The translations under genes and the position numbers were made by a program. From contig CM022672.1 of NCBI GenBank assembly GCA_012295275.1, positions 682,001-746,000 on the forward strand: a stretch of 64,000 nucleotides of DNA, given 5' to 3'. The notes beneath the pieces were generated by a model. The model was not told the origin of the DNA and did not search any database. It was given only the letters and a program-made list of their open reading frames with translations. Positions 1 to 64,000 of this stretch are shown here, piece by piece; position 1 is the first letter of the stretch; every line of letters starts with the position of its first letter. This stretch comes from Chrysomallon squamiferum (Eukaryota > Animalia > Mollusca).

Positions 1-1918
1 CAAATTATGAACTACAAAATAAAACTGCTTTAGCAATAGGCAGTATTATAAGTCTCATTAAGACATAGCAAAGAGTTTGTTCTCTCACATTTTATTATTT
101 TTTACAAGTAAAGGTCAAAATATGCTATTCATCTATCAGACTGTTACTGCTGTACATTCATAAGCAGATTTTAAAATATTTCTAAGTCATATTTTTTTTA
201 ACTAACTGCAGCTTGACTAGGCATGTGATGTCTGTCTACTGATGTTTTGTCTGTAAGGTTGTTCATTTTTATTTAATGAAAATATTTCTTATTAAAACTT
301 TCACAGATATTAGATGATAAAATGTTAATTCGCAGACATTATTCACTCAAAAACTAAAGCATAAATTATTGCAAAACTAATTTACATCTTTCTTTTTTAA
401 AACTAATTTTTTATGTTTGTAGCATTTTTTTTTTTGGCGATTTTGCTACATGTTTGATAGCGAAACTGTTCTACTATACTGTAAGGATTAAAAACTACTA
501 ATAAAAGAAAGACAAAGAGCTGTTTTAGAAGATTCTACAGCATTATTTTGCAAAATAAATTAGTTTTAATTAATGTGCAGGTTGTTTTCTACAGCACTAT
601 TCCAAAGTTAAATGGCAAAAAACCTCAGAAATATCTAAACCATACCTCCTATTAGTCTAGTATGATTTGAAATTGTCTTTTGAATAAGCATACTTTAATT
701 ATTATTTTTTTAAATATATTCAGCTTGAATGCATGTTTCTATTTCCCCCCAACTTTCCCCTACTTGTCAGTGTGGTTACCTACAGAGTATGTATCTTGCT
801 GAACAGCAGTTAGTTTCAATTTGTGTGTTACTGTGTATTTGTTTTTCTTTTTTCTGGGTTACCAGTTGGGTTGTATTCAGTGCTTCTGAACTGACATTTT
901 TGTCAGTCTTACTTAAACTTTGTCAAGTCAGTACTGTGTGTACATGACAAATAAGGATATGCAAGCATTTGCATATGTATTTCTATTTCAAAACAATCTG
1001 ACTGGTGCAAACAGGATAACATAAACCAATAAAAATATGCAAAACATGTGACCTGTTTACTTATAAATTATATCATTATTATTATTTTTGTTGTAATTTT
1101 AACTACTGACACCTTTAACATACAAATAACAGCAGTGGAAATAGTTTATCTTATAAAATTTGAGTCTTTTAATAATTATTTTTATTTCCTGAGCAAAATG
1201 ATGAATATAAAACACAAATTTTTTAACCAGAAACATATCCTGAACAATTTTAGATGTACAGTGACTCAAATATCATAACTTCCTCACATTAAAACTTAGG
1301 CGTCTATGAGACAGACTGGCACAATTTTACAAACAGCTTGACAGCAAGACTGAACTTCAGCTTTGTGAGAGATTTAAACAAATTTACTTATTATCACATT
1401 AGAATATCTGCAAATATTGCAATTATATTAAGAGCAAAAGCTCTAAAAAAAAAAAAAAAAGTTACAACAAGTACTGCACTAATTTTCAGTGTCAATGTCA
1501 AGTTTTTAATGAAAGTTTCTATCAGCTATTACACGTGACAAACTACAAGATCTCCAAAACCTTACCCATTACATTTTATTTACTACATTTTTCTCAGACT
1601 GACTGAATCCTTTTCAACAAACCTAGTATGGGAAAACAAGAAAGATATCTGGTATTGTTTGTACATTATTAATGTACAGAAAATGTCAATCCACATTTAC
1701 ACGATAACAAGCTCAGTTCAAAAATAGGTGAATGCTAAGCTGGTAAATAAATTTAAAATGACCTTTAGAAAATTGTGTTCATACACCCTAATGGGCTCTG
1801 ACTGATGTTATGTGTAAGAGGGTAAAAATAATGGATGTAATAGAACGTCAAACTGCAGTTTACTAATTGTCTAGCTGTCACAGATACACTAACAACCAAA
1901 ATAAGTAAAAACACTTAC

Positions 1919-3679
1919 TGATTATCCCAAGATGCACCACCATCTGTTGTATTTCCAGAATGCAGTGTTTCCTGTGAAAAAAAATGGCACCTGAATAAGA
2001 CTGCTTGTAAATTTAAATATTTATTTATTTCTATATAAATGATAAACATGTATCATATTGACTATAATTAAACTATTTAAGCATTTAAAATTAAACACAC
2101 AGATTGATTTCTCACTGCAGGATACTTAGAAAACAAACATTATTTAATTTTTACAGATTAGCAACATTTCTCCATCGATAGCAAACAATCTTTTACATCA
2201 AAGATTATAGCAGCACATAGCACAATTAGACATTGTCTTATCTTAGACTGACAAGGTGCAAATGATTTGTCCTGTGTTAACATTCCCACAGAATAGCTGA
2301 AACTGTTGAAAACTATACATTCTGTTTCATTACCAACCTGGAGGCCAGTGAAGGATGTTGAGGAACCTGGCACATCACTTGAAAAACTAGTTGAACTGTC
2401 TAAAGCAAAAGTTTGTGAGTTGCTCTGTTCTGAACTAAACATAGGTTTATCTAGACTCTTAACATGCACCTCGGGGTCCAGCACATTAGGGTCATCTAAC
2501 ACCATGTATGGAACATCGTCCTGTTTCTCCTCTTTCACTACAACTGATGATGTCCCACCTTGATCTGCACTACTTGTTATTGTGTCACTGCCTGATACTG
2601 AAGTCCTGGTAAATTTAGAAGGGTAACTGCTACTCATCGAGTCTATATCACTTTGAGTACTAGATGCTATGTCCTTTGCTGCATCATAAAGAGCATCCAA
2701 ACTGGCATCCAGCTTTTCTGAAAACAACAAATGTTTAAAACTAAATCTACTCAATGAATTCTGATATTTGTTTTTTAATAATATAATTCTACAGAGCATA
2801 TCAGTTAGCAAAACATTAACATTACATATTTAGGTAATAATCTCTTTTGTCTCTAATTTTATTACTCATCAAAATAATATGACATTTTTTGTGATGTTTA
2901 TCTTTAAAAATAAATTTTTATGAATGGAAAGAGAAGATAATTAAGAAGAATGAGTGGAGATATTGAATTAGTAAAATAAAGTTGCTGTTACCTTTTTTAC
3001 TTGGTGTAAAATCATCAGAGACAGAGGACATTCTCTTATGAGTAGTTGACATGGACGATGATGACATCACAGTGTGCGACAGCTGAGATGAGCTTTCCAA
3101 AGCTGGCTGCTGACTAGAAAATGATGAATTATGGGATATACGATTTTGATCATCTTCATGCTGTTGAGAAAGAGCTGAATCATCAAACTGACTAACTGGA
3201 CTAGAATCATCAACTAATGAAATTGTTTCGTTTACTCTGCTGTCACTAGCTACTGATGTTGATGTTCTTGTCGGACGTCTGTGATGTGAAAAGTTCTGTC
3301 TGGGACGAATTCGGTTACTGCTGTACACACGACCAGACAGCCTGTCCTCACTGGGTGGGGAGTACTCTGTCTGACATGGACTGGACATTCTGTTACTTGT
3401 GTATCGATTTGTCTGTGGTGCCCGATTCTCAGTTCCGTATGTGTTGGCCTCTTTTCTGTGAGTTTTGAATGCTTTTGTACAGTAACTTTCACTAATCACA
3501 TGACCTGTGCTCTGTATCAGTTCACTCAACACATAACGCTCTTTTTTGAAATTGTCTATCTCCACAGCCAGGTAACCACTGAGCTCCACACCTTGATCAA
3601 ACTCCAGGTATTCCCTACACAACTTCTGCATGGCTTCAACAAATGAAGAAAAAAACTGAACAGAGTATTGCTTCTCCAT
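1919..3679 (-). CDS. Gene A (3'-incomplete): paralogue with the shared N-terminal domain and a Ser-rich linker; coding exons 3679-2992, 2717-2338, 1971-1919
   Basis: ATG at 3679 (MEKQYSVQFFSSFVEAMQKLCREYLEFDQGVELSGYLAVEIDNFKKERYVLSELIQ...ESYCTKAFKT). Donor G|GTAAC after 2992 (phase 1). Acceptor TTTTCAG| before 2717 continues EKLDASL. Donor CAG|GTTGGT after 2338 (phase 0). A 53-bp exon ETLHSGNTTDGGASWDN ends in |GTAAGT. No later exon was recognised in the window. Confidence 0.8.
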
Positions 3680-5850
3680 TTTCCTGTTGAAGTTTTAATT
3701 TAGCAATCTGAAAAGAAACATTCACACATTATCAATGCTAATTTTTAAAATGATTAACCTTAATTTTTATAAACTTTAAGAACAGAAAATTAAAATATGC
3801 ATTTTTAAATGTTTTCATTCATTGTTTCTACTTTAAATAATATATAAATACATACATTTACCTTAATTATGAAAATATGTGTGCACTGCAAAAAATAAAA
3901 TAAAAAAAATAAAAAATAAAAAATTAGAAATAATAAATAAACAAAATATATAAAAACATTATTTTTTTTTTTTTAAATAATATCTATACAATTTAAAGAA
4001 AAGATAAAATATGAAAGAAAAGAATAAAGCCCTAATAAAAAAAAAAGAATGTTAATCATTATTTGAAAGAGATAGTTTGAAAATTCTTAATTATAAATCA
4101 ATACTTTTGAAGTCTGTGTAATTATTCTGTAGAATTTATATTCTTTGTTGCATGGTATCCAGATTTCAACTTTATAGAAAAACATGTATTTATATTTTCA
4201 TAGATTTTTTTTAATTGGATGTAAACTTTTATCATCATCATCCATGGACTAATGATATATTTCATCTCTTTTCTTCAAATATAATAGCTGTTATTTTCTA
4301 CTAGTAAGCTTAAAATGTACACAGCATGTTTGTATCTCAGATTTTAAATATATTTGTGCAAATTATTCTCCATTTCTTTAATAATAATTTGTTTCAGTAA
4401 CAATTCAGAAAATTATTAACAATTGTTGCATAAAACATTATAAATGTACATTTTAAATTAATTTGGAAAGACCAGATTTAAATGTAATATACTGCAAAGA
4501 GCTTTTTCCAAGAAAGGGAGATATTTCAAAAACATTCAATTGATTAACCAAGTGAATTTCTATGAAGTTAATTAGTATCTGAAAATTTGACTATATTTTA
4601 TGTTTGGTGATATTTTTATTTGTTTTGATGTGGAAAAAAATAAGACCTAATAATAAAATTATATGTGAAACATTTTAGGAAGTTTCTATCTGTAATAGGC
4701 AACTCTGCAAGGAATGCAAAACAGATACTTTTATTTATGAAAATCAGATTTCAGTACTTAAACTGCAGTGAAACAAGTCAGAATGTTGTATTCAACACAA
4801 GCTAGAGGCTATATATGTTTGGTTTTGATTGGCTAATGCATTTTGCTTTATCTTATCCTATCCTGCAAGTGAATGTTATTTCTGTTTATCTCCTATGATT
4901 CAAGATTTATCTATTTTATAAACTAAATAAAAATTAAACTGAAATGAGGGGATTTATAATCATATTTGCTTGTGTCATTGTTTTAACTATGTCATATGCC
5001 AAATTTGTTCACAGTAAAACTTTATAAGCCAACCCCACATTATTACATAAAAAAGAGGAAATGTGACACACAAATTTCATTGGATTTAGCTGTAACTGTA
5101 AATTAAATGCTGTCGTTATAATCTTGTTTGTCCATTCCACTGCCATAAAATGATGAATAATTTATGACTAGAAGTAGAAATAAATGTTCTTTTAGAATTA
5201 TGAAAAGGGTAAAAATAACAGTTTTACTTTTAAATTGGTGGGTAAAAAAGTGAACAATGTGTGCTACTTTCGTGAAAAGTGGGCATCCCTGTTCATTGTA
5301 GCCACTCTCTTTTGTGGACTTTATACAAATTTTAAGCACAACTCATTATGATTAACTGTAAGTGTAACGAACAAGTTAACTAAGTTACTTCCCTTTAGTC
5401 TTTTAGATGCAATTCGTAACGAATTCAAAATAAATTTAGTCTCATCAAAGCAAACATCATTTATTTGTTTGTAATAATCAGGAACTGTTTTAATTCATAT
5501 AATTATTTCTTTATCATAGCGTGTGTAAAATTGAACACAGATAGTTGAGATATACTACACATCGTCAGATACATCATACAGACAGTGCACTAATATACTA
5601 GACTGGTACATGCTACAAATTATGTTACTAATATTATTAGGTACCAGTCGTTTTTCTATCATATTTTAACATAAAAGATAATCGCTTGTAATGATAAATT
5701 AGCCGTATTCAGATCAGTTAAAATCACTATTGAATATTTTATACATAATAACATCATACCTACATTAATTAAGATATTTGTTTCCCCACAAAATCTTTAT
5801 TTTTAAGACATCTTCCACGAAGAAGCTTTGTCTTTCCAGGAGACCATTTT

Positions 5851-5860
5851 GTCACGTGAT
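5851..5860. promoter_or_regulatory. GTCACGTG E-box in the putative promoter region of gene A
   Basis: gtcacgtgat lies just upstream of a candidate non-coding first exon (minus-strand donor-like sequence near 5757-5763). The same core occurs at 18550. Confidence 0.35.
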
Positions 5861-6863
5861 ATTTTAATGATATCATTTCCGTTCGATTCTGAATGTAGCG
5901 TGTAACAAATAAAGATATGCAAAATTAATAATAACTATTTATTTTTAATTTAATTTATTTATTTACCAGTCAATACTTATTATTATTTTCGTTTTGTAGA
6001 TTAAACTTAATACCGGTAATAATCAAATGTGCCTGAACAAATTAAATTCTTGAAACTCCATTTGTCTGAGTTTTGTTAACTTGGATCACCAATCAGATAT
6101 ATATCCCAAATTCGAAGACCAATTGGATATATATCCCAAAATATAATCAAAGATTTATAATTACTGGGCATGAGCTGGGTGGCATAGTTAAAACAAAAAT
6201 TAATAAATAAATAATAACTTCTAGGTGATATACAAAAATATATATTAATATGAATTTTAGTGAGTTGGGCCATTCAAAACATCCTGAATTCAGTACTATG
6301 AATAAACCCAAACAAACGTTTTCCACATAACAACAGCTGCTCACTGAATCAGTTAAAACATGGAAAAATGAAATATCTGTGTAAAATTTCTGACAAATCA
6401 AATGCTCTATACCCATTAACCAGAGTCCCAAAACACCCTTGATGTTTGAGCTATGAATTAGCCGTAGTGGCCAAAATATTAGGCCTATGTAGCTAGTATG
6501 ACCTGGAAATGATGAAAAAAAAAAAAAAAAAAAAGTGACCATTTTTTTCTTTCTTTATTCCTTCTTCTTCTTAAGTTCAAAATTAACCGAATTAGAGTAA
6601 CATTGTAGTATTGAAACCTGTAAACACAAAATACAACTACAACTAATTAGCTAAGTAATTTAAAAAAATAAATAATAAGGTTAAAAAAAATGAAAAAGAA
6701 AGAAAAGGAAAGAAAAAAATAAATCTTAACACTCACCTTTCAATTGTGATTTATTAATTTCATTAACATGGAATGCTAACAGTAACAATTTTTGTGGAAT
6801 CCTACAAACTAGTTCTTTCTTTCTTTATCTATTTAATAAATAAGCTTCATGTTTTTGAGTGAG

Positions 6864-6914
<51 letters not shown>

Positions 6915-7754
6915 AACAACTAAAAAACAACAACAAACATAACAACAGCTATTAAAATTCATTAACAAACTACTAACATAGGAAACAAAGTTTTAGATTG
7001 TTCTGACTGGTGTACATGTCCTGAATGATTTGGTTGAATTCTTGCGAATATCCTGAAAGAGTATATAACAGATGTATAAAAATATCGTAGCATAAAGTCA
7101 TTTCTGATAATTTTTGAAATGTTACCTATATTAATTATTGTGTTACAACCTCTCGTCTAAAATTTAGTAAAAATAATATTTGTTATAATTTTATACAAGT
7201 ACAATAAACTATAAATGGTCCCCAAAATTGTAATATTAGCATATATGAAATTATGATTATGCACTAAAGAAAGAAAAAAATCTAAAATATTTAAACTGAA
7301 ATCTGAATAAAATTTTACTAATTGCAGATTTAGTTTAAGTAATTACTTGAAAGACAAAACAAAGGTAGAGACATTATTATGTTAACGTTATGCCCATTCG
7401 TGTTTTCAGGATATTAAAATGACATCAACAATGCCACTTGAGTAAATAAGGTAGATGTAGACATCTGGAGGTAAACAGCTGAGAGAAAGATCAGTGGGAC
7501 AAACTGGAAGTGTAATGGAAAGAAACCACCTGGCAGACAACAGGATAAGACTGGAAAATGTAGAAACATAAATGCTGAGGCTTTTTGCTGAAAAACAACA
7601 CACTGGCTACACAATGTGTATGTGCATTTTGCTCTTATTGTCAGATTATTTCCAATAAAATTGTGTAGCAGATCAGAAAAAACAAAAATGGAAATACAAA
7701 AATTATATGGTTCTTTCAATGCCAGTGGGGAAAAAAAAAACACCTAAAAAAACA

Positions 7755-7925
7755 ATCACTCGGATAATGGAAGTGGAAACCTGTTGCTGCCTATTTCATG
7801 GGTTGCTCTTTCCATTTAGCAACATGGGACCGATGATATGCACCATTGCACGGACAGAGCGTTAGTTATAAATGACTTCCTTCAGTTACATTTTAGTTAC
7901 CCCAGTTGTTGTACTGGCTAGAACA
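7755..7925. mobile_element. Degraded SINE-like interspersed repeat fragment
   Basis: GC-richer island (ggaaacctgttgctgcc...catgggttgctctttccatttagcaac...tatgcacc...gtactggctagaac). From memory it resembles an abundant gastropod SINE-like repeat; this cannot be verified without a repeat-library search. Confidence 0.35.
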
Positions 7926-9625
7926 TACAAAGTAAATAACAAAAATTGTTCAGTTACAATACAAATACCATGAAAATGTGTTTATTTGTTTAATGTCCAT
8001 ATAATTATACAATTGTTTTATATGAATTATGTTAGTCTGATTATGCAGCTAGATGAAAAAATATATAAATCATTCAAACAGTTATGTAAAATTGTAAGTA
8101 TCGGAAATACAAGAAAATACTCTATCCCCCAAAAAACATGTCTTTACAAATAGTGTATAATCAGGACAATAATATAAGCATCTGACATGAATAATAATTT
8201 ACAAATCTTATTTTATTTTTTTTTTTTTTTTTTTTTTTATATCTATAAATGAAATGTTTAAAACATTTTAATAAAAAATTGTGTTGTTATTTACTGAATT
8301 GTTACAAACTGCACATGATGTTCAATAAATAACAAATAAACTTAGGTTTTCTAAATGCATCCATTTCAGTGTGGTAGAAAGTGCCCACACATACATCAGG
8401 ATGCTTTGATGCCATTTATAAAAAGAAATGTTGATGAAGGATTAGAAAATCCCCTTCATGTGTGTACATTATACACTTTCTACTGACATTCCCAAAGATT
8501 ACAAGTATTTAATTAATAAAACATGTAAAATGTATTTTAATTCATTATGCTGATACAATACAATAGATTCTATTTTGATAATGATGAAAATCATTTATTT
8601 TAATAATGGTGATTGTGTAATGAATGCTATACTGGTAATGTAAAAAATATATAAACATGAATGTTAGTATCAACATTTTGTATCAATGTATGAAGTTTAG
8701 GGACATTGCAATGTCCATTTACAAAAATAGTTATATCTGAAGCATATTTTTCTCCCCAGTAAACCTGGAAACTACATAATGTTTAACACTGATTCGTCTT
8801 ATTGTATTGAAATATTTGTTCTACATTAGCAACATTTTCTTTGAATTTTGAGATCTGTAGTTAATTATGTATAACAGTATTTCATATTTAGTTATAATTA
8901 TCCTTTATTATTAGTTTAAAATTTAATGACATCACTACAACTTAGCTTTCTTTAATCAGGTACTAGATACCTAGTAATGTAAAAAATTATAATAGTTTAT
9001 TATAGTTAATGCTGTTTTATTACATTACTGTGATTATTATTATTATTGTTAATATTGATATAATGTCTCTTTTATCTGTAATGAAGTGCTATGCAATTAT
9101 TAAACTGTACAGAGGACCCAACACACAGATTTATGACCAATCCCACTACGACAAAAAACTTGTGATAAATACACTTTAATATAACACTACTGATTCAAAC
9201 TACAAAGCTACATGTTATTAAAGCAAACACAAATAAGCTGAAAACAAGTTTACATATTTCACTAACATTTAAAAAAATATGGGCGAGATGTCATATACAT
9301 GGTTCAAAAAGAAAAATGATAAAAGATATGATCCCCAACCAGTGAAAAAACAATAAAACACCCTTCCAAAAATAAAAATAATTAAAGAAAGTAAAAAACA
9401 TTTACAATAATAAAATAATATTGCTATTGTAAATAATTTTATTTGTATTTAAAGGTAACCCCAATTAATTACTGATACAATTACCCCCCAAATTATTTTT
9501 TAATTGTATTTTTAACAAATCTGTAATTGAACAAAACCAAAAAAAAGTAAAAAAGTAAAATTTCCATTCGTTTTACTTCTAAAATAAAAATTTAATAAAA
9601 ATAACGTGACAAAGGAAATGAAAAA

Positions 9626-9670
<45 letters not shown>

Positions 9671-10030
9671 AACAGTAAATAAGTATTTTTTATGAACTTT
9701 ACAGATTACATATTAAAAAATGTTCACTGGATGTATAATAATAAACTGCTATTACAACTCAACACTAGTACAAAAAAACCCACCCCAAAAACATATCAAG
9801 ACATTTTTACTATTTTTGCTGCAATGATCTTCTAAAACAATTTTTCATCAGTTTTCATCTCACTTTTTTCATATTTTCCAGTTGTACAAAATCATCATTT
9901 TTTTTTTTTTTAAACCATTCCTTTGCAATAATATTTGTGGAATTTTAAATATATTTTTGTTATTTTGATTATATTTTTTAATATAAAACTTTATTTATTT
10001 ATTTATTTTTTCAGATGTTTTCCCAGTTGT

Positions 10031-13000
10031 TCACTGTTTAGTTTGTTGTGATATTTTCTTAGCCGACATAATTTTCTTTGCTGCTATTTTTGAACATCCT
10101 ACTTCTTCCTGTACTTCGCCTGCTACTTTGCGATCAGACTTGAAAGCTGTGTAGAAGAGTGAGTCCAAGAGAGATTTCTGTGATTCGGACAGCTTGTGTC
10201 GGGGGATTCCTTTCTGTGCAAGTTTAACTAGCTCAGCTTTTGACTTGCAGTCAAATATTTTCAACAATTTCTCAAGTTGCTTCTGTGTGCCAATTGGCTG
10301 TTCTTCCTCCACACTATCATCATCATCTTCATCATCTTCACTCATCTTGGCAGCTTCTGCTGACACTGTTGTAGCAGTATCTTCAGTCAGCTCACTTTCA
10401 TCTAATGGCTCAGTTTTAATATAATCCTCACCCTGTTAGTAAAGAAACATTTCCAAATTTGTATAAAAGATGCACTTCACCATCTTTCCAACTTTAATAT
10501 TAATCCTGAAGAATATAAACTGAAGATAAATAAAAACTGTATACATTTATCTGAATTTTCAATTCTTAGAAGAGTAATTTTGCTGTCTAAAGATGAATCT
10601 TAAAAGAAATAATTTTGAATTTGTCTTATTAAATTAAAGAGTAAAAATGAAGTAATGAAAAGAAATAATTATATGAATTTTCTCATTGTAATTTTAGTAT
10701 AACTAGAGATGAAGTAGTGAAACTCACAATGTCAGAACAGAGAGGACACACCCAGGGTTTACTGCCACTGACATGATGAACGAGACAGTTTTCATGATAC
10801 ACTCCATCACAACTACTACACACCACAACTGGTCTGTCAGTGCCAATTGTCTTACACACAGGACACTTTGGTGCATCATTCTGAAATAAGTAAAAATCTG
10901 AAAATTTTCTAAATAAAACTGGTCTCTCCATAATTCATTCTTTTACTCATAGGTACATAGACATAAATCACAAAAAAACAGATAAAAATAAAAGAAAACA
11001 AAATCTACTCATGATATAGCTATTTTTCCAGGGTTCATACACCTTGGGCTGTAAAAATTTCCAAAACTTTCCATAGCCCACAAATCCAAATTTCCAAAAC
11101 CATTTCCAGGCAAACTCAATAACAACAAAGTGGGGATTTTTGGCAGTTATTAGACATGTTTGTCAAAGTTAAAACTTTTACCATAGCTAAACTGCATGGT
11201 ATACATGTAGGATTACTAGTAACAAAACATATATGTAATTTATTTGGCATTTCAAAAATACAGTTTTATTCTTGGAAGGCAGACTGACAGAATATACTAC
11301 AGAAGTACTGCTTCACAAAAAGTTGTCATGTTCCTTTCTTCTTTTTCAATTAATAACCTAAACCTTTAATATGCCCCAAATCCTATTGCTTATGAGTGTT
11401 TTGGTCTGAATTATCAATTGGACTTTTTTTTCATTTTATTATTTTACAATTTACAACCTCAATTTCAAGTGGTTTTATTTTGCTATTACAGTCTTCCTGA
11501 ACTATTAGATTTAGTCAAAACTTTTCATTGGCTAGGCTATAACGGCACCTCATTCATTATATTGACTTAAATGGGGCATTAGGTTCAGGCTAAATATTGA
11601 TGAAACAAAACAAATTTCATACATTTTATTTTCAGCAAGGACATAATTTTCCATAATGTTTCCTAGCCATGGTAACAAAATCTGATTTTTCAAAAACTTT
11701 CAAGGTCCTGGAAAACAGTGTGCCAAATTTACAAAATGCATATGAACCTGTTTTCACATTTGTTTCAATGTTATAATGTGAAAATAAAAACATATTTCAC
11801 AAAATTATTTAAAACAAGTGAGAAAAAAAAAAAATGTTTTTGTATTATTATATCATTTATTCTGGTATTTTTTTACTTTTATTTTTTTGTCATTTTATTT
11901 AGAGGCACAATAATCACAGTTAATCAAAGAACAAATCTTTAGGAATTATTTCGAGCAGTTTATTTATTTATAAATAAATGTACCAGACCTGAGCCAGAAC
12001 AATGCAGTCAGATTTTGATTTCTCTATGTCACTGGGAAACAGCCGCACTCTGGAAATACCTGTACAAACCAATGTATACAAATGATTGACAATAATAATC
12101 ATTATTAAAAAACAAAAAAACTAAAAACTAAAAAATATTTTTAACAAGAAAAAAAAAGAAGAGAAAAAAATAATATATATATATATATATATATTATGTG
12201 AGCATAAGCCATTTTAATTATAAAATGATAATTATAGTAATTAATAATAATAAATGTAATAACACTAAAGTATTCCTTCTTACTTAGTTTTCATAACAGA
12301 CCTAGTAATTTTAGAAGATATGAATAATTTAGAGAGAGAGAGAGAGATCAAATAAAATAAAACACAAATAAATCTGATAAATAAAAAATTAAATTATTTC
12401 AAAATGAACTAACCTGGTCCAGTTTTCTTAGTCATATGTCTGTAAGATAAAACAAATCTGTGTATTTTTAAAAAAAAGATAAAAATGGTAAGAAAATATT
12501 AATGTCATGAATACATAAAATAAATATTTAAAGACATAAACACTGATTAGCATTAACAGTTATTATGTTTCTAGCTTTACATGAAAAATCAAATGAAGCA
12601 ACAACAATGGATTTATTCAAGTAAGCAAGAAAGAACATGTAATGAACATGGTTGGAGTGGAAAACTGACTGACAAAACGGAATTCTTTGGATTCAAAGTT
12701 CACAGATTACCAAATATTATTAACACTGACAAATAACTGTTATCTCAATCTTTGCTAAGTCAGTTAATGATAAACAAATTTAACTATTGCTGCTGAAAGT
12801 TCACACTACAGAGTAATATCAGAGGTTGATGAAGGTATTCCAGTGAAGTTACCATAATTTGACTGTTAATGTGACTAGCACATGACCAAATCATCACCTG
12901 TTGATAATGTGAAATTCAACTGACCAGTCACTGTTTATATAAATGTTTTCCTTAAGGTTTAGCTCTAATAGTTGTAACTAACTCCTAAACACACTTCGTT

Positions 13001-13203
13001 ACAATTTTACAATTACTGTCATTATTATTTTTTTGATAAAAATAAAATAATCAATTTACAAAACTAAATTAGGCTATTAGTAGACATAATGAGAGGTAAA
13101 CTTTTAAAAAGAAATAAAAATAACAATAGTTGTAAGTGTAAACCTATGTCTTAACTACTTGCTGCTGTTATTAAAGTTAATGTGAAACAAACAAAAATAT
13201 AAC

Positions 13204-13252
<49 letters not shown>

Positions 13253-16200
13253 TGATTACTTCAAACATAATATGAAAAGATTTAACTCAAATCAGAACAT
13301 TTAGATTATAAAAATATATAACTGACCTTTTTCTACTCTCCCTGTCTGCAGATAACATCAGTGATTCAACTTTGTTTCTACTGGCAGTCAGACAAGGAAT
13401 TTGTTGTAGAACCTGAAAAATTATTTTAAAATATTAATTAGAGAGAGAGTACTACTGAATTTACTTTTAACCCATTTAATAATATATGATGAAATATACT
13501 TAAACATCTCTTTAAAAAAATAAAAAATAAAAAATCATGTTTCAAATGATTTTATTTTGAATTTATTCTTTCTTAAGTTCTTTTTATTCAATCAAGAAAT
13601 ATTGTTCAATATTGAATGAAGTGAAATACAACATAAAATATACCACAAAGTGACCCCTAAAATATTAAAAGCATTCCAGTGTCAAATACTGATATAAAAA
13701 AATAAAATTAATGTAACAGGTATCAGTGACCATGTATAAAACTGAAATAATTACATAGATCAAAAGACTTGTTTGATTATTAAAATAAATTGTACTTAAA
13801 CCAGCTAACAGAATTAGTAAACAAACTAAATAGATTTTTAATAATAATAATAATAATAATAATAATTAATAATATTAAATATGAACAAAATGGAAAAACA
13901 AAAAAACACCATAATAAACTTACAGCACTGACTGCTTTTTGAAAATTAGGATGTTCTTTGAGTCCACTAAAAGGAAACCGATGTCTGGCACAAAGTGAAA
14001 CTTTCTGAAAAAAAAAGAGGAAAATATATCAGATTAAGTGTGTGTTTTTGTAATGCATATAAAATGTATATTTGTATGGTCCATTACACAGTTTATGTAT
14101 GTGTTCGACAGAGTTTTAAATGTTTGTAACATAACAGACAATCTCAGGAAAGCACAGACTGAAAGAAAAATAAAAAAAACTTTGTTTCTTCCTGAAATCA
14201 TCATTTCTCCAGTTATTGGAACCTATAAATCAATCTGACGTGTTGTGTGCATGTGGCAATCAGTGCTAATACATGACATGTTCTTACCCTTACTATAAAC
14301 TGTCATTTTATTTTATTATGGCAACATTTTTAAAAAAATGTTTTTATTTTACAGATACAGTATTGGTATCTCTCTCCCTCTTACATACACAAAATCATAT
14401 ATACCCCCTGTACATTAGTTCTTAACTTAAAGCCCAATTTTTATTTTTATAATCGATAATAAAAAATATTACAGCTTACTGAGAACTCTGCAAACTCTTC
14501 AGTCCCCCGTGTAAAATACACCTCTGAAAGTAAAACACTTTTATGAAGGGTAAACATATTTTGTATACTTCTGTATATAAAACTAAATTAATAAACCTGT
14601 TATCATCTGTTTTTCTTATCTAAATATATAGAGGACAGACAAAAAAAAATTAAATAAAATAATAAATTAATCAACTTTATCATTGATTTTATTTATATTT
14701 TCTTATTTATCATCAGTCAGTCTAATAGTAATATTTCCCATCCATCGCTGATCCATACTTATATAATGAATGTCTGGTTGATTTTTTAAAATTATAAGTT
14801 AATTCTATGTCTTAAAGACACAGTGGTAATGCACAGGATATGTTCTGACATATGGCATGCATATTTTCACTTAACATTAAAAAATTATCCATCTGTCTGC
14901 ATTAATGTAATTTGTCTTTAGTTACACATCATTCAAATACTGATGTCACAATATATAATAAAGAAGTGCTACATAATTGCTACACTTTATTATTAGAAAA
15001 GGATGGAAACATACAACTCTTTGTTTTAGAAAGTTTTCGTTCACTATCCTAATTCAAGGTGAGTGAAAAGACATTTTCAGAACAGTGAAGCAGACATACT
15101 TTTTAATTTAAATAGTTTACTGGTTTCATTATGAAATGATGCTTTTATTTCTAACAAAGAACACATTTTGTTATAGATCTCTAAATGTATATAAGTTTAC
15201 CATTTTTTAAAATGTTTTTAAAATAAATTATTTTAATATAAAATAAATAAATAAATAAAAATAAAAACATTGATAGATGATTAAATAAAACAGAGAAAAA
15301 CTTTACAGACTAGAGTACAGACTTACGTGTTTTTTGGTTTTCTGAGTCCTTTCCCACTGACTGTCAACAGAAAATGAATAAAGTATTTATTTTTCTAAAT
15401 AAAACATTAAAATAGATCAAAATGAATTTACATTAGAAGCTGTTTAATAACATTTAGCAGAATGGTGTTTCTGAATACTTTTAGTATAGTTGCACAAAAA
15501 TTTTAGTTTTACCTTTTTTAAATTTAGTTATGGAAACAGATATAATTGATGAGAAATATCATCATCTGATTCACGTTCAATAAAAACAGATATATATACC
15601 AGTTTTAAACTACATTGTCTGACTAATCAATATATAAACAAAACATATACAATATATATATATATATATACATACATACACACACACATTTATTTATATT
15701 TTAATAAAAATAAATAATAATACGAACATTTAATAAATTAATGTATATGTAAATTTATAAAAATAACAAAATACATCTGTTTACATTTAAAAATAAAATA
15801 ACACATAAAAAAGAATTAATAGTTAGAATAAATAAATTAATAAATGAATGAAAATGTAGAATGTATACAAATAAACAACATATATTTATAAAAATAAAGA
15901 CTACAAAATAATACTGACACTGTCTAGTTCTGATGTATCAATGTCCCATGAAAAACCTGTAGTTTGTGTAACATATTGATTTTGTTGTTCAACTTCAGCT
16001 GATTTAACACTGGTTTTACCTACAAATAAATATTATATACTTGTCAGGGCTGTTCAAAAGTATTTTCAGAAGGCACTACAGAATACTGATTCCTAGTGAC
16101 ATAAAACAAATAAGCAATACTGAATTGTAATGTGAGCACTGATATAAGAAATAATAAAAAATAAAAAAATAAATAAAAGATGTACACTATTTATCTATTT

Positions 16201-17462
16201 ATGTAAGAAGAAAAAGAATCTGAACTATCTAATGTAATAAATATTAACCTTAATTTGCATAGTATTAGTTTCCTTTTACAGAAAAATTTAAATAATTTTT
16301 TTAACATTAACCATTATTAAACTCAGGATAAAAGTTAATGGTATATATTTCAAGACGACATTGACTTACAAACTTTTTGTTGTGTGACATCAGACGCTGT
16401 GTCACTGACTCGTTTACTTCCTGCTCTGAACGGATTCTCAAAGCGATTTTTAAACAAACCAACTGTCACTCTTCTTGGTTGTGAAGTCTTTGATGTGTCT
16501 GAACTTGTACTTGCTGTCACATCCACTCTCTTAGAGGTGGAGCGGGTGGATATCATGTAGGGTCCTGAACACACAGAATATTCTCCGCTAAGGTTGGTCT
16601 GAGATGCTGCACTTGCAGTTGAAACAGTTGGAAACGGTGATGATGACTTATTCAAAATGTCACCTTCTGGTGAAGTAACTGAAGATGCTGATGTAGAAAC
16701 AGGTGTTTGTGAAGTGGCTGGTTTAACAGAATGATCATTATTTTTAGACATTTGTGTAGTAATATTTGCAGGAGAAGTAGCTTGGTTTAGAGAACTGTCA
16801 TTGTTAATGGATGTTTGAGATAAGATGAAAGTGTTTCTTTCACAGGAAGTCTGAGATGCAGTTGAAGTTGACTTCACAAGAAATTTAGTATCTGGGAATG
16901 TCTGTGATGCTGAACTTGTGGTTGAGACTGGACACACTGTGCTACTGGTCTCTGTCTGTGAAGATGTAGTACTTGCTGATGGTGCTGTCAGAGAGCTAGT
17001 GGCATCTGCTTGGGTCTGAGATTCTGAACTCACTGTAGAAACAACAGTTTGAGAAGAACATGTCGCTGTTATCACTGATGAACTGACAGTCTGTGTTGCG
17101 GTACTGTCAGTCTGAGCCGAAAAAATATTCCCCTCACTGTCTGTCTGTGAAGCACAAGAATCTGTGGAAACCTGTGACGGTGTGAGACAAACTTCCATGT
17201 TAAAACTGTCCTTCCGTGTTTTTCCACAAGGTGTCTTCTTTGATGTCTTAAATGCTTTGGTACAATAACTCTCACTTATGAAATCACCAGCTCTCTGTAA
17301 AAGTTCACTCACAACAAATCTCTCCTTTTTGTAATTGTCAATCTCCAATGCAAGATAACCACTAATGTCAACACAATGGTCAAAATCTAAATGTTCTCGA
17401 CACAACTTCTGAATTGCCTCCAGTAAAGAAGAAAAGAATTCTGCTGAATACTGCTTAGCCAT
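10031..17462 (-). CDS. Gene B: shared N-terminal domain + Ser/Thr-rich region + PHD finger + acidic/basic tail, ~696 aa; coding exons 17462-16370, 16019-15919, 15360-15327, 14523-14480, 14004-13924, 13412-13327, 12439-12414, 12059-11989, 10880-10728, 10432-10031
   Basis: All ten exons have GT/AG boundaries with compatible phases (1,0,1,0,0,2,1,0,0) and give an open 2091-nt frame. Exon 9 encodes C4HC3 CPVC...CSSC...YHENC...WVCPLC (PHD). The N-terminus MAKQYSAEFFSSLLEAIQKLCREHLDFD...ESYCTKAFKT matches genes A and C. Confidence 0.8.
11029..11750. mobile_element. Putative non-autonomous DNA transposon (MITE, CAGGG terminus) in a gene B intron
   Basis: Left end CAGGGTTCATAC and right end TATGAACCTG form an imperfect inverted pair. 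Both ends carry subterminal tttcca/tttcaa motif clusters. No convincing TSD. Confidence 0.4.
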
Positions 17463-17789
17463 GGTGTCTGCAAGAAAATCTAAAAATATTCAAGTAATAA
17501 TAAAAACATTCTATAAACTTTTTGAATGCGTGTGCATTTAAAAGTAATACATAAGAAATGTTATAATTTTAACATTTTACAAATATAATACAAATGTGGA
17601 ACCACATTTCAAAATTGAATAAATTACTTGAAGTGCTAGGGCGACATCTACTTACTCTATTTGTGGTTCTTGACGATGAACAATAAGAACACTATTAGAT
17701 GACAAAATAAAACAAGTATTTTGCATTAAATTAAATCTTTTGTAATTAATAATAATGATCTAAAAATCTGGAAATGTATTCTTTCCTTA

Positions 17790-18760
17790 CCAAAACAATG
17801 CTTTCTTTCTGCTTTTTAATTTTTTTTTAAATAAAAAAAAATAATTAAAGCGTTTTAATTACATAGTTTCGCTTGTTTTCCCCCAGCCTTCAAGATCTGA
17901 ATAAGTTTTATCGAGACTAAAAGTAGACTTGCCACAGTCCAAATTAAATTAACAAATAATGTCATAAATTTAGTGGGGTTTTTCTTTTCTTTCTTTCTTA
18001 CTTTTTTTTCAAAACCAATATTTAGAAGAAAGATTAATAGCTATTTAATTTACTCAAAAACAAAATAATTCAGCGGCGTGCAGAGGGGGGGGCGAAAGGG
18101 GCAACCAATCAGAGAAAAGAACATAATAAATTTGGTTGATTTATATTTAAATCGAATAAAGTGTTTATTTTGTTTTATCTGTGTTTACATATTCAGATAT
18201 CTTCGTGTCTCACAACATTTCTCAGTAGAAGGCCTTATACTAGAGTCTTTGGGGCAAGCAACGAAGGCGCCGGCCACGGGCATCACCAGACCTCTGCACG
18301 CCACTGGTTATATGAGTTTTCTTTCGTTTAAATTATACTATAATATATATTTTACTTTAAAATAAATATTATTTATATACTGGAATATGCAGGATTTAAA
18401 TTAGAATTTCATGATCTAAAAAGAAAAGAAAGAAAGAAAAAAGGAAACAACAAAAAGAAAGGAGAAATAAAACAAATCTTTTCTTAGTTTCATTGTGGAA
18501 ATCAAATAGGAACTTGGTACCTAAAGGGACACAACTCATTTATTATTCAGTCACGTGACATTAGCGCCAACAACAAAACTAAATGACCTATTTAAATGAT
18601 CTATCATAAAATGCATTTTTAACTATCCATATACTGATATTAACTACAGGAATTAACTGTGATAGGTAAGCATTGATGTTTAATTTAATCTTAGATATTT
18701 ATAAAGGCGTTTTCATAAAAGAAAATCAAATGAAAGTAACGGGGGCTTTCAGTTTACCGG
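17790..18760. promoter_or_regulatory. Putative bidirectional promoter of genes B and C
   Basis: Both ATG exons start just after splice acceptors (17467 minus; 21070 plus), so non-coding first exons are required. Donor-like sites point outward (minus GGTAAG near 17790; plus AG|GTAAGC after 18665, CG|GTAAGA near 18759). Perfect palindrome GTCACGTGAC at 18550-18559. Confidence 0.5.
18071..18306. mobile_element. 236-bp MITE (hAT-like termini) between divergent genes B and C
   Basis: cagcggcgtgcagagg (18071-18086) and cctctgcacgccactg (18291-18306) are 15/16 inverted repeats. GC-rich ends, AT-rich middle, no 8-bp TSD retained. Confidence 0.65.
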
Positions 18761-19925
18761 TAAGAGACGCAAAGTGTCGGACAAAGCTAAAAAGCACTTG
18801 ACGAATTCAGAATTGTGATTCTAAACATTCTTACAGTTTTATGTTTCCATTCTTTTTTCTCTTTTTTTGAAATGAAATGAAAATATATGCTAAATTCCAT
18901 TATAAATTACAGATTTAAAAGAAATGTATGGACGAGCTTTATTCTTTTGATTTCGGTAATACTGAAATTATTCTGATTATAATTTATATCAATACTCATA
19001 ATGATAATCATATAGTTATAATCTCAAAAAAAAAGAGAAAAAAAGAGAAGACATTTAGAATGGTACCAAAATGTTTGATTGGTCAGTTATTACATATGAT
19101 ATGTTATGATTTTTTTTTTTTTTAATTTAATCAAAAAATTATTTATTATTATATTTTTAAATTACAAATGTACAAGGAAAAGTATGACCAGTTGTGGGTA
19201 AACTAGCAGTTAAAGTAACTACAGTTAATTTTCTACAGACGAGAACAATGTAACAGAATAAAAAATCATTGAGATAAAAGCTTGAGGTAACATATTGAAA
19301 ATATGCCAAATTGTAGGAAAATGGGCAATTTCTTGTTTACACTATGTACATATATATACAGTAAATATTTAATGCTCTGAAGTTGAATTAAAATAAACAT
19401 CCAATCAAATGTTAGTATTTTGATAGGTGAACTAGCATAAGGTAATAATCTATGCTGCCAAATCATATGATTTTTTTTACCCCCAGAAGGTAAGAAACAG
19501 TTCATACGTGATACATTTTGACATTATAAAGTAACTTTGGTGGTTTTATTCTGGAAAAATTAAAATCAGATGAACAGCAACACTTGGGGAACATTGATCA
19601 TTTTTTATATGATGGTTGTTAATTTTGCTACATTTCAAAGCTGTAAGAAACAGCCTCTGTTCAACAGAATATACATGGAAAAAGGTAAGACACTGCATAT
19701 AAATGTCATGAAGTTTAGTGGCTATCATAACGTGATAAGAAAAATGGCTTACAGATGTTCCTGTATGTAACATTACATGTGTACAAGCAAAAACCATTAT
19801 TGAATTAATTAGTACCCATGTTTAAAGAGAATTTGCAAAAACAGGTGATAAAATATGACAAATCATTTTGCATGCAGCATGGATATTTTTTAGTATAGGA
19901 CTATATTATGTGTTTGTAAACAGTA

Positions 19926-19965
<40 letters not shown>

Positions 19966-21076
19966 AAACAATTAAAATAAGTAAATACAAAAATGCAGAA
20001 ACATCCAAAAGAACAGAAATATTCTGATTATACAATCTTGCATAGGCCACTTTCTTGTTTCAGTGCACAAAAAATAAAGCTGAAAAATAAGCAAAATATA
20101 AAGTAAATAAAAAAAAGAAGAAAATCATATAAAACCGAAAAAACTAACTTTTGCATATCAGACTTCAGAAATTAACCAGTTTTATTCTTCATTATAACCA
20201 CATAAACCAATGTTAATAAAAACCCCACAAAAAACAAACAAAAAATACACAAAAAAAAAACATTCCTTGCAACCCAAACAAGTCTGGTGCTGTAGTGGGC
20301 GGTGCTGATCTATTTTTAGATAAATACATGTCATTTCATTTTTGAGATCAGCTTTGTTTATACAATTAAATAAGTAAAGTGTAATACATTAATCCTGCTG
20401 CTATTAATGATAGAAATATAGCAGAATTCATTCTGATAGTACAGTATGGCTGGTGATAAAAATTAATGTAGATAACATCAACGCCCCCCCTCCAAAAAAA
20501 AAATTCTAGATTTTTAAGAGTGTAAGTAACAAGAAAAAAATATTAAAATGTTGCTATTTTAGTTTCTGAACTCATGTATGTTCAGTTAACATTTATTCCT
20601 GTTTTATATGCAAGCTGATACAAATTGATTTACAGCAATCAAATTTGACGAAGCATCACTTAAATGCTATGTTTACTGCAAATTTATGTATATTCACATG
20701 CACTTTTGTGTTGAATTCATTATAATTTATATTGCTTCATCAAGCATATTTATTTTGCAAATTGTAATTTATATGGAATTAAAAAAACATTAATAAAATG
20801 GTATAACATTTAAAATGTTACGAAAAATGTTTCTGGATGCTTTAACCTTTATAGTGATAATTAAAACTCACATATTACAGAATCAGAAGAGTTTATTAAA
20901 AATTTAAAATATTATTTTTATTAAAGTATATTTTTAAATATGTGAATATGTATTTATCAGTCTTAGCAGCTTCAAACTTTTTATACTAGTGTGTTACATT
21001 CAGAAGTTTCATATGTAGAAAACTTTCAAAAAAATCTTTCTCACAAATATCACTTTTATTTTTCTTCAGCCAAACC

Positions 21077-22469
21077 ATGGACAAACAATTTTCAGTGAGG
21101 TTTTTCACATCTTTGCTGGAGGCAGTTCAGAAGTTATGTAGAGAATATTTAGATTTTGACCAATGTGTTGATGTCAGTGGCTACCTGGCACTAGAGATAG
21201 ACAACTACAGAAAGGAGAGATTTGTTATCAGTGAGTTGCTGCAGAGTACTGGAGATGTGATGAGCGAAAGTTACTGCACCAAGGCATTTAAAACACAACG
21301 CAGATATGCACCAAATAAATCTGATGAGAGTGGTGTTCTTAAAGAAAGAAACCTTGGTTCTAGACTAACAGATGAAGAGAGAACATCAAATCTGAGTGCT
21401 GCTTCATCTAAACAGACGTCTGCAAGAAACAGTTATAGTAAAAATGCTTCATCTCATACAGTTGCACGTGGTGATGAGGCGTACCATTCTGATCAAAGTG
21501 CCATGTCAGGAGACTACTATCAGTGTCCTAGACAGAGTAATTCTGAGTGGAATCCAGTGATAGGCTCTGTTCAGAGTCTCAATTCACCAGGCAGTGTAGG
21601 ACGGACTAGTAGTAATAAACGTAGTTTGCCATCTACTGCAGAATTACCCAATGCAAAGACTCTCAAAATAGGTAAATACATTAGAGGAATATTATTTTTT
21701 ACAAAAATGTTTGTCACCTTGTTGCATTAAAAAATATTTATTCAGAAAGTAATTTGTTATTAACATGTTCTTCTTAAATATTTATTATGTTTTAAAATAG
21801 TATAAAGTCTAATACATCTTATTTTGTGAAATATAAATGGTGGTTTATGCTTATTTGTTACTGTCCATCATATTAGTCATTAGTTAAATGTTATTTCTAT
21901 TCTGCCACAACCACAGACAAGTTTGTAAAATATTCTGTGGCATAGTGCACATATAAGATATTATCCTGCTTCAACACAAGTTTAATTTCTTAATTGATGT
22001 ATTTTCTGTTGTATGATTATAGTTTTTTTGGTGTGTATAATACTATATGCATACATACATACATTATATAAAAAAAAATAGTACTTTGTTGTTGTTAGTA
22101 TTGTGATGTAGTTGATTCATTCTTTCAGAAAATACAAGCACGCAGCACAGTTTTCCTACTCAGTTCTCTGACAAGTCGCATTTATCAGCTGATCAAAGTG
22201 ATGGGGACACTGGTGACACAACAGCGCAGGGCTCATACACAGACACTGTTCATTTACCTAGTACTGTACAGGTGAAAGAGGAGGAGCTTGATGATTGTGT
22301 TTTAATAGACAGTGCCGATGAAGCTGATGTAAGAGATATTCATAATGTGCTTGGTGCAGATGATTCAAACAGCTCAATGTATGACAGCTCAGGCCTGCAG
22401 ATGTCATTTTCGTCACCTGGGGAAGGGCTACCAGGCATGTCTGACCAGTCCAGCTCCAGCCACCAAAAG
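21077..22469 (+). CDS. Gene C constant region: coding exons 21077-21671 and 22129-22469 (312 aa), shared N-terminal domain + Ser-rich linker
   Basis: Acceptor ttcttcag| before 21070, ATG in context accATGg. Donor G|GTAAAT (phase 1). Acceptor tctttcag| before 22129 is in frame with the 22272 ORF. Donor AAG|GTAGGT after 22469 (phase 0). Same phase-1 then phase-0 structure as genes A and B. Confidence 0.88.
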
Positions 22470-23126
22470 GTAGGTGACCTTGATTTGATAATTTGAGACC
22501 TTTCTTATTCCGTTGCCACTAATAAATTGACCATCGTGTGAAAGCTTTCTTTACATGAAACCTCCACTAGAAACTTGTAACAGCTTTTGTAATTCCAGAT
22601 TTGAAAAATGCTAAATAGCAACTACTAACATTTCTTTATATGATAACAAAAATTAGACCAGTCTAAAGCAGTAGATAATTTTCTATTTATCTTTCTATTT
22701 CTCGTTTTCTTTTTTTAGACCTATTTTTTTTATCTAAAATGCTTGTGTGGTCTTAGTAAAATTATACAAAAGATTAAAAAATACCAACCCTCCCCCCAAA
22801 AGAAAACAACCCCCCAAAAAACCTTGTAAATTCTTTCTATTATAAAAATAGAGAGATGGGTTTGCTCGTTAAAATCTAATAACACAGCTATTGATTTTCT
22901 TACTGAGACATTTTCACAAAGATCTTTATTTGGGGAGCAACTTTGTTTCATATGGCATAAAACAACATGATTACAAAAAAAAAAAAAATATATATATATA
23001 TATGTAAATTAAATTAATATCAGATGTGAAGGACAGAATTTGTTTTTAAAAAATGAAGAAAAAAAACAACTGAGCAAAATAACTAACAGCACAATGTTAT
23101 TTCTCTCTCTCTTTCTCTCTCTCTCT

Positions 23127-23129
<3 letters not shown>

Positions 23130-23202
<73 letters not shown>
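23130..23202. repeat. (AG)n microsatellite
   Basis: Perfect dinucleotide run. Similar (AG/CT)n runs at ~13205-13248, 42666-42772, 43223-43302, 44291-44381, 56049-56160, 58092-58196. Confidence 0.95.
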
Positions 23203-23203
<1 letters not shown>

Positions 23204-25895
23204 AAAAATAATAAAAAAATAAAATTACAAAGAAAAAAATAATATGGCAACTGATTAGGAAAGGCCTCATTGTGACTAACTCAAAGTAAACCCAAGAAGA
23301 CATTTACAGTATTTTACAAATCTACAATTATAAATTTGGAAAACAAAATCAGGATATTAAAAAAGAAAGTTATTTTAATTGAATAGGAACATGCTAGATT
23401 TGTTTAACAAATTAGATGGTCAGATTTTTTTAGGAGTAGCAATGAGGGTGAGGACAAAAAGTTTTCAGAGGAAATAATTTTTTATTGCAGTTAGATTTTA
23501 TAGTAGTTTATATTTACTTATATGTTGATGCTAAAACATTAACAAGCAATCTGAGTAAAGTTACATAAAATCACATCTGTTCATGTATATATAATCTAAG
23601 TGGACAGGTGAGATAAAAAAAAAAAAAAATGAATAATAATAAAAAGAACATAAAAAGAATATTCATGTACATTTAGTTCAATTTACTGTTTCATCTTTCA
23701 TTTGATCAGCATAGTGTTCAAAGATGATAGCTTCATGATACAGTAAAATATTTTATATTTATTTCCAAAAATTAAAACACTGAATGATTGTAAATTTGAA
23801 GCTTATTTCATGTTTGTATATTGTAGATAGTTTTCTATGGGTTTACTTTGACCTGTTTTTGATTTTTATTTGTATTTCTCTTGTATGGTAATAATATCCA
23901 TAGCAGGTTGTAGAAAGATGTTCCTGTAATGTTAACATTGGAAAAGTAATTTTACATATTTACTGGTATGTGTATGTAATTGTTTAAGTTCAATATTTCA
24001 GTGAATTAATATTAATTTTTTTTTTTAAATTTAATGTTGTTAATCATCAGATGTATCCAAATTTCTGTGACTGTTCAGTGACTGAATGAAGATTGTTTTA
24101 AAAATAATACTGCTTCACTGATAATTATAAAATACAGCTATTCTTCTCTACAAAAGCAGAAATTACAGTTAATATGTTTTGTAGATAAACAGTTTAAGAA
24201 AACAAATGAAAATAACAAACAGGATATGATTCTGGATGACATTTATCTGTTTCAGTTGCTGATTGGTACTGGTTGGTTTTGGGTTTTTTTTTTTTCTTAA
24301 ATTATTATATTTGATTCTGATGGGCCAAATGTTAGATCATGTTAAAATATTTCACATTTTATTAGATTATTTTATAATGTTCCACATTTCATCAGATTGT
24401 TAAAATATTTCACATTTTATTAGACTGTCTTCAGATATTCCACACTTTATCAGATTGTTATATTTTTCACATATTATCTCCTGACATGTATCTACATTGA
24501 ACTGCTTCCTGGTTTGAGGAAATTTTGCCATGCTGCTTTTCATATGTTGCTTTTCCGTAATGTGTAATTTGTGTTTGAACATATTATTACATCTGATACA
24601 CTACACGTTCTGATAATCTTGACTTTCTGATTTGTAAGTAACTATTACTTAATTATTGTTAATATATAACAGAAATGATTATTTATCCAGTTTCAAAATA
24701 CCCAGAGGGTATCTGCTAGACTGGATTAAATCAACAATTACAGTCAAAATTTAATAACTTTTTTGTTGGCTGCGAAAAATGTCTCCCATTCCTGTTGAGC
24801 TTGTACAGTTGTAACTTCTAAGGGTCACTGGGTCATCCTAAATTGACAGCTGAAGTGTATTGTGATAAGAAATAAAACCATAGCAGTTACTATTGTGAGC
24901 TCCACTATTTACCAAATTGAAAACATATTTTTTCATTATCATGTTTTAACAACAATAACACAGCAGATATATGCAAAATGATTTTCTGTCCCCTTCACCA
25001 GTTCAACCAATTTGAAATTTCACCATTTCCAAAATAACCATGTATCTTTTTTCCCCTGTTTAAAAAGATTGTGTGATACAATTAATTTTTATGTAAAAAA
25101 AGTAAAAAAATAAAAACAAAAGAGAGAGAGAAAAGTAACAACAGAAAAAATCTAAATAAAAGATGGTTTGGTCATTTGATAATTTCCAAAGGTCTATTCC
25201 TTTTAATAAAAATATTACTGTTTAGTTTTCTTTCTGTTTTTTAATTAATCATCATTAGAAGTCAGTGGAAGCATGATGTTTACCAATGAAGGTAAGAATT
25301 TTTCTTGTTCCTGTTCTCTTTTGATAACATCAAAAATGTGAAATATTAAATCTGAACATATGAAGTTCGTTCAAATCTTTTTTATTTGGAAGTAGTATTC
25401 ATGTTTCAGAGGTTTGTATTCAAATCAGTGCAGCAATATTTATAAAAATAACAAAAGTAAACATCTGTAACATTCCAAACACACACAACCAAACTATTAT
25501 TATTTTTACTTAAACATAACTAACAGTAACTTAAAAAAGAAGAAGAAAGCTATTGAATATGGTGATGATGGAAGGTGAAGACTAATTAAATAAGTTTTGT
25601 TAATGATTGACACAGTGTTATTCACTGATGGAATTCAGCATGTTCAGTGTGTGAATAGCTGTGATTTACAGTTGGAATTTTGTTTGGTGATGTTTTATTA
25701 CTTTTCACCTTGCAAAGCTGTCATTGTGCCAAGAAAGTTATTTAATTTGATCATTTTCAAGTGCAAACAAAAGTTGACATACAGTGACTGAACTTTGGAA
25801 AAGTTGAGAAGTGTTGTTTTCTCTAAACATTTGATACAAAGTAAATTACTTTCATGATTGTTGCTTTACTGGATGTTTTTATCTCTCAACCAAAG

Positions 25896-26431
25896 ATGCC
25901 AATGTCGACAGTAGAGGCAAGCAGACTGTATCAGCAGCAAGTGAAATCTGAACGAGCCTTGTATTCACGATTCAGGATGTACAGTGCTGAAGGGGCAAGA
26001 TTAAAAGGCAAGCAAGAGAAAACACCTGAACAAATTCGGCTGCTGAGAGAAAAAAACAGACTAAGAGTAAAAGCACACAGGTATATATAATCCTGATTAG
26101 TGATGATTAATAACAAGAAAAATAAAATCCTAATTTAACAAAGTGATATCCTGAAAGACTGCATGAGATGTTTTTATATTTGTTGTTGTACTTTGTTCAA
26201 AATAATTAATTCTTCTGATACAATTTCATTGCTGTCACAGACTGTTGACTTGTCTTTTCAAGGAAGATTATTGAAACAAAATGTAAATTTTAAATTTAAT
26301 GTTCAGGTAGAAAAAGGGTCTGAAGCTCATCAAATATGTTTGGTTTTGTTTGTTACAGGGAACGCAAAAAACTGATGGCACAGTTAAAAATGACAGTACT
26401 CCAGTCAAACTTTAGTGACACGCAACAATAA
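25896..26431 (+). CDS. Gene C candidate alternative end V0: two exons (25896-26080, 26359-26431) with a basic/bZIP-like helix
   Basis: AAG|ATG phase-0 acceptor (weak). Donor AG|GTATAT (phase 2) matches acceptor ttacag|G. The joined peptide reads MPMSTVEASRLYQQQVK...IRLLREKNRLRVKAHRERKKLMAQLKMTVLQSNFSDTQQ*. Confidence 0.55.
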
Positions 26432-29313
26432 TAAGATCACACATTGAAAACAGCATTTAGAAAATAAATCAGTAAAAAAAATGTAGTTTTATAATAAAGT
26501 TTGATTAATCAGCTGATATCTACATTTATAAGAAGAAGAGAGACAAACAAAATTGCTGAAACTTTGTTTGGGAAGTGAACAGTGCGGCAGTCTAGGACAA
26601 ACAGAATAAACAAAACAGAATGTTTTGTACATCAGGTATGCTGAGATCAGTGGGTGAACATGTCAAAGCCCTGTATTCAGAATGTTGTGAAAACATCAGT
26701 GTCAGTGGATCAGTGAATGTAACAGATGTAGATAACAGATTACTAAGAGAGAACTGAGAAGTGAGCAGCATGTGTGTGTTGAAGTTAAGTAACTTGTTGT
26801 ATATTCTTTCTGATCATCATCTTTTCTAAATGTTGCAGTCGTCTGGCTTTGTTGAACACCTCAGACTTGTTGTTCTAAATTGTTGTGGACAACACTCTAT
26901 AACTAATCAGTGTGGGCTTCTTCATGATATTCATCTCAGCTGGAATAAGAAGCAGTGACAGTGAAGCTGTTGTCCAGTGTAAGAAAACATCAGTTTGAAC
27001 TTGCTAACAATACATCTTGTTGTTACTCTTTCTGCTGACCATTATCTATTTGGTTACTCATGAAGTGCACACATTTCTGTTAACTTAGTTAAAATCAGTC
27101 AACATTTTGGATTACCAGTTTTATTTATTTTGTTCACCATTTTTTGTCCTTTGTTGCATATCACAGTGATGTAAGATTATTCAAATCAATCAAATACATT
27201 TCCCCAATACATGAACTGGTTGTTTAGTACAACGTAATATTAAATTTAAAGAAAGAAAGAAAGAAATACACACACACACACACACACACATTTATATATA
27301 TATATATATATATATATTTTCTATTTTTTCTTTATTTGTTTAGTTGAAAATTTATATAGGTGTGTGTGTGTGTGTGTGGTTGTTACAGATGACAAACTGA
27401 AAGAATAATTAAAAACAATAAATAGAAATAAAAAGTGATAAATTATCAGAACATTAATACAGTATTGTTGCTTCTTTATGTAACATATTTATACTGACTA
27501 TTAAAGCAACAAAGTTAACTTTACAAAATGTAAAAAGAAAATTAGGGTCACTTGAGACAGATTAATATTTATTTAGCTGGTTTTGATTGCTCTGGTTATG
27601 TTGAATAATAAAAAAAATATTTAGCTGATACTGTAGAAAAATAGAAAAAAATATATCAATAAAATGTATGATTTCACAGTTATCTAACTAGACTGATTGC
27701 TATTTTACTATCATACTACCAGTATGTTTGCCATGTATGATACTGTTTTTATCTCAAACTGTGTTACCCTAATTTCTCTGTCTTGGCACAGTGCAAATAC
27801 TACATATATGGCATAATTCATCATTTTCTATCTTTATTGTTAAAAACAGACATACATCTAATAGTCTGTTATTCTTGTATTGTAATCTTCTGTCATTTTG
27901 TCCATAACATTATATGTTAACTGTATAAAGATAGGTGGACCTGCAGATTTCACATACTCACATCATGTTTCTTATGTATATAATGTGTTAAATTGTTTAA
28001 AAAGATATATAAACTGAGTTTGATTTAGAAGACCCATATTGCTAAACATTTAACCTGAATTATCATTAAAAAAATGAAAGAAAGAACAGATATGGATGTT
28101 TATGAGATAAAATTAAGTCAAATAAGCATACTATTGTTGTCTAGCAATGTTAATAAATTATTGTTTCCAGAGAAATTGTGTCATCTTATATTAAAATAAT
28201 GTTTGTATCCACTTCAAGTGCTAAAAATCAGACATAATAATTATAAAACAATGTTATATAGTTGTTTTTTTCCTGTATAATACTTGTAAGCACATTTATT
28301 CATAAAGTGTTTTCCAGATTAAATCATTAATGTTGTAGTTTTGTGTTGATTATTATTAATTTTTTTTTAATAATGTGGTTGTTTTCACTTTGGCACAATT
28401 TATTCATAAACACAGTTTGTAATAAATCATTTACCCAGGTGTATGCACAAAAAACAATGGCTTTAACATCACATAGAGATGCACCCCCCCCACACACACA
28501 CACATAGAAACTTATATTTGCTTCAGCTGCATGAAAACTACCAACAAAAAGTTACCTTCTTTCTAAAATAATATCACTCATAATAACTTTCTTTTCTTTG
28601 TTTTTTTTACCTGTTACTTGATAGTTCTATATTCAGATGTTATAAAATGTATTTCTTTTATCTTGTATCCAGGACAGTGATCTTCATGCCTTGATTTTTG
28701 AAACTAGTCTATTTGAATATTAACTCCTCTGTCTGTTTCTCCTATCTCTCATCTGTCTGTGTCTAAACATGCAGATTTCGTTTTCCTTTCTTAATTTATG
28801 TTCTTTAACAGAATTATATTTAGAAAATTAAAAATATTAATTGATAGTTTAACATGATTTTGTAAAATGTATAAAGCTAAATTAAAAACTGATAAAAATA
28901 ATAATAAAAATACATACACAAAATCATATGAATACCAGTTTGTATTCTTTATTTTATTTTTTTTATTTTTTAATAATTTTTATTTATTTATTTGATAAAT
29001 TAGTTTTAAGTGCAACTGTTAGATAAAATAAGATAAAAGCAAAGAAATCCAAATGATTTTACAATAAAATGTACACTTTAGAGTGATTTAATACAATAAT
29101 ATTTCATTAATATTTTAGTGTTAGAGATAAACTCAGAGTAACCCTGCTTAGCTCATGAACATTCATATTTTAATCAGTTTTTAGCTCTCAGTATTTGAAA
29201 TAATGCAGAAAGAAGTATATTAATTTTTAAACAAGCTATGTAAAATACAGTGAAGTTAGTTGGTTTTATTGTTTAAGAGGTGAGTGTTGAATTTAAATAT
29301 TTACTTATTTCAG

Positions 29314-29757
29314 CAAGGTGTAAATGAGTCAATGAAAGCAAACAGACGAGTATGTTTGAAAAACTACACACTGGAAAACCTCCAGTCAGCCATTACTTCA
29401 GTAATGTCGGGTGATATGACCATAAAAGAAGCCTCACGATTTTATAACATTCCTAAAGCCACATTGTATATAAAACTTCCCCGAGCTCACAAAGAACACA
29501 TTTCTGTGCTGACAACTTCAGAGGAACGGGCACTTGTAGATTCAGCTCTTGAGAAATGCAAGGGTGGAGGCATTCTGAGTAAAGGACAGTTTCTGCTGAA
29601 TGTCAAGAAACTGCTGGATGATGCAGAACGAGAAAACGAAAAGAAACCAGGACACACACCAAGACCAAAACGATTCAAAGACAACCTGCCTGATTATAGC
29701 TGGCTGGCTAACTTCTGCAAGAGAAATCCTCAGATTAAGAACTGTTTTCCAAAATAA
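29314..29757 (+). CDS. Gene C alternative last exon V1: Psq-like HTH + CENP-B-like HTH (147 aa)
   Basis: Acceptor ttatttcag| phase 0; NYTLENLQSAITSV...MTIKEASRFYNIPKATLY...LTTSEERALV...WLANFCKRNP; stop TAA. Confidence 0.85.
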   Translation, partial: QGVNESMKANRRVCLKNYTLENLQSAITSVMSGDMTIKEASRFYNIPKATLYIKLPRAHKEHISVLTTSEERALVDSALEKCKGGGILSKGQFLLNVKKLLDDAERENEKKPGHTPRPKRFKDNLPDYSWLANFCKRNPQIKNCFPK

Positions 29758-30457
29758 CTCAAGTAACTGGATTTTAACAAGCCAAGCTGTGCATTTGAAG
29801 ATAAAATGAGAAACAGTGTGTGAAAGTTATAAGTTGTCTTTATTATTGTATGGATACTTCTTATTTATTATTATTGTTTAATAATTGTTATCATTGTTAT
29901 TTCAAATAGCAGTTGAATGTGCCTTGTACATTATAAATTATTTGATTTAAAATCAGTTAAAGCTATCTGTATTAGGATGATGACCTCAAAAAAATGGCTG
30001 TGTTAGACAGTTACTTCAGGACAAAGATGAAAAAAAGAAAATAAAAAAGTAATAAGAAAAATAAAAAGATAAAAACAAACTATTAGCCATTAATCATAGT
30101 TTTGTTTGTCAAGAACTCCATGTGACATTATCAATATTAGTTATTATAGCTCTAAAGTTTATGCAAATCTAGCTTCTTTTTCTAATGTTTCTTTTTCTTT
30201 TTACATCATACACATCTTGTTTGTTTAGATTTTATAAGTTGTGATAGGAAACTACAGTGTTAAACAGCAAACATCAGATTGAATTATACCACATTACATA
30301 ATTATTTACACCTGTAAGTTTGATGTACATTTTAACTAACAAAATAAATATATTTATAATAACTGTCTGGTAACTTTTTCTAAACTGTTACTTTGCTAAT
30401 ATGTAACATTATAAAGTGTTTCTGCAGGAAGACTTTCCAGTAAATAAACATTGTGAT

Positions 30458-33060
30458 GGGTCATTCCGTGTCAAATCACCCCCAAATTTTTTTTTTAAAC
30501 ACGACCATCTCAGATTTTTTTGAAACTTGGCATACTTGTTGATTGGGATCCCACAGCACCAAATACACTGACATTTTGACCTTCATTATGACCTTGAAAT
30601 TGACTTTGTGGATCACATGACCTTGAGATGACCTTTCTTGAAATTTAATCTCCCACACGTTAACTAAAATATATAAAAGTTTCAGAGGTGTAATATTCCT
30701 TGTTTAGCAGCAGTACACACACATAAATTGCACATCCATGAAAATAACACCTTTTCTGCCATTAACATCAGATTAGCTAAAACCTGAATGACCAATTCCT
30801 GATGTTAGGAATCACCATCTCTCTTGATCACCGAGTAATACATTGTAGGCCTACATGCTATGATCATATGATATCAAACTACTTCCCACATTACCTTCTC
30901 ACAACTTCAACAGTCACAGAATCATTTGGTTACCCACTTCCCCATAGTCTTGCAATTCTAGCATCCGTTGAGAAGATGCAATAGAAGGTGTATCAATGAC
31001 ACAGATGTCCCCTTTGCTAATCCAACAAGTGTCTTCTTCATTTGGCCAGTGAAATAACTTAGGTCTGTGAGGGTGCATGATACAAATGAAGACGTCTGCA
31101 TGCTTTTCTGAAATGTCCTCAACTAGCCCAACCCATGCCTCATTGACATACAGACAAACATAGTTTTACTTCTTAGCTACTCTGGTAACAGTGTCATATC
31201 ATCCTCAGAATCCTGGACAGATACTAGTTCTGGTGGGTCACTGCAGGCTCAGCTTTAGGCATGCATCTTTGACTTAGACACTGGAACTAACCTGTGAAAT
31301 TGATGTGATCCCTTGACCATTTTGGCCACTTGAAACCTCTTGTAGTTCCAACTCATGCTTTGCTATGTGTTCTGGTGTGATGTTGAAAAAGTGAATACCT
31401 GGAATACTCTTGATGCAGAAGTTCATGATAGCTCATTGGTCAGAATTGGGTCTGTGTAGCGATGCTGCAAACTGACCTTTGTTAGCAACCTCTTCACCAT
31501 CCCCCCCAGTTCCATCATGGGCATTTTTCCTGTGGCTTGTTGCAAAAACATTCCATTCAGCTTCCAACCCAAAGTCCTCTTCATGATGGCAATGATGGCT
31601 CAGGTTAATAAAATTGTTCTTATGTTTATACAGTCCAGCACAGCCATCAGTGTCACAAAATAGCGCAGTGAACTGAATTGATCTTGAGACTAGTTTTATC
31701 TCAGGCATAATCACTGTATTACTTTAATATATAGTGGTCATAGTACTAGTAAATGTACCACTATTCTTGTATTAGATGTAATAGTAGTTGAAGTAATAAT
31801 AGTAAAAGTTGGGAGTTGTAGAAGTATCAGTGTTGTAATACCCATAGTAGTAATACTAGTATTATTACTAGTACTGCCAGTAATAATAATGATGATGATG
31901 ATGATAACAATAACAATGATATTAATAATCATAATGACAATTAAAGCAATATTAATGCTACAAGTAGTAATAAAAATCGTGGAAGCAGTCTCATAGATGT
32001 AGTAGTAGTAGTACTAGTGGCAGTAGGTAGTAGGAGATATAATAGTAATGTAGAGGGAGTGTTAGTACAGTTAGTAGTACTAGCAGAAGTAGCAAAATAA
32101 GAAATAGCTGTTGTAGTAGTAACAGTATTTGTGATAATAAAAGTAGCAGTAGTGGCAATGATGGTGACAGGTAATAACAGGAGCCTAGTGGGAGTTATAA
32201 TAGTAATAGCAGTACTAGAAGTAACTACTAGGACATCACTGATAATAGTGTCAGTAGAAGAAGATGTAGTATTAGTAGAAATAGTTAGGAACAAAAGGTG
32301 GGAATAGACAGAGTAGTAGAAGAATTAGTGATAGAAACTTCTAATTGCCATGTGCTCAGTGGGGATTTCATGGAGTTCCTAACATGCCTGAAGCCACACT
32401 TGCTGTTAACCCTTTGGGCCTATTTGTGTAAAACATCTCATGCCATTTGGCATCTTTTCATATCCTTCAGGCACTCCTTCAGATGTCAGGTGGATTTTGA
32501 CTCCAAAGAAGAGTTTTTGGTCTCACAGAAGTGTATATGTGTAGAAAATGTACATTGTAATGCATTGTATCAATCATCCGTGCATTTTTTAAATCTATAT
32601 TGTGGCTAAGATTACACCTCTGAAACTTTTGTATATTTTAGTTAATATGTGGGAGATTAAATTTCAAGAAAGGTCATCTCAAGGTGACATGATCCATAAG
32701 GTTAATTTCAAGGTCATAACAAAGGTCAAACAGTCAGTGTACCCCCAACATTCTCCAAACTGAACAATAATGGCAGATTTGGAATCCTTGTCATATTGCC
32801 TTTTCAACAATACCAATTTTATGAAGATTTGCCCAGTAGTTCCTGAGATATGAGGGTTCAAAGATTGGTGGTCATGCCCATATTGGCCAAAAATCTCAAA
32901 ATTTGGGAGGGAGGGTGGCATATCTCCCACACCACTGGCCCAATTGGCTTAAAATTTTGTATTTGGTGCTGTGGGACCCCTATCAACAAGGATACCTAGT
33001 TTCATAAAAATCGGAAATGGTCAGGTTTAACTCATTGGGTGATTTGACACGGAACGACCC
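30458..33060 (-). mobile_element. Defective Sola2-like DNA transposon, 2603 bp, inserted between V1 and V2
   Basis: Termini gggtcattccgtgtcaaatcaccc / gggtgatttgacacggaacgaccc with long imperfect TIRs, including subterminal blocks ~30570-30700 vs ~32610-32740. 4-bp TSD TGAT at 30454-30457 and 33061-33064. Minus-strand transposase remnant TDGCAGLYKHKNNF...WNVFATSHRKNAHDGTGG. GRG termini and a 4-bp TSD fit Sola2. Confidence 0.8.
30950..31714 (-). pseudogene. Fragmented transposase of the Sola2-like element
   Basis: Catalytic-region motifs lie in ORF 31433-31714, with a C-terminal remnant MHPHRPKLFHWPNEEDTCWI near 31020-31080. Interrupted by stops and frameshifts, and bordered by an (AGT/AAT)-rich low-complexity tract at ~31740-32335. 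Confidence 0.7.
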
Positions 33061-33325
33061 TGATGCACTGGTGAAATATAATATAAAACAAAAGAAGTTC
33101 AGTGTTAATATATTTGGAATTGCACTGATGATAACTGACTTCAGTTCTGAATTAACCTACAAAGAGTTACTGTTTGAGCTCCATTTTAAAAGTGCTTATA
33201 ACAAAAGTTCAGGATGAATATACTGAGGTAAGCTGCTTTATTTTACTAAAGAAAAATGATAAATAGTATTTCCAGTCTTGGTTTAGACAGTCAGACAGTT
33301 TATGTGGTGTACTTTGTTCTTACAG

Positions 33326-33814
33326 CTGGATTCAGCAAACCGAATGTTAATGAGGAGAGTAGGTAGCAAAGGTTGTTACACGTCAGAAAGTTTGAACGCT
33401 GCAGTTCAGGCTGTCATGGAGAAACGGATGAGTGCCAAAGATGCTTCTGCCCACTACAACATTCCACGAGCAACTATTTATGACAAACTGCCTCGACCCA
33501 CCAAACAGCAGGCAAAGACAGCCATTTTGACATCTGCTGAGGAAGAGGAGCTAGCTAACTTCATAATTGACAGACATGAAAGTGGCAGACCTCTCACAAA
33601 GATAGAGGTGCTGAAGAAAGTGAAAATGTTGTGTTACACCAAGTTTGATGAGTCAGGTGATCAGGGGTCAGTCAGATCAACCATACTGCAGAGGATCACA
33701 GAGAAACCTCCTGACTATTTCTGGTTGTCAAACTTTTGTAAAAGACATCCTAGAGTCAATGGTCTCTTTCAGACCAGCAGTCACCTAATGGAAAAGTATG
33801 CAGCAAATGATTAG
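33326..33814 (+). CDS. Gene C alternative last exon V2: double HTH (162 aa)
   Basis: Acceptor ttcttacag| phase 0; YTSESLNAAVQAV...YNIPRATIYDKLP...LTSAEEEELA...WLSNFCKRHP; stop TAG. Confidence 0.85.
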   Translation: MDSANRMLMRRVGSKGCYTSESLNAAVQAVMEKRMSAKDASAHYNIPRATIYDKLPRPTKQQAKTAILTSAEEEELANFIIDRHESGRPLTKIEVLKKVKMLCYTKFDESGDQGSVRSTILQRITEKPPDYFWLSNFCKRHPRVNGLFQTSSHLMEKYAAND

Positions 33815-34757
33815 TTGGTGTGAGAGACCACTGTGCCGGTGTGTTTAAACAAAAAAAATATTTAAATAATCATTTGTTACAGAAAAAGGAGGATCCTTAA
33901 AAATATTACATTCACTGAACAATTTAAAAAAAGTTTGGATTGTTAAAAATACATAATACAAGTTTTATTATGACAGAATTAGTTTTTGTTAGCAACATGA
34001 TGTTCTAAAGGTAACAATTATAAAATAAAGGACCATCAGAAAATAAAAATAATCTTCTTACTATTATTGTTTTTATTTTGTTAAAATAGGCAAACTATTT
34101 AACAGACGTATAATTTGCTCCTAATTTTCATTACTTCTCACAGAAAATGAACAGTGTTTGAAATAATTTAACATTATTATTGCATATTATTGAATAATTA
34201 ATGCTGATAAAAGTGAAAATGTATCTCAGTTATTTCATTTACAGATAGTTAACTGGACATCATACTTAAAATAAAATTATTACATTCAGTAGGTTTGTTT
34301 TGTGTCAAAAATCACATTCTAAATTCAGTGACTGGCAAATATTTTATTTTGTCTACATATCAAATCCAAGGTTGTGGAGTTGCATCATGTTTTTAATCAC
34401 ACATTATTTCTCCATTAAACATGTATTGGAGAGAAACAAACAAGACAATTTATTAGTATTATGAATGGTTCTCACTGGATTTTAAAGTAATATGTAATGG
34501 ATAAAATATTTTAAGTAGGTATTAAATGTTTGTTTAACAACAAATGGTATTTTTCATGAACAAGCAAGGAAATCTATAACATGCAGGAATCTGGAACTGT
34601 GGTTAAGAGTGTTGTGAAGTTGACGTGTGCTGGCTGGAATTAACAGAATGTTTTGCTAGGTCCTGGTGTTTTTAATAAATTCAGTTTGTTGTGTCACATT
34701 CATTCAGTCAGCTCCTGCCAGTCTGTTGACTTTTAAAACAAGTATCCTCTTTTACAG

Positions 34758-35153
34758 GATTCTACACGATTGTTCCCCTCCAATCCTCGATCACGATTCC
34801 AGTACTCTGCGTCTGACTTGGCAGCTGCTACACACGAAGTGCTTACCAAGAAGATGACCATAGTGGAAGCAGCTGAAACATTTAACATTCCCTGTCATGC
34901 CCTCTCAGCCAAACTCCCGCTGATACGACCACGGAGAACAAACAATATTTTAACTGAAGAAGAAGATAATGCACTTGTTGAGATCTTGTTAAAGAGGAGT
35001 CAGCTGGGTGATCCCATGACCAGGTCAGAAGCTTTGATTGAGGTGAAGAATATCATTGAGGGAAGCCCAAGAGAAAAAGGTCTCAAAAGAATGCCAGGAT
35101 TTCATTGGCTAAGGAACTTTCTCAGGAGGCATCCAGATGTAACACTTAAATAG
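34758..35153 (+). CDS. Gene C alternative last exon V3: double HTH (131 aa)
   Basis: Acceptor cttttacag| phase 0 (DSTRLFPS...); YSASDLAAATHEV...FNIPCHALSAKLP...LTEEEDNALV...WLRNFLRRHP; stop TAG. Confidence 0.85.
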   Translation, partial: DSTRLFPSNPRSRFQYSASDLAAATHEVLTKKMTIVEAAETFNIPCHALSAKLPLIRPRRTNNILTEEEDNALVEILLKRSQLGDPMTRSEALIEVKNIIEGSPREKGLKRMPGFHWLRNFLRRHPDVTLK

Positions 35154-36396
35154 ACTGATTGGAAAAATCTTAGAAAATTTGTCTAATTTACTGAATGTTA
35201 GTGATTAAGCATGACAACCTGTATAGATAATTTCAGAAAGTCCTCAAGACATATAAGTAATAAATTAGCAGATAGAACGAATTAGTCTTAGTCAAATAAC
35301 AGAAGATGAATTTTTAGAATTCATTTATCAAAACATTTCTAGTAAACAAAGAAAAATCACTAATGATTCTGGAATGTATTGCTGTGTCCACTGTTTGTGT
35401 TATTTTATTATTTCTGGTTCTAATACATCTTAAACTGTGTCTGATGATGACAGACAGCAGAGAAATGAGACATGTAATAAATGTTTCAGTACAAGATCAT
35501 TGTGAACACAGTTACTCTATAACAGCCTGACTGTATCATTCCAAACTGCGTTCTTTCATTAACTTGTTGTTTTAATTTACATTAGAAAAATACCTAAAAC
35601 ACATCAAATGGATGTTTATTTTTATTTTATGTTTTATTATTTTTTATATATATTTTCAGTTAAAGCTGAGTAAATCTCTCTCTCTATATAAATAAAACCA
35701 AACAGCCAGTAACATAAGAACATTTTGTTCATCTACTGATAGATGCGTAATAAAAATCTTCATGTTCATTCCCTTTTGTGTTTTGTATCTATTTTAATTA
35801 ATTATATATCACAAAATCAATATATATCATATCTTTATTTCTCAAATAGAATGTACTTGTGTTTCAATAAGCTATACAAATAAATGCTGCCACAATTTTG
35901 CTAAAAATATAATTATTTTACAAACAGATACTAACAATTTGAAGCCAGTTCTATGAAAATGTAATAATAAATATACTTGTATGCTTTATGCAGAAAGTAT
36001 CAATTTTATTACATTGTGCATGGATTTCATAAGCTTCAACAGTTAATTACTTGATATTTTAATTTGTATATCTCAGGGTATTTAATTTAGGGGCTTGTGT
36101 AAATTTAAAAGTAACAAAGTACATTACAGTTTTTCAGTTTACAAACCATTTTCTTGATATGTTATGTCAAAGTTTCACTTCCATTGTTTTTCTCTTCGAG
36201 TCTGAATTATATTTTTGGAATAAATTAAGGGAACATGATTATCCTAATAAAAAATAACAAAACTGTATCTGGTTTTGCTCTAATTTCTGTTGTTTTAATT
36301 CTTGTTTTAAATAGAAAATTATATTCTTGAATTAATCCCTTTCAATTTGAAATTATTTTATTTCAGTATTACATAAGAACATATTACACTGGAGGG

Positions 36397-36428
<32 letters not shown>

Positions 36429-36755
36429 AAAAATAAAAATAATAAACAGCCCTTAATAGAATAAATAATGATTTTACCTCTGTTAGATAACAGATGTTTC
36501 CTTTATTATTACTCATTATTATTATCATTCACCTGTATGTTTATGTTCAGAGTAAAAACATATGTCAAAGATATGATTGTATGAAAATCCATGAAGTAGC
36601 AAATTCATACTCATTATGATACAGTACCCACTAAGTGTGCTCTTTCTCACTGTCAATACAAAGAAAACTCTCTCACTTTATGGAGAATGTTGTTATTTTT
36701 ATGTTTAGTTTTGTGTTAAATGTTAGTCACACTGACACTGGTACGTTTGTTTCAG

Positions 36756-37172
36756 AAGAGATACTGCACTGACCCCTCTCAGTTAAGTGTCTTTAAGAAG
36801 TACTCATCGAAGATGATGGAAAATGCTGTCAGAGCAGTGGTGGAAAACCACTGGACTATCTTCAAAGCGAGTTCTGTGTTCCAGGTCCCAAAGTCGACTC
36901 TAAGACGGAAAGTGCCGATAATGCTAGGAACACCAAAAGGGGAGTCTGTCTTGAGCAGGGAGGAGGAGGAGAGTCTGGCTCACCTGATGAGAAGGCGAGC
37001 AGAGGAGAAAAACCCAATGTCAAGACAGGAATTGTTTAGAGAGGTCAAGAGAATCATTGATGCAAATCCAAGACCAAACCACTTCAAGGAAAACATGCCT
37101 GGTTATGGCTGGTTGATTTTCTTCTTGAAACGCAATCCTGATATAAAAGATTGTCTTAAAACAGATAAATGA
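36756..37172 (+). CDS. Gene C alternative last exon V4: double HTH (138 aa)
   Basis: Acceptor tttgtttcag| phase 0; YSSKMMENAVRAV...FQVPKSTLRRK...LSREEEESLA...WLIFFLKRNP; stop TGA followed immediately by AATAAA. Confidence 0.85.
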   Translation, partial: KRYCTDPSQLSVFKKYSSKMMENAVRAVVENHWTIFKASSVFQVPKSTLRRKVPIMLGTPKGESVLSREEEESLAHLMRRRAEEKNPMSRQELFREVKRIIDANPRPNHFKENMPGYGWLIFFLKRNPDIKDCLKTDK

Positions 37173-37910
37173 AATAAAGAAAGATATTTACAAGTAATCC
37201 TGACTTCTTTTGTTGTGAGCTTGGAAATGAAAATGAAATCAATACAAACCTGTTTGTTTCATTGTTGACTTTTGGATTATGTAAATATGTGCGGTATTTC
37301 AAAGTTGTCATGACAGTCAGACAATGGAGTGGTTATGATCCTTGCTCTGAACTTTACTGGATTAAGACGTGTCAGACACAGAGTTAAACACTGGTGATTC
37401 TTAAATTGGCAAGAAGAAAATAAAACTACGTAAACAGAATATTTTTGTAGCTTGTCATTTTGAAGATATTTTTCCTTACCTACATATATAAATTACTGTT
37501 TAATGAAAAAAAAAATAAAAATTTCTCTTTGATAGCCAAATTCATTTGTAGTTGTGTTTTCAATGTAAATAGAAAAAGGATTTATTTGTATAAATATTGT
37601 CTCTAAATTTCAACACTACACACTTTTTTTTTAGGTGACAAAACACTGTGATCTTTGATCAGTCGCTTGATAATTTGTAGTCAGCTTGATAATTTGTAGT
37701 CAGCTAATTAGATGTGATTTTGTAAACAATTCTTGTCTTCAGTTTGTTTCGCATCATCTGTAGTAAGTAAGAACTCTAACAGTTAAGAATTAAGGATAAA
37801 GGAAAACTAACATAATAAATGTTTTCCACCTCTTGTGAATGACATTGTAATGTTACAGCTAACTAAATATTTTTGTTGGTGAAACATTCATACAGATGCC
37901 TCTCTTTCAG

Positions 37911-38339
37911 GATTCCTCTTTGAATTGCAACTGGAGACGCAACTTTAAGCAGTACACTGAGGAAGATATGCAGAATGCTATTAAAGCAGTTCTTGATCAG
38001 AAATGGACAATTCTTAAAGCCAGTCAGGCTTTCAGGGTCCCAGAGACCACGTTGAAGCGCAGACTGCCGTTGATTGGGAAGTGCAATCGTCTGAAGATTC
38101 TGACAAATGAAGAAGAAAACCTGGTTGTTAAACTTATCACAGACAGGGCCAGGGTGGGGTTGCACCTCTCCAGACAGGAACTCTTCAGAGAGGTGAAGAA
38201 AATACTAGATAAGAAACCTACACCAACACACTTCCCAGATAACCTGCCTAGCTATGGATGGCTCATATACTTCTTAAAGCGACACCCAGAGGTGCCCAAG
38301 CACTACTTGAAACCAAAGTGTTCACAGCAGCCAGATTAA
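37911..38339 (+). CDS. Gene C alternative last exon V5: double HTH (142 aa)
   Basis: Acceptor ctctttcag| phase 0, with a second in-frame tacag| before 37896; YTEEDMQNAIKAV...FRVPETTLKRRLP...WLIYFLKRHP; stop TAA. Confidence 0.85.
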   Translation, partial: DSSLNCNWRRNFKQYTEEDMQNAIKAVLDQKWTILKASQAFRVPETTLKRRLPLIGKCNRLKILTNEEENLVVKLITDRARVGLHLSRQELFREVKKILDKKPTPTHFPDNLPSYGWLIYFLKRHPEVPKHYLKPKCSQQPD

Positions 38340-39250
38340 CTCTAAAGTTAACCAGAGAAGTTTTTATAGTTATCATATTAATTGTAGTGATGTTCATGTA
38401 GTTGTCTTTCAAAACTAGTGAAGAGAAAAGCCAATTATTCGATTCTTTCTGTTACTTTGTTTTATCTGAGATGATGACTGGTATCAAAAAGGTAAAAATC
38501 ATCTCAATGACTTTCAAAAACATTTGTGTTTAGTTCATTCTTATTTGTAATATATTTAATCTTTATTTATATTTTAAAAGGATAACAAAAGAATCATCAT
38601 GTATTAATATTAATATTTTTTAAATAATAGAAAAATGGAAATAAAAATTGTATAAAGAGGCTGTATAGGAAATACTTTATTATTATTATTTTTTTTATAC
38701 ACGCCCATTATTTATTTAGCCAGTTCATCACAGATGGTTTATATAATATAAAAAAGAAAGTAGAAGAAGAAGAAAAAAAAAAACCCTCCCCAAAAAAAAA
38801 CATAAAACTTTTAAAAGCACTCAGTGTGTTGGCATAATAATTCCTGAGTTGTATAATCAATGTATAAAATGATGTGTGACATCAAATAAGTGTTAGTAAT
38901 AAAAAACTGAGGTGTCAACATCTGTTGCATATCGAGATTCATCATCTGAATGTGCTGCCAGCTTTGTAAGCTCTAAAAGTTACACATGCCAGGATCATTT
39001 CAGATCTGATTAAAATACTGCCTCCAGTGTTTTCTTGTGAGAAAATGAACCAAGATCTTATTTATTGTATTTCTTGCATACATAAAGCAGTAATGTTCTT
39101 AATTCTTTTTACAATTCAAATTTTATTATTTTATTCGTTGTATATAAATTGCACATTATAATTTCTCTAAATAATATCTTGGGCCTGTTTGGAAAGAATA
39201 TTAATTATACACAACTGCATGTTTGTGTTTGTGTTTGTGTGTCTGCTTGT

Positions 39251-39282
<32 letters not shown>

Positions 39283-39472
39283 TTCTGTTTTCCCTATAGC
39301 TCCTTCTCTGCATGCTTCTAAGTTGTAAGATATTTTACTATTTTAAAGACAAAACTTGAAGGCAGTGATCCAGCATACTATTGTATTTGTAAAGGAATAT
39401 TACCCTGCTTTATCATTCTTGATTTCTTGATTAGCTGAGCAAGTTTCACAGTTGTTGTGGCCTATGTTTCAG

Positions 39473-39815
39473 GATTCAGCAAGTTGTGAGATTCTTCATG
39501 TTTTGGGAAGGTCTAAGTCCTATACAGATGATGATGTAAACAATGCTGTAGTTGCAGTAGTTAATCATAAGTGGTCAGTTCAGCAGGCCAGCAAAGCTTT
39601 CAGTGTTGCGTGTGAGGTGGTCAAGATACTATTCTGACACGGGCAGAGGAGAGACAGCTGGTAGTGTTAATACTGAAGAGAACAAGGTTACCAGTGGTCA
39701 GTAGACAATAAAACTAATAAGTGAAAATCCCAGACCAGACTGTGTGAAAAACTCTGAACCAAGTTTTGACTGGCTTATCAACCCAGAAATAATGAGAGAT
39801 TCTTTGAAATCATCT
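39473..39815 (+). pseudogene. Gene C degenerate alternative exon V6 (frameshifted and partly deleted double HTH)
   Basis: Acceptor tgtttcag| phase 0; YTDDDVNNAVVAVVNHKWSVQQASKAFSV then stop at 39635-39637. Remnants continue in other frames: ILTRAEERQLVVLILKR and KLISENPRPDCVKNSEPSFDWLINP. Confidence 0.75.
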
Positions 39816-40571
39816 TACGTATGTCACCTGATGGCACCTTCCTGTTTGTTAAATGTGGCCTGTTTCCCATTCCAGCAACTGACCTCTTATCATAAGCTGT
39901 ATTACATACTTTCCTGAGAGAAACAGAATTAGATTTACAACTTTCCATAAGCAGCAATAACTAAATATGTGAATAAAATTAATGTACAAATGAGTTGAAG
40001 TTATGTTGCTTGATGAATACTTCTTGTAATTTTGTCTTAAACACTGAGTACATTTTTATAAAATAGTTTCAAGTCCTGATTCTTTTCAGTTGCTGTTATT
40101 ATTTATATATTTGTCTTAGTTGTCTTGTAAACAGCGTAGAGTTGTTTCATACAAATATACAGTATAATATATATCTACCTGTTTACCTTTATGCAAGAAC
40201 ACATACATACATATATATAAACATATATAAGATAATTACATGTATGCATATGGTATACAGACACATCAATATACTTAAATATAGCACAGTATACAAATTT
40301 TAATGATGCAGTCATTATATCAACAACTGGTTATCTTGGTTATCAGATGTATGTGTGTCTTTGCATGTGTGTTTTTATTGTGTGTTTGTGTGTCTGTATT
40401 GTGTGTGTTCGTGTGCGTGCGTGTGAAATATCACTTAGAAAATTGTATCAATCTCTTCAGAAGACTTCACTGTCAGAATTACCAAAATCAGATAGAAAAT
40501 TAATGAGTAGAGCTGTCTTGTAACAAAACAAACATTAATTTGTTTTACACCATACCCATCCTTCCTTGCAG

Positions 40572-40994
40572 GCTGTGTTACAGCTGGTGGAAATTAACCA
40601 TTACAAGAAGTACACCAGAGGCTCACTTGTGGAGGCCGTCACTTCAGTCATAGAAAACAAAATGTCCATTGTAGAAGCTAGCAAGGTTTTCAAAATCCCA
40701 GAGTCCACCATGAAAAGAAAGCTGCCTCTGGTGTATGCACCAGGTAAAAAAACATCACTATTGACCAGGGAGCAGGATGAACAGTTGGCCAACATGATGA
40801 TGAGTAGATTACTGAAAGGAACACCAATGTCTATGACGGAGGTGTGGAAAGAGGTGAAGATCATGCAGGAAACGGAGAGCAAGTCAGATTACATAAAGAA
40901 GCTGGTTCCAGACTGGTTGTGGCTAATTTTCTTTCTCAAACGACACCCATCTTTACCCAAAGATTATTTCAAAAATGACCCAGTTGGGAATTAA
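40572..40994 (+). CDS. Gene C alternative last exon V7: double HTH (140 aa)
   Basis: Acceptor ttccttgcag| phase 0; YTRGSLVEAVTSV...FKIPESTMKRKLP...WLIFFLKRHP; stop TAA. Confidence 0.85.
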   Translation, partial: AVLQLVEINHYKKYTRGSLVEAVTSVIENKMSIVEASKVFKIPESTMKRKLPLVYAPGKKTSLLTREQDEQLANMMMSRLLKGTPMSMTEVWKEVKIMQETESKSDYIKKLVPDWLWLIFFLKRHPSLPKDYFKNDPVGN

Positions 40995-41794
40995 GGCAGT
41001 GTTTGAATTTTCTTCTAGAAATTTGAAAAAAGGTAATTTTGTGTTTGAAACCACATGTAAGATAAAATAATTCACAGTTGAAGAACCATCAAGCAACAGA
41101 ATTGTAATGATTAAAAAAGTAATGAAGGCAGTGATTAGTAAAGAGCAGATTGTTGACAGTGGGAAATGAAATTGATGTCAGTACAGAACAGTATTGTATT
41201 GAGAGTCAGCTGGTTTTCTCAATACTGCACAGATAAAACAGTTTGTTAGTTTTGTTAATTTAATATTTGTGTGTACATACAGAGTCCAGGAAACATTCAA
41301 ATAATTTACTTCTGGTTTGGCATTTTTGTTTTGCCATTGAAAATTCAAATGTAAATGAACATGTACATCCTTCAGCTGTTCTGTTATTTGACTCCATCTG
41401 TTATAAATATTTGTCTTTTTGAGACACTTCGATTTTACAGCTTTTAAATGAGCTTATTAAAAAACCCATAAAGTTATTCTGAAGTTCAGACAAGTTAACT
41501 ATGAACTCTACATCATAAACTATTAGACGTTGTTTCTAAACTGTATAGCTTTACCAATAATTTTTAGGAGACAGTCATATCAGACATTTTAAATTAAACC
41601 TGCAAAGTGTATCTCATTGAAAACAAAGTGAACATCTGTATCTGACATTGTTAGAAGTGTGAGAAGTATTTGTGAATAGAACAATGGGTTACAAAGCACT
41701 TTCTATCTGAGTATTGGCTTCTCAGTGAAAATGAAAGAGACTAATTATTTGTGGTTGATAAGTAGAATATTTACCCTGTGTACGCTTGTTTCAG

Positions 41795-42220
41795 GGGATG
41801 GGCTGGCGTTTTGACAGTAGAAGTAGATATCGCAGCTACAACCAGCACGACATGCAGAGAGCCATCAGAGCCGTTATAGAAGACAGATGTTCCATTAGCA
41901 GTGCGAGCAGACAGTACAGTGTGCCAGCGACAACGCTGAAGCGTAAATTGCCCGTTGTACGCAGTCGCCGTCAGCACAGAACACTGCTGACTGAGGAGCA
42001 GGAGAGCGAGCTGGTGAAGCTGATGTTGCAAAATCTGCACAGTGGTCGTCCCCTGTCTAAGAGTGAAGTGTGTGGCGAGGCCAAGAAACTGCTAGATTTA
42101 TACTCTCCACGAGCCTCTCTCTTCAAAGTGAGCGCACCAGACTGGTCGTGGCTTGTCTACTTTCTCAAACGAAATCCTCAGATACCTAGAGATTACTTCT
42201 TGTCAGCCAAAAAACACTGA
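41795..42220 (+). CDS. Gene C alternative last exon V8: double HTH (141 aa)
   Basis: Acceptor cttgtttcag| phase 0; YNQHDMQRAIRAV...YSVPATTLKRKLP...LTEEQESELV...WLVYFLKRNP; stop TGA. Confidence 0.85.
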   Translation, partial: GMGWRFDSRSRYRSYNQHDMQRAIRAVIEDRCSISSASRQYSVPATTLKRKLPVVRSRRQHRTLLTEEQESELVKLMLQNLHSGRPLSKSEVCGEAKKLLDLYSPRASLFKVSAPDWSWLVYFLKRNPQIPRDYFLSAKKH

Positions 42221-42661
42221 TTGTTACTGTAATCAGCCATGTAAATCTGTCTGAAAACAGCAATACAGCATGTTAACTTTTCTTTTATTTATTTAAATAT
42301 ATTGTACATGTTAAATGTTACATGCAGAGCCATTTTCATCTCTCTAGCATTGGTCCAGTATTAATGCTGGTAAGGCAGAATATATTCTTTAGCATTTAAG
42401 ATTGTCATACGGAATACTTAAGATTCAAACCAGCTCTGATGAGTTATCTGACATTTGTTTGCCCCAATACAACAAAATACTATTTTCAAAAATAAAATTA
42501 CATATTTTCGTATGATAATCTGAAGTATAATAACAAAAAACTATGTGTTTCACATCCGTTAATAATAAAGTTTATTTATATAATGCATTTCACGTTTTAT
42601 GTTGTTTGTTGTTCACTTCTATGAATTTTATCAGTAATAATGATGCATTATTCTTCAAGGA

Positions 42662-42775
<114 letters not shown>

Positions 42776-43219
42776 ATCAGACAGATGATACATATATAGA
42801 CTGGTTGTCTTGTAATTGAATTATCATGGTTACATGATGCATGAGCTGCAGGTTTACACAAGTTAAAAAATAAATTGTTTTTCACATAACTTTATTTTAA
42901 TGAAACCACGTTTATCTTTACAGCAGTAAAAGATTAATTTTATTACAATCTATACATTGTCCAATACATAAGAGCAATTGCAAATGAAGAAAAAACATAA
43001 CGGCATAAAACCTGATTACACTATTACAATAGATTTTGAAAGCTATCATAATTAAGCAGTTTTTAACCAACCAAAATTAGCAACAACAAGAAACAAATAT
43101 AATTTATCACTTTTCTTCAATTATAACATATGGCTATTTTCATATGTACATGCTTTAGACATTTAAATGCGTTATCTTTATGGTTGTTATAATGTTTCAC
43201 CATTTTCCTGTTTGCTTTT

Positions 43220-43306
<87 letters not shown>

Positions 43307-43454
43307 CATCAATATGTCTATTCAGGGTTGCTGAAAACTTGCATAAGTAAAATCGTATATTGAAATAACAACAACAACAACAACTTACAAAAGGCAAAGA
43401 AGAGTACAAAGTAAGAAACATGGTAGTTTACAGTGGTCTATTTATTTCTTACAG

Positions 43455-43862
43455 ATGTACCTAGCACAAATGACACAAGACAGATCTGACACCAATCTGA
43501 AAGCCGCGATACATGCTGTCGTGGAAGAAAATATATCTATTCACGCAGCCAGCATCAGATTCAACGTATCAGAATCCAAATTAAAGAGACGTGTACCTAT
43601 GCTGGGAAGCAGACGAGGGGCTGCGGTTCTCACAGAACAGGAGGAAAAAACACTAGTACAGATGTTAATTGACCGGAAGCAGAGTGGTTACCCTATGTCA
43701 ATGGTGGAGCTGTACGCAGAAGTGAAGAAGATGATAGATGTCAACCCACGACCTAACAAATGGAAAGATAATCAACCCAGTTATGGCTGGCTTGTTTACT
43801 TTTTAAAAAGAAATCCTGACTTACCGAAAGACATTTTTAGAAAGAAGTTTCACCACTTGTGA
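43455..43862 (+). CDS. Gene C alternative last exon V9: double HTH (135 aa)
   Basis: Acceptor tttcttacag|ATG phase 0; NLKAAIHAV...FNVSESKLKRRVP...LTEQEEKTLV...WLVYFLKRNP; stop TGA. Confidence 0.85.
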   Translation: MYLAQMTQDRSDTNLKAAIHAVVEENISIHAASIRFNVSESKLKRRVPMLGSRRGAAVLTEQEEKTLVQMLIDRKQSGYPMSMVELYAEVKKMIDVNPRPNKWKDNQPSYGWLVYFLKRNPDLPKDIFRKKFHHL

Positions 43863-44286
43863 GGTTACTATAGAACATGGTCAGTGTGCTGAAGTAACTC
43901 AAATATCTGATTCGCTGATTACGTTTTTCTCATTATAAACGAAAACTAATATCAGCACTCGTCCTTCTTCTGTAACGTATTGCATTTCAACGGCTTCCGT
44001 TTACGAAGTATAATAATAGACGATAACTGAATCCATAGAACTATAAATCATTAATAAAACAACTGTCAGTTTTCAGTTTAGAACACAATTTTTTTTGATA
44101 TTTTTTTATATATATATATTTTTTTTTTGATATATATATACAACTCGCTAACATAATAATTCACATACTAACATAAAACCGATTTACACAATTCCTAATA
44201 TGTGTCAGCCTGATAAACATGAAGTATTCTAATGACATCATCTGTAGAATGTGTTGTCAATACCATTGGTTTTTTTATTAAGAGAA

Positions 44287-44383
<97 letters not shown>

Positions 44384-45021
44384 GACAGTGTATCTGATCT
44401 GTACATTGGATAGTTGAATAATGTTTAACTTATCAAATCTCAGTCTTGTTTGTGCTGTCATGTATACTTTATAACTGAACTGTCTGTGATATCTCAGTTA
44501 TTATTTAATGCGACATATGCTGCATTAAACGTAGTAAGTTTATCAACAATGAATACATTCGAGATTGATTCTGATTTACCGTATTTAATTCTCTGTAATA
44601 AATATTTAACCTACACTGGGATTCATGTTGTTTTATTTTTTGTACTCGTTACATGTTTTATAGAAAATGCAGACATTTTTATGTCCTCTTATTGGCAAAC
44701 TGTTAAAACCTGACATTACTATCTTAATGTCGAATCCTTGCTACCGTGATAAAAACAAGACATTATCATTATGTTAATGTCCACTCATCCGTGTTAAATC
44801 GCAGACTGCATCATTATCTTGATGATCACTCCTTGCTACCATGTTAAAATCAAACTTTATCATTATCTCAGTGCCCACTCATACCTACCTTTTTTATGTC
44901 CGAATTTAGGCAACTCCATAACGTCTTTAAATAGCCATCAGTTAAATTTGTGTTATTCAGCAGTGAATGAGGCAAACACAGCTGAGACGTTTATATAAGA
45001 ATTTACGCCTTTGTTTTGTAG

Positions 45022-45438
45022 GACGTGTTGGAGAGATCTCGCCGCCCCTCCCAGTACAAATGTTACACAGAAGAGCACATGAAACAGGCCATAGATGCCG
45101 TAGTGAACAAACAGATGAATCTTAGAAAAGCCAGCGAACTATTCCACATTCCAGAAAGCACACTGGAGTCCAAGCTGCCTCTCATACCGAGCTCCACTGG
45201 AAATGCTCCAGTCCTCAACAAGAGAGAGGAAGCTGAACTTGCCAACCTAATCGTGACGAGATACCAACAAGGCAAACCTCTGACTCGCCTGGAGATTCTC
45301 ACTGAAGCAAAGAAAGTGATCGAGGCGACGGGCAGACCGAATCCGTTCAGGAACAACTGTCCTGGCTATCGCTGGCTGGGCAGGTTTCTTAGGAGAAATC
45401 CATGCGTCCAAGATGCGTTTCTAAAGAGGAAATCGTGA
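45022..45438 (+). CDS. Gene C alternative last exon V10: double HTH (138 aa)
   Basis: Acceptor tgttttgtag| phase 0; YTEEHMKQAIDAV...FHIPESTLESKLP...WLGRFLRRNP; stop TGA. Confidence 0.85.
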   Translation, partial: DVLERSRRPSQYKCYTEEHMKQAIDAVVNKQMNLRKASELFHIPESTLESKLPLIPSSTGNAPVLNKREEAELANLIVTRYQQGKPLTRLEILTEAKKVIEATGRPNPFRNNCPGYRWLGRFLRRNPCVQDAFLKRKS

Positions 45439-45714
45439 CACGCCAGTGTTGGTTATTACGACAATTACACCTTTAATTGGTTTAAAATAGAGAATCACCT
45501 GTATTAGGAGCGAATCTACGACATAACCTCAGCAGAAAAACGTCCAAAATGAATTTTAAATTTGAGAGGGGATTTTAAATACAGTTAATAGTTTAGTTTT
45601 TAATTTTAAATTGTGAATAAAATAAAACAACTACAACAAAAAAATAATAATGATTAAAATAAAACATATAAAAGCAATTAGTTCATATCTGCTTAATGTT
45701 GACCTGATTCTCAG

Positions 45715-45754
<40 letters not shown>

Positions 45755-46974
45755 CAAGGGATTCTATCAACAATTTATCTCAATATAAATGTTACAAATA
45801 ATTCTATAACCTGCAGTTAGTATAGATATTATAAGTGATTACATAAATTATGAATACCAACAATAGTATCACATAGTATCATAAAGCCCACACTACTTTG
45901 TTTTCACTACAAGTTGTGTTTTAGTTTCTGAGATGATTCGCAATAACACAGGTATTAAAACACTTTGCTTCATTGGTTACATATATACAAGAAAATCAGT
46001 GGCTGGGGCACAACGTCTGTACAAGGAGGACGAGATCGTGCTTTAGATGATACGTCTTTTCTTGATGCTCAGAACATCTTACCTTACAGAATACTTCGAT
46101 AGAACACGTATGAATGGTACAAGGCTTAGATTACGTTAAATCCCAGCCTTGTTTCCAGTTGAAAAATGGAATCTGTTAATAGTGATTATCGTCAAATATT
46201 TATTGTGAAGGCTGCAACAAAATATTCAAACGTCTTGTGAGCTAGTCATTCGACCATCTGGACACCCACTGATGCGCTGTGCAGAGAAATACTAATAAAA
46301 AATTAAAAAAGATAAAAAAGAAAGGTTAAGAATTCGGCTGCGATTTACGAATCACCGCACAGAATTCATAGATGAAAGAAGACACTGGAACAAGTAATTC
46401 TTGGAAGTGACAGCAACATGAGAATTTTTAACTTTTATATGAATAAAAAATAAAAAGTAAATTATTCTCTCATGTTTTATTTTGTAAATTTGAAAACTAA
46501 ATTTGTCAGTAGAGATTGTTTTGAACTATATGTTCAATCATTTATAACAGAATTGTTTCTTGATATTCTGTGCATGTACAAAAGGAATAAATAAATAAAT
46601 GACTGAAAAAATTAAAAGAAAAATAGATAATAATAATAAAGAGACAAAAAATTAAAAAGAAAAAGAAAGAAAAATAGAGCAAAACAAAACAATCACCCGT
46701 TCTCTATATTTATACTGTTCGCTTTCTCTCTCTCCTTTCCTCCCTCTCCGTCGCTCTCTCCTTCCCTAGCTCCCTGTCCCTGTCCCTCCCCTCTTCTCCG
46801 TCTCTCTCTCTCTTTCCAATTTAGAAATACATTTATTGAAGAGTTCAGTGGGTCAAAACATTGTACAGCATGACGAAAATCTTTGTGTGTAAAATATATA
46901 TATTATTCAAAAAAGAAATTCCTGATCAGATTATCATCACGTTGTTGTTGCATTGATGTTTACTCTATCCTGTA

Positions 46975-49612
46975 AAGTATAGTACTATGCGCTGCACAGT
47001 GGTGTATACTGTACTCGGTAATGTACTGTAATATGTAGCACAGTGGTGTATAGTATACTCGGTAATGTACTGTAATATGTAGCACAGTGGGGTATAGTTT
47101 ACTCGGTAATATACTGTAATATGTAGCACAGTGGCGTATTGAGTACTCGGTAATATACTATAATATGTAGCACAGTGATGTATACTGTACTCGGTAATAT
47201 ACTTTAATATGTAGCACAGTGGTGTATAGTATACTCGGTAATATACTATAATATGTAGCACAGTGGCGTATAGTGTACTCGGTAATGTACTGTAATATGT
47301 AGTATACAGTTGTGTATAGTGTACTCGGTAATGTACTGTAATATGTAGTATACAGTTGTGTATAGTGTACTCGGTAATGTACTGTAATATGTAGCACAGT
47401 AGTGTACGGTGAACTCGGTAATGTACTGTAATATGTAGCACAGTGGCGTATAGTGTACTCGGTAAATACTGTACTATGTAAGTATAGTGGTGTACGTACC
47501 GGTAATGTACTGTAAATGGTGTATATGTACAGTAATATGGTGTACACGGTAGTGTATGGTGAACTCGGTAATATACTATAATATGTAGCACAGTGGTTAT
47601 AGTGTACTCGGTAATGTACTGTAATATGTAGTATACAGTGGTGTATAGGTTACTCGGTAATGTACTGTAATATGTAGTACACAGTGGTGTATAGTGTACT
47701 CGGTAATGTACTGTAATATGTAGTATACAGTGGTGTATGGTGTACTCGGTAATGTACTGTAATATGTAGTACACAGTGGTGTATAGGTTACTCGGTAATG
47801 TACTGTAATATGTAGTATACAGTTGTGTATAGTGTACTCGGTAATGTACTGTAATATGTAGCACACAGTAGTGTATGGTGAACTCGGTAATATACTATAA
47901 TATGTAGCACACTGGTGTATAGGTTACTCGGTAATGTACTGTAATATGTGTATACACAGTGGTGTATAGGTTACTCGGTAATGTACTGTAATATGTAGTA
48001 CACAGTGGTGTATAGTGTACTCGGTAATGTACTGTAATATGTAGCACACAGTAGTGTATGGTGAACTCGGTAATATACTATAATATGTAGCACAGTGGTT
48101 ATAGTGTACTCGGTAATGTACTGTAATATGTAGTACACAGTCGTGTATAGTGTACTCGGTAATGTACTGTAATATGTAGCACACAGTGGTGTATAGGTTA
48201 CTCGGTAATGTACTGTAATATGTAGCATATGTACTCAGTACTGTAACGGTAGTGTATGGTGAACTCGGTAATGTACTATAATATGTAGTACACAGTGGTG
48301 TATAGTGTACTCGGTAATGTACTGTAATATGTAGTACACAGTGGTGTATAGTGTACTCGGTAATGTACTGTAATATGTAGCACACAGTAGTGTATGGTGA
48401 ACTCGGTAATATACTATAATATGTAGCACAGTGGTGTATAGGTTACTCGGTAATGTACTGTAATATGTAGTACACAGTGGTGTATAGGTTACTCGGTAAT
48501 GTGGTATAGGTTACTCGGTAATGTACTGTAATATGTAGTACACAGTGGTGTATAGTGTACTCGGTAATGTACTGTAATATGTAGTACACAGTGGTGTATA
48601 GTGTACTCGGTAATGTACTGTAATATGTAGTACACAGTGGTGTATAGGTTACTCGGTAATGTACTGTAATATGTAGTACACAGTGGTGTATAGGTTACTC
48701 GGTAATGTACTGTAATATGTAGTACACAGTGGTGTATAGGTTACTCGGTAATGTACTGTAATATGTAGTACACAGTGGTGTATAGGTTACTCGGTAATGT
48801 ACTGTAATATGTAGTACACAGTGGTGTATAGGTTACTCGGTAATGTACTGTAATATGTAGTATACAGTTGTGTAGTACACAGTGGTGTAGGTTACTCGGT
48901 AATGTACTGTAATATGTAGTACACAGTGGTGTATAGGTTACTCGGTAATGTACTGTAATATGTAGTACACAGTGGTGTATAGTGTTACTCGGTAATGTAC
49001 TGTAATATGTAGTACACAGTGGTGTATAGTGTACTCGGTAATGTACTGTAATATGTAGTACACAGTGGTGTATAGTGTACTCGGTAATGTACTGTAATAT
49101 GTAGCACAGTAGTTTATAGTATACTCGGTAATATACTGTAATATGTAGCACACTGGTGTATACTGTTCTCGGTAATGTACTGTAATATGTAGTATACAGT
49201 GATGTATACTGTATTCGGTAATGTACTGTAATATGTAGCACACAGTGTTGTATAGTATACTCGGTAATATACTGTAATATGTAGCACACTGGTGTATACT
49301 GTACTCGGTAATGTACTGTAATATGTAGTATACAGTGATGTATACTGTACTCGATAATGTCCTGTAATATGTAGCACACAGTGGTGTATAGTATACTCGG
49401 TAATATACTGTAATTTGTAGCACACTCGTGTATACTGTACTCGGTAATGTACTGTAATATGTAGCACTGTAGTTTATAGTATACTCGGTAATATACTGTA
49501 ATATGTAGCACACTGGTGTATACTGTACTCGGTAATGTACTGTAATATGTAGTATACAGTGATGTATACTGTACTCGGTAATGTACTGTAATATGTAGCA
49601 CACAGTGGTGTG
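46975..49612. repeat. Tandem minisatellite, 44-46-bp unit, roughly 55-60 copies
   Basis: Unit ctcggtaatgtactgtaatatgtag(ta)cacagtggtgtatag(tg/gt)ta; ctcgg anchors are 44 bp (47014/47058) or 46 bp (48744/48790) apart. It explains all overlapping Y/T/H-rich ORFs. Confidence 0.95.
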
Positions 49613-50398
49613 ATGAAGCTGGTAATACACACTCGTATTCTCAGTTACCTTTGTCTGTCTTCACGGAGGTGAAGCTGCTAGACCAGAGGTAAATTTGTTA
49701 GACTCATGCTGATCTTCTTCAGTTTATTCAGTTTCATATATATTGCAAGCGCACGCTCGCGCGTTTGTATGTGTGTGTGTGTGTGTGTGTGTGCGTGTGC
49801 GTGTGCTTATGCCTGTGCCTGTGTCTGTGCCTCTTCGGTGCAGACAGTGATTCTGTCTCTGAATTAATAAAATTTAACCAACATTACTAATGGCTGAACG
49901 AATCTATTTTTGTTAATTCAGTTAGAAGCAGAATCGGGTTTTCTTCTTTATAAAGTTGGTTAGAGGGGATTATCAACAAGATGCAGTCATGAGGCAAAAC
50001 GGCAACATTTGTTTGTTTTTTTCTTTTAAGGTTGTCGCGTTTTCTTGATTATCTTTGTTTCTGTAGCCTAGCTGGGCCTGGATAATTTATATACATTGTG
50101 TATGGAGTCAGTGGTAGGAGATAGGTAATTTCTTCTGTATACTGGGATTCCTGTCCGCCATTTCCTATGCAAGAGTCTGTGTAGCATATTCACTGTAGCA
50201 GAGAATAGTTTTAAAATGTAATAATTCGTTGTCTTTTATTCGAATAAACAGTACTGATACAGTAAAGAGATAATAAATAAATAAATAAATAAATTTAAAA
50301 AAAGCCTAGAGAAAAAACCAGGTTACAAACGATCAGTATTCAATAAAAATAGAAATGTTCTTGACAGCAAACAGTGATAGTGGGTTTTTTCGTTTCAG

Positions 50399-50791
50399 AC
50401 TATGAGGACTAAACGATACAGCGACGAGGATTTGAGTGCGGCCATCACGGCAATCTGTAACCGAACTTTGACTACAGTACAGGCGTGCAGAACGTTCAAC
50501 ATACCTCGCAGTACAATTCTCATGAAATTACCTCTGATGTCCAATCCTAAATCATATTCGTTTCTGTCCGCCCAAGAGGAAAGCAATCTCGCCCACTTCT
50601 TTGTAGACAAATGTAAGAACGGAAATTACATCACTAAAGCTGACATCGTGGCGAAATTGGATGAAATACTGTTGCCGTCTGGAAGGCAAAATCCGTTCAG
50701 CGCTGGACGACGTATGTACGGGTGGTTGAGATGTTTCTTCAGGCGACATCCAGAAGTGCCCAAAAAGAATTTCGTTGGTGTCAGCGTTTGA
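50399..50791 (+). CDS. Gene C alternative last exon V11: double HTH (130 aa)
   Basis: Acceptor ttcgtttcag| phase 0; YSDEDLSAAITAI...FNIPRSTILMKLP...LSAQEESNLA...WLRCFFRRHP; stop TGA. Confidence 0.85.
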   Translation, partial: TMRTKRYSDEDLSAAITAICNRTLTTVQACRTFNIPRSTILMKLPLMSNPKSYSFLSAQEESNLAHFFVDKCKNGNYITKADIVAKLDEILLPSGRQNPFSAGRRMYGWLRCFFRRHPEVPKKNFVGVSV

Positions 50792-51475
50792 TAACGTTTG
50801 TGTAGTAAAAGGGGATATAAGTAAACAACCACCCAACAAGCAACCATTAAAAAACAATTAAAAAAAACAATTAAAAACCTACAAAACACAAAACAAATAA
50901 AAACAACAATGAACAAATAAATAAAATAACTCCTCACAGAAAGATAATCAGTTAGAAAAAAAGACAGAACACAACTACTGATTTTAATTATTCATGTCTG
51001 AGTGAAGTAGTCTTTGGTATCAAGTGTTCACCTGACAGCTAAAGAAAACTGAGAAATAACTGTTTGTGTCCAGGTTACTGTCCGAATGAACAATTAATTA
51101 AATTCGTCTATTTTTTTCTTACTGTTGACTGAGTTGTGTTACGTTCAGATGGAAGATGATGGTTAAAGATGATATTTTTACCACACAGGTTTTATTTTCG
51201 ATTATTTCTGCCTCCACTGTTTGTCATTTTGTTTTAGATCTTTTTTCTCTAAAGTTTGTCGTAATGTCTTAATTCCTTGATCCAGCGTTTTGCAATAACA
51301 GAGTTTACCCTAATCATTGTCATGATATTCCAGACATGTTTGTCTTTTTATCCAGTTTCTATTCATATTTCACATTCGTGTCTCAAGTTTTTATATATTA
51401 TAATATACACAATACTTGTGTACGGTGTTTTGCGTAATTTCTGTTAACTTAGATACTCGCTTTGTTGTTTTTCAG

Positions 51476-51886
51476 GAAGAGTTTCGACAAAAACGACGCG
51501 CACACTATAAGTGTTACACAGACACTAATCTCAGACAGGCCATAGACGCCGTGCTTAACAAAACAATGAGCATTCGTAAAGCCAGCGATGTATTCAGAAT
51601 TCCCGGCAGTACCTTGGAGGCAAAGCTTCCTGTCATCTCGGGAATATCGAGAAATGCCACGAGTCTGTCTAAAGATGAGGAAGCTGCTTTGGCTCGCCTG
51701 GTCATAGAGCGTCACGACAGCGGGTCCCCGCTCACTCGGATGCAGATACGATTCGAAGCTCAGAAGCTGATCGAAGCCAGCGGTAGAACTAGTTCAGCAC
51801 GTAACACGTGTCCCACTTACCGCTGGCTGGCCAAATTTCTGAGACGAAATCCACAAGTTAGAGAAGAGTTTATTAAAAAGTCATGA
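51476..51886 (+). CDS. Gene C alternative last exon V12: double HTH (136 aa)
   Basis: Acceptor gtttttcag| phase 0; YTDTNLRQAIDAV...FRIPGSTLEAKLP...WLAKFLRRNP; stop TGA; AATAAA at 51922. Confidence 0.85.
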   Translation, partial: EEFRQKRRAHYKCYTDTNLRQAIDAVLNKTMSIRKASDVFRIPGSTLEAKLPVISGISRNATSLSKDEEAALARLVIERHDSGSPLTRMQIRFEAQKLIEASGRTSSARNTCPTYRWLAKFLRRNPQVREEFIKKS

Positions 51887-51971
51887 TAAACTCTACTGTA
51901 ACGCTGAACAACTATTAGTTTAATAAATCGTTCTACGCTTTTGTGCATTAAAGATATCTTTAAACGTTGTT

Positions 51972-51973
<2 letters not shown>

Positions 51974-52052
<79 letters not shown>

Positions 52053-52066
52053 TGTTTGTGTGTGTG
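51974..52066. repeat. (GT)n microsatellite
   Basis: Near-perfect GT run downstream of V12; shorter runs near 39255-39282, 45721-45753, 49770-49805. Confidence 0.9.
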
Positions 52067-53278
52067 TTTATATTTGAGAGAGAAACAAAAAACTTCATGA
52101 AGAATAATACAGGATTATTAATATAACATTCACAGAAATGAACGACAGTCAACATAAAACGTGTAATGGTAGCGAAATGCATTATATAAATATATTTTAT
52201 TAATGGATGTGAAACACATATGTTTGCGTTATTATACTTCAGATTATCATACGAAAGTCTGTAATTTTATTTTTGAAAGTGAAATAAAATAGTATTTTGT
52301 TGTTTTTCGAGTCATGTTGGTTTTAGGGAAAATCAAATATCAAACTGGTTTGAATCATAAGTATCCCATATAACGATTTTAGGCGTTACGCTATAAAATA
52401 TATTTGGTCTCAACTAGACGAATATTGGACAACGCTAAAGTGAAGAAGCTCCGTTCATTTTAGCCAGTCTTGGGACATTGGCGAAGTCCTGTACAGTGTC
52501 ACAGCTGGGATCACTGCAATAACTGGGATAAGTTTAAAAATGAAAATATAACAAAGAAAATGTCTAAATGTGTGGAGACCGCCATTTTTTCAGTAATGTT
52601 GATATCTTTGCTTACATGATGTGTTTATTGATCTGCCATTGTTTATAGAATTGAGTTAATTCTGTAAATAATTTCTACACCTAGTGAAACAGTTTCATTA
52701 TCTTTTTAAAGTTGACCGCTAATTATCAAGATTCAGTAAAGTAAATATATTTATTATTTATACAGCTGAAGAATTAATAGTTTGCTTAAAACATTTTTAG
52801 CTCAGGTTTTGACAATTTTGTACACGTATAATTTAGCTTACTACATGAACAGGAGAAGTGAAACAACTCTGCACTAATTTCAAAATTGATGATGTTTATT
52901 TTCGTTAACCCTTTGTTCGTATGACATTGCGACATGTTTTCGTACCTAGCATTTAAATAGCTTAGAAAAAAAATAATATTAATATATATATATTAAAAAC
53001 AATGAGATCTACTGGCCTTTCATCATTTCCTTTATTTTATTATATTTAAATTTTATTTCTTTAAATTGAATTGTAGAATACATGTAATGAAATCTGAAAA
53101 GAGGAAAACATGAACAAATAATTTTTGCACTCTATTAATTCTGAATAGACACGGAACAGCTTGCGAAACGTATTCAGTTTCCAATACATTAAACATTAAT
53201 CGTTTTCTTTTACTTATTTCTTTTTTCTTTTATTATTATTGTTGATGTTGTTATTATCATCATTATTTTTATTTTCAG

Positions 53279-53701
53279 ACGACAAAAAAGGACCGGCCAT
53301 CGTTTTATAAAAGCTATTCGCCACAGGACATGGAGAGAGCCATACGAGACGTGCTTGAACTCAAGATGACGATTAACCAGTCAGCTCAGAAATACCGAAT
53401 TCCAGTAAGCACTCTGCACCAGAATCTGCCTCTCATAAAACAGAACCGTGGGCCCTGCCCCATCCTCTCTCCAGAGGAGGAGACAACTCTAGCTGCACAT
53501 ATTATCCAACAACACAAAAAGGGGGCGCCACTGAGTCGAGTTGAAATCCTGGCCGAAGTGAAACAAATCTTGGACAGAAACAAGCGAGTATCTCCATTCA
53601 AAGACAATTTACCTCAGTATGGCTGGTTGAAAGGATTCGTCAAGCGCAACCCACAAGTACTACAGAGTCACATGTGTAACAGAAAATACCATGTACAGTA
53701 A
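53279..53701 (+). CDS. Gene C alternative last exon V13: double HTH (140 aa)
   Basis: Acceptor tattttcag| phase 0 (TTKKDRPSFYKSYSPQDMERAIRDV); YRIPVSTLHQNLP...LSPEEETTLA...WLKGFVKRNP; stop TAA. Confidence 0.85.
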   Translation, partial: TTKKDRPSFYKSYSPQDMERAIRDVLELKMTINQSAQKYRIPVSTLHQNLPLIKQNRGPCPILSPEEETTLAAHIIQQHKKGAPLSRVEILAEVKQILDRNKRVSPFKDNLPQYGWLKGFVKRNPQVLQSHMCNRKYHVQ

Positions 53702-55290
53702 TGTTACTTTTACACTTTGCTACCGCTGTCTCGGTTGTTAGTTTGACTATTTCCGTACTGCAGAGACATCAGATTAAGGGTGTACGTGAGTGTATGCGTG
53801 TGTATATGTATATACTTACGTATCTATGAATGAATGTACAAAATAAACAATAACTATAGACTCCTATGTACAGACTGACATACACATACAGAAAACATCA
53901 ATAAAAAATATATAATGATTGTCCATAAATTATCCACACAGTAACAACACACTATACACACTAGGAAAATAATTTTATTCAAAGAAAACTCAAAACACAC
54001 AACACAACAAAATGTTCTTCTTATAATAAAGCTTATGATAGTTATATATTTTTGTATGAAGTGGTTAGTTGAAACACTAGATTTACACAATAAATTTCGT
54101 TCTTACATTTAACACAGCTGCCAGTAGTAAACTCTCAGTCTGAGCTGTCATTTGTGGACAGCTTAAGAATAAGTGGATGTTTTCACCAGATCGAAATTAA
54201 AAAAGGTTATACTGACTTTGTGCTGCTACAGATGTTTTCTCTTATCAATAAAAATTCAAACACTAAATAATATTAAGATAGTTATACATATTTATAAAAT
54301 CTGAATTATCAGCGTTAGCGAAATAAAACGATCTGTTGTAGACGAATTAGAAATAAGCTCTGCATTTAATATCACTAAACAGTACCTCACTACATACAAC
54401 ACAGTTTAACTTAATATTCACTAAAAAGTTACGGTCCACACTGATTTGTTATACACACGCTTACATCTGTTTGTTTTATTAGGAGTCCCAGTTATAAAGA
54501 GTCTCGTAGATATACACAGAGCGGACCACACAGTGTAACATACGTTCTAGGCATGATCGGCACAGCCTCTTTGTTATCATCTTTTAATAAAATATGCAAT
54601 ATCAAAACAGGATTTAAACTGAATCCAGAACGAGAAGTCTAATGGTCATCAATGATTAGTTTATAAAAAGTAAAGAAAAGTGTTAGACATGATAATGTAG
54701 TATTAGTAATAAAACTTATTTTTTTGAATAATCAGTGACAGTTCTATAATTGTATATTAGTAATAAAATATACGAGACAAACGTAAACATATAAGATAAA
54801 AAATACACCTCAATCCTATGCAGTGATAAGAATTTCTAAACAAAATGTATGATTATGAATTAAAAAGTAGTCAGAAAAGCATGCTTATGTGTGAAATTTC
54901 TTGATCGCTTAAAAGCGAGACCTAAAAAACGTTCACTGACAATTCCATTTAAAAGACGTGTATCACTTTACTACAGAATGTATCGTTTTACCTTAATGTA
55001 CACGATCTTTCCACCATGGTTTAAACAATGTTTATTCACTGTATATACACACATACTCATACTAAACTAATAAAGAAACATATATAAAAAGTCAAATAAC
55101 AAATCTCTAAATAATGTAGCTATATTAGAAGAGAAAAGCTGGTATATATTCTGTTATATATTACTGAATACATAATTAGAACTGAACTCTGCTTCAGATA
55201 ACATCATTGTCTATAAACTCGTCTATTTCATGCACTAGATCTCCACAATGCATTATAATCACAGTAATATTTCTTCTGTTTTATCTCGGC

Positions 55291-63906
<8,616 letters not shown>

Positions 63907-64000
63907 CTGAAAACAGAAAAAGAATAATAATAATAATAAATTAAAAATAAAATAAAACTAATAAAATTAAATTAAATAGAATTACAAAATGAAGGGAGTA

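Follow-up and report, generated by a model that had tools for sequence, protein, structure and literature searches.

Three neighbouring genes (A, B and C) in a 64,000-nucleotide stretch of the Chrysomallon squamiferum genome, hereafter the window, encode proteins with a common 73-residue N-terminal domain. This domain heads a large family of predicted gastropod transcription factors. With moderate confidence we regard it as a likely self-association module, through which the isoforms of one gene, and probably close paralogues, would pair. Self-association is the likeliest role when judged from protein architecture and by analogy with known head domains.

A conserved head domain followed by divergent linkers

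A shared N-terminal domain of about 75 residues had been noted in a preliminary description, and its consensus fitted all three proteins (3/3) over 73 residues (Table 1). The domains are 71-79% identical (A-B 52/73, A-C 54/73 and B-C 58/73) and their pairwise alignment scores were 280-315, compared with a maximum of 48-55 among 1000 shuffles. Among A, B and C, synonymous sites in the domain were saturated (pS 0.76-0.87) against a pN of 0.10-0.13; the domain is under purifying selection. Past residue 73 the proteins became unalignable, with 100, 35 and 24 of 300 shuffles reaching the real score, which bears out the abrupt loss of similarity into Ser/Thr-rich linkers (Ser+Thr content 26-40%) described earlier. 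The phase-1 first and phase-0 second coding introns were likewise found in all three genes, the RNA check of phase being confined to the first intron of C (4/4 runs). No fourth copy of the domain was found in the 64,000-nucleotide window.

The B and C domains are sister paralogues (tree support 96/100). They are identical at 68/73 positions in the vent snail Gigantopelta aegis, compared with 58/73 in C. squamiferum, where the B domain has drifted. Across 24 close paralogues 27/73 columns, many of them charged, were invariant, as is expected if all paralogues keep one compatible surface.

Predicted fold and relation to named domain families

With a 105-row alignment AlphaFold2 gave a model with a pLDDT of 87 and a pTM of 0.72 (the five models ranged from 80 to 87) that contains a helix at residues 3-24 and strands at 30-41, 45-56 and 61-72. 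The predicted fold is thus a long sheet of three strands with one helix on it. A first model, from a 7-row alignment, was all-helical (pLDDT 70), and in a 24-row alignment the hydrophobic moment of residues 46-56 was helix-like (1.21 vs 0.26 for strand-like). Columns 36 (Y/H in 93/105 rows) and 50 (V/I in 94/105) show an alternation whose phase differs from that of the main hydrophobic face and would, in the presumed register, form a second non-polar patch.

The preliminary description could not place the domain in the BTB, ZAD, SCAN or KRAB families, and this judgement stands: by profile, cysteine pattern or predicted secondary structure it is none of these, and the head domain had no match in Pfam or PDB. 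BTB/POZ domains are about 115-120 residues long with a mostly helical core; the conserved unit here is 73 residues, modelled as one helix and three strands. None of the three proteins and none of 24 alignment rows matched Pfam BTB profiles (E up to 1 and 10), and no BTB was among the matches listed in the structural comparison, though one could be missing from such a list. ZAD (zf-AD) domains have four zinc-binding cysteines in two pairs; here C21 is the sole conserved cysteine (101/105), other cysteine columns reaching 14-30 of 105. SCAN is an all-helical domain of five helices; there was no Pfam match to it, and the deep-alignment model is mainly beta, though the 7-row model was helical. The TTK-type BTB is marked by an N-terminal FxLRWN motif, according to the available passages of PMC11426971, and this motif was absent from the column counts of the 24- and 105-row alignments. 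KRAB, as outlined in excerpts of PMC5509000, consists of a pair of amphipathic helices bearing DV and MLE residues and occurs in tetrapods; no Pfam match to KRAB was obtained and the range of the head domain is gastropod. We consider it very improbable that the domain belongs, as a distant relative, to a family that already has a name and another job.

A gastropod family of heads with alternative tails

In G. aegis at least 20 genes, apparently on one chromosome, carry the head domain (19 distinct heads among 120 matches listed, plus one more). For 14 of these heads, 2-19 isoforms were found among the matches listed, with a common part of 284-385 residues; the tails are of the C2H2, HTH_psq, BEN and DUF3504 types, mixed within single loci, and many are short, with one HTH pair or no more than two to three fingers. 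A profile search gave 250 representatives of the domain, and 13/14 named clusters sampled were gastropod. The domain lay within the first 30 residues in 113/118 new relatives and was always present in one copy. Automatic database names are misleading for the family (among them 'serine-rich repeat protein', 'KRAB and SCAN' and 'zinc finger and BTB domain-containing'), and our literature search found no description of the head domain or the family.

The earlier proposal of a combinatorial system of three genes, one of them with a PHD finger, is too narrow, given the at least 20 G. aegis head genes and the exceptional character of the PHD. The survey of taxonomic range and partner domains returned mostly gastropods and tails of the C2H2, Psq, BEN and DUF3504 types; the PHD partner did not generalise.

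How far paralogues would mix is a separate matter. According to the accessible part of PMC5509000, ZAD forms homodimers only and SCAN mostly homodimers, some SCAN domains being able to heterodimerise; pairing of B with C therefore does not follow from their common domain. On this precedent the snail domain might homodimerise only, so that the isoforms of one gene mix and paralogues stay apart, and the wider family, just ~25-35% identical to the A/B/C subfamily, fits such a picture. We nevertheless find it unlikely, since the domains of some subfamily paralogues are identical or nearly so, which leaves little room for discrimination.

Alternative last exons in gene C and probably in gene A

Judged from the single mapping site of the 3' end of its untranslated first exon, C stands head to head with B at a distance of at most about 1.2 kb. 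The common exons of C are followed by a basic tail and by 13 HTH cassettes, of which 12 are intact and one is broken (Table 1). HTH_psq scored above cut-off in 11/12 intact cassettes and Tc5 HTH in 4/12, and all 11 tails of the G. aegis C orthologue (isoform models) grouped with a cassette in the window. RNA contigs, which came from one study and covered C only, joined the common exon (22469) to three different tails in 3/4 runs: cassette 3 in run X3, cassette 5 in run X1 (14 letters) and the basic tail at 25896 in run X4 (23 letters on its shorter side). Run X2 read into the intron. These three distinct joints substantiate the earlier suggestion that C uses alternative cassettes of DNA-binding type, the binding of DNA by the tails being predicted.

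In the G. aegis orthologue of A the three common exons are the same and lead into alternative tails of the C2H2 type, which rules out A as a tail-less gene. No C2H2 tail was found at 1-1918 of the window, so the tails of A probably lie beyond its left edge. Judged from its sequence and that of its orthologue, A is also a cassette gene.

Table 1. Features of genes A, B and C in the window.
Feature	Position	Strand	Remarks
A, last common exon (exon 3)	1919-1971	-	donor phase read as 2
A, exon 2, acidic, with [VIL]KxE motif	2338-2717	-	phase-0 donor
A, coding exon 1 (domain and Ser/Thr linker)	2992-3679	-	phase-1 donor; matches P0016 residues 1-227
A, head domain	3461-3679	-	G. aegis orthologue P0016 identical at 72/73
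B, last exon	10031-10432	-	shares 60% identity with P0013 (130 aa aligned)
B, penultimate exon, PHD finger (C4HC3)	10728-10880	-	Pfam PHD 29.1 bits, cut-off 24
B, exons 5-8	13924-14004, 13327-13412, 12414-12439, 11989-12059	-	AG/GT ends
B, exons 2, 3, 4	15919-16019, 15327-15360, 14480-14523	-	AG/GT ends
B, coding exon 1 (domain and long Ser/Thr linker)	16370-17462	-	phase-1 donor
B, head domain	17244-17462	-	G. aegis orthologue P0013 identical at 63/73
C, 3' end of untranslated first exon	18634-18665	+	sole mapping site, loose 5' ends in 4/4 RNA runs
C, coding exon 1	21070-21671	+	phase-1 donor; RNA joint in 4/4 runs
C, head domain	21077-21295	+	G. aegis P0001 identical at 70/73; structure model made
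C, last common exon, acidic, VKxE then hydrophobic-acidic stretch	22129-22469	+	phase-0 donor
C, basic Arg/Lys-rich tail	25896-26431 (exons 25896-26080, 26359-26431)	+	no Pfam match; second junction inferred
C, cassette 1, Psq HTH and second HTH	29314-29757	+	pairs with P0004
C, cassette 2	33326-33814	+	pairs with P0001
C, cassette 3	34758-35153	+	pairs with P0007; RNA-joined to common exon
C, cassette 4	36756-37172	+	pairs with P0009
C, cassette 5	37911-38339	+	pairs with P0002; RNA-joined to common exon
C, broken cassette	39473-39803	+	in pieces, Psq part alone open
C, cassette 6	40572-40994	+	pairs with P0003
C, cassette 7	41795-42220	+	pairs with P0006
C, cassette 8	43455-43862	+	pairs with P0010
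C, cassette 9	45022-45438	+	groups with cassette 11 and P0011
C, cassette 10	50399-50791	+	pairs with P0005
C, cassette 11	51476-51886	+	pairs with P0011
C, cassette 12	53279-53701	+	pairs with P0008

Gene B and its PHD finger

The B model, an open reading frame of 696 aa in 10 exons, was built from the genome sequence alone; a tblastn search with P0013 backs three of exons 2-8 (11989-16019), which include a conserved unnamed stretch common to P0013. B had been described as ending in a PHD finger. The PHD exon is present, and the finger also matches PDB PHD sequences, but a 133-residue last exon follows it, with an IKxE motif, an acidic tract, a conserved basic helical-looking stretch and no Pfam match. 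The C4HC3 pattern and the Pfam and PDB matches are common to B and the PHD fingers of KMT2C/D, WSTF and PHF21A; B differs in having a single finger behind the head domain, incomplete in the G. aegis model. From these comparisons the PHD is an exception among head-domain genes, and a candidate histone reader at most.

A narrower form of the earlier idea treats B as a chromatin reader, by its PHD, with C isoforms as its specific partners in a two-gene combinatorial unit; it overlaps our preferred explanation. The single clade of the B and C domains, their near identity in G. aegis and the head-to-head genes are in its favour, and in a third genome the orthologues of A, B and C are each on a contig of 368,241 letters. 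We hold the idea to be improbable: the B model of G. aegis has a truncated PHD, none of the 105 alignment members matches the PHD family, the B finger lacks the aromatic and Met residues expected of an H3K4me3 reader, and the B domain has drifted from that of C in C. squamiferum. Under the self-association reading B, in which no DNA-binding tail was recognised, would serve as a partner subunit or a competitor and not as a sequence-specific factor.

Discussion

We propose that in many genes of the family the head can be spliced to one of several last exons, which are of DNA-binding types, and that the isoforms of one gene, and probably B and C too, would pair or multimerise through it, possibly via the sheet edges or the helix-free face of the predicted sheet. 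A [VIL]KxE motif occurred in 14/14 heads vs 0.9 expected, a count over paralogues that are hence not independent; we take it to be a SUMO motif and the hydrophobic-acidic stretch behind it to be a SUMO-binding motif, through which regulation may be SUMO-linked. Head domains so placed on C2H2 proteins (ZAD, SCAN, TTK-BTB) are multimerisers, as far as the available parts of PMC5509000 and PMC11426971 go.

A cofactor common to all paralogues would explain their conserved surface equally well. KRAB is a docking domain for KAP1, and the snail domain might similarly be a monomeric docking site for one common co-repressor or co-activator, which the isoforms would retarget. The near-invariant charged surface and the [VIL]KxE motif beside the domain are compatible with this, and so is an expansion that, like that of KRAB (PMC5509000, in part), is clustered, specific to a lineage and found on C2H2 proteins. 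The open three-stranded sheet with its helix, however, looks in the model like half of a larger assembly rather than a docking helix, and short tails would gain specificity from pairing. We rate docking as rather unlikely and continue to favour self-association.

The design is known from the Drosophila TTK-type BTB genes lola and mod(mdg4), in which the common 5' exons have a choice of 20-31 alternative 3' exons (PMC6237743, available passages); TTK-BTB domains form homo- and heteromultimers, and no TTK motif is reported in Mollusca in the accessible sections of PMC11426971. C resembles these genes in splicing common exons to alternative last exons and in its conserved head and tails of predicted DNA-binding type. 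The parts differ: the head is a 73-residue predicted helix-plus-sheet with neither BTB profile match nor FxLRWN, and the layout recurs at at least 14 loci of one cluster, not at a few genes. Loci of the lola/mod(mdg4) type use trans-splicing, some variable exons being on the opposite strand, whereas all 13 HTH cassettes of C share the strand of the head, and the RNA contigs of C fit splicing in cis or in trans alike. With ZAD-, SCAN- and KRAB-C2H2 proteins the family has in common a small lineage-restricted N-terminal domain, a linker, C-terminal fingers and clustered expansion (PMC5509000, in part), but it differs in its lack of cysteine pairs, its predicted mainly beta rather than helical head, its gastropod range and its short tails of several unrelated types, supplied by alternative last exons. 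The C cassettes are Psq and Tc5-type HTH pairs in the same arrangement as the DNA-binding part of pogo/Tigger. Lineage-specific Psq/CENPB expansions are described for Aplysia, Biomphalaria and Octopus in PMC10027918; in C, unlike those transposon-derived factors as presented there in part, a single gene supplies the pairs as alternative last exons to a common head. The word 'isoform' is absent from the main text of that paper, and its available passages do not mention the snail head.

KRAB, SCAN, ZAD and TTK-BTB heads organise the big transcription factor expansions of vertebrates and insects, and we know of no recognised counterpart of them in molluscs. The snail domain is a concrete candidate for one, in which a layout of one head and many tails arose again with different parts. 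Defining it would let a whole misnamed family be annotated, and 73 residues are easy to express, assay and solve. More tentatively, gastropods, and perhaps other spiralians, may have evolved their own transcription factor multimerisation domain, with at least 20 clustered genes, up to 20-30 tails each and cross-compatible heads. If true, hundreds of isoforms, together with tail-less partners like B, would combine into heteromeric regulators in very great number. The fly lola/mod(mdg4) design would then have been invented a second time, independently and on a larger scale, with tails derived partly from transposons.

Three neighbouring genes share an N-terminal head

The three neighbouring genes A, B and C begin with a common domain of 73 residues, hereafter the head, and the N-terminal consensus put forward in the preliminary description matched all three translations. 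Pairwise head identities were 52/73, 54/73 and 58/73, and the head alignments scored 280-315 compared with a maximum of 55 in 1000 shuffles. The abrupt loss of similarity behind the head and the phase-1 and phase-0 introns of all three genes were likewise borne out, the linkers 3' of the head being no more similar among A, B and C than shuffled sequence. Given that the heads differ by 0.76-0.87 at synonymous and by 0.10-0.13 at non-synonymous sites, the three genes are old paralogues under purifying selection.

Positions of the heads and of the parts of gene C (nucleotides of the window)
Feature	Position	Strand	Remark
Gene A head	3679-3461	minus	translation
Gene B head	17462-17244	minus	translation
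Gene C head	21077-21295	plus	translation
Gene C untranslated first exon	3' end 18665	plus	
Gene C coding exons	21070-21671 and 22129-22469	plus	alternative tails downstream
Gene C intact cassettes (n = 12)	between 29314 and 53701	plus	Psq HTH and second HTH
Gene C broken cassette	39473-39803	plus	in pieces

Gene C has alternative tails, mostly of DNA-binding types

All cassettes (alternative last exons) of gene C, intact or broken, lie on the plus strand, and HTH_psq and the Tc5 HTH exceeded the Pfam cut-off in 11 and 4 of the 12 intact ones, respectively. Contigs from four RNA runs of one study (X1-X4) all contained the exon 1-exon 2 splice. At 22469 two contigs were joined to cassettes, that of X1 to the one at 37911 through 14 loose letters and that of X3 to the one at 34758 through 178 letters, of which the first 30 were available, in agreement with the earlier proposal that C carries alternative DNA-binding cassettes. 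The X4 contig was joined to a basic exon at 25896, the shorter side of the joint being 23 letters long, and in X2 there is no splice at 22469 and the contig runs into the intron. The tail at 25896-26431 (plus strand), the nearest of the alternative tails, is Arg/Lys-rich, had no Pfam match and was absent from the 11 isoforms retrieved from Gigantopelta aegis; we take it to resemble a bZIP basic region without the zipper.

Between cassettes 1 and 2 a DNA transposon has inserted (30458-33060). It is degenerate, its terminal inverted repeats measure 24 nt and its sub-terminal inverted arms are longer, and its short ORF remnants (30917-31723) had no Pfam match over the cut-off. Between cassettes 9 and 10 a short-unit tandem repeat of about 2.7 kb (46960-49660) yields spurious minus-strand ORFs. 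Converging on the end of the array are exons of a Mind bomb-like gene (55891-63940, minus strand) with a ZZ finger, MIB_HERC2, two halves of the Mind bomb SH3 repeat and ankyrin repeats.

Structure of genes A and B

The gene B model comprises 10 exons and 696 aa, and the PHD finger, previously thought to end the protein, is encoded by the ninth exon and followed by 133 aa. Two stretches conserved in P0013, the G. aegis orthologue of B (13327-14523, 53-77% identity, and 10031-10432, 60%, both minus strand), matched no Pfam family; each may represent a domain not yet recognised. Visual inspection of the interval separating the B and C starts revealed an element of about 240 nt (18070-18310) that is richer in GC and has short inverted ends, possibly a small non-autonomous transposon in the promoter region common to the two genes; it was absent among the 25 longest window repeats listed. 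Gene A is represented by three common exons, and positions 1-1918 of the window yielded no tail for it. Its exon 3 donor (1919) is phase 2 as sequenced, compared with phase 0 at the last common exon of C, which could be genuine or a one-base assembly difference.

Conservation and predicted fold of the head

Pfam matched none of the three heads, no family matched more than one row of a 24-row alignment, and a PDB sequence search with the head gave no match. In a 105-row alignment G35, D42 and E53 are invariant, F9, C21, F27, S63 and S65 almost so, and there is one conserved cysteine column. From these 105 rows AlphaFold2 predicted a helix (3-24) and three strands (30-41, 45-56 and 61-72) with pLDDT 87 and pTM 0.72. 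A model from 7 rows was instead all-helical, and in the close subfamily the hydrophobic moment of residues 46-56 points to a helix. The deep model was preferred because five runs scored alike (80-87) and residues 29-42 clearly alternate. Fold searches with the head model returned no significant match, which speaks neither for a new nor for a known fold.

The head defines a gastropod family

The closest named proteins are from G. aegis, a vent snail. All 11 retrieved isoforms of LOC121383439, which have 322 aa in common, end in tails that group with a window cassette, and the A orthologue LOC121383300 has C2H2 tails behind 385 common residues. A three-domain alignment search matched 140 proteins; among the best 120, which were analysed, there were 41 distinct heads, 19 of them from G. 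aegis, and 14 of these 19 had 2-19 isoforms among the matches listed. Follow-up of a profile search added another, giving at least 20 G. aegis heads, and from their database records we infer that these genes lie on one chromosome; the A, B and C orthologue records in one further genome agree with a single contig. C2H2, HTH_psq, BEN and DUF3504 tails were mixed inside single loci (33 proteins scanned).

The profile, built from 24 domains and run against 1.84 billion representative sequences, gave 250 matches at E 0.001 and 55 at 1e-10. Among the best 150, which were listed, 118 of 119 new relatives contained the head, which in 113 of them fell inside the first 30 residues; 11 groups had a head in common. 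Gastropods made up 13 of the 14 clusters named among 20 looked up (Gigantopelta, Haliotis, Pomacea, Batillaria, Nucella, Littorina, Lottia, Patella, Lymnaea and Plakobranchus), and the Littorina relative is annotated as isoform X30; the other, a midge cluster, was dropped as a partial match. Four Mollusca clusters, two of which are rich in C2H2 fingers, were matched in a structure search of the Atlas (TM 0.77-0.80 across some 70 residues). The relatives P0156, P0171 and P0181 are 1621-1766 aa long with the head about 100 residues from the N-terminus, and P0156 (Lottia) bears the UniRef name 'Vertnin'. The head is real, gastropod-wide and without an existing name, and marks a multi-isoform family of predicted transcription factors.

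[VIL]KxE occurs in the common part of all 14 multi-isoform heads compared with 0.9 expected from shuffling, these being non-independent paralogues, and somewhere C-terminal of the head in 79/93 long relatives, a raw count with no control. This second conserved feature is usually followed by a hydrophobic-acidic stretch, and the two may serve as a SUMO site and a SUMO-binding motif, respectively.

Proposed role of the head

Family members combine a conserved head with a linker that looks disordered and with alternative last exons. On balance the head probably self-associates, as argued from its position, the near-invariant surface in close paralogues (27/73 columns in 24 rows), the open sheet of the predicted model, which may bear a second non-polar patch, and how the analogous ZAD, SCAN and TTK-BTB heads behave according to the available text of PMC5509000 and PMC11426971. 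The main rival, that the head is instead a KRAB-like docking site for a single cofactor, we regard as less likely. If the head self-associates, two or more short DNA-binding tails would work jointly. Multimerisation across paralogues is a more doubtful extension: some heads are identical between different genes, and ZAD is described as forming homodimers only (PMC5509000, available text).

A specific pairing of B, a putative PHD histone reader, with C, as initially interpreted, has circumstantial support in the B and C heads being a sister clade (96/100) and 68/73 identical in G. aegis, and in the head-to-head arrangement of the two genes. Against this pairing, the PHD is truncated in the G. 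aegis B model and the PHD family matched 0/105 relatives. Taken as a whole, the initial interpretation is borne out in part.

The layout of common head exons and alternative last exons resembles Drosophila lola and mod(mdg4), for which the available text of PMC6237743 gives 20 alternative 3' exons in lola and at least 31 in mod(mdg4) behind common 5' exons, but the present head is not BTB and the family is therefore not a member; the accessible part of PMC11426971 reports that no TTK motif turned up in Mollusca. Psq/CENPB expansions are reported in molluscs (PMC10027918), and the available portion of that paper mentions neither this head nor isoforms. The head family was undescribed in the open-access literature covered, which comprised main texts and, for part of it, titles and the openings of abstracts. 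The family is a known one-head/many-tails design with new parts.

Follow-up and report, generated by a model that had tools for sequence, protein, structure and literature searches.

A Chrysomallon squamiferum gene whose tandem alternative last exons probably derive from a single captured pogo-like DNA-binding module

Introduction

The Drosophila gene lola has 20 last exons, 17 of them with zinc fingers, and mod(mdg4) gives rise to at least 30 isoforms, mostly with FLYWCH domains, according to the relevant passages of PMC10551640 and PMC11426971. In both genes, constant 5′ exons are combined with one out of a large set of last exons, which encode different DNA-binding domains, and both also employ trans-splicing. 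TTK-type BTB domains were not found in Mollusca, as far as the passages of PMC11426971 on this subject go. A second class of systems is formed by host–transposase fusion genes such as KRABINER, SETMAR, and PGBD3-CSB, in which a 3′ exon for the DNA-binding part of a transposase is spliced onto a regulatory domain of the host (Cosby et al., bioRxiv 10.1101/2020.05.07.082677); the fusions treated in the consulted parts of this preprint have one captured exon per gene, are from tetrapods, and often involve KRAB. Finally, separate expansions of CENPB and HTH-Psq genes are described for Aplysia, Biomphalaria, Octopus, and Nautilus in the accessible passages of a study of seven molluscs, Gigantopelta aegis not among them (PMC10027918).

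The gene analyzed here is located in a 64,000-nucleotide window of the Chrysomallon squamiferum genome (contig CM022672.1, positions 682,001–746,000; all coordinates below are window positions). It resembles lola and mod(mdg4) in joining constant 5′ exons to one of many last exons ("cassettes"), but differs from them by the lack of a BTB domain, by endings that are Psq plus CENP-B pairs instead of C2H2 or FLYWCH domains, by the location of all cassettes in cis on one strand, and by the recurrence of its layout in G. aegis, where at least 15 paralogous genes have it. As in the host–transposase fusions, an apparently transposase-derived exon is in frame with host exons, but here the module appears amplified 13-fold and diversified behind a domain that bears no family name. 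The cassettes share the bipartite helix-turn-helix (HTH) module and its terminal motif with pogo/Tigger transposases and domesticated CENP-B/HTH-Psq factors, whereas they have neither the DDE domain (DDE_1, PF03184) nor the terminal inverted repeats (TIRs) of pogo/Tigger elements, and their proline-containing linker is shorter. In contrast to the mollusc CENPB and HTH-Psq expansions, which consist of separate genes, the cassettes are alternative exons of one gene, a layout absent from the accessible passages of PMC10027918. We regard the gene as following the lola/mod(mdg4) design on a scaffold other than BTB. No description of such a gene in print was found; no paper on the locus or its gene family was retrieved by a literature search that reached few subscription papers and no supplements.

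Results and Discussion

Architecture of the gene

The analyses make it probable that the window contains a single gene in which a pair of constant exons is joined to one of at least two, and probably of all 12, intact last exons that stem from a once-captured, tandemly copied pogo-like module (Table 1). The gene starts 8 kb upstream of the cassettes, and its joined constant exons provide 312 open codons up to the phase-0 donor at 22469. A Pfam search detected no family in these exons, and hence no TTK-type BTB domain. The N-terminal domain is identical to that of G. aegis LOC121383439 at 72 of 75 residues. Its predicted structure is of low confidence (pLDDT 68.6), none of the 66 PDB matches had an E-value up to 0.001, and atlas searches returned exclusively clusters without a name, all at 0.90 or lower. 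The initial annotation of this DNA contained neither the constant exons of the host gene nor the decayed TIR element listed in Table 1.

Table 1. Features of the cassette gene and its surroundings (window positions; percentages are identities to the G. aegis isoform endings unless stated otherwise).
Feature	Position	Strand	Remarks
Second paralogue, constant exons	1918..3679	-	Orthologue in G. aegis with numerous zinc-finger endings
Paralogue with same N-terminal domain	10031..17462	-	Head-to-head with cassette gene; single-ending orthologue P0012
Constant coding exon 1	21070..21671	+	ATG 21077; phase-1 donor
N-terminal 75-aa domain, no family name	21077-21301	+	First part of constant exon 1
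Constant coding exon 2	22129..22469	+	Ends in shared phase-0 donor
Possible 14th ending, different kind	25896..26430	+	Two short exons (25896-26080; second one from 26359)
Cassette 1, Psq + CENP-B-type HTH	29314..29757	+	71% to X2; predicted acceptor
Decayed DNA transposon	30458..33060		TIRs present; target duplication TGAT; located between cassettes 1 and 2
Cassette 2	33326..33814	+	59% to X1
Cassette 3	34758..35153	+	71% to X12; RNA splice from 22469
Cassette 4	36756..37172	+	79% to X8
Cassette 5	37911..38339	+	76% to X5; model pLDDT 90.6
Cassette 6, frameshifted, partly deleted	39473..about 39830	+	Phase-0 acceptor retained
Cassette 7	40572..40994	+	48% to X4; RNA splice from 22469
Cassette 8	41795..42220	+	75% to X3
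Cassette 9	43455..43862	+	78% to X10
Cassette 10	45022..45438	+	TAG acceptor; 60% to X9; 54% to cassette 12 (sister)
Cassette 11	50399..50791	+	68% to X11; longest branch
Cassette 12	51476..51886	+	61% to X9; clusters with X9 and P0128 in tree
Cassette 13	53279..53701	+	67% to X6

The motif WL..F.[KR]R[HN]P is present in 12 open frames on the plus strand, whereas the 13th copy is frameshifted. Pairwise identity between cassettes ranges from 24 to 54% (median 32%), confirming the earlier claim that 12 of the 13 frames stay open despite strong divergence. The stop codon of each intact cassette follows 5–20 residues after the motif, close to the 4–20 residues stated in the initial annotation. HTH_psq (PF05225) was detected by Pfam in all 12 intact cassettes (11 above the curated cut-off) and HTH_Tnp_Tc5 (PF03221) in 10 (4 above the cut-off). 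The model of cassette 5 consists of two three-helix domains, with weak Foldseek matches to the Psq domain of LCoR (E 0.12) and to CENP-B (E 0.22). Each last exon is thus predicted, from sequence and structural modelling, to encode a different DNA-binding domain.

Other parts of a transposon were searched for at three levels, and all searches agreed with the initial statement that the cassettes show neither DDE domains nor TIRs. Pfam found no DDE family in the 12 intact frames; a profile built from 27 DDE regions gave no hit against the six-frame translation of the window, cassette surroundings included (best E 0.6), in which a cassette profile recovered each of the 12 intact cassettes and a portion of the broken copy; and none of the 13 cassettes is bracketed by a TIR pair, with just two stray 12-mers being observed. 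Except for one dispersed repeat, the cassette flanks have no alignable DNA in common.

The decayed transposon between cassettes 1 and 2, which by motif we take to be Sola-like, holds no cassette and is not the source of the cassettes. A Pfam match to PcF inside it was below the cut-off and was dismissed as chance.

A further ending of a different kind may be present upstream of cassette 1. It encodes a basic helical peptide of 85 amino acids, has a phase-0 AG and an open spliced frame, and its first piece matched no Pfam family; on these sequence features it is a possible 14th ending of the gene.

Splicing of the cassettes

All 13 chosen acceptors are in phase 0 and match the donor of the constant part. 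When an acceptor matrix was trained for each cassette on the other hand-picked acceptors, it selected a phase-0 AG in 12 of the 13 leave-one-out tests, against a background of 23–58% phase-0 sites among nearby AGs; at cassette 1, an alternative in-phase AG at 29278 outscored the chosen acceptor. RNA reads from four runs of one study were compared with the region 33100–42600 only, which covers seven acceptors. Donor 22469 was found joined to two of these in two of the four runs, with the last letters of constant exon 2 present in loose ends of RNA contigs leading to acceptor 34758 (run X4) and acceptor 40572 (run X2). Each junction rests on one low-depth contig, and junctions were seen for two of the 13 cassettes in total. 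Unspliced contigs also cross acceptors 33326, 34758, 37911, and 40572. Five coding differences in the RNA contigs (three synonymous, two not) were too few for use. Polyadenylation hexamers occur 3′ of all 12 stop codons but carry little weight because the DNA has an A + T content of 70%.

The initial annotation had also reported a shared sequence context of several acceptors. The motif TACG[CT]TTGTTTCAG is indeed exact at 36742 and 41781, but the remaining sites cited are merely pyrimidine-rich, and the best pair among the 13 acceptors, identical in 12 of 14 letters, is within chance expectation (column permutation p = 0.14), so that a common acceptor motif was dropped as evidence of shared origin.

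In Dscam-type arrays, one intron element is complementary to a site before most of the alternative exons. No such docking/selector element was recovered by a scan for ungapped helices in the 150 nt before the acceptors, where the best median pairing was 22 as compared to 21.3 ± 0.8 (maximum 23) in 15 shuffles. Farther upstream, scores of 25 (shuffle maximum 25) and 24 (shuffle maximum 23) were obtained at low-complexity sites and were put down to composition. As all cassettes lie downstream of the constant exons on the same strand, cis-splicing suffices. Each mRNA would use one acceptor and end at the polyadenylation site of that exon, and the choice of ending may be set by competition between splice sites and polyadenylation during cis-splicing. 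The isoforms would then act as transcription factors that differ in DNA target and share the N-terminal domain, which by analogy to the BTB domain of lola likely serves protein contacts. With its alternative DNA-binding last exons, one gene would thus be expected to give rise to a dozen regulators that differ in their targets.

Orthologues and gene family

An orthologue, LOC121383439, is known from automatic annotation of the G. aegis genome only (RefSeq, uncharacterized, isoforms X1–X12; X7 was not among the sequences returned by the searches). Its 11 recovered isoforms have 322 residues in common and then diverge into endings orthologous to the cassettes. The constant part is 71% identical to that in C. 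squamiferum, and orthologous cassettes are 48–79% identical, compared to the median of 32% between paralogues. Relative to G. aegis, the window contains two X9-like cassettes and one broken copy, cassette 6, whose best match, P0137, is an intact copy from another assembly. Orthologues or clade members of the cassettes were found in further assemblies as well.

In G. aegis, the N-terminal domain recurs in no fewer than 19 genes; multiple endings, 150 altogether, occur in 15 of these. The sister genes carry endings of unrelated kinds, namely C2H2, single Psq, BEN, and DUF3504. Two paralogues are located in the window itself, and the zinc-finger endings of the leftmost one likely lie beyond the left window edge. 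Metagenome scans gave 596 pattern hits for a cassette pair and 108 for the N-terminal domain, none of which was confirmed as a relative.

Origin of the cassettes and selection

Phylogenetic trees were calculated from 126 columns, with outgroups from other genomes picked by the cassette profile. Of the 30 cassette rows, 28 formed one clade (SH-aLRT support 96, and 87 under a mixture model), whereas cassette 11 and its G. aegis orthologue X11 fell outside this clade in all three free trees. A tree with all 30 rows together was not rejected (p-AU 0.92) and exceeded the free quick tree by 42.8 log-likelihood units. The monophyly expected by the initial annotation is accordingly retained for 28 rows and compatible with the data for all 30. 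The linker between the two HTH domains provides an additional signature: it comprises 14–16 residues with an invariant proline in the cassettes, but 16–20 residues without this proline in the pogo/Tigger relatives (30/30 cassette rows, 0/33 DDE-transposase rows, 1/106 others). Recognition helices are 0.91 and 0.94 identical between orthologues, as opposed to 0.51 and 0.60 between paralogues. Purifying selection on the captured part is indicated by the conservation between orthologues and by a dN of 0.38 against a dS of 1.66 in the closest pair of paralogues, synonymous sites between paralogues being saturated. The tree, the linker proline, the one-to-one orthologues, and the absence of DDE and TIR remnants together support a single capture followed by local tandem duplication under selection. 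The initial annotation, which regarded the cassettes as a domesticated transposase module amplified in tandem without its catalytic domain, is upheld in this respect. The Psq and CENP-B-type HTH pair of a pogo-like transposase would thus have been captured, likely once, as last exon, would have lost the catalytic domain, and would then have been copied in tandem.

The same splicing layout could also have arisen if the first cassette was taken from a Psq/CENP-B host gene that had been domesticated before, and not directly from a transposon. Many DDE-less, host-like proteins contain the module, some of them in multiple copies or in fusion with other domains (P0121, P0122, P0153 with NAB domain), the nearest outside row (P0156) has 272 amino acids and a different C-terminus, and the cassettes have no DDE-bearing row as their sister. 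We nevertheless consider this origin unlikely, since the module plus DDE_1 is the commonest architecture among the long relatives (33 of 57), the N-terminal domain occurred in none of 149 new matches, and a splice acceptor immediately before the transposase frame is a documented entry route for such captures, according to the parts consulted of bioRxiv 10.1101/2020.05.07.082677.

Even less probable is that one long intron captured related pogo elements independently at least twice, with cassette 11, for example, being of separate origin. In the free trees, cassette 11 and X11 are placed among rows of transposases, which would fit such a scenario, and the unrelated endings of the sister genes imply that repeated capture occurs in this family. 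However, cassette 11 agrees with the other cassettes in the proline, in its linker of 15 residues, and in the point of truncation, its branch is long, and the likelihood comparison given above favors the joint tree. Lastly, a reading of the cassettes as decaying relics of transposons or as small independent genes, with splicing to them being noise, could draw on the unspliced contigs across several acceptors, a methionine ahead of the Psq helix in seven of the 12 frames, and the one broken copy, but is largely refuted by 12 of 13 frames being open at the low median identity, the one-to-one orthologues with near-invariant recognition helices, the lack of such a methionine in five of the 12 frames, the exact RNA junctions, and the 11 annotated G. 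aegis isoforms.

Implications

A single capture with subsequent tandem copying, the reading preferred here, means that the gene unites two processes known apart, transposase capture and lola-style last-exon choice. Their union in a lineage in which no lola-type BTB was found points to repeated, independent invention of a "one scaffold, many DNA readers" design. A broader, tentative proposal, which we hold to be rather less likely than its converse, is that the 75-residue domain is a gastropod counterpart of KRAB, ZAD, or TTK-BTB, a shared effector module behind which last-exon arrays amass transposon-born DNA readers (pogo Psq/CENP-B in this gene; DUF3504, BEN, and C2H2 in its sisters). About twenty clustered genes would then yield at least 150 transcription factors, and the isoforms of the present gene might read pogo-end-like sites genome-wide. 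Members of the wider family bear unrelated, automatically assigned names in RefSeq, so that most regulator diversity at these loci escapes gene counts. The one-to-one conserved cassettes with their differing recognition helices constitute a ready series for following target change of a transposase DNA-binding module, and the gene offers a non-insect case for the question of how one among many last exons is chosen.

Organization of the Cassette Array

The window consists of animal DNA with a G + C content of approximately 30%. Twelve open frames on the forward strand, located between 29284 and 53701, contain the motif WL..F.[KR]R[HN]P and reach a stop codon 5–20 residues past it, whereas a thirteenth copy (cassette 6, at 39473) is frameshifted. 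Both the early termination of the intact cassettes and the proportion of 12 open frames in 13 are as described in the initial annotation. Pfam searches (E up to 0.1) detected HTH_psq in all 12 open cassettes and HTH_Tnp_Tc5 in 10 of them. The structure model of cassette 5 comprises two three-helix domains (mean pLDDT 90.6), and its top fold matches, the Psq domain of LCoR and CENP-B on DNA, were both weak (E = 0.12 and 0.22); on the sequence level, the cassette profile matched LCoR with an E-value of 1.4e-6. The cassettes had also been described as lacking a DDE domain and terminal inverted repeats, with no DDE remnants expected in the DNA, and this held: a profile built from 27 DDE regions had no match in the window, and a search at each cassette found no bracketing pair of inverted repeats.

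Features located in the window
Feature	Position	Strand	Remarks
Paralogue with 75-residue domain	1918–3679	-	Zinc-finger endings likely left of the window
Paralogue with 75-residue domain	10031–17462	-	Head-to-head with the cassette gene, 3.6 kb between start codons
Constant exon 1	21070–21671		ATG at 21077
Constant exon 2	22129–22469		Ends at phase-0 donor
Decayed DNA transposon	30458–33060		24-bp terminal repeats at 96%, TGAT on both sides
46-bp tandem unit	46995–49611		57 copies, 81% matches; between cassettes 10 and 11
Ankyrin-repeat gene	57150–59564	-	Converges on the array end
Diverged tandem repeat region	61328–62427		

Within the decayed transposon lie more inverted blocks, 73 and 134 bp long. 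On the minus strand it carries a broken frame whose catalytic motif we take to be Sola-like; the element has no library match. Inverted repeat copies at 42335–42680 and 52076–52447 (72% over 379 columns), which end at a microsatellite, flank cassettes 9–12; they could base-pair with each other in the pre-mRNA, or they may simply be insertions.

Host Gene and Splicing

The two constant exons upstream of the cassettes provide 312 open codons that are read through to the phase-0 donor, and all cassette acceptors as picked by eye are in phase 0. A leave-one-out acceptor matrix, which is blind to frame but was trained on the other eye-picked sites, chose a phase-0 AG in 12 of the 13 cassettes and the eye-picked site itself in 10; the sole miss was the TAG acceptor at 45022. 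The TACG-type acceptor context cited in the initial annotation as evidence of duplication could not be upheld, since its exact form occurs at two of the 13 acceptors, which is chance level (p = 0.14).

RNA contigs from four runs of one study were mapped to the region 33100–42600, which covers seven acceptors. Two of the contigs start with 27–28 non-fitting letters, at 40570 (RNA run X2) and at 34756 (RNA run X4). They match the last letters of the constant exon, a stretch present only once in the window (at 22441), which demonstrates splices from 22469 to 40572 and from 22469 to 34758. The remaining 10 loose contig ends in this region had no relation to the constant exon, and further contigs run unspliced over acceptors and may represent nascent RNA, long 3' UTRs, or DNA. 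Docking-site pairing was looked for as a basis for the choice of ending and was not found, which leaves as the default reading that acceptors and polyA sites would compete.

Within 20000–54000, the CpG observed/expected ratio climbs along the array from approximately 0.15–0.3 to 0.7–1.0. Calculated by exon, it is 0.21–0.43 up to 40994 and 0.66–1.18 from 41795 onward, a step suggesting that in the germline only the proximal part of the gene body would be methylated and that the distal endings would be used more rarely. A possible two-exon fourteenth ending with a phase-0 acceptor (25896–26430) codes for a basic helical peptide, which by eye resembles the endings of the Gigantopelta aegis proteins P0035 and P0037.

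Orthologues and Age of the Array

With the first constant exon as query 13 matches were obtained, 11 of which are RefSeq isoforms of G. aegis LOC121383439 that have 322 residues in common and diverge thereafter. The constant part is 71% identical between the window and G. aegis (72 of 75 positions in the first 75 residues), which makes a related gastropod the likely source of the window. Ten G. aegis endings pair with one window cassette each, and that of isoform X9 is the best match for both the 45022 and the 51476 cassette; identities of the endings range from 48 to 79%, compared to a paralogue median of 32%. Among the best 150 of 6405 matches to the cassette profile, seven further proteins are 68–87% identical to single G. 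aegis endings. The broken cassette at 39473 has its best match in the retrieved protein P0137, which is intact, so that the loss of this cassette by frameshift is likely recent. Another protein, P0142, belongs to the cassette clade and has no near counterpart in the window or G. aegis (best 42%). As peltospirid splits have been dated to 40–116 million years (PMC7736800, PMC7895826), the cassette array would have an age of tens of millions of years or more.

Origin of the Cassettes

DDE_1 accompanies the same module in 33 of 57 long profile matches scanned (picked by length out of the best 150 of 6405), which identifies the module, judged by sequence, as pogo-type. For phylogenetic analysis those stretches that hold a full-length module (146 of 261) were kept, the duplicate P0007 was removed, and 12 cassettes of the window and 11 of G. 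aegis were added, resulting in 169 rows and 126 columns with outgroups from other genomes. One clade united 28 of the 30 cassette rows (SH-aLRT 96), whereas cassette 11 and the ending of G. aegis isoform X11 were placed outside on a long branch. The same split was recovered from an 80-row subset under a mixture model (support 87; quick rather than careful search). With 79 rows, the best tree holding all 30 cassette rows together surpassed the free quick tree by 42.8 log-likelihood units (p-AU 0.92), so that a single clade is not rejected, without being proven. The monophyly expected in the initial annotation thus holds for 28 rows and is compatible with the data for all 30, although cassette 11 and X11 remain outside in the free trees. 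A proline directly follows the Psq recognition helix in 30/30 cassette rows, 0/33 DDE rows, and 1/106 others, and the linker has 14–16 residues in cassettes (29/30 measured) vs. 16–20 in DDE rows (26/33 measured). The simplest reading is a single origin followed by tandem copying; the clade of 28, the p-AU value for all 30, the proline, the 1:1 orthologues, and the lack of DDE matches and bracketing inverted repeats lend support to the proposed single capture with local duplication under selection. Fusion of the same module to a NAB SAM domain was observed in P0153, and P0121–P0123 carry it several times per chain without DDE.

A Family Sharing the N-Terminal Domain

The first 75 residues of the constant part match no Pfam family and yielded only a weak structure model. 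Two additional genes in the window start with this domain, and a small CpG-richer patch lies near 18001–18300, between the head-to-head genes. G. aegis has at least 151 proteins with the domain in at least 19 groups defined by a shared front, of which at least 15 have 2–19 different C-termini each (at least 150 endings altogether); these counts are lower bounds, based on 120 of 140 matches and at most 15 members per cluster. The endings comprise C2H2 triplets, single Psq, BEN, and DUF3504, and the last shared residue is Q, K, or E in 14 of 14 groups, as phase-0 donors would give. Several isoforms of G. aegis LOC121383032 (P0097–P0104) have the same beginning of a BEN-like ending and diverge only in its last helix, which hints at a second layer of alternative exons inside a single domain. 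The 75-residue domain also occurs in four Haliotis species, with DUF3504 or C2H2 ends; word-based searches found no taxa beyond G. aegis and Haliotis, a weak indication that the domain is absent elsewhere.

Comparison with Known Systems

The gene works like lola and mod(mdg4) (PMC10551640, PMC11426971), but has no BTB and is not a member of that group; TTK-type BTB is reported as not found in molluscs (PMC11426971). As far as tested, it has the features of a host-transposase fusion (bioRxiv 10.1101/2020.05.07.082677), but differs from such fusions in its 13 copies arranged as alternative exons. Psq and CENPB expansions in molluscs have been reported as gene families (PMC10027918). A search of the literature, in listings and passages, retrieved no account of either the locus or the family. 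What had initially been observed at the array was confirmed, and its interpretation is supported once the acceptor-motif argument is dropped and the host gene added.

Selection and Predicted DNA Recognition

Synonymous sites are near saturation in all 66 paralogue pairs, and the closest pair has a dN of 0.38 and a dS of 1.66. The two recognition helices were placed from the cassette model, partly by what we take to be the usual HTH structure. In 11 orthologue pairs they are 91 and 94% identical, compared to 51 and 60% in paralogues; the other helices are 56–73% identical in orthologues vs. 31–38% in paralogues. Each cassette thus appears to have kept its own reading surface, which predicts that the individual cassettes would have distinct DNA targets.
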